64,000 nt of DNA from Stegostoma tigrinum (Eukaryota). Position numbers and translations under genes: made by a program. Below are positions 1-64,000 of this stretch, one piece after another. Within the stretch, counting starts at the first letter, position 1; each line of letters opens with the position of its first letter. The DNA lies in assembly GCF_030684315.1 (NCBI RefSeq), contig NC_081387.1, positions 20,146,678 to 20,210,677 of the forward strand. Reading direction: 5' to 3'. A model generated the notes under the pieces. That model searched no databases and had not been told where the DNA came from. It saw nothing but the letters and a program-made list of their open reading frames with translations.

Positions 1-684
1 GATGGAAATGTTTAATACAGAAATTTACTTTAAGGTCTGATTGGGTCTAGAGCTACAGAAATTCATTGAACATGGATTAATGGATGAATCTGACTTGGTA
101 TGTATGTGTCTGTGTGTTGAGAAACTTTCTGCAGAATATTTGATGGCATTATGCTGATGAACATAAGGTGTCTTGAGGCAAGGCTAGACATGAATGGAGC
201 GTTGGCCAACAAGAGAATTTTTTAGACTTCCAGGTGTAAGATTAATTTGTCTTGTATTGGTCTGAATTTAAATGGTCACCATGGGAATTGACTGAGTTTT
301 TCGAATTTATTTCATAGTTGAGAGGAGCAATAGTGAGAAAGACTGACAACGATAGAAGTCTACAGTACAGAAGGAGGCCATTCAACCGATCGTGCCTGTA
401 CCGCCTCCCAAAAGAGGTACCCGGCTAGTCCCATTAATGTATGCTGATTGGGCAGCCCAAGAAGAGAGCATAACGTTAAAAGCTGAACCAGGCCATTCAT
501 AATAGCAAGGCTAGAAGAAATATGAAACGGTCAGCCAGGTGCAGGGTAGTAGCTGAAGTGATGATGTAGCTGGAGTGGTAGTGGTTTGTAAGCATGAGCT
601 GAAATCCCAACAAGGCAGCTGCAATAAAGTTCGGAAATAAAAGCAAGGCATCAGTGTTGGTGAGCGTGTAAACATTATCTCTTG

Positions 685-1040
685 TTGCAAATCTCCATCT
701 GGTTCGTTCATGAAGGAAATCTAGCATTCTTACCTGATCTGGCCTACGCTTTGAAATGGCCCCACTCAGCACCGACTCGGCCATGTTTAATAACAAATAC
801 ACGCATTGTGAACTCTGCAAAGTCCTGCCTATTGGCTTGTGCAAAAATTGGGAGATCTGGCTCATTAATTAGGCAAGGCACAATTCTGCCACAGTCACAG
901 CCACGGCACGTGCGTTGTGGACGATATTCCGTCTCCTTGCCTTCCAAAAGTAATCAAAAAGCTTGTCAATGGTGCTATCAAGCAGCACTTACTCAGCAAT
1001 AATCTTCTTACTGATGCCCCGTTTGGGCTCTGCCAGTTGT
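685..1040 (+). mobile_element. Decayed SINE-head/LINE junction copy (family B)
   Basis: SINE body (gaaggaaatct...cttacctgatctggcctac) runs into the APE start (ctgcaaagtcct...ggcttgtgcaaaaattgggaga) and then an RT fragment (gctatcaagcagcacttactcagcaataatct), all matching the 21945-25155 element. Confidence 0.65.
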
Positions 1041-2263
1041 GGTGTCATTGCTGCTTTGATCCAAACAAAGAAAGATGAGCTGAAGGCTACACGTGAGAAT
1101 GACTGCTTTTTACATCAGTGCAACATTTGATTGAATGAAGCATCAAAGAGCCCAAATTAAAATCGAAGTCAATTTGAATTAGGGAAATAAACTCTCCATT
1201 GATTGAAGTTGCACCGATCATGACGAAAGATGGTTGTGATTTTCGGAAGTAAGTCATTTCAATCCCAATTCTGTAGCGGAGTTGTCGATGACAACCAATG
1301 CTGGGAATGATTAAACGAAAACAAGGCATAAGATTCTTGGTCAACTAATTAAATACGGCCAGGAATAGTTTGGTTTCCAATAGAGGATGCACTAAGTAAG
1401 GTCAGGTCAAGTCCGCCGAGTTAAATTACAGATGGTTTTCAATCTCCTTGCACAGATTCCATAGTTGTCGCATTCTCCTCAGACATGAAAGTTCACTAGT
1501 TTTATCCTAGGTGGGGAGATTATTTCCTTGGTTTCTGTCTTTCTCGAAGAAAGAGCCAAAATTCTACAATTTCCTGAAAATAGTACAGCAGGCTGGAAGA
1601 CTTGATGTATTGTCTCGGTTTCTATTGTCCCTATAACACAAGTCAAGCAACAACAATTCTCCTAATCATACCAACCTCTCGGATAACGTATAGTACTGCC
1701 AAATGATATTGAATGTGAGAACCTATGAAATACAAACTTCAATAATTTGTAATCCCATTTCGTTGAAAATGTAGTGATAGGAAAAGCTACTTTAATAGTC
1801 ACATGAAACTGAAAGAGGTAAAGAATGCGTTTTATTTTTGAATGAAGTGTTCTGTAACTGCTATTGACAGTGAGAAGATTTCATTTCGAGGAACGCAGCA
1901 AGCACGTTTTCCCTCGTCCCTTGTACAAGATCACCAGAATTGCTCAAACAGTAAGTAGTTCATTTGTATATTTACATATTCCAAAAATCAGATTACCAGA
2001 CGAACTCAGCCTCGCGTTTCACTTTGGCAAGACAAGAAAGATGTACACTTTTGGTCAGGATAATCAAGATTTAGTTATGAAAGGTTCACAAATAAACACA
2101 TGACATCTACAGATTAATTCATTGAAACGCCGGTGTATTCTACAGTTGCGGATTTGTACACATTCACAACTAAAATGTTCAACAGCTATCAGTTACATGA
2201 CGGTCCGTGCCTTGCTCTGGCTTTGATATTCCATAGGACAATGGCGGGCGCATGCAGAGTCCG

Positions 2264-2387
2264 TGATACTGGGAACTGCAGATGCTGGAGAATCCAAGAT
2301 AACAAAGTGTGGAGCTGGATGAAGACAGCAGGCCAAGCAGCATCTCAGGAGCACAAAAGCTGACGTTTCAGGCCTAGACTCTTCATC
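2264..2387. mobile_element. Penelope-derived terminal fragment
   Basis: Matches the end of the Penelope element at 43640-43735. Imperfect flanking duplication tgcagaRtcMgt. Confidence 0.8.
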
Positions 2388-2501
2388 CTGCAGAATCAGT
2401 AGGGCGAGGCCTTTCAGGTTATTTGCAGAGTTTCAATAGATGGTGGAGTACTCGACATGACTTGGGTCACGTTCCATGGTCCTCTTTTGTTGTTTGCTTA
2501 C

Positions 2502-2552
2502 TTTGGCATTACAGATGGGCGTTTCTTGATCGCTGCCACGATTAGAACGGAC
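2502..2552 (-). CDS. Candidate cytoplasmic exon of gene A (VRSNRGSDQETPICNAK)
   Basis: 51 nt, phase 0-0, attattattag| ... AAA|gtaagc. Frame-compatible with the exon ending at 6176. Confidence 0.35.
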
Positions 2553-3471
2553 CTAATAATAATTGCAATGAGATTAAAATTAGATTGACTCCTAATGCAT
2601 GGTAATGATGTAACACCAAACTACTCACAGCATCTAGGAGGCAGAATAAAAACATTTTTAAAAGGAACTAGAGTAACTTACGCTCGGCATTAAGGAACCC
2701 TGACTCGAGGTTCTGTTTTGGTGAAACGTTGTGACAGCACAAAGAATGGGGAGGTTAGTAGGGCATGATTATAGCATTGAGTAAGATACATAGGGAAATT
2801 ACAATAGAATTATGGAAATGATTCCAACCCGGGTTTGGGGGGAGCGGGGAGCCATATGTCCCGTTGTCTCCATGCCGGATCTCTGCAGGAGCAACTGATC
2901 TAGCACACACCTTTAGACAATCTTTCGCCACTGCAGCATTTACATAAGTATGTCAAAATAGGATAATTATAGCGCGTCATTATAACTCCTCCACATTTTC
3001 TACCTTCGTATAATTTCTTTTTTCCAGTTCAAGGCCTATAGAATATACCAACCGGTGTAATGGTGTCCATTCTTTCTTATCTCTAACCAAATAGATTATG
3101 TCATGACACCTTTAGGACATTCTTTCTCTTTAGCACTGTAATATTCTTGTCAATAAATATTGCTGCCCTTCCTCCATCGTTTCCTTCCCATTGTCTCCCA
3201 AATGCTCTGCATTGTCAGCGCGAATGTTTTTCTTTTGGGAGCTAGATCCCTCTTATCTTCGATCACATTTCCAAATGGTTATCTGCACCTGCATTACACC
3301 AACATTAATTACCATATTCAATGGATTCACGTAAACAGAGCGACAAAGTGTAGTCATACTCGTACCGCCAATTGATCCGATTCCGCTTGGTGCTTTATTA
3401 TTTCTTAAATCAGTGCTATGCGTCTCTCCCAATATTTTCTTCATTTTTTCTTTTACCTCAACTGTTATTTA

Positions 3472-3572
3472 CTAGTTCCATTTCTTCCGGCCTAAACAAT
3501 TTACCAGCACCAGCACAACCACAGGCAATGGCAAAATGACCCAGAAAATGGGGCAAGAAAGATAAGCCGTTT
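3472..3572 (-). CDS. Orphan TM-like exon candidate (xTAYLSCPIFWVILPLPVVVLVLVNCLGRKKWN*)
   Basis: Acceptor taatttaatcag|, phase 1, ~21 hydrophobic residues followed by RKK and a stop. Parent gene uncertain. Confidence 0.4.
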
Positions 3573-3754
3573 CTGATTAAATTAGATTATTATACCTGAA
3601 GCAAGTAATGTCAGTGTTACAAAGTTGAGCAATGCACGGAGATATTGAGGAGGGACCGTATGAACCACGTGTTAAACCTTATACAGGTATTTCTGCCATA
3701 AAGCGTGTTTCATTAACGCGAATTGACCGTAAAGCGATTGATGAGCAGTGGATT

Positions 3755-3883
3755 TCTGAAGAAGTGCTCAAACCCGAAACGTCAGCTTTTCTGCTCCTCT
3801 GATGCTAGTTGCCCTGCTGCGTCCATCTAGCTCTACACTTTGTTATCTCAGATTCTCCTGCAGCGGCAGTTCCTACTATCTCT
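3755..3883. mobile_element. Penelope-derived terminal fragment
   Basis: ctgaagaag...cccgaaacgtcagc...gttcctactatc, same family. Confidence 0.75.
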
Positions 3884-4399
3884 GTTGAATAGTGGGCGCT
3901 CCTTGGATAACACGAACTTTCTACTGGACGGTAAAAGCGATTTGCTGCAGCGGTTATCCACAGCGCGACATCACCCAAGAACGTAGCCATCGCGTTATAC
4001 GAGAAATACGTGTTGCAACAGAACCAGCAGAGTATCATACGTCCTTTGATTGAGCTGGTTTGAGTTTTGTGGCGTGGGTAAAGAAAAAAAAATGAAGCTG
4101 CGCTGGGTTCAGATTTACTGGGTCAGGACGTTGTGTCTTGGCGAGAAGTGGAAGTTTGAAGATTGAAAATTTGGTCGCGATAAAACATGCTCTACAGGAA
4201 TTTGCAAAAACGTCTTTCACAGCACCACATGAAGCTACACCTCTCTACCTCCAGTCGGTAGAAACTCTGTACCGCCATCTCCAAACTTATCGCCAAGCTT
4301 ATACTTGAAAAGTGAAATTCTAGGTGTCATAAAATCAAAAAAGAGCGCAAGCGCTCTAAATGCAGGCCCGTAGTTTAGAAACACAATGGAAAAATAAGC

Positions 4400-5010
4400 C
4401 AAATATATGCTCATATTCTTAAAGAGGTGGGATTAAAAAGTAGGGAAGTTATTCAAGCCCTTACTGAAACCGCTTAGGCTACAATGCTACTGAGAACTGT
4501 GAACTATTGAAGACCATATCATAAAAGGGAACTGAGCCATGGGAGGAGCTGTAGAGAAGATTTTCAAGAATAATTACAAAATGGGGTGGGGTCGGGGAAG
4601 GGGGTGGTGCGTATAAATATCAAGAAAGAATGGGCAGATTGGTTGTTTAAAATAGCAGAGAGGAGGCCTATCTGATTTTTTAAAAATCGTGGAATATTTT
4701 AGTAGAGTGGAGACCATGTTTCCTCTTGGTGAGGAAAAGCTGATAAAAATCGATAAGTACAAAGTAGCCACCATCTTCTACGCTCCCCTCCATGCCCCCA
4801 GACCACCAACAGGAATTCAGATGTAAGTTCTTTACTGAAACATATTGAAAATTTGGAACCACGAGGATTGGTTGAAAGCAACGCAAGTTAATGCGAGAGG
4901 CGGACAGAGAGAGTTACGATGATAGGGTTAGATGTGTGAGGATTCGAGGAAGCTCAAGTGGAGAGTAAATAATTGCATTGGTTGTTTGGGTCAGATAACC
5001 TGCTATATGC
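4400..5010 (+). mobile_element. Decayed CR1 LINE 3' fragment
   Basis: Diverged similarity to the 3' ORF2/UTR region of the CR1 copies elsewhere in the window. Confidence 0.5.
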
Positions 5011-5240
5011 CGTCTATTTAACATAATCGTGTATTATATAAAATGCACTTTGGAAATGAATCACCGTTACCTCAACATTGCAGGACGCAATCTTTCCATC
5101 CAACAGCACTGTGCGAGTACGAGTGAAGTTAATATTAACCAATTAAAAACATTCCCACCAAAACATTTCACTGTAGAACCCAATCTTCCTAGTTCCGGGA
5201 AAGTCACATCCCTCAACTCTTGGTGTTCTCTCCTCAAGTA

Positions 5241-5660
5241 GCGCGGGCATGCGGCAGAGCCGACTGGAGACATTGAGCGGAGTGGTCCGGGGGCATGGAG
5301 CGGAGAAGATCAGCGGGTTGGAGGCCCCAGCGGAGCGGAACGGTTATCGGAGTGGAGACCCGTGTGGGCGTCCAGCGGCTTGCGAGCCGGGGCCGACCAC
5401 ATGTGGAAACATCCTGTGCTGATCTACTGAAAGACTGTAATGCTTATCTTTTTAGCTTTATTTCCATTTTTCTAACTTATACTATGAATAACTGTATGTG
5501 ATGTAACGTTTTTAACTTTTCCCCTTGATTTCTGTATTTTGTAGCTAAGATCTGTGCCTAGGCACTTTGTACCGAAGATGGCGCTATATAGGACAACATT
5601 ACACACTTTTCACGGTACTCCCGTACTTCCGTACTTGAGTACACGTGACAATAAAGGATT
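5241..5660 (+). repeat. Unclassified repeat, probably a retroelement 3' end
   Basis: Abrupt GC/CpG-rich block, then T-rich tract, ending gtacacgtgacaataaa. Confidence 0.4.
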
Positions 5661-6175
5661 AGGTTAGATTACTCGATTCTACACTACGCAAGGTGAATTT
5701 CGGTCTATTCTGCTTGGGCACCACCACAACATACAAAATCATGAAAAAGAGCCCTTATTATTGAAGTCTACTGATTCATTAATGCACCTTATCACTCATA
5801 CTTCTTCACCAAATTGTTTTTGCTTTGGGTGTTATGGGGTGGTGACTCAATTTCCACTGGAAATTATCAACCCTAAGTCTAAGAAAACGAAGCCATTCAG
5901 CCCATTATTTTGGTGACGCAGGCCATTATGTGAAGACAGCACCTCTCCTCAAATACCTTGTTATTGGGGCTCGTTAACATTGTTTTGTGCTGTTTTTGGG
6001 GCTGGTTTCATTTTGAAAAGAAAACATTTGCAAGCAGATTTAGGATACTGTAAAAAAAAACTTGGGAACAGAGAAATTCCATCCCTGGAAATGACCTTTG
6101 ATGAATTACTGGAAGTTCGTTGTTCGATCTACTATTGGCGCGTAACAAAGCAGCTTAATATGCAAATTCTCTTAC

Positions 6176-6204
6176 TTGTGTTGTTCGCTGTAGATTGGGA
6201 ACTG
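6176..6204 (-). CDS. Gene A cytoplasmic micro-exon (AVPNLQRTTQ)
   Basis: 29 nt, ccatttccacag| ... CAA|gtaaga, phase 1-0. Same length, phase and flanks as gene B exon 4. Confidence 0.7.
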
Positions 6205-6577
6205 CTGTGGAAATGGAGTTTTGAGATAAGTCAGTGTTGGAGTCTAACTATGCAGCACTTACACACATTGTTGCACACAAGAAAATGCACACTAACACAT
6301 GTACACAGAAACACACCTGTCGAAAATGAAACAGGAGATCTCAGAAGAACATGATGGGAAGACGATGAACTTGTGGAAGGTGAGCAGACTTTAAGAATTA
6401 AAGGAGAGTTGGATGATCTCTCAGTTGCGAGAGGAATTTGACGTTATCAATTGGGATTTGTTTAGAAGGGTAGATTAGATGCCTTCATACATGAGACTTT
6501 GTTGTTGGTAGAATGGCAGGTAGGATTATTGTTGCGTTAACTTCGAATTTTTCACACATCTGAGCGTTAGATCTCCA

Positions 6578-6870
6578 GCACGGGAGCTTGTTGGTTAGCA
6601 CTACTACCACACAAGGCCATGGGCCTGGGTTCGATTCCACCCTCGGATAACTCTTTCTACGGAGTTTACATGTTCTCCCTGTGTCTACATGGGTTTCTTA
6701 TGGGTGCTGTGGCTTCCTCTCACAGTTGAAAGATGTGCAGGTTAGATGGATCGGCAATGGTGATTGCAGGGATATGGTAGGAAGTGGGCCTGGGTGGGAT
6801 GTTTTTCGGAGGGTTGGTGTGGACTCGATTGGATCAATGTCCTGATTCCACGCTGTAGGGATTCTATTGT
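6578..6870 (+). mobile_element. HE1-type tRNA SINE
   Basis: ggttagcact...gggttcgattcc head, V-SINE core ggagtttacatgttctccctgtg, tail ctgtagggattcta. Confidence 0.8.
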
Positions 6871-7052
6871 ACATGAATATACTATCGTACATGCACACCG
6901 ACACAAGGGTTACAGCAAAAAACGCGAGTACAAATGTACTTGAACAAAAGCATCTACAAGTGTGTTAATTCTTATTTTGTTTTAACTAAGCAGTTATAAC
7001 AATTAACGTAGAGAATATTTACATCAAGTAGAGAATATTTACATTCACATAC

Positions 7053-7081
7053 CATTCGTTGTATTGGTTGCACCGAGATCT
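7053..7081 (-). CDS. Gene A cytoplasmic micro-exon (DLGATNTTN)
   Basis: 29 nt, ctgctttttatag| ... ATG|gtatgt, phase 2-1. Frame-compatible with both neighbours. Confidence 0.65.
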
Positions 7082-7177
7082 CTATAAAAAGCAGAGTGGT
7101 TGATATTTGAATTTAATATTATGCACATTATGTTCTGAATAATCGTCAATGCTGTAATATAATTAATGGTCCCGTAC

Positions 7178-7196
7178 CTTTTCAGCTTCAAGATTA
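7178..7196 (-). CDS. Gene A cytoplasmic micro-exon (VILKLKR)
   Basis: 19 nt, attttattttccag| ... AAG|gtacgg, phase 1-2. Supplies basic juxtamembrane residues. Confidence 0.7.
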
Positions 7197-7878
7197 CTGG
7201 AAAATAAAATGGATATTTATTAATTTAGTTGTATTAAATTTATTAGTTTAAATATTTTAAACTCATTACTTCATGGGCGCGCTTCTTATTAGCATACGGC
7301 AAAATGATCATGTACATATGTTCTGGTGACATTTAAAACCTTAGCACAACGAGTATTTGGGCATTTCTTCCTTACATCATGAGCGGAGGATCTTCAGTTA
7401 CGCAGATTGATCACGGCGGTTGCAATAGTACACCTCAGAAAAGTGAAAATTGAGAAGGAATCTAAAAGAATGTTTAAAAAAGAGGCAGCTGGACGGAGTG
7501 GATAGGGAAAATTTTCGTAATGGTGGAAGGAGAGAGTGAAACCACATATTTAGGATAATTGGTTATAAAGCAATGGTGGCATGGGGAGAAACCGTATCAT
7601 ACAGCTGGATCATGGTGATGTTTTGAAGTGCACTGCCTGATTCAATTGAGGCATTCAAGTGGGCATTGGGCGATTATTTAGATAGAAATAAAGTGGTGCA
7701 ATATGAGGGAAAGGCAGGAGATTGTCACTAGGAAATAGAACTGGTGCATGCATGATTGGCCAAATGGTCTCACTCTATATTGTAGCAATTCTGTGATAGA
7801 GAGCAGAGTAGTTATCCAGTACTAAAGCAAAAGGATATTTGTTCAACAGGTCCCGGCGCATTTGACAGAATTGCAAAC

Positions 7879-7998
7879 CTTTATTTTGTTGGATCAGTCC
7901 ACATATAAGAACCATTACAATTATAACCAGTAAGGTCACAGCACCTCCCAGTCCTAGCAACGAATTATTATTTCCGCGATTTTTCTCCGATCCCTTGC
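7879..7998 (-). CDS. Gene A exon 3, stalk + transmembrane (RKGSEKNRGNNNSLLGLGGAVTLLVIIVMVLICGLIQQNK)
   Basis: 120-nt phase 1-1 exon, acceptor cctgtttcag|, donor G|gtttgc. ~22-aa hydrophobic helix with no charged residue. Confidence 0.88.
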
Positions 7999-8118
7999 CT
8001 GAAACAGGATTTAAAATAAACATGTCAAAATCCTATTTCGAAGATATTGAGGAGAAACTTTATTTAATGTTTTGATAAATAGCGTGATTGTAAAACTATA
8101 TCAATTGCATTTCTCTGG

Positions 8119-8277
8119 TATAACAAGGTGTGATGCTGGATGAACACAGCAGGCCAAGCGGCATCTCAGGAGCAGGAAAGCTGACCTTACGGGCCTCGTC
8201 AGCTTTCCTGCTCCTAAGATGCTGCTTGGCCAGCTTATCTCTGATTCTCCAGCATCTGCAGTTCCTATTATCTCTGA
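8119..8277. mobile_element. Penelope-derived hairpin with target-site duplication
   Basis: Inverted arms; flanked by atatcaattgcatttYtct on both sides. Confidence 0.8.
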
Positions 8278-8596
8278 TATCAATTGCATTTTTCTAGTGG
8301 CTTTCACAGTTTCAGGGTATTGTAAAGTGCTTTGCAACCAACAAACTAGTTTTGAAGTACAGCCACTTCTGGAATCCAGTAAACATGACAGCCAAACTGA
8401 GCTTAGGAAGACCACACAAACAGCAGTGTGATATTGATGGGTGAATTAGGCTTCTTCGTGATTTTGCTGACGTTGTATGATGCTGGAGACACATTGCGCA
8501 AACACAGAGGCCACATCCCTTGTAATTCCTCGAAATAAGGTCACAGAAACATTTGCAGTCACTTGAGAGGAGAGGCAGGGATTTAAATATCATGGA

Positions 8597-8730
8597 TTTG
8601 AGCAACGCTGAGTAACGTTTGTTGCCTATCCCTAATTGGATAGCTAAGCATCAATCACATCGCTATGGATCTGGAGTGAAATTTAAGCCAGACCAGAGAA
8701 TATCGCAAACTTCTTCCTTTAAAGGCCCCC
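8597..8730 (-). mobile_element. Deu/SacSINE1-type SINE fragment
   Basis: Family-B LINE tail (ttgcctatccctaattg) joined to the SINE body. Confidence 0.55.
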
Positions 8731-8756
8731 GCACCTTTAGATGGCATTAGATTTAT

Positions 8757-9059
8757 CATAGAATCCCTACAGTGTGGAAGTAGGCCATTTGGCTCATCAA
8801 GTTAACATTGCCTGCTCCTAAATGCATTCTGCCCAGACCCAAATCCTTAACCTATCCCTGTAATCCTGCATTTCCTATAGCCAAGCCATCCAGCCTACAC
8901 AACGCTGGACACTGCAGGGCAATTTAGCATGGCCAAGCCATCTAATTGCACATCTTTGGACTGCGAGGGAAACCCAGATCACCTGGAGAAAACCCACGCA
9001 GAACTGTGGAGCACGTGTTATGAGGCTGCACTAGTAACTACTGAGCCACTGTGCCGCCG
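8757..9059 (-). mobile_element. HE1-type tRNA SINE
   Basis: Reverse-complement match to 50943-51250. Confidence 0.8.
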
Positions 9060-9293
9060 TTTAGTGATGTTTTTGCTGAGAAACTGATAATTGTCAATGA
9101 GTTATGTGGTCTACAATAGAATAGTTTTGTATTTCAGACCTTTTTTCTTCTAAAAAATATCTTGCGATTCTTTCTTGATGATTGAAAGATTACAAGTTGT
9201 AACAAGGTATCGTCTTTTCAACATCACTCAATTATGCGTCCCTAAAGGACAACATTTTAGAAATAGAAATGACTATTCTAGCTTGCCACTTAC

Positions 9294-9635
9294 GCTTCAC
9301 TTCCAGCGTGGTGCCGTTTCCATCTCTTTCCTCCTTTCCCATCACACTTACACGACAGTAATAGGTATCTGAGTCTTTTTCAATCAGGTTGGAGATATTA
9401 ATGAAAATTCTGTTGTGAGTAAATGAATCACCGTCCGATTTCCGCAGTCGAGCTGCATAAAAAGGACTATCATCCAATTTGTACCCATCTGGTTTGCCCC
9501 GCGTCCAGGAAACTGCACCAACGAGAAACGGGGTTTCTTGAAAGTCCAACGCACAGTTCAGCGTGACCGATTCGCCCTCTGTTACAGTTATAAAGGGAGG
9601 GAACTGGAAGACAGTGACATCCATCTTCGTATCCA
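9294..9635 (-). CDS. NCR3: Gene A exon 2, single-exon VJ-type Ig V domain, NKp30/NCR3-like
   Basis: 342-nt phase 1-1 exon (ttttctttctaccag| ... C|gtaagt). Canonical V-set residues TLNC, VGAVSW, DSDTYYC and J-like GNGTTLEVK. The pattern VxQxPPxIxxxEG...GxVxWxR...RL...FxH...CRVxVxG...GNGTxLxV matches NKp30 as I recall it. Family call is strong; orthology is not established. Confidence 0.9.
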
Positions 9636-10033
9636 CTGGTAGAAAGAAAAGATTATTGGTTATAGTTTTATTCATATATTTGTATCTATGTATAGATTAA
9701 ACAAACGGGAGGCGCTAGCAATTTAAAATGCATTACACGCCTGCCGAAAGTGCATGGGAACTTCACTATATCAGATAGGGTCTGAACCACGAAGCGAGCT
9801 GAAAGTTTTATTGTGCTACTCCTTTTCACTGCTTTGTGATCTGAACCAAGAGTTCAAACCCTAAAATGCAATTGCTGAAGCAATGTCAAGATCCCCTATC
9901 GCTCAACATTTTACTTTTTCATTATTAATTGCTTTGTCTTGATGTGGGGCAACATTGAGCCTTCGTTGCTGGGGCTTCCTTACACTTAAATAAATTGCAG
10001 CAACTTTGCAAAGCGGGGCAGAAGTGAAGAGAG

Positions 10034-10201
10034 ATAGTAGGAACTGCAGATGCTGGAGAATCTGAGATAACAAGGTGTAGAGCTGGATGAACACAGCAGG
10101 CCAAGCAGCAACAGAGGAGCAGGGAAGCTTGAAAATTTTCTGAAGAAGGGTCCCGACCCCAAACGTCAAGCTTTCCTGCTCCTCTGTTGCTGCTTGGTCA
10201 A
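10034..10201. mobile_element. Penelope-derived hairpin with target-site duplication
   Basis: Inverted arms; aagtgaagagag on both flanks. Confidence 0.8.
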
Positions 10202-10544
10202 AAGTGAAGAGAGTTCTGTGCCGACCTGGCGACAGGGAAACGCCGATTAATTCACTTGTTTGATTCTACTCACATCGACAATGTGAAATCGCGTGTAATC
10301 TGGAATCTAGACACAAATTTAGCCCGTAGAAGTTTGTTGAACGTATGTGCGATAGGATGCTGTTACACCCTCACTTCGTCGACTTTATTTTGAATAAGCT
10401 CTTCATCTACTTAAGCCGAGCAGGTATTGCGTCTCTGGTTCCTGGCGAGACCATCATGTTATATAGTGGTTATTATTATACAGAGTACTGATACAGCACT
10501 TTCCAGGGCTCATAACCCGAGCGCGACTGCTCCCTTACTATGTA

Positions 10545-10665
10545 AAAACTGAAAGAACTGCACATGCTGTAAATCAGGAACTATGTCTGACGAAGGGTCA
10601 CCGGACACGAAACGCTAACTGTGAATTTTCTTCAAAGATGCAGCCAGACCTGTTGAGCTTTTGTC
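10545..10665. mobile_element. Penelope-derived element, second subfamily
   Basis: ctgacgaagggtcaccggacacgaaacg motif. Related copies at ~19670, 31960, 32590, 38985, 52495 and 61780. Confidence 0.6.
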
Positions 10666-11988
10666 CTGCTCTTACTCCCTTACTGTTAACTGTTGCAATG
10701 TCGAAGTTAGCTCTGAGCTTCAAGGAAATCTACACCAAGTGATTAAAACAAAAACAAAAATATCAGAAGATGCGGTGTGATTTGCAAAGAGGAGTCAAGA
10801 GGGCATTGTGATTTAGAGAGGAGAACAGATCACGGGATCAAGATAAGCAGCAGAAGCGCGAGGGCCAGATGAAAGGAAATGGATATTCAGAAGTGGGGAA
10901 TAAAAATTAATACGTTCCATTGAAGTAGGATCAAGGAAAGGGAAGCGGACGAGAAACAGAAAGATGGAAGAATAGGAGGTTTGTATAAGCAAGGGTGAAA
11001 ATAAGGGAGAAAACACAGTCGGGTGGCGACCACAAGTAATGATGGTGGTATTGGGTTATATCGACAGTGTTGGCGGCGTGTGAGGGGTTATAGGGTGGTG
11101 AACCTTTGGGGTTGATGCTCACAAAGTGTAAGAAGAATAGCTCCGTCCCAGATTGGGGAGGCTGTCGTTTGAATACAGATCTGTCAAATTGCCGGAAAAA
11201 ATGTTGACTTTGCCTGAACATCTGGTCGACGATGTAAGGTCAGGAGGCTGACACTATGGGGAGGGTCACGGACGATCGCACCGAGCTTTGGTTGAATCCG
11301 CAGTTGCTCGGATACTTAAGCAAACCCCAAGAAGCAGCACCCAGGTCTGGACGAATAGTCCTGTAAACAATACAAATGTCAGCGACGCGTAGATCCCGTG
11401 AACAGAATAAAACCAAACGGCTACACCATAGTAAATGCACGTGTTTATGATTCTTTTTGGAAAAAAGAAAATAACTATAAATTTGTATAGCGTCCCTTCA
11501 CGTACGCAGTGCTTCAGAATTGAACCTTGCTTCTCAGTTCTTGTCTTAACACGGGCATCAAATCCAGTTAGCAGCGCCTCACTCGTCGGCTGCAATTCAG
11601 TTAAGAGGTTCGCCCCGAATTTCTCAAACCCTCCGCCGCAATTCCGATGCGAGATGGCTTGTGAAACTTAGCTGCCGATCTCCCGCCAAAATTCCGAGCA
11701 GGAGAGAGAGAAATGCTGGCAGGAACTGCACCTCTGTGCGTCCCAACTTTCGGATATAATGGCGGGAGCGGCACTATGTTTCATACCGCAGGCGGCTGCG
11801 AGTTGCAGGCGCTTGGCGTCCACAAATTCGCTTCCGTTCGCATTTCGGTGGATGTTTCAGCCAGTCCACTTACCGGCGGTAAGATGGCCATGGCTTCTTA
11901 GAACACGCGTAGTTTCTGCAACATTTGCGACGCAAAATAATCTTTTTTTTGTCCTCGATTTGGAACGGCAAAGATCAGTGGAACTCAC

Positions 11989-12046
11989 CCGCACTTGTTG
12001 CAAAGATAATCGACAGCATGAGGGTCAGCAGTTGTCGCAAAACCAT
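11989..12046 (-). CDS. Gene A exon 1, signal peptide MVLRQLLTLMLSIIFATSA
   Basis: ATG at 12046, 19 mostly hydrophobic codons + G, then strong donor G|gtgagt. Phase 1 matches the V exon (G|TG = Val). Lies in a CpG-rich stretch. Confidence 0.85.
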
Positions 12047-13478
12047 GCTCTCTCAGTTTGTCAGGAGGTGGCTGATATACCGATTTAGATGGTGAGAGAG
12101 GTACGTAACATTAATAGTTCTCAAAGCGCGAATGGAATTATTTGCTGTCTCCACGTAGATGACACAGGATATGCGATTTGTGGCTGCAACTGAGATCTCT
12201 TCACCTTTAAAACGGCCCTGGCTTAGAGTTTTGAAATTGTCAATAAATATCTTGATGACAGCGTTTGATAAGTAGGGAACGCAGACCGTGAAACAAAGCG
12301 ACGACCCACATGACATGAGATCTGGGCCCGAAACGTCAGTTTTTGTGCTCTTGAGATGCTGCTTGGCCTGCCGTGTTCATCCAGCTCCACACTTTGTTAC
12401 CCACATGACATGTATGTGTGATCTTATATTTAGGTGGTGGAGAGTCCCTGCCCCGCGCATTTCTCCATGACGATGGACTTTAAGATGCGCAAAGGGGAGG
12501 AAGGAAACTATCGGTTCTGTTACAGCGGGGTCAAAAATTTTCATTCACCTAATCGTGGTTCTGTGATTCCAGCCATAATGTAACTCAGGCAACTAAGGTC
12601 CCCGGGTATGCTGGCCAAGTGGATTAGCCACGGTAGATACAATTTACAGGGTTAGGGTGAGCGCTGAGCCTGGGTGGGATACACTTTAGAGGATCGGTGC
12701 AGACTCGATGGGCCGGATGGCCCTTATCTGCACTGCAGGGGCACTGTGGTTCCGCAATGCTTACAGTTACTGATGTCGTCAACATTTAGCCAACATCCCA
12801 GTTCCGGTGTGGAGTTTGCAGGTCTTTGACATCTGCTCTCATTGAGCTCGTCGTATGACAAGTCGGTGTTCGTGATCCTTCATCAGGTGGTTGTGAAATC
12901 ACCCCCACCACGCCCAACCTCAAGCAAGCCTAAGCGGAACAAGCAAGGCTGATACTATTCTGTTGAAGGCGCTGCCTTTCAGGAGAAGCTTCGAATAGTG
13001 GATTGGTATTGTGTTCGGATTGACTGCCCGGCGGTAAAGGTGCTTTCCGAGGTCGTGAGAGACGTTGTAGAACCCTTTGCGTTTGCTCTAAACGTCCGGT
13101 CACTTCGCTTGAAACGAAAAACTTCAGGGAATCATGTTGCTTGTTGAGGTGTGTTACGACTGAATCCAGATTCTATGCTGGTTATGCTCACAGTCTCCGA
13201 GATCAATATAAATGGCGTTTATCTGCGTGCAGAACCATCCACATAGCCCAATCATTTATATTAGCTATTACCCGCAGAGTTAACTTCTGCTAGTTATGTT
13301 GATGGAGCATAAAGATCTCACTTGCAGGTTTAATTTTTAACAGAAAGAGTTCAAAAGTCTTTTTGTGTGTAATCGAAACAAAACAGTGAAAACGAGACTA
13401 ACTATAGATTTTCAGGAATAAAGTTCAGAGTGCATTTGAAAGGTTTAAAATATAAAATGAATATTTTGTTCACTAGTT

Positions 13479-15712
13479 TACATAGAACATAGAAAAGTAC
13501 AGCACAGTACAGACCCTTCGGCCCACGATTTTGTGCCGTGGAATAATCCTAATCCAAAAATAAAATAACCTAACCTACACTCCCCTCAATTCACTGCTGT
13601 CCATGTGCATGTCCAACAGTCGCTTAAATGTCACTAAGGACTCCGCTTCCACGACTACCACTGGTAAACTATTCCATGCGCTCACACTTCTCTGGGTGAA
13701 GAACCTCCCTCTGACGTCTCCTCTATACCTTCCTCCTAACACCTTAAAGCTATGACCCCTCATGGCAGTCAATCCTGCCCTGGGGAAAAGTCTCTGGCTA
13801 TCGACTCTATCCATGCCTCTCATTACCTTGTACACCTCGATCAGGTCACCTCTCTTCCTTCTTCTCTCCAGAGAGAAAAGTCCGAGCTCAGTCAATCTCA
13901 CCTCGTAAGACAAGCCCTCCAGTCCAGGCAGCATCCTGGTAAACCTCCTTTGCACCCTCTCCAAAGCCTCCACATCTTTCCTATAATAGGGCAATCAGAA
14001 CTGGGTGCAATATTCCAAGTGTGGTCTCACCAGGGTTTTGTAGAGCTGCAGCATAACCTCGAGGCTCTTAAACTCAAACCCCCTGTTAATGAAAGCCAAA
14101 ACACCATATGCTTTCTTAACAACCTTATCCACCTGGGTGGCAACTTTGAGGGAGCTATGCACCTGAACACCAAAATCCTGCTGTTCCTCCACACTGCCGA
14201 GAATCCTGCCTTTAATCCTATATTCAGCATTTATGTTCGACCTTACAAAATGCATCACTTCGCATTTATCCAGGTTGAACTCCATCTGCCATTTCTCAGC
14301 CCAGCTCTGCATTCTGTCAATGTCTCACTGAAGCCTGCAATAGCCCTCGATACTATCAACGGCACCTCCAACCTGTGTCATCAGCAAACATACTAACCCA
14401 CCCCACAACCTCCTCATCCAAGTCATTTATAAAAACTACAAAGAGCAGAGGCCCAAGAACAGAACCCTGTGGGACACCACTCAGCACTGACCTCCAGGCA
14501 GAATACTTACCATCTACAACCACTCTCTGCCTCCTGTCAGCCAAGCAATTCTGAATCCAGACAGCCAAATCACCCTGTATCCCATACCTCCTGACTTTAT
14601 GAATGAGCCACTTGTGGGGAACCTTATCAAATGCCTTACTGAAGTCCATGTACATCACATCCACTGCTCAACCCTCGTCAACCTGTCTCGTGACTTCCTC
14701 AAAGAACTCAATAAGATTTGTAAGGCATGACCTGCCCCTCACAAAGCCATGCTGACTCCCTTTAATCACGCTATGCTTTTCCAAATAGTCATGAATCCGA
14801 TCCCTCAGAATTCTTTCCAAAACCTTGCCGACCACAGACGTAAGACTGACTGGTCTGTAATTTCCAGGGATTTCCCTATTCCCTTTCTTGAAAAGAGGAA
14901 CAACATTTGCCCCCTCCAATCTTCTGGTATGACTCCCATGGAGATTGAGGAAGCAAAGATCTTTGCCAGCGGCTTAGCAACCTCCTTTCTCATTTCCCGG
15001 AGCAACCTAGGATAAATCTGGTCTGGCCCTGGGGACTTATCAATCTTAATGTTTGCCAAAATTTCCAGCACATAAACTTCCTCAGTCTCGATCTGTTCAA
15101 GCCTGTTTTCCTGCTCCTCAAAGTTCTCATTCGCAACAAGGTCCCTTTCCTTAGTGAAAACCGAAGCAAAAAACTCATTTAGGGCTTCCCCTATTTGCTC
15201 AGACTCCACACACAAGTTCCCTACGTTATCCCTGATTGGCCCTACCTTCTCCCTGATCATTCTCTTATTCCTCACGTATGAGTAAAATGCCTTCGGGTTC
15301 TCCCTAATCCTTCCTGCCAAGCCTTTTTCGTGCCCCCTCCTGGCCCTCCTCAGTCCACTTTTGAGCTCCTTCCGAGGAAGCCTGTAATCCTCTAAAGCTG
15401 TGCTAGACCCTTGCTTCCTCCACCTTACGTATGCTGCCTTTTTCTTTTTGACAAGAAGCACCTCTGTACCCGTCATCCAAGGCTCCTTAATCTTACCCCT
15501 TCTTACCTGTCTCAGAGGAACAAATTTATACATCACTCACAACAACTGCTCCTTAAACAGCCTCCACATGTCTGCTGTGCCCTTTCTGTGGAACAATTGC
15601 TCCCAATCTGTACTTCCCAACTCCTGTCTGATAGTGTCATAGTTTCCTTTACACCAGTTAAAGATCTTCCCTGGTAACTGCTCCTTTCCCTTTCCTTGGC
15701 TATGGTAAATGT
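13479..15712 (-). mobile_element. Relatively young 5'-truncated CR1 LINE (ORF2 RT, frameshifted)
   Basis: Consecutive ORF pieces [56 protein letters not shown]; (ttctatg)n 3' tail at 13479. Confidence 0.95.
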
Positions 15713-15857
15713 TTCTTTGGAAAGCAATTAAGAAAATGCATCATAACCTGACTTAGTGATTCTGATTACGCTTCCTTGACAACTTGATGGGAAAGCATAG
15801 GCAAAGTTAACAATTGTCTGTTTGCTGAACATACTTAAAAGAACTTGGTGGTTGAAG

Positions 15858-16125
15858 AGACGATGGACTAGTAGTAATGTCACTTGACCTGTAAATCAGT
15901 GTAGTCCTCCAGGTGGTCCCACAGCAGTTGCAGTAAAAGACATTGAACATGGAATATATTGCTAGAGTCAATGATGGTACAATCAATTGTAAGTCAGAAA
16001 CTTACCTGGTTCTCCGGTACCTTAAGGAAGGCCATTTATCTCAAATGTGACTCATAACTGACAATTAGTTTAAGGGCACTTAGGAACAGGTAAATGCTGA
16101 CCTTGTCAAGCTATGTTCACTTCTT
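15858..16125 (+). mobile_element. Deu/SacSINE1-type SINE (head + tail)
   Basis: gatggactagtagta head, decayed body, aagggcacttagg...taaatgctg tail. Confidence 0.55.
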
Positions 16126-16365
16126 ATTAAAACTAGCATTCAAAGTAGAGGTGGAAAGGCAAATGAGCCTTAAGCAGAAATAAACACAATTTGTTTTTAA
16201 AGAGATTTCATCCATTAAACTCATACCTTGTTCTAAGATTTTAACATACAGAATAAACACAAGGCATTATGTCGCAAACAGAGTATTGAGCATAATGTTG
16301 AATGTGCATTTTGTGGAAGAAATGCTGAAGGAAATCTAAAGCTGGATCTCGGATTATTGAGGTAG

Positions 16366-19300
16366 AAAATAGAACATAGAACAGTACAGCACAGGAACAG
16401 GTCCTTCGGCCCTCCAAGCCTGTGCTGACCATATTGCTATTCGACTCATAGGGTCATAGAGCATGGAAATAGACACTTTGGTTCAACATGTCCATGCTGA
16501 CCAGATATCGTAAATAAATCCAGTCCCATTTGCCAGAATTTGGCCCATATCTCTCTAAACCCTTCCTATTCATATACTCATCCATATGCTTTTTAAATTT
16601 TATAATTGTACCAGCTTCCAACAGATCCTCTGGCAGCACATTCCATGCATGCACCACCCTCTGTGTGAAAAAGACGTCCCTGAGGTCCCTTTAAAATCTT
16701 TTCCTGCTAAACTAATCCTATCAGCTTGCACGTGGCCTGTGTCCCTTTATTCACTTGTTTGTTTAAATTCACACGTACTACCCTCTTGTAAAGAAAATAC
16801 TTTCCTAACACATCTTTAAACTTTCTCCCTCTCACCTTAAACCAATGACCCTAGTATATGACAGTGGGAAAAAGACTTCGACTATCCACTCTATCCATAC
16901 CTCTCCTTATTTAATATACTTGTCTTAGGACTGCCCTCAACTTCTGATGCTCTAGTGAAAAACTCCAATTTTGTCCAACCTTTCTTTATAACTAATACAC
17001 TACAATCCACTCAACATTCTGTTAAAATTCTTGCACCCTCTCCAAAGCCTCAACATCCTTCCTATAGTGCGGCAATCAGAACTGTGCCGACTACACCAAA
17101 TCAGCATGACCAAAGTTGTATACAGATGCAACGTAATTTACCAAAGTTTATACTCAATGGTCCGACCAATGAAGGCAAGAATGCTTCAGACATAGTAGGA
17201 ACTAGGCCCGAAACATCAGCTTTCTCTGATGCTGCTTGACCTGCTGTGTTCATCCAGCTCTACACCTTATTTTATCTTATTTAAGGCAAGAATGCTGTTT
17301 ACTTTCTTTATCACCGTATCCACTTGTGATGCCACCTTCAAGCAGCTATGTTCTTGGACCACAAGATCCGTCTGTATGTCAATGCATGTAAGGTCCCCGC
17401 TCACTGTAACTTTTCCACTTGCATTTGACCTCCCAAAAAGCTTCAATCACACTTGTCGAGATTAAATCCTATCTGCCGTTTATCTATCCAACTTTTCAGT
17501 GGATCTATTTTCTTCCAAATTCATTGCTATCCTTTGTCACTCTCCACAACTCTACCCATTTTTATGTAATCTCTAAGCTTACTAATCAGAATAAGGGCAA
17601 TTTCATTCAAATCATTTACATATACTGCAACACCAGAAATCTGTGCATTGATCTTGTGGAACACCACTGACCACAGAACATCAGTCAGAAAAACACCCAT
17701 CGACAATTACCTTCTGCCTTTTGTGATGAAGCCAATTTTGTACTGAGCATGCAAATGCACCATACAATTGATGCAAATTGACCTTTTGGATTAACCTAAC
17801 ATCAGGGACCTTGACAAGTGCTTTATAAAGTCCATGTTGACAACATCCACTGCCTTACCCTCATCAATCAATCAGTCTATTCTTTTCCAACTGCAAGTCA
17901 ATCCTGTACCTCAGCATTTTCGCTAATAATTTCCCCACCAATGACATAAAGCTCACAGACAAATAATTTCCTGGTGTATCCCCGTTATCCACCCTCAATG
18001 AAGGAGCATATTGGCTTTTGTCCAATCTTTTTGGGCCTCCCTTGTTGCTAAAGAGGATGCAAAGGTCTTTGTGAAGACCTGAGCAATCTCCATTTGTGCC
18101 TCCTTTGGTATGCCATCAGATCCTACAGACTAATCTATCTTAATGTTTTTTTCAAGACATAGCTCTTTTTTCTGCTTAATGTTAGCATGTCTTAGAGTAT
18201 CAACAAACCCCTCTCTAAACTTACCTTCATCCATATCCTTCACCTTGGTGAATACCAATGAAAAATATTCATTAAAGATCTCACCCACTTCCTCTGACTC
18301 GACACAAAAATTCTCTGTCTTGTCATTGGATGAACATACCCTTTCCCTAATTACTCTCTTGCTCCCAAAATACATATAAAATGCCTTCAGATTCTCATCA
18401 ATCCTACCACCTAAGGACATATCATCCCTTCTCTATCCCTCCCAATTTCATTTTTAAAGTTCTTTTCTATTTCTTTTATAGCCCTTCTGTTTCCTAAACC
18501 CATGTCTCCTTTTACTTTCAACTAAACTTATAAAATTTCTCATCATCCACTGCTCCTGAATCTTGCCACCCTTATTTTTCATCTTCACAGGAGCATGTTG
18601 GTTCTGAACACTGGTCAAATGTCAGATGTGGATTTACCTTCAAACGCCTGGTCCCAATCCCATTTTTCCAGTTCCTGCCAAATAGTTTTGTAATTAGAAT
18701 TCCCCAATTAAGCACTTCCATCCAAAGACTAGTCTTATTTTTTCCCATAATGGTCTCAAAATTTACAGAATTATGATCACTTTTCCCAAAATGCTGCCCC
18801 GGCTGGAACTTCAAACACCTGGGTAAGATAACCCTATATTACAAGGACTGATATGTCCTTTCCCTAATTTTATTATCTCCATTTTGTTTCAAGAATCCAT
18901 TCTGGATTCCCCCAACAAATTCAACCCTATCTCAGCTACTGGCACAGTGGGAGTGCCAGTGAATATTTGGGAAAATAAAATCACTCACTAAACCAATCTT
19001 GTTTTTACATCTTTACATGATTTACTGACATATCTGTTCATTTACTTCCCGCTGGCTGTTAGGAGGCCTAATATCAACCCGTTAGAGAGATGGCAGTCTT
19101 CTTATCACTAAGTTCTACCCATTGCATCATTGGATAAGCCGTCCAAAATGTACTGTCAATGCCGCTGTGCCATTCTCCTTAATCAGCAAAGCATTTCTCC
19201 ATGCCTCTTGCACGCCTCTCTAGCACGCCTGAAACATCTAAATCCTGAAATGTTGAGCTGCGAGCCCTGCCCTTCTCTCAACTAACTTTCAATAATGGCT
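16366..19300 (-). mobile_element. Stack of CR1 3' ends plus a long decayed CR1, with a Penelope fragment at ~17190-17275
   Basis: catagaac/tcatagag tails; ORF remnants NLKAFYMY...NEYFSLVFT and GKSDHNSVNF. Confidence 0.8.
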
Positions 19301-20029
19301 ACAGCAAAGATCAGATGCATAAAGAATGAAACAATATCCTCATGGTATGAAATTACAACAGATCTGCATTCATTGGGTAGGCAATATTAATGGGATTTTA
19401 AAAGCATAGCCAAATGCGCGTTTTCCGTAGAAAAGTACTATTATGTTTTGGATTTTTTTTAAAAAGGTATAGCCAATGTGAGACATGTTTTTGCTTGATG
19501 AAACTAGGGAATGGAGCAGTTAAAGAAAGTAGTGTCAAGTCTTTTTTATGAGATCAAAAACTGATTTGAAAATAATTAGTTACATTCATGGTGCAGTCAG
19601 GTTTTGTTATTGAATATTTCCAAATAGCAAGATATCATAACTGGAAAAAATGTATATGTGATCCTAAAATAAAACAAGCACTGCAGATACTGGAGATCTC
19701 AAGCTCACACAAAACGATTGTTGGAAACTCAGCATGTCTGGCAGCACCTGTGAGAGAGAACAATGTTACCGTTTCAAGTCCATTGGCTTGAAGAGTCCAG
19801 ATGTTGCATGATCTGCTGATTTTCTCCTGATTTTTCCATTTTTGTGTATTTTTTATCTGACCCATTGATTTAACAAAGTTGCTTCAGGAATGGATTTTGG
19901 TAAGTGTTACAATTAAGTGTTGAAATTCTGAATGGACTCTTGCTCTGGGACATTTTATTTTCAATCAAAGCAGCCAATACGTTATTGGTTAAATTTCAGA
20001 TTTCAGGAACTTGGCCTTTTTAAAAATTC

Positions 20030-20715
20030 ATTCAGGGAATGTGGACTTAACTGGTTGGGTCAGCATTTATTGCCAATCCCTGGTTGCTCTGGGAAGATGG
20101 TGATCAGTTGCTTTCTTGCGTCTCTGAAGTTGATTTGGTGTTAGTACATCATCAATACTGTTAGATTAGGAATTCCAAGAATTCTATCCAGTGTAACTGA
20201 ACAAAGGCAAGTAGATTTGAGTGGCCGAGATAACAAAGTGTGGAGCTGGATGAACACAGTAGGCCAAGCAGCATCTCAGGCTTCTTGCATGTTCTGGTGT
20301 TTCATGTTCTCCTGGGTACTAATGATCATGGGTCTCAAAGATGCTGTCTAGGCATCTTTAGTGGATTTCGGCAGTGCATCTTATTGATGGTGCACATTAT
20401 TGCAACTGGACTGTGGTTGTAGGGGGAGTGAACGTTTATGGTTACGAGACCAATCTAGCTAGTTGCTTTGGCCTATATGATAGCAAGATACCTGCCAAGC
20501 TCCTTGAACGTTTTTGGAGCTGCTCTCATTGAAACAAATAGGAAGCATTACATTATATTCATGTCTTATAACTTGAAGATGGTCGGTAGGCTTTGGGAAA
20601 TCAAGAGATGACTTATTACAATGCAGGGTTCCTAGCTTCTGACCTGGTCCTGTAGCCACAATATCTGCATGGGTCAGCTTGGTTTATGGACAATGGTAAT
20701 CCAGAGAATGTTGTT
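20030..20715 (-). mobile_element. Family-B LINE 3' fragment, interrupted by a Penelope fragment
   Basis: Matches 21945-22600. Confidence 0.7.
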
Positions 20716-21944
20716 TCCTAAAATATCTTCTTATGTTGTCAGGTTAAGTTTTGGAATTGGGCTTGTTCCTGGAGAGAAACTCCGATGAACACAAAAGAAC
20801 ATCTTGCTGAATGGAATAGATCAATAGGATTCTAGAGTATAGTTGTCAAGAAGATACGCCTCCAGGAAAGGTGCTACAAAAATGATCCCTTTCTCCATTA
20901 AAATTTCTCAAATTCCAGGGAGGCAAGATGAATAGATTAACTTTCCTCGATAATTAATGTTAATATCTGGGTGCACACTCGTTATTTGCCTCTGCACTAG
21001 TATTTCTCTTACAGCTAGGCAATTACAACTCCATATAGGATTGCAGACACCATGGCTTGAGTTCTATATGCTCACATATGTTTTCATTACACTTCATTAT
21101 ACATTAATATAACGGAATATTTGCCATTTTCCCTGTAGGAGTCAACAATATTATCATGCGCACAGAGTCACATACAGGCCATACCGTGCAGATTTCATTC
21201 CCTAAGGTACTTTACAACTTTAGAGAACCAGTCGATACTGATTTGACCTGGTTGGGACAAGAACTGGCGACATGATGTAAACATTTGTTTTTACACAGAT
21301 CGTGGTTATTTCGTGGAATACGATGCATATAAGTGTGGGAGAGGCAGTTTTTAAAAGTGGGATAGACGAGTAACTGAATGCAGATCTACTGGGAAAAACG
21401 GATTGTTTGAATTTTTCTTACAGAGAATTGTCACGGACATGATGGGTTGAACTGTCTCGTTATGTGCTCTAACCATTCTAAGATTTTATAACTTACGTTA
21501 GTGAACAACATGGCTCACGAGATAACAGGATAATCTTATTACCACCACAAATTTTTAAAACTTTTAAAATCAAATCTAAATGAATATTCCTTTGGTAGAA
21601 CAGAATTTTGAATATTAAAGGAAAACAAAATTTTAAAAAAGCAAATTTTCCAACAACACTGAGCATAGGTGCAAGGGTTATTCACCTAGGAGTCTAGATC
21701 ATAATCGAAGGACACAGCTGCCGTATTACCCAGGTTTGGTACTATTGAGGCAACTCTGTCATCTCTTTCCCCGTGGTCAATGAGGATTAAGGTTGCTATC
21801 TTTGTTGCACCACTTTTCGTTATTGTGTTAGCACTCATACTTCAGCATATTGCAAATTTTAATTTATAAAGAAACTACTCTTGAAGTCTCGTTGATGTAG
21901 CCACCTACAATACATAGACTAAGCGCTTTTGATCCGTTCATAAC

Positions 21945-24900
21945 TTTTTTTACGCATTTGTTGGACGTTGACATTGCTGGCTGGCCAGCATTTGTTGCCC
22001 GTCCCTAGTTACCCTTGAGAAGTTAGTGTCAAGGTGCCTTCTTGAACTGCTGCAGACCATCTGTCCCATTAGTGATATACCATTAGGGAGCGAGTTCCAG
22101 GATTTCGACACAGCAGCTGTGAAGGAACAGTGATATATTTCCAAGTCAGAATCGTGAGTGGGTTGGAGTGGACCTTAATGGTGGTGGTTCTCCCATATAT
22201 TAGCTTCGCTTGTTCTTTTAGTTGGAAGTGATAATCGTTCTGGCAAGTGTTCTCTGAGGATCTTTGGTGAATTTCTGCAGTGCACCTTGTAACTATTACA
22301 CAGTCCAGCTACTCAGTATTGGTCATGGAGGGAGTGGATGCTTGTGGATGTAGTGCCAAACAAGTGGGCTTTGTCCTGGATGGTGTCAAGCTTTTTCAGT
22401 GTTGTTGGGGCAGCAATGATCCAGGCAAGTGGGGAGTATTTCATCATATACCTGATTAATGCCATGTAGACGGTAGACAGGCTTTGGGCAGTCAGGAGGT
22501 AAGTTACTTGCCGCAGTATTCTGACTTGCTCAGAGAGCCATTGTGTTTATCTGGTGAGTCTAGTTGACTTTTTAGTCAATGATAACTCCCAGGATGTTGA
22601 TAGTGAAGGAGTCAATGAAGGTAACATCAGTGAATATCCAGGGGTGGTGGTTAGATTGTCACTTTTTGGTGATGGTCTTAGTCTGGCATTTGAATGGTGC
22701 GAACGTTACTTACCACTTGTCAGCCCAAGCCTGGACATTGTCCTAATATCGTTGCATCAGTACGCCCTGCTTGAGTATCTGAGGAGTTGTAAATCGTGCT
22801 GAACATTGAGCAATCATCGTTGAACATCCCCACTTCTGATCTTATGATGGAGGGAAGCAGTTGATGAAGCAGTTGAAGAAGGACACAACCTTGAGCAACT
22901 CATGCAGAGATGTCTTGGAATTGAGATAACTGACCTCCAACAACCGTCTTCCTGTGTGTCAGGTATGACACCAAACATCAGACAGCTTGCCCTGCGATAC
23001 CCATTGACCTCAGTTTTGCTCGTGGTCCTTGGTGCCACATTCAGTTGAATGCAGCCTTGATGTCAAGGGCTGTTCCTCTCATTTCACCTCTGGAGTTCAG
23101 CTCTTTTGTTCATGTTTGAACCAAGGTTGTAATGACGTCAGGAGCTGAGTAGCCCTGGCAGAACCAAACTGGGCGTCACTGAGCAGATTATTGCTAGACA
23201 GGTGCTGCTTGATATCACTAATGGTGGCACCGTCCATTACTTTAGTGATGATTGTGAGTTGACTGTTCTGGCGGTAATTGGCCGAGTTGGATTTATCATG
23301 CTTTTCATGCACAGACCATACCTGGACAAACTTCCACACTGTCGGGTAGATGCTGTGTTGTGACTGAACTGGAACACCTTCGCTGTGGGAGCAGCAGGTT
23401 TTGGAGCACATATCCTCAGTACGATTGCTGGAATATTGCCAGGGCCAATAGCCTTTGTAGTGTACACTGTCTCCAACTATTTCTTTTTATCACGTAGAGT
23501 GAATTGAATTGACTGAAGACTAGTATCTGTAATGCTTCAGCCACCGGAGGAGGCAGAAATGGATCATTCACTCAGCTGAAGATTACTGTGAAAGTTGCAG
23601 ATTTATATTTTACTCTGGTGTACTAGGCTCTTCTATCATTGAGAATGAGGATATTTGTGGAGCCTCCTCCTCTGCCAGTGAGTTATTCAGTTATCTACTA
23701 CCATTCAGGACTAGATGTTGCAAGACTACAGAGCTTAGATCTGATCCGATGGCTATGTGATTGCTTACCTCTGTCTATCACTTGCTGCTTATGCTGTTTG
23801 GCATGTAAGCAGTCCTGTTTGGCGGCTTCAAAAGGTTGGCATGTCATCTTCAGGTAAGTCTGGTGTTGCTCCTGGCATGCCATCCTAGATGCACCATTGG
23901 TCCAGAGTTGATCTGGCTTTATGGTTATGGCTGAGTTGAGAATATGCCAGGCTATGAGGTTACAGATTGTGCTGGAGTAGAGCTCTGTTGCCATTGAAGG
24001 CCCACTGTGCCTCATCGAGACCCAATCTTGAGTTGATAGATCTGTTCGAACTCCGTCCCACTTAACACATAGATAGTGCCACACAATACGATTGAGGTTA
24101 TTATCAGTGTGAAGGTGGAAATTTGTCTCTACAGGTCTGTGCACTGGTTACTCCTTTCAATGCTGTGATGGACAGATGCACTTGCAGCTGGTAGATTTGT
24201 ACGGACTAGGTCAAGTACGTTTTCCATCTTGTTGGTTCCCTCACCCCCTGTCACAGGCACAGTCTAAGCAATGTCCTTCAGAACCCGACCAACTCAACCA
24301 GTGGTACTGCTGCTGAGTCACTGTTGGTGGCGAGCACTGAAATACCCCCACCCAGAGTACATTTTGTGCCCTTTCCATCCTCAGTGATTCCTCCAAGTGT
24401 TGTTCAACATAGAGGAGTGCCGATTCATCAGCTGAAGGAGAACAGGACGTGTTGATCAGCAGGTGGTTTCCTTGACCATGTTTAAAGCAAAGCTACAGAC
24501 TTCATGGGGTCTGGAGTCGATGTTGAAGACTTCCAGGGCAACTCTTTCTCGACTGTATATGGAGACGAATGCTGGGTTTGTCCAGCGGGTGGGACAGGGT
24601 GTCTCCAGTGATGGTGATTGTGGTATTTGGGATATCGTCTATAGCGTACAATACCGTGAGTATGACTCTGTTAGGTTGTTGCTGGACTAATCTGTGAGAC
24701 AGCTCTCCCAATTTTGGCACTAACCCCCACATGTTAGTATGGAGGACTATGTAGAGTCGACAGGGCTGTTTCTACCGTTGTGTTTTCCACTGCCAGGTGA
24801 TCTTCCCGGTTTCACTTCTTTGAGACTTTGTAACGATTGGTACAACTGAATCATTTCAGAGGACAATGCAGAGTGAACTATATTGCCGTTGAGCTGAAGT

Positions 24901-25155
24901 CACATGTAGCCCAGACGAAGTGAGGATGGCAGATTTCCTTCCCTGAAGGATATTAGTGAATCAGACGGGTTTTCCCCCACCCCCCACCGACCATCGCAAT
25001 TCGTTTCAAGGTCATCAGTATGTTCTTAAATCCAGATTTTTCAAGTTGAATTCAAATTCGACTATCTGCCGTGGCGAGATTCGAACGCACATCCCTAGAA
25101 TATTAGTTGAGTTTCTGGATTAATAGTCTGGTGATGCTACCACTCGGCCATCTCG
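21945..25155 (-). mobile_element. Near full-length family-B LINE (CR1/L2 group) with tRNA-type 5' head, decayed APE+RT, no ORF1
   Basis: A box TGGCCGAGTGG 25150-25140 and B box GTTCGAATC 25086-25078. APE start (WGLVPKLGELSHRL) at 24732. RT remnants KAIGPGNIP, ANYR, LLSDAQFG. A-rich 3' end at 21945. Confidence 0.85.
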
Positions 25156-28100
25156 GCTTGTACGCTTTTCGTAACTTTATCGTCAACATGCAACTGAAAA
25201 GATCAGTCACAATTTGCCAGCACTGGTGAATTAAAGGCCACAAGAGGGCGCTGCTGCACGTGACATTGATGCTCTAAACCCTTGGAACAAAAGTGATTTA
25301 TTTTGCCCTGCCCTTCTTGAGGTGGTTCACCAGCCACACCTCTGTTTTTGCGCACTTTATTCCTTTTGTACCCATTGTTCCTCTACGAATTCCAATTCTT
25401 TCCACTAGGGTTAGGAATCAGCGATGTTGGTCCATGGAATTGCAATTACAATCAAAGACTAGCGGCATCCCAGTCAGAAGCAAGCAAAGATTGTAGAGCA
25501 AGTAAAGATGGTTATGGTTATGAATATGGTGTCATGGTTTGCTTTCAAGGGAGACAGAAGTTTAACGGTCAAAAATGATCTGGCTGTTGTGGGATTTTGA
25601 GCCTTGACCAATCAGTGCGATATGTTTGTTCTTTCACCATCCACATGCATCCTGAATTGAATGTGAGAATGCGAATGTAGATGTAATTAATTCTTTCTGA
25701 GAATACGCAATTAGATCTGCAGTAAAGGAGCATTTACGTTAACTCATATCGTCCTTTTAGAGTCAATGTGTGCGTTGTTGTTTTATGGTGCCTGTTCTCA
25801 AATCACATTGCATTTTATTTGCAGTGGGTTGCTCAATGGAAAGCATGGAGAGCGGGTCAGCTAATATCTATCCATTGGGTCAAATGCAATATGTTCACAA
25901 AATACAAATGATCCAGAAGTTTGTGAAAGAAGACAACCAAGAGGGAGCATGAAAGCTAACATAAGAACGGCAGAAGTAGGACCAGGAACAGGGTATTAAA
26001 CAGCGCCACCCCGTCACCACCCCCCCACCCAAGCCTGACCCACCATTTAACAAGGGCATAGCTGATCTGCCACAGGTCTCAAATCATCTTTTGTGCAGTT
26101 TGTCATAGCTATCATGATCATCACATCTATCTACTTCCTCTTTAAGCTCATAATCTATTACATGGTAGTAGTGGTCCAATCAAGTCTGCACGCGTCTTCA
26201 CTGTTGAATGGAAATGCTACTGCCGTGTAGTTCTCCATTTGACACGTTCTTTGGTTCACAGCCACAAGCATTGTACGCGCGGTGCGTCATGGTGGTTAGA
26301 TTGTTTCGTGCCTGTCTGTGCTTACATGAAACCAATCTGTTCAAGCTGCCACTGCTTGAGCATATTAGCTGTTTTCAAACCAAAGTTATTATTTATGGTA
26401 CTGCTCGCGACGTCTGCAAAGTATGCACATAATAGTATGCATTCGCTGAACCCACTTAATGGGAGGAAGATACCGAACAGTGTGAACTTAACTTTACTGT
26501 TATAGATCCAATCGCACTTCGTGTTCAGTTCTCCAAATCTAGAAATCTAAAGTTTGGTCTTGCAGGCGTCAAATTTAGTGGCCCGACGCGGGTCATCTTG
26601 AGAAGCGGTGTCAGACTTTCTATAACAGAGAGGGTTGGCAGGACGCACTAATTCGCTAGCATATGCCAGAATCTAGCTGCGGGCCACGACCAAGTTTCAG
26701 TACAGATAGAATTGTCTATTTCCTCTCCTGAGGGCACTAGGAAACCAGTTGTATCTTTACAACAGTTTCATAGACACTTTCGCCAATATTAGCCTTTTGC
26801 TTACAATTCCTCACATGCATAATTTACTTCGGCAGTGACGACAATACAGGATTTTAGATTACTAGTCCAGTAAGGTAATTATATCATAACTGTGGGCCCG
26901 TTAACATGATCTGAACTAATGTTATTTTCATAGGCAACTGGAAACGTTAATGGTTTAAGTAGGGCTCTCCCGGGCTGGAGCCTACGCAAGGTTAGCGCAC
27001 GCTGTGCACAGTAGTGCACGTCCTGTCAGTGCACACGCTACGTAGCTATTTGGCGCTGCATGCAAATCGAGTATTTGAATGGTTTCCCGGCTGTTTATTA
27101 ACTGCACTAATTGTGCACACGCTTGTTTTTGTCAACTTGGAGGCAATTGCCGTGCCACAGCTTGGTCAGACTTTCGCTATGAAAACAAACACTCGTGTGA
27201 CATTTTCAAGAAAACGAGACAGATAGGTAAACACAATTGCAAAGTCGCTATTCTTACACAGCCGCCACAAATTTTCGCACGTTATACTTCATCGAGTCCA
27301 TAGTTGTTGTTATATTAGTTTTTCGGTTGACAGTCTTGGAATGCAATTGTGTCGGGTCTAAATACAACTCAGATTGCTTCTGAAGTGAAACCAGGTGTGA
27401 ATCACACTGTTTTCCAGATTGGTGAATTCACAAGCCAGTGACGGGTCGGCGACTGAGGCACTTCATCTGAAATGAGCCGTAAATCATGGAGGAATGGATT
27501 TATTCATAGGCTCAGCCAAGTTGACAGCGGCTGAAGGAAACGCAAATGTAGAACTTCTGGAGTACTTGGAGACATGATCAAAGAACAGCATTAGATAGAG
27601 CGTTAAAACCTCAGAGCCTGTGTCCCAGACACCCGCTGACAGGTAAAGCTCACGATAAAATGACGGAACATCGGCAGAATAACCGGACTGAAAGTGAGGA
27701 GTTATTGGCAACTGGAGATTTCATGTAATCCGGTTACGATTCAGAAAAAGCGAGAGCTCCATTTCAACTTGTTACTCAGCTCTAGACTGGCGGAGAGGCC
27801 GTGAGAGACGCAGCATTCGATTTTATGGAAAATATCGCTGCAATTGAAGGATGCAACGGAGCAGGCTGGTGTTTTATTTTCTGAATTATTCGCCACTTTG
27901 AGCACTTCTTTTGCATCCGAGCAAATGCAAGCACACTTCAATCAATTTACCAATGATAACATCAGATCCCACCCGTGTTGTTAGGAAGCCATTACTCCTT
28001 TTACCTAATTGTAAAATATACTGAAGTATTCGCGCTGCGATATCAGCGACGAACTCACCACACGTGTAAATCATGTTTCTCAACGGGATCCCCTTCTAGC

Positions 28101-28433
28101 TATGCGCGATATAATTGCCGTTGTTACATAATTGCCAGCGGATTTGAATGACTAGACGAGATGAATACATTGATAAAATGTCGGTACTGTTTTATTTCAG
28201 CATTTTTAGCCAAATTGCGGAAGCCTTTCGGCGCATGGAAGGCGATTCGGCCCATCGTACTCGAACTGGCTCTTCAAACAAACATCGTTATCTACACCCA
28301 ATATTTGGCCTTCTTCTCCACACCCTTGTATTTTTCTTTTATCGAAATGATCGGTTCATGCCTTCTTGAATACCTCAAATGAACCTGGCTCCATTATGCT
28401 TTCAGGTTGCAAAGTCGATCCTGTAACTACTTT

Positions 28434-29210
28434 TTCTGAAGAAGGGCTTAGGCCCGAAACGTCAGCTTTCCTGCTCCTCTGCTGCTGCTTGGCCTGCTGT
28501 GTTCACCCAGCTCTGCACCTTGTTAACTCACTGTAACTACTCACTTCTTTTTCTCTTCTTACCCTGGTGCTTTTGCAAATTGCTTTACCGGCGTCGTCCT
28601 GTCCTTGATCTTTTTACAATCAAGAACAATTCCTCACCATCTACTCTATTCAGGCTGCGCCCAAATTTGAAAGCCTTTGTCAGATCTTCTGTTAGTTTCT
28701 TCTCGCCAAGAGCAGCAGTACCAAGCTACCTACGTAACTGAAGCGTGAAGGAACCAGTATATAAGTTGCTCCTGCTCTCTCTCCAATGCGTTCACATTGT
28801 TCCAAAAACGAGGCACACAGAACTGCACACAAAACTCCTGCTGAGGTCTAGCTAATATCTTATGTAAGTTCAATGCCACATCTGGCTCTTGTATTTTATT
28901 GCTCTGTTAATAAAGTCGAGGATATTTTGACTTTACTGAGTATTCTTTTCACCTCTCCTGACATCTCAATGATCTGCGTACCTATACACCCAAGTTCCAA
29001 CGCTCCTGCAACCCGTTTCGAATTCCACCCTTTATGTTATAATGTATTTCAACATTCTTCCTATGTAAATACTCCATTTCACATTTTGCTCCACCGAAAC
29101 CCAATAATACCAATTGCCCTCTCCACCACCTGGCTATGTTCTTTTGGAGTTTTATACAGTCCTTTTCACAGATTCCATTTCTTGCAAGTGTTGTGTCATT
29201 TGAAATTGTC
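28434..29210. mobile_element. Penelope fragment (28434-28530) and decayed CR1 (28740-29210, minus)
   Basis: Similarity to other copies in the window. Confidence 0.6.
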
Positions 29211-29269
29211 TTCTGCATACCAAGATCTGGATCATTCACATCAATGAGGAAGATGCACGTGCAGAATTA

Positions 29270-29592
29270 ATCAAAGATAGCACTTTCCAAACTCATGACC
29301 ACTTCCATCCAGAGGGACAAGGGCAACAGATATATGGCAGCATGACCACCATCAAAATCCCATTCAAGCCACTCACCATCTTGATTTGGAAATATATCGC
29401 TGTCCCTTCACTGTTGCTGAGTCAAAATCCTGGAATTCCTTCCCTTATGGTATTGTGGGTCAACCCACATCAGGTGGACTGCTGCAGTTCAAGAAAGCAG
29501 CTCGGCGTCACCTTCTCAATGGCAGCTAGCGATGGCAAATAAAAACTGGCCAGCGAGCGATGCCAACTTCCGACAAATGAATTTTAAAAAAA
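29270..29592 (+). mobile_element. Family-B LINE 3' fragment
   Basis: Reverse complement of 21945-22260. Confidence 0.8.
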
Positions 29593-29907
29593 GTTATGAA
29601 CAGATCAAGTGTAATTAGCTCTGTGTATTGTAGATGGCAACTCCAATGGCGCTTTTGTTTGCTTGAATTTTGGATGTGCCACATACTGCTGAAAGTTGAT
29701 TTTAGACCAGTAACAAGACAAACAGAGGAAAGAGGCCCAGACAGTTTCTGTGAAATAATTCATTGATGAATTCATTAGGCACAATTACCATGATGTCAAC
29801 TTCTTATAGATGAGTTTGCTTTTTATGCAGGGTGAACTGAAATATATCTTCCTTTTTTTTCAGTCTTGCATTGCAGCCAATCGAACCAAAAACAGTAAGT
29901 AAGATAA

Positions 29908-30028
29908 CTTCAGAACCGTCTCCCCATCCCCCTCTCTGATGAAGGGTCTAGGCCCAAAACGTCAGCTTTTGTGCTCCTAAGATGCTGCTTGGCCTGCTGT
30001 GTTCATCCAGCTCCACACTTTGTTATCT
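29908..30028. mobile_element. Penelope-derived terminal fragment
   Basis: ctgatgaagggtctaggccc motif; flanks taagtaagat. Confidence 0.8.
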
Positions 30029-30234
30029 AAGTAAGATGACTTTGCTCTCTTTTAACTTTCTGACGAAGAAATCAATATATAAGAATGAAGAAACCTGCGG
30101 AGATAACCAGAATCAAGTACTGATTATAAAAAAAAATCGCACACTTGTTTGACGACTCAAGATTGCAACAGAGAATAAATCCAGAGAAGTGTTATTTTTC
30201 TGTCATTTATGCTTTAATGAATGCCTGCAATTTC

Positions 30235-31350
30235 AATATAGCATTTGCTGATCATCCATAACTGTCATTGAGACGGTGGTGGTGAGCCCTTCCTTGAAAT
30301 ACTGTAGTCAGTTATGATATTGTTTTGCTTACAGTAATGCTGGGGAGAGGGTTCCAGGATTTTGTCACAGTGGTAGTGAAGAAACAGTGACATAATTCTA
30401 AACCAGTGTGATACATCTTAGAGAGAAACTTGTATGGTGGTTGTGGTGGTGTTCACAAGGATATACTGTTTTTGTCCTTCAAGATATTGATCACAGATTT
30501 GCAATGTACCATCAAAGGAGCCTTGGTGAGGAACTGCAGTGAAAGTTCCAAAGGGACGTGCTGCCACTATCCATCAGTGATGGAAAGACTGAATATTGAA
30601 GATGGTGCCTTGGATGTCAACCGCGTGGGTTGTTTTTTCCTGGTGGTTCTGAGCTTCTTGAATATTGTTGGAGCAGCACTGGTCCAGGGAATTGGATAGT
30701 ATAACATTAGACAACTGAACTGTGTCATGTAGATGGTGGACTGATTTCTGAGGAGTCAATATTTGAGTTAATTACCTCTTTTATTCCTTGTCTAGTCATG
30801 GAGTGTAGCGTTGATGCCAGTTATTACTAATCCCTAACTGATCTTTGGAGTGCATGACCTGTTGATGAAACTATAGTATTTCCATAGAGTCATAGAGTCA
30901 CAGAGATGTATATCACAGAAATAGACCCTTTGGCCCGAGTCGTTCATTCTGAAGTTCATTCAAAATCCTTTCTGAATCCTTTCAAACTTCACAAAATCCT
31001 TCATATAGCAGGGAGACCTGAATATCACGCAGTATTTCAAAAGTAGTCTAACCAATGTCCTGCACAACGACAACATGACCTCCAAACACCTATACTCAGT
31101 ACACTTTCCAATAAAGGCAGGCATATCATATGTCTTCTTCACTATACTGTCTACCGGGCACTCCACTTTCAAGGAACTATGAAGCTGCCCTCCAAGAACT
31201 CTTTGTTCAGCAGAACTCACCAGGATATTACCATTACCAGTCCCGCAAACTTACTAATCATACCTCCTCTGTCCACATCCAAGTCATTTATATAAATAAT
31301 GAAAAACAGTAGACCCAGCACAGTTCCTTGTGGGACACTGCTGGTCACCG
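30235..31350 (-). mobile_element. Family-B LINE fragment (30235-30800) and CR1 fragment (30885-31350)
   Basis: ORF remnant EVMLSLCRTLVRLLLKYC; (catagagt)n tail. Confidence 0.7.
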
Positions 31351-33309
31351 TCCACACGGTTGTTTTATTTAAGTATCTAGAAAATGTTAATCCTCAAGAT
31401 GTTGACAGTGGACTTGTGCCATGGCCGTCATGCCATTGAGTGTCAAAGCCAGATGAGAAATTCTTTCCTGACACAAAAGGTCACTGCCCACCACATGGCT
31501 GGGCCCAATGCTAGGTGTTACTTGTCAGCTCAAGCCTGAATGCTGCATTTATTCAACTATTGAAAAGCCAGGAAAGGGATGTTAGAGTCGACAGTGATTG
31601 CCAAACGGATTATGGTCAAGATTGTCTCATAAACCATTCATTGTGAATTCGAATTCCCCTTGAAAGTGAAAGCTTTCAATGCTAGCTGCAACTCCATGTG
31701 TATAAGTCTCATCTTTGTGTCTGAACGTTGTTAGTCACACTCCTAACTGTTCGAGCACAGTCACTTTAGGCTGATATTTGAATGTTAGTTTCACTGGTAA
31801 AGTGTAACGAGAGATAGCTTTCTTTTAGATGATGCGATGAACAGCTACGGGTCATCTGAGCTGAGATGTCCTATTTCAATACGCCGGACAATAGGTTGTT
31901 CTACAGTAACAATATGATAATCATATGAAAGAAATAGTGTCGGAGCAACTTAGCAGTTCTTCTTTAGGAGAGTCATACGAGACCTGAAAGATTAATTTTA
32001 TGTCTCTCTCCACAGATGCTACCAGATCTGCTGCCAAGCACTATCTATTTTAATTCAGATATCCGCAGCGTTATGCTTTTATTTTATTTCTTTACAGTGG
32101 CATCGCCAATATTTATCCCTCTAGGAGCTTCACTGGACAATAAATTATCTGGTCATTATTACAATACTGTTGACGGATGGTCATTGTGTACGCAGAAAAC
32201 ACCTTTTCAACAGACACTCCCTTCAAAAAATGGCTGTAAAGGTGAAATGGAGCATCCTGAGATTGTACACAGTACCAGAAAATGCAGGGCTTTCTTTATC
32301 TTTAGTTCGAAAAAAGGTTGGAGAATTCTAATCCGTGTACTGGGTTGGAATGCCGAGCAGAAAATTGGGCTTTATTACTCCATTAAGGTTAATTTTATCC
32401 TGTGGTACTCCATACTATTTTAATATAAGAACGCACAGGTTAAAAGTGGCATGCATATCATCATTAAAAAGTCGACAAGCATAATTCTTTAATTCCTTAT
32501 TCACTGAATATTGCCCATGGATTCAATCTAGGACCCGAGAAAATAGTCACAACCCTTCACAGCTTCTGGGGAATCTGAGATTTGAGTTTCCAGTTCTGAG
32601 GTAGGGTCACCAGATCCGAAACAGTAACTCTGTTCTTCTTTTTTTCCTTACAGATGCTACCAGACCTGCTGAGCTTTTCCAACAACTTTGATTTTGTTCC
32701 TGATTTATAGCATCCGCAGTTCTTTCTGTTTTTTAATCTGATTTTAAAAATTTTGTTTGATCATCTCCCTACGCGGTAGCAGAGTTCGACCAGTTCCTGA
32801 ATTATGCCAGCAACAGTAAAGCTTCGTCATCCTTGTACTGAACGTAGTCGTCTAAAGCCTTGAAAGGGGTTTCCATCATTTGGAAACACGCAAAGTTAGA
32901 CTATGGAAGGTGCAGGCTTCGGGCATTAACGCTAAGCTAATAACTAATGTTGACTCGAAGAAAATGAGAGGGAATGGAAAACGAGTGGGCAGCTATTTCC
33001 AACTTGGTTGTGTTAAGTCATGAGACACGCTACAAATCTACCGCCAGAGTGTTCAAATTTAAACGGAGATACTGTTGATTTGGCAAAACGTAAAGATAAA
33101 GGAACAAAATATTTCATTCACAGAAACCTGGAAACCTGGATGCTAAGCGCTTGAATGTGTTTTTTGCTTCAAATTGTTAGTGACTTTTAAGTAGCATCTG
33201 ATGCAATGTGAAACTGCAAAGAATTTTCTACAGCTGTATGGATTTGTATTCCAGAATTAGCATGGCACAAATATTCTAGTGAACTGGTTGTATCGCACTG
33301 TCCCAAAGT

Positions 33310-35250
33310 AGGCAACCAAGCTTCTCAATACTGCTCTGCCACTCAAGAAGGTCAAGGCTGATCTGACTTCCCCAAATTCCTGCCTATCGTTGTGCCTGGC
33401 TGTTAATAATCTTCATGGATTTTGTCTTTCAAGGAAGAGAATTCTAACTATTCATGACCGGCTATGAGAACAAAGAAATCCTCACCACCGCCTGAAATGG
33501 GCAAATTCATTTTAACAGTGATTCCAGTTCCAGATTTTGCCTCAAATAGAACATCTTTTCCACATCCACGGTATCAACTCTACTTAAGACCTCAAGAATT
33601 CAATCAACTCTAGTTATTAAGTGATTTAACCTTCTCCGAAAGGCTTCCAGCTCACTTACTTTCTTCCTTAAATAAGGAAACTACACAGTCGCCCAGCTGA
33701 ATCAAACAAAACTTTGACATATTTTATTCAATTCCTCTCACAATAAACAATATGTTTTTGTTCACTCTCCTAAATACTTACTGTAACTGCACAGGAACAT
33801 TTTTCAATTCATGTACTTGAAAATCGCTCTGCAATCTCCCACAATCTAGAAAATACACTTATTTTTCTACTTTTCATGCTAAATTGGAAAATTTCGTAAT
33901 TTTCCATATTCAGATTTACTTTCACACTCAGGAATCTATATACATTTGTAACCTCATTATGCTTTCTTCACAACTTATGATCCTAGCGATCTTTGTCATT
34001 ATCAAATTTTGGAACTTTTTTTAATACTTCAGCTTTGCAAGGAAACTCCAAAGAGACACCCTTGCTAATGCCCTTGGCACACCACTCGGTAGGTTTTGCA
34101 AATTAGAAGCTCACCAGTTTATGCCTATTCCCTATTTTCTGTTAGCTAGCTCATCTTCTACCCATGCCAATACGATGCATCCTGCATCACGGGCTTTTAT
34201 CTTCTGCTAAAACCTTCGACATGGTACCTTACCAAAAGCCTTCTGAAAATCTATGTGCAATGCAATCACGTTACGCACAGCATGTGTTACAAACTCAAAG
34301 AACGAAGAAATTGGGTAAACATGATTTCTAAATCGAAAATCAAGTTTGTGCCTCTCGATTATCTTTTCAAATGCCCTTTTGTTACGCCTCTAATAGTCGT
34401 TTCTAATATCTTACGGATGACAGATGTCAAGCGAACGGACTTTTGGTTTTTTGCTTTCCGCGTCATCTCTTTTAGAATAAAGGAGAATGATTTGATAATT
34501 TGTAATGTAATGGAACACTTCCCGAATCTGAAAAATTTTAGAAAGTTAAAACCGAAACATGAACAATATACTAAACACATCTGCTAAGATGGCGCTCATG
34601 AGGACCCTGGAATTTGTCGTTCTGCAACTGCAACAAGTTTGTCTGCATCTCCTTCCTGGTGATTTTAATTTTCTTGAGTTCTTCCTCTCTTTTCTTTCTT
34701 GGTTCACAGATATTTCCGAGCTATTGCTGTATCCTCTTAAGTGAAAAATAAAGCAGTATAACTGTTAATTTCATCTGTCACATCTTTACTTTCCATTAGT
34801 AATTCCCCAGACTCACTCTCTATATGACCAACTCTCTCTGTTAAACCTATTCATTCCTAAATATCGATAGAAACGCTTACAATATTCCTTTGCACTTCTC
34901 GCTGGATTTCCCTCAACCTTATTTTACACGCCTTTTAAAAGCATTATGTATTCGTTTTTATTTTCTGTCCAGACTTCACACATCCATATTTGCACAAGTA
35001 TTTGTTTCATGTTTACATTTATTTATTTGTAATATAAACCATATTTTAGGTAGCCACGGAATGTTGGCTGACTCTTGGGAATTGATTCCTTCTTGGTGGA
35101 ATGTTTTCTCTTCTCTGCATTCCGAGGTATCTGCTTGAATGTCTGTGTCTGTACTTTTATTAACCTAATCATTAATCTTGTTTATCAGTTTACTTTAGCC
35201 CTGTCTCCAAGTTGAAAATTTCTAAAATATGGGCATAAATAAAACGTTTT
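33310..35250 (-). mobile_element. Highly decayed CR1 LINE
   Basis: Remnants such as LTSVIRKILETTIR and ttttcagaaggcttttggtaaggtacca (FQKAFGKVP). Confidence 0.6.
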
Positions 35251-35269
35251 GTACTTCTGTTTCATCTGA

Positions 35270-35600
35270 AGTGGTTAGCACTACTGTCGCAGAACTCCAG
35301 GGACCCATGATCGATTCCACTCTCGGCCGACGGTCTGCGTAAAATTTACACGTTCTCTTCGTGTCTACGTGCGTTTCTTCCGGGTGTTCCAGTTTCTTCC
35401 ATAGATGGGCAGGCCAGGTGGATTGGCCATGCTAAGTTGTCCATAGTGTCCAGGAACGTACATGCTAAGAGGGTTAGCCATGGGAAATGCAGCGTTACAG
35501 GGATAAGGAAATGTGGATGAGCTTGTTGGGATGCTGTTCGGAGGGTTGGTGACAAGCTTTGAGCCGAACGGCCTGCGTCCACACTATAGGGATTCTATGA
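35270..35600 (+). mobile_element. HE1-type SINE
   Basis: gtggttagcact head; tail tatagggattctatg. Confidence 0.75.
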
Positions 35601-37122
35601 TGTCTACTCCAATGTAAAATTTGACTGTGGGGCGGGGGGAGGGGTCGGGGGCGATGTGTTGGTCTCTAACTTTGCTTCGATTTGGAGTAGGTGAACCCAC
35701 AATGCCGTTCGGGAGAGAATTCAAACATTTTACCCAAGCGACACTGAAGGAGTAGCAATATGTTTGCAAGTCAGGATGGTGAGTGACTTGGAGGGGAACT
35801 TGCAGGCGATGGTGTTTCATTCCCTTTTATCCCTCCATTGGCAGTGGGTCGTGGAACATGTTGTTTAGGGAGTTCTGCTGAATTTCTGCGATGCCTTTCT
35901 AAATATGGTACCTACTATTGCTGCTGCGTTAAGAGATGACGTGGTTAAGACGCATGAATCTGGAGATATGTTTATAAGTAGTTGAGTTTTGAGAGGTGGT
36001 TGCACAACTAGAGGCCAAATCACAGCGAAGACTTTTGCTGTGAAGCCACAGCAGGCAGTTGTTACTACTTTAAATACTATACTTCTGGTTCATGTCCTCT
36101 GGTTGAAATACATTGCTGTTTTTTACATAAAGTTAAACCGTCTCCTTCGTGATTTATTCCTTTATCGTATATTCTTTCCCTTTGACCTCGAGAAATCAAA
36201 TACCCTTTCCATGAGTAGAATATATGTATTGACAACTGTACTAATTATCGTGAACTACAATTTCTTGGCATGATTACATCAGCTTTAGTGTGACTATGAT
36301 ATGACATTACAATCTTTAAAAAATCTGAATTACGCATGTGTCTTGTGCACTTATTCCAAAACAGTGGATTGTTTGAGTAATGTTGTCAGCTCTCCGACGA
36401 ATGTTGCTCTCTTATACCAAGGAATTTGCAGATACTTGACTTAGGTTTCCAATATGAATGCGTGGAAGTCTTAATAACTTGCATGACTTCCATTTTGACA
36501 ATTGCCTTCTAGCTCATTTGGCTCTTTCAGTGAAGTTGCAACTGGCTGAAACATCCACGTACTCTACTGACAAAAACGAAAGCTTTATCAAATTCAACTT
36601 ACAGTATAGACCATTCATTGGCACATGTAATAATTTACCAATGATTTGGACAGTTCAGCTGGAATTATATCAATAGTATTGTGAGTGGAGGTGCTTGTGA
36701 ATATCCAGTCAAAGTATTGTCATCGGTAGTTAGCAGAGGTATGAGAGTTAGGCATGCTGATACAACTGGCTATCTTTTCAAAATATAAAGCAATGGTTAC
36801 GGTTATGTGTTAGTACAATTCTTGCACGTATCTATTTTTGTGCATGTTTCTCTGTGCGTGTGTGGTCTCTGGATCGTTAAATGATGCTTATCTGGATTAG
36901 TAGAAATACTCACGACCTCTTCAGAGAAAGCTTAAGTTTTGAAATGTCAATCACTGCTAAGATTAGAAATAGAGTGACAACTGGTGTAACTTAACTGTCT
37001 TATTCCTGGAATATACCATGACTTAAAGAGAATTATAACTCATTGTGCATACAACAAATGGTGTGACTGATCGAATCTTCTACATTCGGCTGTGCTTTCA
37101 TAATGACATAAATTGTACCGAA

Positions 37123-37349
37123 GATAATAAAATGTGAGGCTGGATGAACACAGCAGGCCCAGCAGCATCTCAGGAGCACAAAAGCTGACATTTCGGGCCT
37201 AGACCCTTCATCAGAGAGCTCTCTGATGAAGGGTCTAGGCCCGAAACGTCAGCTTTTGTGCCCCTGAGATGCTGCTGGGCCTGCTGTGTTCATCCAGCCT
37301 CACATTTTATTATCTTGGATTCTCCAGCATCTGCAGTTCCCATTATCAC
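37123..37349. mobile_element. Young Penelope-derived palindrome with 14-bp target-site duplication
   Basis: ~190-bp near-perfect inverted repeat centred on gagagctctc; taaattgtaccgaa at 37109-37122 and 37350-37363. Confidence 0.9.
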
Positions 37350-39888
37350 TAAATTGTACCGAACATTTGTTTGTTCAACCTGTAATAGCAACGTTTTATT
37401 ATTTGCCCATGGAGTGCAGCAAGACTTCATCAGAATGATTTCTAAGGAGACAGGATTGTTGCACAAGCAGAGACAGGACCGACGAGGCCTGCAGTCATAT
37501 CACTTGAATGAGACGAGGAATACATTGTGCTGCTTAAAATTCTGGCAGAGCGAGACTGATTGGATGCTAGGCTAAAGTTTCTCCTGCCTGCGTCATCCAA
37601 ATGAAAGTGATAAGGTTTCATGATATGGGACAGACCATTTACAACTGAGATGAGGAGGGTAGTGATTGATATAATGCTTTACCACACAAGGCCACTGAGA
37701 CTAAATCACTGAACATATTTGAGAAAGCAATAGATACGTTTCTAGTGTTTAGTGGAGTCAAACGTTATTGAGAGAGCTTGCAGGTATGTCTCTGAGATAC
37801 AGAATCACCTTATATTCATATTGAATGGTGGAGAAGGATTGATGGGCCGAATAGGCTATTCCAGTTTCATGTTTCAACCCTTCCATATTAGCAGGTGGGA
37901 AAGAATGAGTACATGTTATTATGTATTCAGCTTCTTGGCAATTCAAAGAAATCTGCAGTGCCGGTCATGCCTTGATGTAGAAGCAGTTGCAGGTTGTAGA
38001 AAATGCCAATCTTTGCCTCTTTGACTGAAGTTAAATTAGTGTTATTTTCGCCAGGCTTTCTTTAGTTTTTAATTGGCACAGTTAGAGGAGAAAAACACAC
38101 AACGGATGAAAATATTCTTAAAATGTATGATTCCAAATTGCTAATTTTGCAGTTTTGACATTAATGTGTGCTGAATCACTTAGCAGACCAATTGTAGTCT
38201 CTCAGAATGGGAAGGTCTATGTTAATCTCTTCCGGCTTTAGTTCAGCAAAGAAAAAAACAGTTCGGAGACATTAGTTGATTTAATTACCTTTAATATTTA
38301 GAGTCAATAAATTCTCCCGTGCTATGATGGTGAAGTTTGCCCTTAATTCACACATAGTATATCATTTTTGAAAACCAGTATATTTTAGGAAGTTTTGAGT
38401 TGGGAGATTAGTATTGAAATCCCACTGTTAGGTCCATACCACATGGTGCTTGATTTGCAGTGATTTTTCCGTTCGCACTTTCATTCCATTACGACTAATA
38501 TACTTTGTTGAGAGTAGTAAATAAAGTCGGAACTTAAAGGGAAAATGTAGCAAATCAAAGGGAATGGAAGAAAGCTCCTGCAATGAGGGAAGAGTTGGTG
38601 GGAGGCATTTTAACTCATGACAGTTTATGGATGTATACAGATACTGGGCCTATGGTTTAAAGCTGTTCACAATTGGGGTACTCCTTGTCTCATATCAAAG
38701 ACTGACGTACATTAATGGATAGACATAGATAGCAGTGATTCGTCAAAACTGCCTGATTATTGTCACATGAAACGAGCAGAATTGCAGAAGGTGGATTAGA
38801 GAGGCCTTTTGTCCAATAAATCCAAAGTTCTCACGCGTTCCCGTGCCCTGATAACTCACTGAAATGACACTTGGTAATTTCAATATGCTGTGAACCCCAT
38901 CAGCATCAGTCGTAGCTTTCTTGAATTCTCCAATGAAACTGAGAACAGGCTAGATGTTGAACCAAAGTTTCGGTGAAATCAAGTGAAATACTGCAGGTGC
39001 TGGAAATCAGAAATACAAACAGGAAATGTCGTTCTGACAGCACATAGAGAGAAGGAAAAACTTAGTTAATATTTAATGTGTACAGTTGAAAGTGAAAATT
39101 CTGAAGAAGAATAAAATCCGACTCCAAATATTAAGTTTCTTTCCCTTTGCCTGGATGCTATCAAATTTGTTGACTTTCTCCCTTATCCATGTTCTGCCTT
39201 TATTAAATCAGATTCTTCGTGCTCCACTACAGGTTCACTGGGAATTTCATAGATAGGTGCTAAGAAAGCCTATTGTGAGTTCCTTGCTAATATTCCAACA
39301 TGAATTCTAGGCCACGAAGACTACGGTCATTCACAGCTGTAGACAGATGTACAATATGCGTTGCTATCTTTCTAGGAGACAATCTTTTCATCGGTATCGA
39401 GTTCAGTGTTGGAGTTTTGCAGGTACATTGAAGTTAGGTTCAGGAATATGTCGTTCAATCTTCCGAGAATACTCCATCATTTCATGATATCCTGATTGGT
39501 CTCACAGTGATCTCAGCTCCACTGTGTGGCCTGTTCCCGATAGCCTTTGACTGCTTTGCCCATCAAAATCTTTTCAACTCAACCTTGGATAAATTTAAAG
39601 ATACAACGCCCACTACTTCCTGGGAAGGGAATTCCAAAGATGACGAACATCTGAGACAAAGAGAGAATATTACCCTCATCTTTGCCTTCTGTAAGGAAAC
39701 TTTAGTTTTTAATCTATGCCCCCCAGTTCTAGCGTGTACTACAGGAGGAAATGTTACTTTAGCCATTGATTAATCTATTTTCCTTTTCTTTGTCCCGAGG
39801 TCTACATTAGTCGTCAGAAGTGACCGAGTTAGATTCTATTCCCAGAAATTGGTGCCTAATGTGCAAATATATAATACTGGGTGCAATA

Positions 39889-40509
39889 TGTTTTGGTCCA
39901 GACCAAACCTGCTCAAAATGTATTAAGAAGATAGTTTCGATCATAAAGTTATTTTAAAGCTAAGTGTAAGGCATTGTGTTCTGAATGCAATTTGATTGGC
40001 TAAACTGTCATGCATGCAACAAAACACATTTTATTCATACACTATATTTAAAATACAGACAAAGGTGAAATAAAATTTTTAAAAATGGCTTAACTAACTC
40101 TATCAAAATGCTTAACAAAATAATAAACTATTTATTAACCAATCCAATATAGTAACATCCCTAAAAACACCCATGGGAAAAGCAAATTTAGTAAAATAGA
40201 TTGCCTCACATGCAAATCTAGCAGCGGGAAGAGCACCCCTGCTTTTAGCTGTAACAGAGAGAGGAATAAAAGCTTCCAACTTCGAGACTCCAGCATCTGT
40301 GACTGAAGGCTAAGTGTCGAAAGCAATCTTTTTTTTTGGGGAGCTTGACCTCACCCATTCAGGCTGCTTCCTTTGTTCCAACTTAAAAAAAAAACCTCGA
40401 AATCTGTTTACTTTATTGGATTTGGAACAGAATATTCGTAGCCTCTGTGTCAAGTTATCTTCATAAAACAAGGTCAAAATGCACCTCTTAAAGCCACAGT
40501 AGCATCACA
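39889..40509. mobile_element. Probable solo LTR
   Basis: TG...CA termini, ~620 bp; ends resemble the element at 43234-45885. Confidence 0.55.
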
Positions 40510-40777
40510 GTTTCTACAGTAATATTATTGACACACACAATGCACTCCATTATCTAACTACAAAAGTACTGGATATCATCATTCCAACAATCTTAATGCA
40601 ATTTAGAATTTAAAAAAGTGCCAAAAACAATAGTTCATTTCTTTCTTTGTTGTCTGTGCATGTGGTTTTGTTAGTTCAAAACAAATGAGTAATTCACTAG
40701 CATTGTCAACAAATGCGGTGTTGAAGTCTTTAACTCAAGCATTACTACAACAAATTTCTCCTGCACTACGTTCATCA

Positions 40778-41020
40778 ATGATGATTATAATTTGGCAATT
40801 TATGATGATGCAGCTCATTCTCTTTCCACTAATCATTGGTGAGTTAAATTATATTGTTCGTCATTATGCACTGCTCTTCTTATAGCACATGGTACCTTGT
40901 GATGCTCTGTTTTATTTAGACAATTTGTTCGTCTGTAATGCCCTCGTCAACTATGATCACTGTTATATGATTACATAATTCTCAGTTTGCAATTTACTTG
41001 AATAAGTAGAATACAATTCA
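40778..41020 (+). pseudogene. Probable degenerate paralog of gene B (leader exon 40778-40838 plus decayed Cys exon ~40920-41004)
   Basis: Leader MMIIIWQFMMMQLILFPLII G|gtgagttaaat aligns with the gene B leader. The downstream phase-1 segment DNLFVCNALVNYDHCYMIT* has a stop and no GT donor. Confidence 0.5.
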
Positions 41021-43029
41021 ACTTTTGAAAGGTTTCTGTTTGAAACCACGGAATATACCAGATATAATGCGCTAATGTCAGACGCTCCATCAGAAATTAC
41101 CTTATTGCCATTTTCTGTACCATAATGTCACTTTATAAAACGTAAAGGAGTTTTCTCTATAACTTTATTTTAAATTCATTTTTGCGGAATGTGGGTGTCG
41201 CTGTCTGGCCAGCATTTATTGCTCATTTCTAGTTGCTCTTGAGAAGTTGATGATGAACTGTCTTCTTGAAATGTGCAGTGGGTTGATGTGGGTTGATCAC
41301 GAATGCCATTAGGGAGGGAATTCCAGAATTCACTAAATTCACTAAAGATCCTCAGACAGTACCTTCCAAACCCACGACCACTTCTTTCTAGAAGGACAAG
41401 GACAGCAGGTATATGGGAACAGTGTCACCTTCAAGGGCACCTCCAAGAACTCACAGTCCTTACTTGGAAATATGTTGCCATTCCTTCACTGTTGCTGGGT
41501 CAATATTCTGGAATAATTTTAAATTTAAATATAACAAGAGCTCTGTGCATTCTCAGATTGGTAGAAGATACTAAGAAGTAGAAAGTAGCCTTCGGGGAGT
41601 GATAAAGGGCAATAGAAATATGAATGCCATATAGTTCAGTATCACACGTAATCGATTTGCCATTAGCTTTACCTTTTGGCTCAGAAGAGACGGGACAACG
41701 CAATCAACACTTAACTGTTTCAAAGCGTGAACGTATTGCAACGTTATATTTAAGGTACTGTTCATACTAGGACTGCATATTTATTACACAAACACTCTAT
41801 TTGCACATTTCATGAAGCTCACCTTGCCACCTCTCCTCCACTCAGCAAAATGAACGCAGCCTTTGTGTGCTGAAATAACGTAAAAAAAAGAAACTGGACT
41901 GAACCGAGCGCCTTCTTTTATTTTATTCTGACGCTCCAGCTTTGATAAACGTTTTTGTACCGACGTGCAATACATTTAGATGAATGCAAAAAAAAAGAAC
42001 ATGATGTTGTTCCCCCTAGTTTAGCCTCTGAGCGATAGTAACCCACCGAATGCTGGTAGCACGGATTCTGCAGTGGTAATGCCGTTGCATGTGAAGCAGC
42101 GATAGTTAGATTCTCTCTTGTTGGTAACAGTCATGGCTTTGCTCTTTTATGGCAGAACGGCAATTTTTGTTTGGATATTTTTTGCTATGAATACTTTCCA
42201 GATCTCCTTGCACTTGCACTGAACTACTTCAGTATCTGAGGAATCACGAATAGTGCTGAACAACATGCAATCATCAATGAAGATTCCCACTTCTGACTTT
42301 ATGATGGAGGCAAGGCAACTGTTGAAGCAGCTGCAAGTGGCTGGGACGCGACAGTGAGAGGTTTAGGGATCCTTCTGTGCAATAATAGTTACCCTATCTC
42401 AAAGGCAGGAGGCCTTAGTTCAAATCTCACATGTTCCAGAGGTGTGTAATGACATACATTAATAGGTTGACCAAAGAAAACAGAATGTGAACTTGTGGTT
42501 CTTGAGTACAGTGGCAGGGTCGCTACCACTAAGCCAGAAAGCTCTGAATCATTGCCCCACTTGTTCCAGACATGTTCAATGATACGTCCGGAAAATTGGT
42601 TAGAAAATACCGACGCATTTATCGTTGCATCCCAAAAAAAAAAGTCAGCAGCGCCACCTGGCAAAATCACATCCACAGACACGGCGGTACATTGCTAAGG
42701 CGTCATCGGCAAGAGCTCGCAATTCATTGGTCGACATAAAAAAAGGCAAGGGCTGCAACGTCACTGAAATATAGCAGAGTAGAAGAAGATGTCTCGGCCA
42801 ATGGTATTAGCACTCGTTTCTGAACTAATGTTTCTATTATTGTTTTTCTCCTCCTTTCTGTCCTTAACCTTGCGCTTCGTTTCTTTTCAAATCTCTGCAG
42901 CCCTCTCCAGTCGTGAATGGAGGTGCACAATTGAACAACTCACTGGGAGAAGTGCCTCCAAATTAACCCCCGCCCTCAATGATGTAAAAGTAATTACAAA
43001 CATCTTTAGCTGGATGTGCTGAGTAGATG

Positions 43030-46000
43030 ATCCAACTTGACCTCCTCCAGCCGTCCCCGGATCACAGAAGCCAGTCTTCAGGCGACACGATTCACTCTAC
43101 ATGATATCAAGCTCAGTTTGGAGCCACTGGACACTGCAAAGTCTATGGATCCTGACGACATTCCACAACAGTACAGAAGACTTGTGCTCCAGAACTTGCC
43201 ACTTCCCTGGCCAAACAATTCTAGTCCAGGTGATGTTATGGACCAGACCAGAAGCCCTCAAAATATTTTAAGAATATTCCCCAGACCCTAAGATAACGTA
43301 GTATGGAACTGGGTGAACAGAGCAGGCCAGAGAACATTGGAGAAACAGGAAAGTTGAAATTTCTGAAGAATGGCCCCGAGTCGAAACGTCAACATTTCTG
43401 CTAATCTAAGGTTGCCTGGCCTGATGTGTTCTTCCGGCCCAGCACTATGTTATGTCTGGCTCCAGCATCTGAAGTTATTCCTATCTCTAGACCCTTTTCC
43501 TTTTTTAAAGGTAGATCTGATGTGGGGGCTCCAAGTGTGATGTAACTGGTCAAACCATTTGTCTTTAAGCAAAACACAATTTAACTAAACACTACAGTGA
43601 AAACATGAGCAAAAGAAAACGGAATTTAGAGTAACTTAAGATAACAAAGTGTGGAGCTGGATGAACACAGCAGGCCAAGCAGCATCTCAGGAGCACAAAA
43701 GCTGATGTTTCGGGCCTAGACCCTTCATCAGAGAGGGGGATGGGGAGAGGGAGCTGGAATAAATAGGGAGAGAGGGGGAGGCGGACCGAAGATGGAGAGA
43801 AACAAGATAGGTAGAGAGGAGAGTATAGGTGGGGAGGTAGGGAGGGAATAGGACAGCCCAGGGAAGATGGACAGGTCAAGGAGGCAGGATGAGGTGGTAG
43901 GTAGGAAATGGAGGTGCGGCTTGAGGTGGGAGGAAGGATGGGTGAGAGGAAGAGCAGAGACAGGCTGGGCTGGTTTTGGGATGCAGTGGGGGGAGGGGAA
44001 GAACTGGGCTGGTTTTGGGATGCAGTGGGGGAAGGGGAGATTTTGAAGCTTGTGAAGTCCACATTGATACCATTGGGCTGCAGGGTTCCCAAGCGGAATA
44101 TGAGTTGCTGTTCCTGCAACCTTCGGGTGGCATCCTTGTGGCACTGCAGGAGGCCCATGATGGACATGTCGTCTGAGGAATGGGAGGGGGAGTTGAAATG
44201 GTTCACGACTGGGAGGTGCAGTTGTTTGTTGTGAACTGAGCGGAGGTGTTCTGCAAAGCAGTGCCCAAGCCTCCGCTTGGTTTCGCCAATGTAGAGGAAG
44301 CCACACCGGGTGCAATGGATACAATATACCACATTGGCAGATGTGCAGGTGAACCTCTGCTTGATATGGAAAGTCATCCTGGGGCCTGGGATGGGGGTGA
44401 GGGAGGAGATGTGGGGGCAAGTGTAGCACTTCCTGCGGGTTGCAGGGGAAGGTGCCGCGTGTGGTGGGGTTGGAGGGGAGTGTGGAGTGGACAAGGGAGT
44501 CGCGGAGAGAGTGGTCTGTCTGGAAGGCAGACAAGGGTGGGGATGGAAAAATAGCTTGGGTGGTGGTGTCGGATTGTAGATGGCGGAAGTGTCGGAGGAT
44601 GATACGTTGTATCCAGAGGTTGGTGGGGTGGTATGTGAGGACGAGGGGGATCCTCTGGGGGTGGTTGTGGCGAGGGCGGGGTGTGAGGGATGTGATGCAG
44701 GAAATGTGGGAGACGCGGTCAAGGCATTCTCGACCACTGCAGGGGGAAAGCTGTGGTCCTGGAAGAACATGGATATCTGGGGTATGCAGGAGTGGAATGC
44801 CTCATCCTGGGAGCAGATGCGGCGGAGGCGGAGGAATTGGGAATAGAGGATGGAATTGTTGCAGGAGGGTGGGTGGGAGGAGGTGTATTCTTGGTAGCTG
44901 TGGGAGTGAGTGGGCTTGAAATGGACATCAGTTGCTAACTGGTTACCTGAGATGGAGACTGAGAGGTCCAGGAAGGCTAGGGATGTGTTGGAGATGGCCC
45001 AGGTGAATTTGAGGTTGGGGTGGAAGGTGTTGGTAAAGTGGATGAACTGTTCGAGCTCCTCTGGGGAGCAAGAGGCGGCGCTGATACAGTCATCAATGTA
45101 ACGGAGGAAGAGGTGGGGTTTGAGGCCTGTGTAGGTACGGAAGAGGGACTGTTCCACGTAACCTACAAAGAGGCAGGAATAGCTTGGGCCCATGTGTGTA
45201 CCCATGGCCACCCCCTTTGTCTGTAGGAAGTGGGAGGAATTGAAAGAGAAGTTGTTGAGGGTGAGGACGAGTTCGGCTAGGCGGATGAGGGTGTTGGTGG
45301 AGGGGGACTGGTCAGGCCTGCGGGACAGGAAGAAGCGGAGGGCCTTGAGGCCATCTGCATGAGGATTACAGGTGTATAACGACTGGACGTCCATGGTGAA
45401 AATGAGGTGTTGGGGGCCGGGGAATTGGAAGTCCTGGAGGAGGTGGAGGGTGTGGGTGGTGTCATGGCGTAGGTGGGGACTAGAGTAATTTAACTGTTGG
45501 AAAACCTGACTGAATATTGGTACAGTCATTTGACTAATTAACTGTTCCATTTAGTAACATTTCATAAACACCCCCCTCTACAAAAAGGTAAATTCAAACG
45601 CAGATTTTTACAGGCCGGAGAGAACAATATCTAGAAAGATTAAAAAGAAACTGAGTTAAAAATCATTTACTGAAGCTGTCAACTCTTCTGGACTCAAATA
45701 TCTTGTGACTGTTACACCTATTAAAAACCTAGGAAAAGCCTGAAATGCGAGAACTGGCCTCTTCCCTTCTATTGTTGAACTGTTAAACTCCTAAGACTCT
45801 TTGGCACCTCTGCCTTTACAACCTTCTTTTAAAAATCCAAGGACAAAATAATTGTTTTATTTGAAATAAAGTGACAGTATCGTCAAATTGACCCTACCCG
45901 ACGAGATGGAAAATTGCCCAGGTTTGTCCTTTGCACAAAAAAGCAGGACAAATCTAACTGAGTCAATTATTGTCCCATTCTCTCCTCTCAATCATCAATA

Positions 46001-47100
46001 AAGTGATGGAAAATGTCATTAACAATGTTATCAAGCAGCACCTGCTTGGCAATAACCTTCTCACTGAAGCCATGTTTGTATGCCACTGGTGCCACACAGT
46101 TCCTGGCCTCATTATAGCTTTGGTTCAACCATGCAGTAAAGAATTGAATTCCAGAGGTCAAGTGTGAGTGACAATCCCTGACATCAAGGCCGCATTTGAC
46201 AATTGTTCAAACAGCCCTAGCAAAACCAGAATTAATGGGATTTGGGGGGTAAACTCTCCTCTCGTGGTTGTGGTTGTTGGAGGTCAATCATCTCAACTCA
46301 AGGACATCAGTGCTGGAGTTCCTCTGGTTAGTGTTCTAGGCCCACTCATCTTCAATTACTTCAACATGACCTTCCCTCTATCATAAGGTCAGAAGTGAGA
46401 ATGTTCACCAATGTTTGCACCTTTGGTGACTCAAATAGGCCACATCCAAATGTAACAAGATCTGGACAATATCAAAACAAGGCTGACAAATGAAAAGTAA
46501 CGTTTACACAACACAATTGCCACTCAATTACCATCTCCAATAAGAAACAGTCTTATTGCTCCTAGGCATTCAATGGCATTAACATCACTGATTCCTCCAC
46601 TATCAACATTTCAGGACAAAACATTCACTAACGCAGCATTCACTTTTGAAGCATATTCACTAACATCCATTCCCTCACCCACTGACACTGAGTACAGAAG
46701 AGTATAGGGAGTTTAACAGTTCAACAATAGAAAGGAAGTGGCCAGTTCTCCAATTTCACGGTTTTTAAAAAAAAATTGTTTTAGCATTAGCAGCCGCAAG
46801 ACGCACTATAGAAAGTCATGCAATGTCCTGAATCAACAGCTTACATATTATAAGCACTTCCGTCTAGAAGCACAAAGGCAGCAGCTACATGGGAGCGCCA
46901 CCACATCGATGCTCCCTTCCAAGCTACGCCCTATCCTAATCTGGAAATATAGCATTGTTTCTTCACTGTAGCTGTTGAAATCCTGGAATTCCCTACTTAA
47001 TGGCAGTATGGTTCACCATCACATTCTCAAGGGCAGATAGGGTCCGGCAGTAAATGCTGGGAAGCCAGCAACAACTAGGTCCCACGATTGAATTAAAAAA
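43030..47100 (+). mobile_element. Family-B LINE split by an LTR-like insertion (43234-45885)
   Basis: RT sequence breaks at ~43230 and resumes collinearly at ~45890 (tggaaaattgcccagg, IKQHLLGNNLL, DIKAAFD, GVPLVSVLGP); 3' tail at 47040-47100. Confidence 0.8.
43640..45480 (-). mobile_element. 5'-truncated Penelope-like element (RT + GIY-YIG endonuclease)
   Basis: MDVQSLYT, KGVAMGT, RYIDD, FLDL and NVVYCIHCTRCGFLYIGETKRRL. Target duplication tagagtaaYttaa on both sides. Confidence 0.95.
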
Positions 47101-47267
47101 GTACAACCTCAGAGACTTTTAATGAATTCAAAAGAATGTACCTCCATTCTCAGGCAGTGCCTTCCAGTACTTGGCAACTGGCTTCGTGAACACATTTTCT
47201 TTCGTATTGCTTTAGCTCATTTTTTCCAATGATTGTATTTTGTTTTTTTTTCCGTCAAATTTAAGCA

Positions 47268-47600
47268 TCACTGGGAAGGCAAGCATTTATTGTCAATGCC
47301 TAACTGCCCCTGAACTAAGAGACTTAACGGCCCATTTTGAGGGCAGTTATGCATTAGTTACGTTGCTATATGTGTGAAGTAATATGTAGACAGAGAGCGT
47401 GAGGATCATAGATGTTCTCCAATGGACATTAATGAAGCAGATGGGCTTTTACCAAAATTTTTGATATTTTACAGCCACAACCTTGAGCCTACAACCTACT
47501 GCAGATATATTAATCGCACACAATTTCCAATAGCTGTCAGTATTAGGACTTGAAATTGTGTTCCCCGGTTATTCTAAAAGTATCGCTGTAGACGCTAGAG
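47268..47600 (-). mobile_element. Deu/SacSINE1-type SINE (head + tail)
   Basis: Tail gcatttattgtcaatgcctaactgccc joined directly to the body matching 24860-25100. Confidence 0.6.
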
Positions 47601-48671
47601 ATCCATCATATAAACGCAGAGTTTCACAACAACCATTCGCAACATGCACATCAGCGAATCACCAGGGCACTTTAACTAGCATGGCAAGGGCTGGGGATAC
47701 ACACAAACATCAAACACTGCTGTTTCTGTACAAGCCGTACACGTTAACATCTTGACTTGGAACCATGTCACCATGCTCACAGATGGTATGTTAAAACCCT
47801 GTATTTCTTTTCTTGTAGGAAGATGTTGGCATAAAATTCGAGTCACTGGGCCAGTTAACCAGATGTCCAAGCTGACACTCAAATCCCTTCAAGAACGCTG
47901 TTCAACTGTATTTTTTAAAAGATAGACTTGAAGCTAACCACAGGCTCACTTACCATGAATATATTGTCCTTGCCGTGGTAAAGAAACAACAGGAAGGAAA
48001 CTATCATCTTTACTCCGTCTAGCCGACTTGAGGTTTCAGACTCAAAATGTCGTTGCATTTATCCAGCAGTGGCCCATAGCTCAAGTGTAAATCTCGAGGG
48101 GAAGCATGTTAGGGCCTTATCAGAGAGGGTCAGGATGCATGAAAGAATTTTTAAAAAGCCAGTATTTGAGAAATGACTACAGACGACTCCTTGCTAATCT
48201 GCTTTTCATGTCAGCTAATATTGCTCCGAATTAAACAATAATAAATATCGTGAGACGGTGGCTGTACAATACAATTGAGCATTTAATTGCCAGGAGAGTA
48301 ATAAACAGTTTGCGTGCATTCAGACGTCATTGGTGAAATACTGGGATTTTGTTTGATCCTGGGTTAGTGCCTTGTTTCTAGAATGGTATTGTCACATGTT
48401 TGACATTTTAAACTGTGAAGCATACATAAACTTCAACAAGAAAACAGGAGTGTCACTTTTACCAACTGGGTAAGTTTAGTATTAAAGTTTAGCATTAAAT
48501 TAATGGGCTCACTAAAACCTCCCTTCAACCTTTCTCATGCGTGCATTTGACCTTCTTCTTTTGGAATACGTTAGGGCGAATTCAACCTTCTTTCCGTGCG
48601 GTCTATTTAACAAATTTTTCCATCACTGTGAGTCCGATGAGTAGACCTGCGAGCAAATTGTTTCTAATTGT

Positions 48672-48961
48672 TGACTCACTAGGAGAACGCGCCTAATAGC
48701 CGCTAAAATGTGGTTTCCCGCACATTTATGAACTTTGTTGAGACTCAATATTGGTGCACACGAAAATCACACAACCTGTCTGTTGAAGCACGAGGGATTC
48801 GTTTACATTGAAAATTTTCCTCTGCCTTTTAATTTCCAAAATAATCAGTAGGGTGAGATTTTATTTAGAGTGATGTTCATCTTGGACATCCTGTGGTTGA
48901 GATATCTCCATCTGCAAAGTACAATGACAGAAGCTGTGTACGCCCACAGAGATAGACCACA
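48672..48961 (+). promoter_or_regulatory. Putative gene B promoter: AP-1 plus three RUNX motifs
   Basis: TGACTCA 48672-48678; TGTGGTT 48709-48715 and 48892-48898; GACCACA 48955-48961. An Ets/PU.1-type GAGGAAGT sits in intron 1 near 49310. Confidence 0.35.
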
Positions 48962-49051
48962 AATTGTTCCGTATGCGCCTACTTATTAAGACTGTTCGCC
49001 TGGAGACTCCACGTTTACACGCTGCATGTCTTTACCATGAACGACTGGAGG

Positions 49052-49109
49052 ATGTGGATAATCCAGCGAATTGCCTTTACGCAGCTGATTCCCTTTGCAC
49101 TCTGCAATG
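49052..49109 (+). CDS. Gene B exon 1, signal peptide MWIIQRIAFTQLIPFALCN (alternative in-frame ATG at 49037)
   Basis: 58 nt, phase 1, donor G|gtgagt. Same size and donor as the gene A leader; homologous to the leader copy at 40778. Confidence 0.72.
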
Positions 49110-49499
49110 GTGAGTTAAATGTATTCTGTAGAGCTTGTAATATCCATCTAACTAATAGTTCCTGACCCGTCTTTTTAATAATTTGAGAATTATTGCAACC
49201 GTCTATGTTAACTTTGGGACATTTGTTAAATTAAGCAAAACTTCAAATTTTTACCGTTCCATGGGAGTCGCTTGCCTCAGCACATCCTGTAAACAGTTAC
49301 AAATCTCCGAGGAAGTGACCAATTCCAAGACAAAATTGTTCTACTGTTTAGTTTGACAACTAAATCCTCCGCTTTGAGCGGTGGTTGTAATGTCTTTTTT
49401 CATGGAGCAGCTCGCTGGTTCAAAAGATGGGAAAAAAGCTCCAACAGTCAATTAAATTGTGAAAAAATAGCAGACACAATGAAAAAGGCTAATAACTGC

Positions 49500-50800
49500 A
49501 TTACCACAATTCAACGAATGCTCTTTCGACCATCTGTGGGTGCGGAAGTTTGAGTGATGAAGAAAATAAATTGTCAGGAATTCGAGAAAATTTAAAACAT
49601 GAAAAGAGAAGTGGAGCACTTAAACAGGACAGTACCATGTTGGTGGAGTGTATAGTAATGTGGGAGTTGAGGTTTATTGCAGAGAACTGTGAGGTGATAC
49701 ACTTCAGTACAAGGAACATGGGGTGACATAAATTGAAATATTCCAAAGTGTGTTGGAGCAGAGAACCAGGATGCATATAAGTCATTAAAATTGGAAGGAC
49801 ATTGAGACAGAGAGCTGTTAACCAAGCATGCTGCATGTTAGGTTTCATAGAGTACAAATGTATGGACTTTATGATGAACATATTCAGAACAATGGTTGGA
49901 GATCAGTTGCGGTACAATGCTGGGCGTCACATATTGAAGAAATGTGAATGTATAAGAAAAGCGTGCAGAAGAGGTCTAGGCAAATGGGATTGGAAAGTTC
50001 ATTTTTTTGGAAAGACTTTCGGTGTTAATCTTATTTTCCTTGGAAGCAAAGAGTTTAAGAGCAGATTTCATAGAAGTTTCAAAATCATGTAAGAGATTGA
50101 AAGGCGACCTTGTAGAAGTTTATAAAATAATGAAGGGTATAGATAGGTTAATGGTCGTTGTTCCCCCCCAACCACCCCGCCCCCGAAAGGGTGATATAAA
50201 AGTCAGGGGACACATTTTTAAGGTGAGAGAGAGGTTTAGAAAAGACATGAGGGCAGTTTTTTGCAGGGAGGGCGGTTTACATGCGGAATGGATTTACGGA
50301 GGCAGTGGTGTATGTGGGTACAATGACAGTGTTTAAAAAGCATTTAGATGTGTACATGAATAGGAAACGTTTGAAAGAATACGGGCTAGCATCAAGCAGG
50401 TGGGATTTGTTTAGTTTGGGATTCTATTCGGCATGGACCAGTTGGACCAAAAAGTCTGTTTCCGTTCCATTTGACTCAATGACTCTGTGAGGGGTGTGGA
50501 AAAAAATGATAGCGAGGAATTGTTCCTGTGTGGAAATGGACTGAGACTGAGAGGGCACATGTTTAAAGTATTTGATGATGCATGCAAATGCGAGGAGAGA
50601 ACTATTGTTCACACACCAAGTAGTTGAGGCTGATTCAGTTGAGCATTCAAGACGGCCCCGGATGTTTGTTCAAATAGAAAATTGTGCACAGAAAGAGACT
50701 GAATTTAAGTTCAAATGCTCAAAGAACCAGTGCAGATATGAATAGGTGAATGATACCTTTTGGCACGCTAACAATTCTGAGATTCCGCGAAGGCTTGGCA
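49500..50800 (+). mobile_element. Nested CR1 fragments
   Basis: LKGDLVEVYKIMKGIDR, FKKHLDVYMNRK. Confidence 0.75.
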
Positions 50801-50942
50801 AGTTGGTGGTACACACATTGCAGTTTGAACTAATGCTATATGATCTTATTTAAACATATGCAGCTCTAATGGATGCTGAGAATATGTTTTCCTTTCTAGA
50901 ACCAGCGCTCGCCTTAAAAAGAAACATTAGGGATCAAATTCA

Positions 50943-51250
50943 GGGCGGCACGGTGGCTCAGTGGTTAGCACTGCAGCCTCACAGCGCCAGGGACCCAGGT
51001 TCGATTCCAGCCTCGGGCGACTCTCTGTGTGGAGTTTGCACGTTCTCCCCGGGTCTGCGTGGGTTTCCTCCGGGTGCTCCGGTTTCCTCCCACAGTCCAA
51101 AGGTGTGCATGCTAGGCGGATTGGCCAGTGGTGTTCAGAGGTGTGTGGGTTATAGGAGGATGGTTCTGGGTGGGATGCTTCAAGGGCAGTGTGGACTTGT
51201 TGGGACAAAGGCCCTACTTCCACACTGTAGGGAATCTAATGTAATCTAAA
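50943..51250 (+). mobile_element. HE1-type tRNA SINE, well preserved
   Basis: GGGCGGCACGGTGGCTCAGTGGTTAGC (A box), GGTTCGATTCC (B box), V-SINE core, CR1-like tail. Confidence 0.92.
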
Positions 51251-51645
51251 TGTTCAAAATGGCACTGAGGAGAACGTTATTCTTTCAAAAAGTTGTTAAT
51301 CTGTGGGTTTTTCTGACGCAGCGACTAGCGGCGACGTTGAATCATTTCCAGCCTGAGTTAGTCTCTGGATGAAATGAGAGTAAAATGGAATCGTGGGAAT
51401 TAGGATAATTTTGAGTGGTTTTGAGGTACTGAGTGCATAATTGGATCCGCCATGATTTTATGAAATGTTACAGTTGATGCAGGAAGCGTTAAATTTTTCT
51501 GGTCCTAATGCACGTCTTCAAATGGAATAAAATGCAAGGATATCCACGCCAGGCACCTTTAAAATGGAAAAAAGATGATCCATTTTTGTTTTAGTAAATC
51601 ATACATGTCGTGTTATATTACAGTTCTCTCGTTTTATAACTGCAG

Positions 51646-51753
51646 TAACAATCCAGGCAGAGTTCGGAAAAGGGAAAATGTGCTGTAAAATATTAATAGA
51701 CAATGAATGCGAAAAGATAGAAAGTGGGCGTATCAACAATAAAGATGTCGAAT
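51646..51753 (+). CDS. Gene B exon 2, short Cys-rich ectodomain (VTIQAEFGKGKMCCKILIDNECEKIESGRINNKDVE)
   Basis: 108-nt open phase 1-1 exon, ctctcgttttataactgcag| ... T|gtaagt. The junction T|GT makes a fourth Cys. I found no Ig exon between leader and TM. Confidence 0.68.
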
Positions 51754-52082
51754 GTAAGTAGCAATTCAAGAAACCAATTTTTAGTATGCATGATTAAATT
51801 TGAAGCTTTTTTCCCCCATGATAAGGAAATGCAAGAAAATTCTGTTCTGACTCTAGAAGTTAGTCAACTGTCATGAAACGCGAGGCTAACATTGTCCTGA
51901 AGACACGGAAGATCTGTTGAAGTCCAACTTGTTTATTAGCAACTGACAGAAAAGAAGGGAGTTGAGTAATCGCAGAAGTGTTGGTGATGACGAGCACAAG
52001 AGTAGAAACAGCTCTTGATGTTGCCACATCACAGAGATAACTTTCCATTTAGTTGCTCCCAAGCACCTCTCCTAGTTTAAGG

Positions 52083-52325
52083 CATGGAGCTGGATGAACA
52101 CAGTAGGCCAAGTAGCATCTTAGGAGCAGGAAAGCTGACGTTTCTGGCCTAGACCCTTCATCACCTGACGTTTCGGTCCTAGACGCTGCATCATTTTCTG
52201 ATGAAGAGTCTAGGCCCAAAACGCCAACTTTCCTGATCCTAAGATGCTGCTTGGCCTTTTGTGTTCATCTAGCTCCACACCTTGTTAACGCAGACTCTCC
52301 AGCATCTGCAGTTCCTACTATCTCT
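52083..52325. mobile_element. Penelope-derived hairpin
   Basis: Inverted arms; flanks tctcctagttt. Confidence 0.8.
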
Positions 52326-53049
52326 CCTAGTTTGACGTAGTAATACACCTGCCCACCGCGTTTTGACCTTTGGCATTCTGCTTTCTGATACTGATTCTTG
52401 CTAAGGAATTCCTGCCGCAGACGCTGATTCCCTTTCGCACGTCACAGTTAAGAAGCACTGAGGTTGAAATCACTGCCCGATCCTCCAGGAAGTCGGGAAT
52501 TGCTGGCGGAACGCAGTTTGTCTGGTTGCACCTGTGGAAAGAGAACAGAATTAACTTTTCGAGTACGCTGAATCTGCTTTGCAGAGTTTCACCAGCGATT
52601 TCTGTTTCCCCTTCCGATCTCCAGAATCCGCAGTGCTTCGTTTTATTTTTCTACCAAAAACGTGTGCACTGCCCGGGAATCTTGCATGATACCACTACAC
52701 CAACAGCGCATACGCGCATGGTCCTGAATTCACTTAACTTCAAGCACTGTTTTTCAGCGCGCTTTTGGATTTGGCGTGTATTTGCCTTCGCTTTTCTGCA
52801 TGCTATCTTAAACTTCAGTACCAGATCCACAACGCCCCTTACTTATTTTGCCCATTTCTCTTGTTACTGGTTCTGGATGGCGCCTGGAGGGAAGCATCGA
52901 GATTTCACTGATGCAATGCATTTCTGGCAGGAAAACAAATGTGTCTCACTGATCTGTGAACTTTTGTTTTAAACAGAAGCTGCGTGATCTCATCGATCAG
53001 TTGTTTTCAACATGAATTTCAACTTCTGCGGTCATACTATTAATTGCAG

Positions 53050-53160
53050 GTGTCATAGTGGAAAAAAAGACTGTCATCACACCAATTTTGCTGGGCGCTC
53101 TGGCATTGATAGGTCTGCTGATTATATTCTTGACAGTTCGAGGGCTGCGGGCAACGTCAG
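53050..53160 (+). CDS. Gene B exon 3, transmembrane (CVIVEKKTVITPILLGALALIGLLIIFLTVRGLRATS)
   Basis: 111 nt, phase 1-1, ttaattgcag| ... G|gtttgt. ~22-aa uncharged helix followed by RxxR. Confidence 0.82.
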
Positions 53161-53392
53161 GTTTGTATTTTCGTTGCACTCAAGGAAATCTAGTCGAACA
53201 GTAAGAGGTAGTAAGGTCGGGAGTCTTCTTTAGAAATGCAGGAGGAGGAAGGGAGCTCCGAAATGAATAGAGAGGAGGAGTGAAGCTGGGGAAGTAGGTG
53301 GGATGATTATAGGCTAGTGCAGGTAGGCAGTGGTGAGGATTGATCAGTGAGGTGTGGGTAGCGGACAGGTGGGATAAAAGAGAGCAGAGCTG

Positions 53393-53588
53393 GGTGGTAC
53401 GGTGGCTCAGTGGTTAGTAGGGCTACCTCAAAGTCACCAATAGTTCGGGGTTCGATTCCAGCCTCGAGCTGGGTTAGACGTGGGGAAATACAGCAGTCGG
53501 GGAATAGGTCTGCGTGAGATGCCCTTTGGAGGGGCAGTGTGGGCTAGTTGGGCCGAATGGCCTGTTTCCACGCTGTAGGGATTCTCTG
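53393..53588 (+). mobile_element. HE1-type SINE, internally deleted
   Basis: A/B boxes and tail present. Confidence 0.7.
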
Positions 53589-53784
53589 AAAGGGTTGTTG
53601 TGCCTTATTCCATTTACGCACTCAGTACACGGACGATTATTTGAGTTCCCGTCAATGATGCTGACCATTGTAGAATCATCAATGAATTTATCCACTTCTG
53701 GTGAGACGGTTGAAGATGGTTGCGCCTTGGACACTAAACCTGAGGAATATCTGCTGATATAGTTCGGGCTCGGATAACAAGGAA

Positions 53785-56700
53785 AATGAAGTTGCTTAGG
53801 CCCCTCATGGTTTTACAAACCTCAATTAGGTCACCCTGCTGTTTCCGACCCTCCAGTGAAAATATCCCCAGCCTGGTCAGACCATCCAGCCCCGGCACCC
53901 TCTCAAGTTTAACAGCATTCTTCGTCTCGAAGGGCGTCCAGAATTGTATGCATTACAATTCCAAACGTGGCTTCACCAATTCCCTGAACAGCTTGCAACA
54001 TGACATCCCAACTCTTAAACACGATTTTATGACCAAGCTTGCCATAAGCTACCTTCACCAGCCTGTTTAGCTGCAACTCCACTTTCAAGGACTTATGCCC
54101 GCTCTCCTTGTTTGGCAACACTCCTCAGCGACCCCCCCGCCCACCCCGTTTAATTGTATAAGTCCCACCCTGATTTGTCTTACCAACTGCAACACCTTAC
54201 GTTTATCCAAATTAAACTCCAATTGCCACTCGTTGGTCCGTTTGATCAACATCCTATGGCAATCTGTGATAATCTTCTTCACTGTCCACTGCTCCACCTA
54301 TTTCGGTGTCATCTGCAAATTTACTGACCATACCTCATGTATTTACATTTAAATTATTTACCTAAATGAGAAAAAGCAGCGGACCTAGCAATGATCCTTG
54401 TGGCATACCACTGGTCACAGGCCTCCAGTCCAAAAATAAACGCTCCACATCCCCAACCCGTCTCCTATCGTCAAGCCGATTTCGTACCCAATTGCTGGAT
54501 TCCCCTGGATTCTAAGTGACCTAACCTTACTAACCATACTACCATGCGGAACCTTGTCAAAGATTTTGTTGAAGCCCAAATAAACAATGCCTGTTTTTCT
54601 GCTTTAACCAACCTTCTTTGTCACTTCTTCAAAAGACTTCAGTCAAGTTTGTGTGACAGGATTTCCCGCGGACTAAACCATGCTGACTATCCCTAACCAG
54701 TCCTTGCCTTTCTAACTGCATGTAAATCATATCCATCAGAATCCCTTCCAACAACTTACCCGCCACTCAACGTCAGGCTCACCGAGCTATAGTTTCTCGA
54801 CTTTTCCTCACCGCATTTTTAAAATAATGGCATTACATTAACCATCCTCCATTCTTGTCACACCTTACGAGTGGCTATCGATGATACAAACATCCCAGCC
54901 AGAGGCTCAACAGTCTCTTCCCTAGCTTCCCACAAAGTACCAGGATACTTTCGACCAGGACCTTGGGATTTATCCACCTTTATGTGTTTTAAGACCTCCA
55001 GCACGTCCTCGTCAGAGATACGAATTCGTTTCAAGATATCAAAGCTTATTTCCCTAAAATTTCCTGGTTTCCAAGTCCTTCTCCAAGCAAACATTGACAT
55101 GAAATAGTCATAGTATTCACCCATCGTCTGTGGTTCCACAAGCAGACGGCTACGCTGATATTTAGGGGACCATATGCTGTCCCAGTTACTCTTTTGCACC
55201 TAATATAACATCTCTTTTGATTCTCATTAAATGTATTTGCCAAAGCTGTCACTTATATCCTTTTGCCTTCCTGTTTCCCTCTCAGAAATACTTCTCCCGC
55301 CCTTACACTTTTCTCCGGATTCGCTCAATCCTAGCTGTCTATATCTGATGTATACTTCCTTCTTTTTCTTGATCAGAGCTTCAATTTCTCCAGTCATCCA
55401 GTATTCCCTGCATCTACCAGTCTCGTCCTTCACGCTAACAGGAATATACTGTCTCTGAACTCATGTTATATCATTCTTAAATGGCTTCCACTTCCCAACC
55501 ATCCCTTTACCTGCGAATGGCTTTCCCCAATCAACTTTTGAAACTTCCTGTTTAAAACCGACAATATTGGCCTCACTTCAATTTAGAACTTATAACTTTT
55601 GCGACACTTCTGTCCTTTTGCAAGACTACTTCGAAACTAATAGAATTATAATCACTTGTTCACAAGTGCTCCTTCACTGGCACCTCCGCCTCTTGTCCTG
55701 CCTTGCCAGCAGAAAACCTACCTACCAACCTCATCCCGCCCCCTTGACCTGTTAGTCCTCTCCGGGCTGACCCATCCCCTCCCTAACTCTCCACCGACAC
55801 TCACCTCTACTGACTCCATCCCCGCCTCTTTAACTTGTCTGTCTCCTCTCCACCTATCTTCTCCTCTATCCATCTTCGATCCGCCTCCCCCTCTCTCTCT
55901 GTTTATTTCAGAACCCTCACCCCCTCCCCCTTTACTGCTGAAGGGTCTAGGCCTGAAATGTCAGCTTTTGTGCTCCTAAGATGCGAAAGTTTTCTTGTAC
56001 ATGTTTAACCTCCCTTAACGGTACGGCAGTCCCATACTTTCTTTGGAAATTAAAATCCTTCACCATTACAACCAAATTATTCTTACAAATATCTGAGATC
56101 TCCTGACATATTTGTCCTTTTTTTGCGTACAGGACACACTTGGGCAGTTTTCCACACTGTTGGGGAAATGACAATGCAGTGGCTGCACTGGAGCAGCTCA
56201 GTGAGGGGGGGGGGGGGGGGTGGTGACAAGTTCTGGAGTCCAACTCTTCAGTTAAGGAATATTGCAGGGCCCTAGCCTTTGCAGTATACAATGCCTCCAA
56301 CAGTTTCTTGACACTGAATTGGCTGAAAACTTGCATCTGTGATGCTGGGATCACTGATACTTGCAGAAATGGATCTTCCGCTCAGCACTTCTATCTTAAG
56401 GTTGATGCAAATGCTTCAGCCTTATCTTTTGCACTAATGTACTGATCCCTTCTACCATTGAAGATGGAAATATTTGTGCAGCCGTGTCCTTCTCCAGTAT
56501 GTTATTCAATTGCCCATGACCTTCACGCTGGATATGGCAAGACTGCTCATCTTAGATCTGATCAATTGGTTGTGAGATCACTTAACCCTGTTTATCAGTT
56601 GCTGCTTGAGCTGTTTAGCCCACAAGTATTCCTGTTTGCGAACTTCACTAAGTGGGCACCCCATTTGTCTGGATGTCTAATACTACTCCTGAAATTTCCA

Positions 56701-56945
56701 TTAAACCAGGGCTGGACCTCTTGCTTGATGGTAATGGTTAAATATGGGATATGCCAGGCCAGATTGTGTGAGATTACAATTCTGATCCTGTTGATGGCTC
56801 TAAGCGCTTCCTGGATGCCCAGTCCTGAGCTACTAGATCTGTTTAAAGCCTGTTGCATTGGGCATGGTGATAGTGCCACACAATACGGTGGAGCGTGCCC
56901 TCAAAGTGAAGAGTGCCACTTTTACTGATTCTGTCATGGGCAGAT
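53785..56945 (-). mobile_element. Decayed CR1 (53785-55680), Penelope fragment (55700-55985) and family-B LINE fragment (56110-56945) in gene B intron 3
   Basis: HIKVDKSQGP, EWQLEFNLDK, ITIKQEVQPWFN remnants. Confidence 0.8.
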
Positions 56946-56959
56946 TCAGCCATTTCCAA

Positions 56960-57290
56960 CCATTCAATGGTTGGGAAGTCAAGAAAGCAGGGGTCACAGT
57001 CTAGGCATACTGGGGTAAGCAATTTAGGATTGAGATGAGAAGTCTCTTCACCCAGAGAGTGGCGAACCTGTGGAATTCTGTACCACAGAAAGCGACTGAG
57101 TCAAAAAATGCAATGTTTTCAAACAGCAGATCTTTTTTTTTTTAATATCTAAAAGGAGAGAATGTATGGGGAGAAAGAATAAACAGAGTAATTAGTTACA
57201 TGATGAGCCATGATCATACCGAATGGCAGTCCAAACCAGAAGGGTTGAATGGCCGACTGCTTTTCCAACTTTCTGTACTTCTATGTTTAA
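56960..57290 (+). mobile_element. CR1 3' fragment
   Basis: ttcacccagagagtggcgaacctgtggaattc ... ttctatgt tail. Confidence 0.7.
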
Positions 57291-57703
57291 TGAGTCTCCC
57301 TCATGCATGACTTCCAAGTGATAAAACGTTAGTTGCACATTAGTCAAAATAGCACATCTAGCTTTTCTGTTTGATGGGAAATTAAGGAAAAAGTCTTGCC
57401 CAGTGTCACAGAGAAGCAGACCACTAGTTAGTGCTGAGCCTTGGCAGTTTTCTGTGACATCACGATGGCATTCGGATTTAAAGAATCATAGTTTATTTAT
57501 CTACATTATCTGCTTTTCATTTATGTTTGGTAGAATTTAATAGGAACAGAAATCATTTCAATGTTTGTGGTGTTGGGTATGGTATCAGAGAGGAGGTTTC
57601 ATCATTTGTTTTTATTGTCATTTCTGTACCTAAATATACATTGCTGTTATATGGCGTTTTTCCCCAAATGAAATATAATTCTGTTGTGTTCATGTTACCA
57701 CAG

Positions 57704-57732
57704 GTTCCAGGGGTGTAAAACCAACGGCACAA
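57704..57732 (+). CDS. Gene B exon 4 (GSRGVKPTAQ)
   Basis: 29 nt, phase 1-0, gttaccacag| ... CAA|gtaaga. Bridges the phases of exons 3 and 5 exactly. Confidence 0.78.
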
Positions 57733-58499
57733 GTAAGAACTATCAAATGTTTTACACATCAAATTGTTGTGGTGCAATTTTATGTTTCCTGGGGGGAACC
57801 CAAAACAATTTATTTATTGATTTCTTGGTGCGTCCCTGGTGGAGGGTCAAGGAAACATAACTTTGTTTGTATTCATGATATCCATGACATTGAATACCCT
57901 ATGGGCTTTCACAACTATTCCTTACATCTGTTACCTTCCATGAAAATGGATTTAACTCAAAGGCATTTCCGATAATTATGTGGAATTTCTATCTTGACAA
58001 ACACAAGCACATTGTTTAATAATAGTTTTCTGTGGTTAGCATTTCACTACTATTTCATTTTGAATTACATATCATACCAGGATAGGGGCCCAAAGTTTCT
58101 GAGGTTGTGTTGCAATGAATTGAACAAAGATTGGTTTAAAAATCTTGCTGTGTTCAGAAATGTCCAATAATGTTTGGTGCCGTGAAGGGATAGCAAAGTG
58201 GCATTGAAACTGGACGTGATGATTTCTTATTCTCTGAAAATGTAATATGAAATTGGAGCACAATGTTCAGTTTTAATGACATGATAAAACTATAAAAAGA
58301 TCTCATCGAATGATGAACATGAAGCAGTTGTTGACTGTTGCAAGCAAGAGAAAACTCATGCAGTATGGAAAACATAAGTTTACAAAACTGCAGCAATGTC
58401 TTGACCCTTAATGGCTATCTCAAATGGCCTAGGAAGCTATTCAGTGATATCCAACTTACAAAGGGCAATTAGGATGGAGGTTTAATGCTCATTTTGCAA

Positions 58500-59755
58500 C
58501 GAAAATCAAGCTTCACAAGTTTGTTAGAATTCTATAAAGATGTAACCAGTAGAGTTGACAAGGGGAAGCCAGTCATTGTGGTAAATTTGGACTTTCAGAA
58601 AGCATCTGACAAAGCCCCATGTAAGAGATTTTATGTAACATTAAAACACATGGGATTGGGGTAATGTTTTGAGTTTAATAGAAAACTGGTTGATTGGCTG
58701 AGAAGAAACAAAGAATAGAAATTAATGGGCCCATTTCAAATTGGCAAACAGTAACTAAAGGAGTGCAATGGAAATCTGCACTGGGACTCCAGCTATTCAC
58801 AACAAAAAATAATTTGTATGAGGGAACAAAATGCAACATTTAAAAATTGGCAGATTATACCAAGTTTGGTGGGAGGTTGCGCTGTGATGAGGATGCAGAG
58901 ATCCTTCAGCATGATTTGGACAGGTTGGGTGATTGGGCAAATCATTGGCACAAGCAGTACAACAGTGAGGTTATTCACTTTAAAAGCAATAAAAAAAAAC
59001 AAGAAGGCAGATTACAATCTGGCTGGCTGTAAATTGGGAAAGAGGAGTGTGAAGTGGGACCTGGCTGCCCTTGTACACCAGTCACTGAAGGTAGGCACGC
59101 AGATGCCGCAGGCAGTAAAGAAGGCAGATGGTATGTTGGCCTTCATTATAAGAGGTTTCAAATACAGGAGCATTGTTGCAGTTTCACAGAACCTTGGTGA
59201 GGCAGCACGTAAAACATTGTGTGCAGCTTTTGTCTCATTTTCTGAGGTAAGATGCTGTTGCTGACGAGGGAGTGCAACAGAAGTTTACTGGGCTGATTCT
59301 GGGGATGGCAGGACTGATATATGAGGAAAGATTGACTAGATTAGGATTGCTTTCACTGGAGTTCAGACGAGTAAGGGGAGATCTCATGGAGACGTATAAA
59401 ACTCTCTCAGCACTAGATGTATTGTAGATGCAAGGTGGATGCTCTCGGCAATTGGTGTGTCCAGAACCAGGGGTAACAGTCTGAGGTTTCGGAGTAGACC
59501 ACTTAGGGGCGGAGGGAAGGAGAAATGTCTCCACGCAAAGATGGTGAGCCAGTAGCTGATGCCAAAACATTGAATGTATTCAAGGGGCAGCTCGATACAA
59601 GACTTGCGGGAAATGGGATCACAGATTATGCGGAGAAAGCAGGATTAGGCTATTGAGTTTGAAGATCATCTATGATCGTGATGAATAGCGAAGCAGGCTA
59701 GAAGGGTCGAATGGCCTCCTCCTGCTCCTATCTTCCATCTTTCTGTGTTTCTATA
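58500..59755 (+). mobile_element. CR1 LINE 3' half
   Basis: ggactttcagaaagcatctgacaaag, LQHDLDRLGDWA, AVKKADGMLAFI, 3' tail. Confidence 0.85.
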
Positions 59756-59931
59756 AGATATTCTGAACTAATTTAAACAAACAAGTCTCTCTTGAAACCG
59801 AGGGCTTGTAAAGTCTGCGTTAAAACAGGAAAATGTTTCAATTTTAGTCCAAAGTCAATGATGGTGGAAAGTACTAAAGGAACTATCAGTTTTTAACGTA
59901 ATTGATAATTTTAACATTTTAATCCTTCCAG

Positions 59932-60120
59932 GAACGTGTGGCTAAGAAGCCTTCACTGCCTTATGCCCGGTTGAACGTACAACAAACAAGAAGCTCGGGT
60001 AGCAGAGACAGGAATTTAGATGGCGTAGAATACGCCTCAATAACGTCAGAGTGTGTGGACGGGCGCTCCAGATCTCGGCGACCCGAGTTTGAAGATGCCA
60101 TTCCCGGTGGCCAAATGTGA
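59932..60120 (+). CDS. Gene B terminal exon with two ITIM-type motifs (LPYARL, VEYASI)
   Basis: Acceptor ttttaatccttccag|, phase 0, reads ERVAKKPSLPYARLNV...DGVEYASITSE...GGQM*. Both tyrosines fit (I/V/L/S)xYxx(L/V/I). Confidence 0.85.
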   Translation, partial: ERVAKKPSLPYARLNVQQTRSSGSRDRNLDGVEYASITSECVDGRSRSRRPEFEDAIPGGQM

Positions 60121-60270
60121 AAACCCCGCGAAAATCCCGTATCCACGACTGGAAAGACGAGGCAACATTCCAAACTAAAAGAAGATAACTATCAGACGGA
60201 ACATAGGTCGAAAATCATTTTCAGTGGCTTGGCAGGACCTCCCCTCCTCCCTGACATGTCTTGGTCCGGG

Positions 60271-60276
60271 AATAAA
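60271..60276 (+). terminator. Putative polyadenylation signal of gene B
   Basis: First AATAAA, ~150 nt after the stop codon, with T-rich sequence downstream. Confidence 0.5.
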
Positions 60277-60704
60277 GTAACGTATCCATGTTTCGCTAAT
60301 CTGCTGGTTCGTTTTTATTTAATGAAATGCTATATAATCAAGCTAAGGATTCGAACGTTGGATGGTGAAGCGATTTTAGTACACATTTTGTTGTAAGTAT
60401 TATGCATGGCGCCTTCATAGCACCAGGACCGTCCAAATTGTTAGGAAATCTGCATACTATCAGTGGTCTAATCGCTTTTTTTGGAAAACCACTGCGTCAC
60501 TTGCAGCGCTATTTTACATCTGCCAGATTTTCTCCTTACTTGAAGGCGATTTAGATTGACCTTTTGCATCGGGAGATTGAACAAGCAGGCCCTGGGCCCG
60601 ATTATAAACTTTTAATCATCGTTAGGAAGTTTGAATTCTGAAATATCTTTCTAATCTTTGTTTTTGCTGTGGTGTCAGGAACCCACATTATTGACGGAAT
60701 TTAG

Positions 60705-62760
60705 AGTCATTGCGTCATGGAGCTGTACAGCATGGATACAAACCGTTCGGTCCAAGTCTTCTATGCCGACCAAATATCCTAAACTAATCGAGTCTCATTT
60801 GCTAGCATTTCGCCCATACCCTTCTAAACTCTTCCCGTTCATACATGCATCCAGATGCCTTTTAAATACTATAATTGTACCAGCCTCCATCACTTCATCT
60901 GGCAGCTCATTCGAAACGCGCACCACCCTCTATGTGAAAAAGTTGCCTCTTAAGTCCCTTTAAAATCTTTCGCCTTTCTCCTTAAACTACTGCCCTCTAG
61001 CTTTAGATTTTCCTACCCCAGAAAAAAAACTTGACTATTTATCCTTTCCATGCCCCTTATGATTTTATAAACTTCTATAAAAGTCACCGCTCATCTTCTG
61101 ACGCCCCAGGGAAAATAGCCTAGGCTATTCAGCCTCTCCCGAGAGTTCAATGACCCCCAGCCCCTGCGATACCCTCGTAAATCTTTTCTGAACCCTTTCA
61201 AGTTTCACAACATCTTTCCTATAGCAGAGAGACCAGAATTGCACCCGCTTTTCCAAAAGTGGCCCAATCAATGTTTGTATCGCAATAACATGACTTCCCA
61301 TTTCCTATATTGAATGCACTGACCAATGAAGGCGAGTATACGAAACACCTACTTCACTATCCTATCTACCCGCGACTCCATTTTAAAAGAACAACGAAAC
61401 TGCACTCCAAGGCCTCATTGTCCAGCAACACTCCCCAGGACCATCCCATTAAGTTTAAAAGTGATTGTAAATCTTTCCGTGATTTGACGTTTCAAAATGC
61501 AGCACCTCACATTTACGTAAATGAAACTCGTTCTGCAACTCCTAGGCCCATTGGCCCGTCTGATCAACTTTATCTACCGTTTCCTTTTTTAAAAAAATAA
61601 CTGTAAAAAGCCTTACTGTTTTTATGTTTCTGTCTAGATTTATCTCCTATAATAATTTATCCTCTTCTATTAATCTTTTAGTCATGGTTTGCTGTTGTTA
61701 ACATTTTGTTCAATGTTCTGAGTTACCATTCATCTTTGTCAAATTATACAGTATTTCTTTCAAATGGATATTATTTGACACAAAAACAGAAATTGCTGGG
61801 AAACAATCAACATATCTGGCAGTGTCTGTGATGAAAAAGCAGAGTTAACATTTTGGGTCCAGTGACTTTTATTCAGAACACAGTCTTTAAAACTCTATTT
61901 AATACCTTCCTCAGTTAGCCATATCTGTATATGCTTCCCTTGAACTCTTTCTTACTCAATGGATTATGCATTTTCTGAGTGCTCTGAAATTTTTCACATA
62001 ACGTCTGTAACCGCATTTCTGCCGACCATAACCTAATTTTAATTCACTTTAACCAGCTTAAAGCATGCCCCCGGACTACCCTCTTTTCAAGTTTGAGCAA
62101 GATTCATGAGATCCGCTCAAAGATTCCCTCAGAATGAATGCGATATTCAATCTTCTTATGATTATTGTTATCTAGGTGCACCTTTACTATGAGATCTTTA
62201 ATTAATGATGCAAATGTGTAATGAAACACCAGATTTACGCAGATCATATATAGACAGTACATAATCAGGTCAATATACATAACCTGTTCTCTGGTTGGCT
62301 CTTGAACATGCTAACAGCAAGCTCTAAGAAAATATCTGAAAATACTCTTTGCATCACATCACCCAGGCGACCTTTGTCAATCTGGTTCATTGAAATTATG
62401 TATAGATTTAAATTGCACTGGACTATCACTGTATTTTTTCACAAATTGCCATTGTTTTTCCAATACACCTGTCCTACCATGTGGTCACTGTTAGGGAGTC
62501 TATACACCCATTTCCACAAGAAACTTCTTGCTTTATCTTTTTGTCGTCTTTACTCAAACTGAATCTACATCTTGATCTTCATACCTGGAGTCATTAGTCT
62601 TGCTTTTGGAGCAATATCAACTCTATTCTGCTACCTTTTCCTAGTTTCCTATCTTTCCTGAAATGTCATAAACCTTAAATATTCACGTCTCAGTCTTTAT
62701 CCTCTTGCAGGCATGTCCCTGCAGTAAATACCAGATCAAACAAATCTACCATGATCCCTC
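60705..62760 (-). mobile_element. CR1 fragments with an embedded Penelope-type piece (~61780-61880)
   Basis: Matches 16454-16720 and 13480-14330. Confidence 0.7.
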
Positions 62761-64000
62761 CCATTAATAGGGATCTCATGAGATACATATTGGAAATTTT
62801 TGGCTGTGGTGTTCCATATCTGTTCCCAATTAAATCTGAGCTCTTGGGAAGTTCACCAGTTGTGGACAAATCACCAACTGTTTTAAACGTATTCCTCACT
62901 AATGCGTCTGTCTAGCATGAGAATTAGGATCATGGTTAGACAGGCCATTCAGGGAATTAATAGTTAATTGCTGGCCTCAGTTCCGTTTTTTTTATCACCC
63001 TCTCACTGGATTCTCAGAGATCACTTAAAGGAATCAATCTTCCTTCTGTATATGAGCATGGACTGAGTAGCAGGAACACTCTGTGGGTGAGAATTCCACT
63101 ATCATCTAGAAATCTGATTGACTAAGTTTATCCTTATTCTCATAATACGACATGTACTATCCTCACGATGCATTATGGAGAATGTATCCACATTCTATAT
63201 ATCCTTTAGACATACATAGCTCCACACTGTTACATCACGAAAGAAACTGCTGGATATAATTTAATATAAATGTTTTATGGTGTTTCAATCTAGTCGGATT
63301 ATTTTACATGTGAAATGATGTTGCCACCAAGATTTGACGTCATAGCATTACGTCTGGGAAACTGTTGAAACCCAAGTTCAAAAACTTGGTTTTAACTCTC
63401 GAAATCATTTTGACCTTATGGCTAACGAATAAAAGAGACTGGAATCAATTAGTGAACAGACGGAGCATTACCATGCTACCTTATTCTCCCGAACATCTTT
63501 GCTTTCCTCCAATTTGGGTGCATTTTAAATATTGTGGACAGTGTGGGTCTGGGTTGGGGGCGGCAAGGCATGAAAGCAGGATTTTTTCAGTCACGAGTCA
63601 GCCAGTATGTTTTTTTTTGCTAGAGTCCAGGCAGATGACTCATATTACACGTTATTTTTGGAAAATAATCCATTCGCCCTTCACACAGGCTTGTTGCATA
63701 CCAAGGATAGGTTTCTCCAAAGGCAGGCTGCTGGGGAATTCGTGGGGGCAAATATACGTCCTGAAACCAATGGTAAAAGCCAGGACTATCAGGAGTAATC
63801 AAGCAGCGATAGCAAGTGTACCGTATGATGGTCTAAGAAAGCTTTTTTTTGCCATAAAAATCTGGTTATTTTTGATCGGCTAAATTATGAATTTGAGGAG
63901 CAAAAATACGCAGAAATGAATGTATCACGGTCAAGATTTCTGCTAAAATCAATAAAATAATTAATTCAACGGCTTAATGATGTTTACCTCATATTTAGAC

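What the first reader, a model, noticed from the sequence alone, without database searches (positions are those of the whole stretch)
6176..57732. Gene A (Ig V) and gene B (non-Ig) share one exon scaffold: ectodomain swap within a receptor family
Seen: both have a 58-nt leader exon ending G|gtgagtt, one symmetrical phase-1 ectodomain exon, an uncharged TM exon ending G|gtttg, and a 29-nt phase 1-0 exon with identical flanks (ccacag|...CACAA|gtaaga; 13 of the last 19 nt identical; ...NLQRTTQ vs ...GVKPTAQ). Inference: common ancestry, with a 342-nt V exon exchanged for, or reduced to, a 108-nt Cys exon. This would be a visible route from an NKp30-like receptor to a short ITIM adaptor.
Basis: partly seen in the sequence, partly recalled or inferred. 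Interest (0 to 1): 0.78.

Follow-up and report, generated by a model that had tools for sequence, protein, structure and literature searches.

The report
Shark NKp30 paralogue, eroded Ig domain
In a shark's immune-gene cluster, a copy of an NKp30-type receptor gene has lost most of its antibody-like binding domain, likely in steps (predicted proteins of two other sharks keep a part-trimmed form, and old coding letters likely survive in an intron), leaving what is predicted to be a small inhibitory signalling protein whose expression is untested.

Summary
The features are real and the two genes are paralogues, but the evidence favours erosion of the V exon over a swap. Gene A has seven coding exons, not five, and is 215/238 identical to a nurse shark NCR3 protein. 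Predicted proteins of two squalomorph sharks carry gene B's transmembrane segment and tail (one also its leader) with an A-type V domain lacking its first 19 residues. That start falls on a cryptic acceptor 57 nt inside gene A's V exon, and the intron before B's 108-nt exon still matches those V codons (24/36; no unrelated site among 5115 scores above 22). B's exon aligns with the 3' end of that V after a deletion of about 46 codons (0 of 400 shuffles). A neighbouring paralogue, B2, shares the deletion; both frames are open (dN/dS 0.39). The cluster follows PRRC2A and AIF1 on the MHC contig. B is predicted to act as a ligand-blind, disulfide-linked ITIM adaptor, like LST1, but fails LST1 membership.

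The parts
11989..12046 (-). Gene A exon 1, 58-nt leader (phase 0-1)
   Evidence: matches the N-terminus of nurse shark P0001
9294..9635 (-). Gene A exon 2, 342-nt VJ-type Ig V domain (phase 1-1)
   Evidence: Pfam V-set E 2e-10; best PDB matches are human NKp30, E 1e-8
9579..9614 (-). Pyrimidine-rich V codons (FQFPPFIT region) ending in a cryptic CAG acceptor 57 nt inside gene A's V exon; first base after it is 9578
   Evidence: the position equals the 19-residue gap of the squalomorph B-type proteins
7879..7998 (-). Gene A exon 3, stalk plus uncharged TM (120 nt, phase 1-1)
7178..7196 (-).
7053..7081 (-).
6176..6204 (-). Gene A 29-nt phase 1-0 exon
   Evidence: its peptide is in nurse shark P0001
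2433..2552 (-). Gene A tail exon with one tyrosine motif (VEYSTI) and the stop codon
40781..40838 (+). Orphan B-type leader exon C (58 nt, open frame, intact donor)
   Evidence: 37/58 identical to B's leader; no V or TM exon detected between it and B
49052..49109 (+). Gene B exon 1, 58-nt leader
   Evidence: aligns with the Heptranchias P0011 leader
51595..51645 (+). Intron end of gene B, likely the former 5' part of the V exon; holds a second in-frame candidate acceptor (exon start 51595)
   Evidence: 51607-51642 matches A's V codons 24/36; acceptor scores 3.5 (51595) and 5.1 (51646)
51646..51753 (+). Gene B exon 2, 108 nt, phase 1-1: likely V-exon remnant (3' strands), with three Cys inside and one formed at the junction with exon 3
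53050..53160 (+). Gene B exon 3, uncharged TM (111 nt, phase 1-1)
   Evidence: 56% identical to the Pristiophorus B-type segment
57704..57732 (+). Gene B 29-nt phase 1-0 exon
   Evidence: same size and phase in B2
59932..60120 (+). Gene B tail exon with two tyrosine motifs (LPYARL, VEYASI) and the stop codon
   Evidence: ranked 3rd of 12076 ORFs by a profile built on A-type tails only

Best explanation
Gene B is a paralogue of the inhibitory-type NCR3 (NKp30-family) gene A whose V exon was likely eroded in steps rather than replaced, and it is predicted to work as a ligand-blind, disulfide-linked inhibitory adaptor. Step 1 (inferred from protein models of two squalomorph sharks, so before the squalomorph-galeomorph split): an A-type gene duplicated. 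The copy moved its acceptor to a cryptic CAG 57 nt inside the V exon, which turned the first 19 codons into intron, lost two micro-exons of 19+29 nt (frame kept), and gained a Cys at the V/TM junction. Step 2 (inferred; in the lineage leading to this genome): an internal deletion of about 46 codons, plus a further net loss of 10 to 12, removed the V core, including the first canonical Cys and the Trp. Step 3: the gene duplicated into B and B2, and both frames stayed open. Predicted function: a 164-aa type I membrane protein with a Cys-rich stub of about 45 residues that cannot form an Ig fold, dimerises through Cys, and recruits SHP-1/SHP-2 through two phosphorylated tyrosine motifs to damp signalling from neighbouring receptors. 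Shown: gene anatomy, homology, synteny, open frames. Inferred: order of events, expression, dimer, signalling.
For: (1) A profile of the B and B2 tails found 2 of 1.84 billion proteins at E<=0.001: one repetitive false hit and P0009, a fused Pristiophorus model with V + B-type TM + tail followed by the V2 orthologue, the same order as B2 then V2 here. (2) A second search found Heptranchias P0010/P0011 with B's leader, a V domain and B's TM, and in P0011 B's tail. (3) P0011 and P0009 align end to end with four A-type proteins, with a 19-residue gap at the V start (seen in P0011; the P0009 part begins at the same point) and a 16-residue gap at the micro-exons. (4) V tree: A-type plus B-type 100/97, apart from 10 other V domains. 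Tree without V: B, B2 and the two squalomorph genes 100/100. (5) The 19-residue gap predicts an acceptor 57 nt into A's V exon, and a CAG lies there. B's intron matches the preceding codons 24/36, exceeded only by A itself among 5115 acceptor-like sites; B2 scores 20/36 (13 of 5115, the three genes included). (6) The B/B2 exon-2 profile aligns to the squalomorph V with score 23.2, 0 of 400 shuffles; six other V domains were not significant (17-120 of 120). (7) Donor-anchored match to A's V end: B2 25/40, exceeded only by A itself among 658 GTAAG sites; B 18/40, 6 of 658. (8) B against B2: dN/dS 0.39 (95% CI 0.24-0.58), exon length differences 6, 0, 0, 12 nt, both frames open in 56 of 3000 neutral simulations at low divergence and 0 of 3000 at high. 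(9) PRRC2A and AIF1 lie 145 kb and 59 kb before the window, on the contig that holds all 36 listed MHC class I matches.
Against: No transcript evidence for B or B2 is at hand. The squalomorph genes are known here only as predicted proteins (one is a fused model), so their exon borders are inferred, not read from DNA. Single-sequence tests of exon 2 are weak: B against the squalomorph V domains 150 and 146 of 2000 shuffles, B2 9 and 127 of 2000, B against A 1687 of 2000, and the control V5 scored 39 of 2000 with B. The middle of the exon-2 alignment is uncertain. The acceptor likeness was first seen by eye and tested afterwards. B/B2 exon DNA identity (62-73%) is no higher than that of alignable intron pieces (67-70%), so constraint is modest. 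B2 has no detectable leader of its own and has His in place of the first tail Tyr. B has a second in-frame acceptor, so the exon could be 159 nt. Dimer and phosphatase binding rest on motifs only.
Confidence: 0.8

Rival explanations
1. Same descent by erosion, but B and B2 are now decaying relics: loss of the V domain was the start of pseudogenisation and no functional protein is made today.
For: B2 lacks a local leader and its first tail Tyr; an orphan leader lies upstream; exon identity equals intron identity; no V-less orthologue turned up in the protein searches.
Against: After a divergence of about 30% both frames are open, all splice sites of B are intact, exon length differences are multiples of three, gaps are rarer in exons (7 in 434 nt against 32 in 806; P about 0.005), and synonymous changes exceed non-synonymous ones in exon 2 itself (Fisher P 0.0014).
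Confidence: 0.15
2. True ectodomain swap: a foreign phase 1-1 Cys-rich exon replaced the V exon by exon shuffling or gene conversion.
For: Exon 2 has no Pfam match and no significant pairwise likeness to A's V. Its Cys pattern is not the canonical V pair.
Against: Both borders of the exon carry A-type V sequence (acceptor side, donor side), the exon body aligns to the B-type V of two other sharks (0 of 400 shuffles), and the junction Cys is shared with those V-bearing genes.
Confidence: 0.06
3. Gene B is the shark orthologue of mammalian LST1.
For: Same class III neighbourhood. Same layout of short Cys-bearing ectodomain, one TM and two inhibitory tyrosine motifs (LST1 as described in PMC8111073).
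Against: No Pfam LST1 match for B's exons, for the B-type proteins, or at B in a genome search. B has no Cys right after the TM and has a leader exon. B's V loss appears lineage-specific, since squalomorph B-type genes keep a V. LST1 was not found in two marsupials and is described as a eutherian gain (PMC1654159).
Confidence: 0.04
4. A and B are unrelated, and the shared exon sizes and flanks are splice consensus plus chance.
For: 4 of 5 direct DNA alignments of A and B regions are no better than shuffles; tyrosine-motif tails are common among inhibitory receptors (general knowledge).
Against: End-to-end alignment through the squalomorph intermediates, the trees and the null tests.
Confidence: 0.01

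Closest known systems
Shark NCR3 (NKp30) family, nurse shark QTT61901.1 (P0001)
   Same: Gene A is its orthologue: 215/238 identical, same length, uncharged TM, tyrosine-motif tail. Gene B descends from this subtype.
   Different: Gene B has no V domain, lacks two micro-exons, has four Cys in a short stub and keeps both tail tyrosines, whereas A here and in nurse shark keep only the second.
Uncharacterised squalomorph proteins XP_067830066/67 (Heptranchias perlo, P0011/P0010) and UniRef100_UPI00398E9DB9 (Pristiophorus japonicus, P0009)
   Same: Same TM, 29-nt-exon peptide, two-tyrosine tail and junction Cys as B; same leader in Heptranchias; same order before the V2 gene in Pristiophorus.
   Different: They keep a V domain of about 94 residues with both canonical Cys and the Trp and lack only the first 19 residues (Pfam V-set 19.8 bits for P0011, below cut-off).
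Human NKp30 (NCR3)
   Same: Single V domain, class III location (PMC6514059, passages); best solved-structure match to A's V, E 1e-8.
   Different: NKp30 has a TM arginine and signals through CD3zeta/FcRgamma; A and B have uncharged TM segments and their own tyrosine motifs.
LST1 (mammalian class III transmembrane adaptor)
   Same: Very short ectodomain with a dimerisation Cys, one TM, two ITIMs, class III location (PMC8111073, passages). This is the best functional model for B.
   Different: No sequence-family match, no palmitoylation Cys after the TM, B has a leader exon, and LST1 is reported absent from marsupials.

Membership tests
NCR3/NKp30 family (gene A) | Single Ig V domain encoded by one exon, closest to NKp30 | tested here: met
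   342-nt exon, Pfam V-set E 2e-10; the top four PDB matches are NKp30
NCR3/NKp30 family (gene A) | Orthology with a named shark NCR3 protein | tested here: met
   215/238 identical to QTT61901.1; 97/97 in the V tree
NCR3/NKp30 family (genes A and B) | Location in the MHC class III region near AIF1 and PRRC2A | tested here: met
   PRRC2A family match at C44:19.998-20.002 Mb, AIF-1 match at 20.088 Mb, window from 20.147 Mb; MHC class I and TNF clusters on the same contig. Each match is to a Pfam family, not a proven orthologue.
Mammalian-type activating NKp30 (genes A and B) | Charged TM arginine that couples to ITAM adaptors | tested here: not met
   TM cores are uncharged; feature from PMC6514059
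NCR3/NKp30 family (gene A) | Binding to a B7H6-type ligand (recalled) | not testable with these tools
   needs a binding assay
NCR3/NKp30 family (gene B) | Intact V domain | tested here: not met
   36-codon exon, no Pfam match; B is filed as derived from the family, not as a structural member
NCR3/NKp30 family (gene B) | Descent from an NCR3 gene | tested here: met
LST1 | Match to Pfam PF05083 | tested here: not met
   None for B's exons, P0009, P0010, P0011 or their TM-tail parts, or at B in the genome. B's spliced protein as a whole was not scanned.
LST1 | Short ectodomain with Cys, single TM | tested here: met
   Cys at 32, 33, 41, 56 of the predicted 164-aa protein; dimer formation itself untested
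LST1 | Palmitoylation Cys directly after the TM | tested here: not met
   no Cys between residues 57 and 142
LST1 | Two ITIMs that bind SHP-1/SHP-2 | tested here: inconclusive
   LPYARL and VEYASI fit the recalled ITIM consensus or a close variant; binding cannot be tested here

The most novel reading that the evidence does not exclude
Erosion of the V exon of an inhibitory NCR3 duplicate is a recurring way to make ligand-blind ITIM adaptors in the MHC class III region: shark gene B records the route step by step, and mammalian LST1, a gene of unexplained origin beside NCR3, arose the same way from an NCR3 paralogue.
Probability: 0.2. Interest if true: 0.8.

Novelty: new variant of a known kind. 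Interest (0 to 1): 0.58.

Why it matters
It gives a three-stage series for the loss of an Ig domain: full V, V trimmed by an acceptor shift, and a 36-codon stub, with the old codons still readable as the intron's pyrimidine tract. Surveys of shark NCR3 genes that rely on the V domain would miss such a gene. If expressed, B would be an inhibitory adaptor made from a receptor, in the same neighbourhood where mammals carry LST1, and it turns the origin of LST1 into a concrete test. If it is silent, it is still a clear record of birth-and-death evolution in the oldest NK-receptor cluster, but of modest interest.

Tried and rejected
Expression: no RNA holder listed. The four holders cover introns evenly and behave as DNA contigs, so they say nothing about splicing. 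A protein search with B's tail alone found 0 of 61 candidates at E<=1. P0008 is a repetitive, unrelated protein and was dropped. AlphaFold2 on P0011 with a six-sequence alignment gave mean pLDDT 40.9, which is uninformative, so no fold search was run. The protein atlas did not answer. Global alignment of the extended exon-2 frame with single V domains was mostly not significant. A weak Pfam LST1 match on the Heterodontus A-type protein (E 0.07 whole, 0.011 for TM plus tail, under the cut-off; 1 of the 4 A-type species scanned) was rejected as evidence, because unrelated TM families hit the same proteins at E 0.006-0.08. The near-equal second introns (1295 and 1296 nt) were set aside as chance, since B2's is 5301 nt. 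No leader for B2 was found between B and B2, and no decayed V exon in the four gaps around B. The micro-exon scan missed two known 29-nt exons at its threshold, so absence of micro-exons in B rests on the protein alignment. No complex prediction was sent, since exon 2 alone would not test the dimer. Kinlein 2021, Janes 2023, Flajnik 2012 and Draber 2012 were not held.
Full report
Setting. The window is G000:C44:20146678-20210677. C44 holds all 36 listed MHC class I matches and a TNF-family cluster at 24.9-25.2 Mb. A BAT2_N (PRRC2) match lies at 19.998-20.002 Mb and an AIF-1 match at 20.088 Mb, just before the cluster. PMC1654159 (passages) places NCR3, AIF1, BAT2 and LST1 in the mammalian class III inflammatory region. 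I fetched 200 kb on each side. The 464 kb hold six intact V exons: V0, A, V2, V3, V4 and V5. The species is close to the nurse shark by protein identity; no attempt was made to name it.

Observation. All listed features exist at the stated places, and the leader and 29-nt likenesses beat local nulls (3 of 3566 sites reach 13/19, two being A and B; only B and leader C of 982 sites reach 28/58, A aside). They were revealed by the nurse shark protein QTT61901.1 and found at 7196-7178 and 7081-7053. The seven-exon model gives 238 aa, 215 identical to that protein. Gene B has five exons and 164 aa. A paralogue B2 lies just beyond the window (C44:20220307-20227353) with exons of 114, 111, 29 and 201 nt and no leader found. 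Direct comparison of A and B is weak: 4 of 5 regional DNA alignments did not beat 30 shuffles, and B2 shares only 8 of the last 19 nt of the micro-exon with A.

Intermediates. A profile of the B and B2 tails, searched against 1.84 billion representatives, gave 2 hits: a repetitive false hit, and P0009 from Pristiophorus japonicus. P0009 is a fused model holding a V domain, B's TM, the micro-exon peptide, B's tail, and then the V2 orthologue. A search with an alignment of that part and four B/B2 exons scored 8000 candidates and returned one, Heptranchias perlo XP_067830067, with isoform XP_067830066. It begins with B's leader. Aligned with four A-type proteins, the B-type proteins are collinear end to end, with a gap of 19 residues at the start of V (seen in P0011; the P0009 part begins at the same point) and 16 residues where A's two extra micro-exons sit. 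In a V-domain tree of 17 rows, the two B-type V domains group with the five A-type ones at 100/97. In a tree of leader, TM and tail (9 rows, no outgroup), B, B2 and the two squalomorph genes form one side at 100/100. A profile trained only on A-type tails ranks A, B2 (E 6e-5) and B (E 0.049) first to third of 12076 ORFs. Common ancestry is therefore established.

Swap or erosion. The 19-residue gap predicts an acceptor 57 nt inside A's V exon; a CAG with a pyrimidine-rich run, made of the FQFPPFIT codons, lies exactly there. The 36 nt before B's acceptor match those codons at 24/36. Among 5115 acceptor-like sites only A itself is higher, and the next score is 22. B2 matches at 20/36 (13 of 5115, the three genes included). 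Against five other V exons B's best match is 15-19; for B2 one control (V2, 21) is as good as A. I first saw this likeness by eye, but its position was then predicted independently by the squalomorph proteins. At the other border, B2 matches the end of A's V exon and the intron start at 25/40, above all 658 GTAAG sites except A itself; B scores 18 (6 of 658). The exon body, as a B/B2 profile, aligns with the two squalomorph V domains at 23.2 against a shuffle mean of -7.9 (0 of 400), with a deletion of about 46 codons after the first two residues; six control V domains were not significant. Single-pair tests are weaker, and one control beat the true homologues for B; an earlier global test against single V domains was mostly negative. 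Taken together, the exon is best read as the 3' remnant of the V exon. The net loss from the 94-codon squalomorph V is 56-58 codons. The fine alignment in the second half is unsure. B keeps a second in-frame acceptor at 51595, near the ancestral position, so a 159-nt form is possible; B2 shows no such site.

Is B alive? B against B2 over 144 codons gives dN/dS 0.39 (CI 0.24-0.58, Nei-Gojobori, which can inflate dS), and both frames stay open in 56 of 3000 neutral simulations at 0.15 substitutions per site and 0 of 3000 at 0.47. Exon lengths differ by 6, 0, 0 and 12 nt; gaps are rarer in exons than introns (7 in 434 nt against 32 in 806); exon 2 alone has more synonymous than non-synonymous change (P 0.0014). 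Against this, exon identity (62-73%) is no higher than that of alignable intron pieces (67-70%). Selection thus acted after the V loss, since both copies share it, but it was modest, and present-day expression is not shown.

Mechanism. Predicted, not shown: after signal cleavage B presents about 45 residues with Cys at 32, 33, 41 and 56. Three Cys positions are shared with B2, and the junction Cys with the squalomorph genes. The stub cannot make an Ig fold. The TM core is uncharged, so coupling to ITAM adaptors as in human NKp30 (PMC6514059, passages) is unlikely. Two tyrosine motifs 23 residues apart, also present in A-type orthologues of three other sharks, fit the recalled ITIM pattern. The most likely role is a disulfide-linked adaptor that brings SHP-1/SHP-2 to the membrane without a ligand of its own. 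I put about 0.85 on the erosion history and about 0.55 on this function.

Comparison with what is known. Gene A is an ordinary member of the shark NCR3 family; PMC12227049 (passages) cites eight nurse shark NCR3 records and calls NCR3 MHC-linked. Gene B is derived from the family but fails its V-domain test. It works, by prediction, like LST1 as described in PMC8111073 (passages), but is not a member: no Pfam match, no Cys after the TM, a leader exon, and LST1 was not found in marsupials. The weak LST1 match on the Heterodontus A-type protein is at noise level; the link to LST1's origin is my hypothesis, prompted by recall.

Novelty and limits. Nine literature searches (listings and abstract starts only) showed no report of a V-less shark NCR3 paralogue. 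PMC10751288 had no occurrence of NCR3 or LST1 (term search), and PMC4015914 (passages) gave no exon sizes. The key paper, Kinlein et al. 2021, was seen only as a title in a reference list (PMC10450919); it and Janes 2023 (recalled) could not be read, nor their supplements, and may already mention this gene. Whether a V-bearing B-type copy exists elsewhere in this genome was not searched with a B-type V. The search with A's V, which is 41-44% identical to the squalomorph B-type V, listed 10 of 50 scored candidates; nine are in the tree, where none but A joins the A/B group, and one was not fetched. The tail search found only B and B2 among 3 candidates. Earlier scan notes (unchecked) describe a seven-exon inhibitory gene and a case of exon borrowing in other shark genomes; five other look-ups returned nothing.

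Verdict. New variant of a known kind. Interest 0.58.

Noticed in passing
window 40781-40838 (+): Orphan B-type leader exon C, 64% identical to B's leader, about the same divergence as B against B2, while B2 has no leader of its own. Either B sits inside B2's first intron, or two leaders serve two alternative exon cassettes.
   Followed up: partly
window 2552-2433 (-) and L010:6476-6676: The first tail tyrosine is lost in gene A (also in nurse shark) and in B2 (His), but kept in B and in the A-type proteins of Chiloscyllium, Mustelus and Heterodontus.
   Followed up: no
G000:C44 about 20,290,976-20,291,092 (-), gene V3: The candidate TM exon of V3 has a lysine inside the hydrophobic stretch, a possible activating-type member of the cluster.
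   Followed up: no
G000:C44 about 20,310,860-20,310,970 (-), behind gene V4: A second, shorter TM-like exon copy ending in stop codons lies 0.9 kb before V4's open TM exon.
   Followed up: no
G000:C44 about 20,274,460-20,274,580 (+): Fragment of a V exon (3' strands only) between V2 and V3, probably a pseudogene.
   Followed up: no
G000:C44 about 20,244,566-20,244,705 (+), gene V2: V2 also has a 19-nt phase 1-2 micro-exon after its TM exon, matched by the Pristiophorus model, followed by a 35-nt candidate; this suggests the micro-exons are old and were lost in the B lineage.
   Followed up: partly
G000:C44:11.31-11.93 Mb (L004, L005, L007, L008): A second group of five NKp30-like V exons of two subtypes lies 8 Mb away, beside MHC class I genes.
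   Followed up: partly
window 45550-43595 (-): A 652-codon open frame between leader C and gene B that looks like a retroelement reverse transcriptase (by recall, not tested).
   Followed up: no
window 9579-9614 (-): Gene A still carries the cryptic acceptor used by the B lineage, with a score like B's real acceptors (3.4), so A may make a minor isoform lacking the first V strand.
   Followed up: no

Follow-up and report, generated by a model that had tools for sequence, protein, structure and literature searches.

Does the minus-strand repeat at positions 21945-25155 of the window (the whole 64,000-nucleotide stretch of Stegostoma tigrinum DNA analysed here) belong to a single retrotransposon that joins a SINE-type head to a LINE frame, or were a SINE and a truncated LINE brought together by chance? 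The order described in the initial annotation, in which A and B boxes and a SINE body lead into an APE-RT remnant and a LINE tail, was found again when the window was re-read. The repeat is a full-length, decayed copy of a 3.3-kb LINE, approximately 82% identical to the family majority, which can be aligned to window positions 25154-21943. From its 5' end, and all on the minus strand, the copy consists of a tRNA-like head (25070-25155, with the A box at 25150-25140 and the B box at 25086-25078), a body or 5' UTR that is common to two SINE families and is not a Deu domain (24844-25069), the lead of the main frame (24748-24843), which encodes a basic peptide, has no in-frame AUG and overlaps the last part of an upstream frame of 27 codons, an APE endonuclease remnant (approximately 24140-24747; recognised by motifs and, on natural pieces of sister copies, by Pfam PF14529), a reverse transcriptase (RT) remnant (approximately 22560-23460; motifs, and Pfam PF00078 on a sister copy) and a 3' tail common to the LINE and the SINEs (21945-22017), which comprises the last three codons, the stop codon at 22007-22005, a predicted stem-loop and a short A-run. 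The join of the older SINE family lies at 24844 and that of the younger family approximately 30 nt earlier, where the window copy has a small deletion; the first APE motif, at 24747, lies 97 nt beyond the divergence of the SINE form. A candidate 11-nt target-site duplication (10/11) was seen around the window copy at 21937-21947 and 25168-25178.

The description of the head as tRNA-derived held as far as the A and B boxes, on which this label is based. It did not hold for recognition by software: ARAGORN found 0 tRNAs in the 64-kb window, Rfam gave five weak chance matches in six loci, neither called the head a tRNA, and a cloverleaf fold was not obtained for the LINE head.

Searches for the family were carried out in the 3.2-Gb genome (835 contigs). 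A 401-nt query across the junction returned 3738 first-look candidates, of which 40 were scored; the match crossed the junction in 40/40, and the 39 non-self candidates, at 75-78% identity, were spread over many contigs. Exact 24-mer matches to the junction numbered 161, and those to a second junction variant 150, versus 0 for reversed controls, from which we infer a few thousand junction-bearing copies in the genome. The second variant retains the identical join in copies down to approximately 73% identity on the ORF side, and the head-to-ORF layout is therefore long-lived. Homology began within 3 nt of window position 25151 in 16 of 29 other loci, with the head interrupted by an insertion in 2 more, and conservation collapsed upstream of the head. 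Within the upstream 600 nt of the 18 loci (out of 30) that have an intact head, nothing was found in common, apart from an unrelated second repeat, at a distance of 250-400 nt, in a single pair. Both ends of the element were spanned by 8/20 loci extended to 4.7 kb.

The family was also resampled free of the junction, by searching only with an endonuclease motif of 20 nt, which has 574 exact matches, and taking the first 30 of these. Homology reached the head in 14/30 of these loci, reached the body in 7/30 and stopped earlier in 9/30; the nine had no common upstream sequence, and no alternative 5' end common to several loci was found among the 30. No common sequence was thus seen upstream of the head or standing in for it, and neither of the two outcomes that would have refuted the initial annotation, loci with shared flanks or a consensus reaching further 5' into an ORF1, was observed. 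The copies are dispersed, with a fixed 3' end bearing an A-rich tail and with 5' truncation, as expected of a LINE. Target-site duplications were not consistent, a score of at least 8 being obtained in 3/21 copies versus 2.6% of mismatched pairs.

The layout extends to other species. Contigs of four other organisms covered 30/30 bins of the element's first kilobase, and the junction was bridged by at least one contig among the matches listed and by three whale-shark gene models (P0012, P0015 and P0124), in which body sequence stands directly before the endonuclease. Named protein matches came from Rhincodon, Heterodontus, Scyliorhinus and Heptranchias. As a separate observation, the public shark gene models P0003, P0004 and P0182 (including an SLC6 transporter and a cystathionine beta-synthase-like protein) contain pieces of the LINE frame; these pieces are exonised copies or else artefacts of annotation.

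Chance nesting of a SINE before a truncated LINE, or segmental duplication of one such arrangement, has nothing in its favour beyond the abundance of both repeats, and it is set against the exact junction matches and their empty reversed controls, the unrelated flanks and the presence of the same junction in whale-shark gene models. Genome-wide matches with unrelated flanks mark these as independent loci, and one junction recurs on many contigs, in agreement with the initial annotation, which had judged a chance nested insertion unlikely. Nesting and segmental duplication were rejected on the unrelated flanks and keep a negligible probability; it is practically certain that the element represents a family of tRNA-like-headed, ORF1-less APE-RT LINEs.

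Further members of the family are present in the window. The head-to-APE junction was said to recur at 685-880, and a second junction does lie there, on the plus strand, within an older LINE copy (550-1273) in which an internal deletion separates the junction from an RT piece; the head profile matches 550-747 (E 4.8e-15), element positions 60-546 match 582-929 (E 2.9e-13) and the RT piece spans 946-1273. When window positions 690-935, within this old copy, were used as a query, the DNA search returned short pieces only. A 5'-truncated LINE copy with a tail lies at 45888-47100 (plus strand), and other LINE fragments at 20019-20714, 29249-29592, 30240-30789, 41164-41514, 42014-42351, 42882-43248 and 56110-56951. 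Three short elements had been read as the same head and body joined to the same tail. This was borne out strongly for that near 47268, a SINE of the older join type (47237-47568, minus strand, E 5e-32), and weakly for that near 15858, a very decayed SINE of the older type (15830-16108, plus strand, E 1.4e-6); the one near 8597 is a remnant of body end and tail with the head missing (8594-8726, minus strand, E 1.4e-14). A further SINE remnant lies across the older join at 58356-58497 (plus strand).

Other repeats were noted alongside these. A decayed SINE of SacSINE1/Deu type (8284-8582, minus strand; E 1e-9 versus L241, a SacSINE1-type copy of the same genome) adjoins the 8594-8726 remnant. 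A very abundant repeat of 80-230 nt, often present as inverted pairs, was found at 2263-2387, 3753-3886, 8114-8275, 10029-10197, 12319-12399, 17199-17279, 20225-20280, 28432-28530, 29909-30032, 37121-37350, 43634-43905, 52079-52326 and 55717-55984. The same repeat splits the LINE head at approximately the same place in loci L016, L019, L021 and L022, and this recurrent interruption may reflect a landing preference. Another SINE-like family of approximately 300 nt, which may be V-SINE HE1, lies at 6578-6871, 8930-9017, 35270-35429 and 50948-51243.

The family majority, built from 21 copies, is 3.30 kb long and holds a single APE-RT frame of 977 codons, preceded by the A/B-box head and a body of approximately 230 nt and followed by a 3' end of approximately 65 nt. 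The lone stop in this frame is a CpG-decay site (TGA in 7 copies, CGA in 3, CAA in 2, other or gap in 9), and Pfam PF14529 (APE) and PF00078 (RT) were matched by natural pieces of family copies. An intact copy was not found, the longest natural stop-free stretch being 243 codons in a sampling that favoured window-like copies. There is no ORF1: the sequence ahead of the frame consists of 320 nt of head and body, and a hidden ORF1 was rejected on the lack of any common upstream sequence in the 30 APE-anchored loci. In its RT the element is 46-47% identical to P0009, P0010, P0033 and P0056 (single-ORF proteins of 812-1195 aa) and 33% identical to a CR1-type LINE of the same genome; a protein word search with one APE piece gave no match at 1e-10. 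A missing ORF1 is not in itself unusual: the contigs that carry the element's nearest RT relatives are likewise scarcely larger than a single ORF, and RTE, Vingi and eel UnaL2 are LINEs that have no ORF1. In an L1/Alu assay, Pol III transcripts were described as needing no ORF1p (PMC2666806).

The T-run scan proposed in the initial annotation was run on the sense strand of the family majority. It contains 5 runs of three or more T and no run of four or more, an absence that alone is not significant (P 0.11-0.12 under codon-preserving nulls). Runs of at least four and at least three in the same majority number 13 and 49 for A, 11 and 47 for C, and 8 and 37 for G. The signal of depletion sits in TTT, which is shorter than the classical vertebrate terminator: 5 TTT runs were observed versus 22.7 expected (minimum 12 over 1000 shuffles), no other trinucleotide of the majority is as depleted as TTT (O/E 0.30), and with the protein and the first two codon letters held 4 TTT were observed versus 19.4 expected (minimum 7 of 2000). 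Interrupted T-runs are also low, and at 2 of the 5 TTT sites some copies read TTCG/TTCA, which makes CpG decay of TTCG their likely source.

One CR1-type LINE (L067:1-2928, plus strand; family L051-L075) served as a control from the same genome. It contains 45 TTT and 12 TTTT runs in 2.9 kb, and its Phe codons (TTT/TTC) stand at 31/10 versus 2/15 in the headed LINE. The control family, which may be HER1, is young, with 97-99% identity between copies, 6693 candidates and a 976-codon open frame. Among 80 metagenome relatives TTT O/E ranged from 0.55 to 1.6, and TTTT runs were present in 79/80 (26 in the closest, L076). The single relative with no TTTT run (L083:99-2435; 5.4 expected) has normal TTT counts and too little upstream DNA for a head check, and its TTTT absence is probably chance. 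A head/body profile run against the 80 relatives found no head (best E 0.65); these relatives are at most approximately 45% identical in RT and consequently say little on close non-shark relatives.

Oligo-T terminates Pol III, and the loss of T-runs therefore points to selection for Pol III read-through. An A box and a B box close to its 5' end, together with the lack of an internal T4 terminator, give the element the sequence features of a Pol III transcription unit with a type 2 promoter. On these sequence features, we consider it likely that the full-length LINE RNA is made by Pol III. LINEs are described as Pol II-transcribed, and Pol III processivity is held by Kojima 2024 to limit element length to approximately 1 kilobase (both PMC10886601). 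In keeping with that description, the LINE RNA could be made by Pol II, from the body or by read-through, the tRNA-like part being a relic or a 5' processing signal and the T-runs being lost through avoidance of splice acceptors or of a U-rich sensor. A capped RNA would ease translation, and RTE, Ingi and R2 are known to carry self-cleaving signals at the 5' end (PMC5786205). However, the A and B boxes are kept in both the old and the young majorities, the head has no cloverleaf fold, and TTTT runs are kept by the CR1-type LINE of the same genome and by all but one of the metagenome relatives; a head that is not a working promoter is accordingly judged quite improbable.

Transcription by Pol III bears on translation. 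Pol III RNA is uncapped, and the majority frame, of 977 codons, has its first in-frame Met at codon 171. By eye, the N-termini of P0009 and P0018 are similar to the basic lead peptide, and reading of the main frame therefore probably begins ahead of the APE motif. The 27-codon upstream frame (majority nt ~270-355; window ~24890-24815) starts in the body and runs to an AAA-TGA that lies within the main-frame lead. It overlaps the start of the main frame in the majorities of both subfamilies, and a third frame of 35 codons begins at the overlapping ATG. This overlap is a candidate translation signal. Alternatively, Pol III might make the template RNA while the protein comes from elsewhere, for instance from capped Pol II read-through of some copies, and the element would then not be self-sufficient from one transcript. 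Such an arrangement accounts jointly for the TTT loss and the missing AUG, but a read-through RNA would equally lack an in-frame AUG, and the frame has been kept open in the master lineage, with copies at ~73% to 94% identity, which is easiest with translation in cis. We regard a separate source of protein as unlikely, and translation from the Pol III transcript is retained here as the preferred reading.

Identity of the element with SacSINE1, and of its body with the Deu domain, was considered. This identity was overturned by printed sequences (SacSINE1 nt 2-78 and Deu, in the supplement of PMC5786205) and by L241: the Deu motif is absent from the 64-kb window at 3 mismatches and has one exact match in the genome, L241, whose head by eye matches the printed SacSINE1 head, which the LINE head does not. 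A comparison of L241 with the LINE element gave no meaningful match. The comparison with SacSINE1 suggested in the initial annotation thus led to a different element, unlike in head, body and tail. The repeat is an APE-type LINE, and it works like a stringent APE-RT LINE with a SINE-type promoter. When the consensus lines for Meta and UCON3 printed in the supplement of PMC7245038 were compared by eye, the body did not resemble them either, and four short motifs were unmatched.

Short forms of approximately 370-400 nt, with A and B boxes, no coding capacity, a LINE-derived tail and many copies, have the properties of tRNA-derived SINEs (SINE2). The majority of each SINE family consists of the 5' part of the LINE joined to its last 70-75 nt, from the final codons onward. 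The old SINE majority (20 copies) matches the LINE 5' part at 247/301 positions and the LINE 3' end at 64/74, and the young SINE majority (15 copies) matches the LINE 5' part at 263/287 and has the shorter linker of the young LINE in common with it. Exact matches in the genome numbered 64 for the old join and 4926 for the young join, approximately 30 nt further 5'. When LINE copies were scored against the two SINE profiles, leaving out 2 copies that scored too low and 9 with less than 120 nt aligned, the old-SINE profile fitted as well or better in 4/6 of the oldest scorable copies versus 0/43 younger ones, so that the pairing of old and young SINEs with LINEs rests on 6 copies; over all 49 copies the rank correlation of LINE age with SINE profile was nil (rho 0.015). 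Simulated decay of the young head reproduced the old-profile pattern in 1-10%. Each SINE thus tends to fit the LINE copies that are of similar age, which suggests repeated deletion from the contemporary LINE.

Both SINE families would then derive from the LINE by internal deletion, a descent that the sequences make quite probable. It is also the first of two readings offered in the initial annotation, which had the SINE as an internal-deletion derivative of a tRNA-headed LINE, and it is favoured here by the LINE 5' and 3' ends of the SINEs and by the age pairing. The reverse order would have the LINE acquire its 5' modules, head and body, from a pre-existing SINE through template switching, with the SINEs as an independent lineage that exchanges sequence with the LINE. 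It draws on the old-join SINE copies, whose decay equals that of the oldest LINE copies seen (50-83% identity to their own majority, in the body), on the headless state of L076, the nearest non-shark RT relative with DNA, and on the well-documented exchange of modules among SINEs (PMC5499810, PMC7245038). It requires the switch to land exactly at the body/tail border of the old SINE; the young SINE lacks 29 nt kept by the LINE, yet has the young LINE as its best match; no copy was seen with the same body and a different tail; and the body is not Deu and bears no resemblance to Meta or UCON3 by eye or in four short motifs. We hold SINE-first descent to be rather unlikely, and it would reverse the line of descent while leaving the Pol III reading untouched.

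Descent of the SINEs by deletion recalls, and departs from, several known systems. The element resembles the U6/L1 chimeras in having a Pol III RNA joined 5' of LINE sequence; those are reportedly independent, one-off insertions with variable joins, in contrast to the single join of the shark LINE, amplified over a long time. The shark and coelacanth Deu-SINEs SacSINE1 and LmeSINE1 (partner LINE L2-2_CM or 'CR1-4_DR-like') likewise combine a tRNA-headed SINE with a tail common to an APE-RT LINE, but for that pair only the tail is reported as common to SINE and LINE (PMC5499810, PMC3747384). Similar in plan are the bipartite non-autonomous LINEs of RTE, Vingi, Ingi and R2, and the SINEs built on them (Kojima 2018, PMC5786205), in which the short form also consists of the 5' and 3' parts of an ORF1-less LINE. 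There the LINE is of Pol II type and a small-RNA head was added after the deletion, whereas the shark LINE itself already bears the head, so that deletion alone yields a SINE. A retroelement with a Pol III promoter derived from a small RNA is also found in TRIMp3 (Cassandra, Helenus and Ajax), which, unlike the shark LINE, are non-coding, of LTR type and at most 1.3 kb long (PMC10886601). One published LINE, whose name was found in a single paper of the literature searched, is similar in carrying a tRNA-like sequence; the text consulted on it gives neither the position nor the role of that sequence and claims nothing about T-runs or a promoter. In the full-text literature no account was found of a shark LINE with a tRNA head and depleted T-runs, and Repbase, Dfam and subscription journals, which lay outside this search, may hold a consensus under another name.

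The preferred reading, that of a Pol III-transcribed LINE giving rise to its own SINEs, can be set out as a mechanism. A tRNA or tRNA-derived head would have been fused to an ORF1-less LINE in an ancestor, and TFIIIC and Pol III would then produce a 3.3-kb RNA from the internal promoter, with full-length RNA arising only from masters free of oligo-T terminators. To make the APE-RT protein, ribosomes would start internally at a non-AUG codon, or would arrive from the short upstream frame through a +1 shift or re-initiation; of all the steps of the mechanism, translating an RNA that has neither a cap nor an in-frame AUG is the least supported. The protein would bind the 3' stem-loop and copy the RNA by target-primed reverse transcription, and deletions that keep promoter and tail would yield ready-made SINEs, as may have happened at least twice. 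Taken as a whole, a Pol III-transcribed, single-ORF LINE with SINEs formed by internal deletion is a reasonably probable account. The fuller proposition, by which an autonomous coding retrotransposon uses a terminator-free 3.3-kb Pol III RNA, is translated without cap or AUG and repeatedly spawns SINEs, LINE and SINEs forming one lineage across shark evolution, is one towards which we lean only slightly.

In the standard division, LINEs are transcribed by Pol II and SINEs by Pol III (PMC10886601). If the account given here is true, a 3.3-kb coding element stripped of T-runs and headed by A and B boxes breaks both this division and the limit of about a kilobase on Pol III elements, and it provides a natural case in which to test how translation of an uncapped Pol III RNA can take place. 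The birth of a SINE would be a single step, deletion of the middle of a LINE, which phylogeny can test, and the depletion of TTT on the sense strand would serve as a simple screen for similar LINEs in repeat libraries.

Follow-up and report, generated by a model that had tools for sequence, protein, structure and literature searches.

Among sharks, the NCR3 (NKp30) family is represented in the nurse shark by eight sequences, whose accessions are listed in PMC12227049, and in the white shark by five NCR3 genes that adjoin AIF1 on strands +, +, -, -, + in PMC10751288. In mammals, NCR3 is adjoined in MHC class III by LST1. Its product LST1/A combines a very short, cysteine-bearing ectodomain and one transmembrane (TM) segment with two ITIMs described as binding SHP-1/2 (PMC8111073), and LST1 exons 2-5 are given as following non-coding first exons (PMC4015914). 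Among IgSF inhibitory receptors with two cytoplasmic tyrosines, PD-1 has a spacing of 25 (Y223/Y248), and alanine at pY+1 is reported as favouring SHP-1 (PMC12151841).

Here, we investigated a window of 64,000 nucleotides of Stegostoma tigrinum DNA (NC_081387.1, positions 20,146,678 to 20,210,677); coordinates are counted from its first letter. Gene A (49052..60120, plus strand) is treated here as a probable NCR3/NKp30 derivative and not as a full family member, because the intact single VJ-type IgV ectodomain of that family is missing: neither gene A nor its tandem copy, paralogue B, has a V exon. Like the shark NCR3 genes, it sits in the same cluster, and in comparisons anchored at splice sites its leader, TM and micro-exon match those of the neighbouring gene ig1 and its second exon matches the ends of the ig1 V exon. 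Unlike them, it lacks an intact V domain and has an uncharged TM and a dual-ITIM tail. We consider it probable that gene A is an inhibitory derivative of the NCR3 family in which an internal deletion cut the V exon down to a stub, yielding an adaptor-like, predicted recruiter of SHP-1/SHP-2. Established here are the exon chain, the paralogue, purifying selection, the position of the gene and motif conservation in a sawshark model.

Gene A lies inside the shark NCR3 cluster

By position, gene A belongs to the NCR3 cluster that adjoins AIF1 on the MHC chromosome. Of the MHC_I matches, 36 of 36 fall on this contig, as do 13 of 29 TNF matches, and an AIF-1 match lies 59 kb ahead of the window start. 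Over 464 kb, an NKp30-V profile found six V exons that are intact and one that is broken, and the strands of five of these agree with those of the five white shark genes. One member of the cluster has a lysine in its TM segment. Such a charged TM residue is a feature of activating receptors, which use it to pair with an ITAM adaptor.

The closest full-length relative in this genome is the neighbouring intact NKp30-like gene ig1 (5961..12046, minus strand), with a leader at 12046-11989, a V exon at 9635-9294, a TM exon at 7998-7879, a micro-exon at 6204-6176 and a candidate last exon from 6047 that is without an ITIM. The top four PDB-sequence matches of ig1 are all human NCR3 (E about 6e-9). 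An overlooked Ig exon inside gene A was rejected on two grounds: none of the 76 plus-strand open reading frames of at least 70 aa between 40.8 and 80.5 kb has an Ig match, and the NKp30-V profile found no V exon in the same interval, in gene A and paralogue B alike.

Exon chain and reading frame of gene A

The five-exon chain of 58, 108, 111, 29 and 189 nt proposed in the initial annotation was borne out by the sequence, with GT-AG ends, phases 1, 1, 1, 0 and a 164-aa frame. All exons are on the plus strand. Exon 1 (49052..49109, phase 1) is the leader exon and encodes a putative signal peptide, whose cleavage may fall after residue 24 and not 19; an extra in-frame ATG at 49037, 5 codons before the exon 1 start, is optional. 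Exon 2 (51646..51753) holds Cys32, Cys33 and Cys41 as well as Cys56, which has a split codon. Exon 3 (53050..53160) encodes an uncharged transmembrane segment that matches paralogue B and the sawshark model, exon 4 (57704..57732) is a micro-exon leading from phase 1 to 0, and exon 5 (59932..60120) encodes the cytoplasmic tail with LPYARL and VEYASI. Further cysteines are at residues 18 and 143, and tyrosines are at 113 and 136. When the 2159 GT and 2621 AG sites between 40 and 81 kb were scored with a home-made approximate matrix, each of the 8 splice sites came out among the best 5%, and AATAAA at 60271..60276 (plus strand) is a candidate polyadenylation signal. Among sequencing runs, four of unspecified type from one study contain this stretch, and no RNA run was listed.

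Upstream of exon 2 lies an in-phase acceptor with A-strand-like sequence (51595..51645, plus strand); the acceptor is lost in paralogue B. Use of this acceptor would add 17 residues, including a fifth cysteine, and keep the phase; it is likely the ancestral start of the V exon and possibly an alternative acceptor of exon 2. Frame computation agrees with the earlier claim that exon 2 is symmetrical; skipping it would preserve the frame and give a hypothetical isoform of 128 aa. Furthermore, an orphan copy of the leader exon with an open frame and a strong donor was found at 40781..40838 (plus strand); candidate readings are an alternative first exon or the leftover of a further duplicate.

A constrained tandem copy

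Paralogue B lies 22 kb downstream of gene A and has exons 2-5 in the same phases (114, 111, 29 and 201 nt), with 44-56% amino-acid identity to gene A per exon. Over 142 codons, dN is 0.38 and dS 0.98, giving a dN/dS of 0.39 (bootstrap 0.24-0.59; none of 2000 resamples reached 1). Exon 2 is itself constrained, with 18 of 35 amino acids identical, pN 0.25 and pS 0.67. Only the distal tyrosine is kept in paralogue B, the first being gone, and no intact cognate leader was found for it between 60.2 and 73.6 kb. The initial annotation had described the ectodomain as CC-x7-C-x14-C, which is correct for gene A; as a fixed pattern it fails, as the spacing in paralogue B is C-x2-C-x6-C-x14-C.

These features bear on whether gene A is a decaying NCR3 duplicate with a broken V exon, either a pseudogene or barely expressed. 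The missing leader and first tyrosine of paralogue B and the orphan leader upstream would fit decay, as would database searches that returned only a sawshark protein and none from a closer shark, and a white shark gene table that is empty across the equivalent 183 kb (PMC10751288). Against it, all exons of gene A and exons 2-5 of paralogue B remain open and in phase although synonymous sites have diverged by about 1.0, the low dN/dS comes with constraint on exon 2 itself, and the splice sites and polyadenylation signal of gene A are intact. We regard decay as very unlikely. It is the conservation in paralogue B and in the sawshark that places the gene beyond chance, and not the ITIM pattern alone; by itself the tandem-ITIM pattern is within chance, since a six-frame scan of 464 kb gave 21 matches. 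The sequence data support gene A as a genuine gene under selection that encodes a type I membrane protein, carries two motifs of ITIM consensus and lacks an intact Ig exon.

A sawshark gene model with a near-complete V domain

Database queries were single exons and not the spliced 164-aa protein, which limits their sensitivity. None of the 61 candidates scored in the exon-5 search, nor any of the 13 in the exon-2 search. A search against representatives gave two matches. One of them, P0005, is a repetitive plant model of 2912 aa and was discarded as artefactual. The other, P0006, was retained; it is an uncharacterised protein of the sawshark Pristiophorus japonicus (UniRef100_UPI00398E9DB9). 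It shares orthologous TM, micro-exon (as a 9-residue counterpart) and tail with gene A, including both tail tyrosines, but differs in having a near-complete V domain directly before them. This V domain groups with ig1 (support 0.955). A profile of exon 2 from gene A and paralogue B matched it with a z of 3.8, and 0 of 150 shuffles did as well, while 8 other V domains gave no match (z at most 1.1); 9 of 10 targets were valid in this comparison, the ig5 control being mis-framed and left out.

The shared parts of P0006 also have the same NCR3 gene a short way downstream. P0006 is one chimeric model: its N-terminus is repeat-like and it runs together with the next NCR3 gene, and therefore its junction between V and TM may be an annotation artefact.

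Exon 2 as a probable remnant of a V exon

The initial annotation had called the ectodomain non-Ig and unassignable to a known domain. It was right that no intact Ig exon is present, but probably wrong as to origin: gene A has the NCR3 cluster around it, and at the splice sites its exons resemble those of ig1. We compared the exons with ig1 in register at the splice sites, in anchored tests that were designed only after the match was noticed. Donor-anchored comparison of the leaders gave 40 of 85 for exon 1 and 37 of 85, which 0 of 992 background donors reach. The 5' side of exon 2, taken from 51595, scored 38 against the ig1 V exon when anchored at the acceptor (0 of 2995 background acceptors). 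On the 3' side, paralogue B matched at 24 of 39 positions (0 of 1644 background), whereas the 3' end of gene A alone is weak, with 45 of 1644 background sites doing as well. The head-plus-tail score against the ig1 V exon was 67.5 for gene A and 55.5 for paralogue B (background 10 +/- 14, 0 of 400 each), compared with at most 27.5 against the other five V exons of the cluster. The TM exon of gene A exceeded all 912 background sites, while that of paralogue B was weak (41 of 912); the micro-exon was equalled by 0 of 1904, by a narrow margin, and its 29-nt length is common to gene A, paralogue B and ig1.

Tests for homology to an NCR3-type gene are positive in anchored comparisons and negative in unanchored ones. 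The unanchored NKp30-V profile score of exon 2 was equalled by 203 (gene A) and 365 (paralogue B) of about 950 scored shuffles, the local DNA score against V was reached by 117 of 2310 windows, and neither nhmmer (E 2.4) nor hhalign (E 0.25) detected homology.

These negative results favour the initial annotation's view that the ectodomain is a genuinely non-Ig cysteine module acquired by exon shuffling. Exons 2 and 5 likewise have no Pfam, NCBIfam or PDB-sequence family, and exon 2 had no usable match in an Atlas search. AlphaFold models from two-sequence alignments reached a pLDDT of 62.6 for the short form, with beta strands, and 45.4 for the long form; fold searches with the short-form model yielded no usable match (E 7.7, best Z 2.3) and are uninformative on the fold. 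However, with the splice sites in register, ig1 is matched at either end of exon 2 and in three further exons. Among the V domains compared, exon 2 also picks out that of the sawshark model, and the cysteine spacing is unequal between gene A and paralogue B. Exon shuffling is improbable in our estimation. From the splice-site register, exon 2 is probably an internally deleted NKp30-type V exon.

The tail, the membrane segment and LST1

The two tail ITIMs are as claimed, with Tyr113 and Tyr136 lying 23 residues apart. LPYARL and VEYASI both fit the consensus (S/I/V/L)xYxx(I/V/L) and lie in the tail of a protein that would cross the membrane once, and the proximal motif of the sawshark model has Gln at -2. 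The distal VEYASI resembles the (T/V)EYATI given for PD-1 in PMC12151841. Gene A differs from PD-1-type receptors in having no intact IgV domain and in being MHC-linked, and the likeness described here concerns the motifs. Since the candidate last exon of ig1 is without an ITIM, the origin of the ITIM tail is not accounted for by ig1. No charged residue occurs in the TM of gene A, paralogue B or the sawshark model.

Two cytoplasmic tyrosine motifs, as in LST1, are present in gene A and the sawshark model, and one in paralogue B. Gene A might be the shark orthologue of mammalian LST1, or a sister of its ancestor, which is compatible with the collapse of a V exon, as LST1 itself could be a V-less NCR3 derivative. 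Both occupy the same NCR3/AIF1 neighbourhood and share the short cysteine-bearing ectodomain, one TM and two ITIMs, and LST1 came at rank 4 (0.79) when the sawshark TM and tail were submitted to a blind feature search of the Atlas. That score is under 0.9 and serves as a lead only, with C1orf162 ranking equally high. Furthermore, Pfam LST1 (PF05083) has no match at the locus, on the exons or on the sawshark model, gene A has a leader exon and four ectodomain cysteines, and no palmitoylation cysteine stands just inside the membrane in gene A, paralogue B or the sawshark model. LST1 is also reported in PMC1654159 as missing from marsupials and a eutherian gain. The V deletion appears to postdate the sawshark split, which points to convergence with LST1. 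We consider either relationship to LST1 unlikely.

A proposed route from receptor to adaptor

We favour the internal deletion of a V exon. An ancestor of ig1 type (leader, V, TM, micro-exon) would have carried an ITIM exon. The acceptor of its V exon would have moved past the A strand, and an in-frame deletion would have removed strands B to C'' together with some of the E-F stretch, shrinking the exon from about 342 to 108 nt and leaving a 36-residue stub with four cysteines, additional ones being retained or acquired. Later duplication would have given gene A and paralogue B. The stub would be unable to form a V domain or to engage a B7-H6-type ligand in the normal manner, and would be disulphide-stabilised and possibly dimeric. 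Phosphorylation of Y113 and Y136 by Src-family kinases would allow docking of tandem SH2 phosphatases, so that activating NCR3 paralogues expressed alongside would have a higher threshold for activation. Gene A would thus restrain immune cells while having almost no sensor of its own.

A more speculative reading, of low probability, is that an ancient inhibitory NCR3 paralogue has persisted next to NKp30 in sharks and is in the course of losing its Ig domain. Mammalian LST1 would then be where this lineage ends, related to NKp30 but V-less and not a eutherian invention, and the activating/inhibitory NCR3 pair would be ancestral to jawed vertebrates.

Among the papers searched, none describes gene A. 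With this locus the NKp30 cluster of sharks gains an inhibitory branch that is apparently unannotated, which suggests that paired activating and inhibitory receptors exist within the cluster. The locus would also let one trace how an Ig domain shrank to a cysteine stub of 36 residues kept by selection, a fuller form being present in the sawshark model and an intact relative only 40 kb off. This would be a concrete route from a receptor to an ectodomain-poor ITIM adaptor, at the place where mammals carry LST1.

Gene A and its paralogue

The five exons of gene A (window 49052-60120, +), their splice sites and phases, and the 164-aa frame match the initial annotation exactly. All eight splice sites fall within the local top 5% according to an approximate matrix made for this analysis, and an AATAAA lies 150 nt past the stop codon. 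Because the paired ITIM pattern is common by itself (21 matches in 464 kb), it is conservation that argues for A being real. When the genome was searched with each of exons 5, 2 (the 108-nt cysteine exon) and 3, every search returned locus A and one further locus, B, about 22 kb downstream and with the same phases. In window-extended coordinates, which count on beyond 64,000, the exons of B are 73630-73743, 79045-79155, 79914-79942 and 80476-80676 (L003:9630-9743 and L004:5045-6676). Over 142 codons, A and B show a dN of 0.38 and a dS of 0.98, a ratio of 0.39 (bootstrap 0.24-0.59); exon 2 alone gives pN 0.25 and pS 0.67. The four-cysteine pattern is as described in A, but its spacing differs in B, with C-x2-C where A has CC. 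The first Tyr is replaced by His in B, leaving a single ITIM. A is a real gene, less mysterious than on first reading but more informative.

The splice sites of B are weaker. No intact cognate leader for B was found; its former site is marked by intron-1 homology, with a decayed leader region near L003:8360-8500. An orphan second leader copy (40781-40838), with an intact frame and a strong donor, could serve A or the leader-less B. What we take to be short interspersed repeats and pieces of LINE-like reverse transcriptase fill most introns, and are also seen at window 13578-15536 (-).

Genomic setting

The neighboring NKp30-like ig1 (5961-12046, -) is a complete, separate gene inverted relative to its neighbors, with a 58-nt leader, 342-nt V exon, 120-nt uncharged TM exon and 29-nt micro-exon. 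Its candidate last exon has no ITIM, and the tail is apparently ITIM-free. Human NCR3 (NKp30) accounts for the top four of 217 PDB matches to the V exon at 9294-9635 (-). Across 464 kb there are six V exons that are intact and a seventh, of NKp30 type, that is broken (L009, about 3780-4380; window-extended 127.8-128.4 kb) and is probably a pseudogene. For the V exon downstream of B, 4 of 48 database candidates proved to be relatives; two of these carry the name NCR3-like, and nurse shark NCR3 is among the members of its clusters. Another TM exon (L011, about 300-415; window-extended 144299-144415, -), which follows a V exon and has a Lys within its membrane segment, likely belongs to an activating NCR3 member. 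All 36 MHC class I matches are on NC_081387.1. So are 13 of the 29 for TNF, at a distance of about 4.7 Mb. An AIF-1 match lies 59 kb ahead of the window start. The available portion of the white-shark gene table (PMC10751288, supplement part 6) lists PRRC2A and AIF1 together with five NCR3 genes, whose strands (+,+,-,-,+) agree with those in this genome; that portion shows no gene across the 183 kb that hold ig1, A and B here. In the corresponding portion for sawfish (supplement part 17), two genes, both uncharacterised, stand between NCR3 and AIF1.

Origin of exon 2

The ectodomain had been read as non-Ig; exon 2 is instead likely V-derived, judging from anchored matches to ig1 and a sawshark V match. 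No Ig exon had been missed, as no intact one lies within A or B (0/76 ORFs with an Ig match). Structure predictions for the ectodomain were of low confidence, with no match in fold searches, and none of the unanchored tests of exon-2 homology to V was significant. In splice-site-anchored comparisons, designed after the resemblance had been noticed, the leader of A and the orphan leader both match the ig1 leader (0/992 background each). The ig1 TM exon is matched by the TM exon of A at 0/912 background, and by the TM exon of B at 41/912; the micro-exons match narrowly (0/1904). An in-phase acceptor 51 nt 5' of exon 2, with the following 64 nt, matches the ig1 V start (0/2995). The exon-2 end of B aligns ungapped with the ig1 G strand and donor at 24/39 positions (0/1644 background), and that of A at 17/39 (45/1644). 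Head-plus-tail scores against ig1 are 67.5 and 55.5, over a background of 10 +/- 14 (0/400 each); the other five V exons give 27.5 or less.

Two word-based database searches came back empty. A profile search returned two proteins, one a repetitive plant artefact that was dropped, the other an uncharacterised sawshark (Pristiophorus japonicus) protein, P0006 (UniRef100_UPI00398E9DB9; E 5.1e-10), which is one unreliable gene model. The model is a chimera that starts with a repeat-like N-terminus, followed by a V domain without its first strand, a TM as in A, a 9-residue micro-exon peptide and a tail keeping both tyrosines, 23 apart, before it runs into the next NCR3 gene. The first of its V domains groups, by a long branch, with ig1 (support 0.955), to which 39/92 positions are identical. 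A profile built from exon 2 of A and B matches the sawshark V (z 3.8, 0/150 shuffles; AEFGKGKMCCKIL vs EAFGNERVCSNIL) and none of eight other V domains. P0006 also matched further V-type exon clusters on two contigs of genome G000 (C44:11.3-11.9 Mb and C19:9.87-10.22 Mb).

We prefer the V-remnant reading because four exons and a second species agree on the same partner, ig1. This agreement, we judge, outweighs the non-significant unanchored tests, the post hoc anchoring and the unreliability of P0006. From sequence comparison, exon 2 is likely a V exon from which a shift of the acceptor removed the A strand and an in-frame deletion removed the middle, a collapse that would predate the A/B duplication.

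Relationship to LST1 and NCR3

C1orf162 (0.80) and LST1 (0.79) came up in an Atlas search, as leads only. A is predicted to work much as LST1 does according to the accessible part of PMC8111073, and it occupies the genomic position of LST1. A has no Pfam LST1 match, lacks the palmitoylation Cys and has a leader exon. We do not assign it to LST1. LST1 is also reported, in the part of PMC1654159 available, as a eutherian gain. Descent of mammalian LST1 from the same lineage as A seems to us rather unlikely. A is probably a variant of the NCR3 kind; it is no full NCR3 member because an intact V is absent. Shark NCR3 subtypes are reportedly treated by Kinlein 2021, going by its title, and an ITIM-bearing one may already be described there or in its supplements.

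Predicted function

Gene A has a leader exon, its TM is uncharged, and two of its motifs fit the ITIM consensus, which bears out the proposal of a dual-ITIM membrane protein. VEYASI is invariant across A, B and P0006. According to the portion of PMC12151841 available, tandem motifs of this kind engage both SH2 domains of SHP-2 or SHP-1, conservation of their binding sites spans the jawed vertebrates, and in PD-1 an Ala at pY+1 gave a preference for SHP-1. A TM Lys is present in one NCR3 cluster member. The exon-2 stub would be unable to serve as a V-type ligand binder; therefore, the predicted protein would behave as an adaptor-like brake, possibly disulphide-linked, acting on activating NCR3 paralogues.
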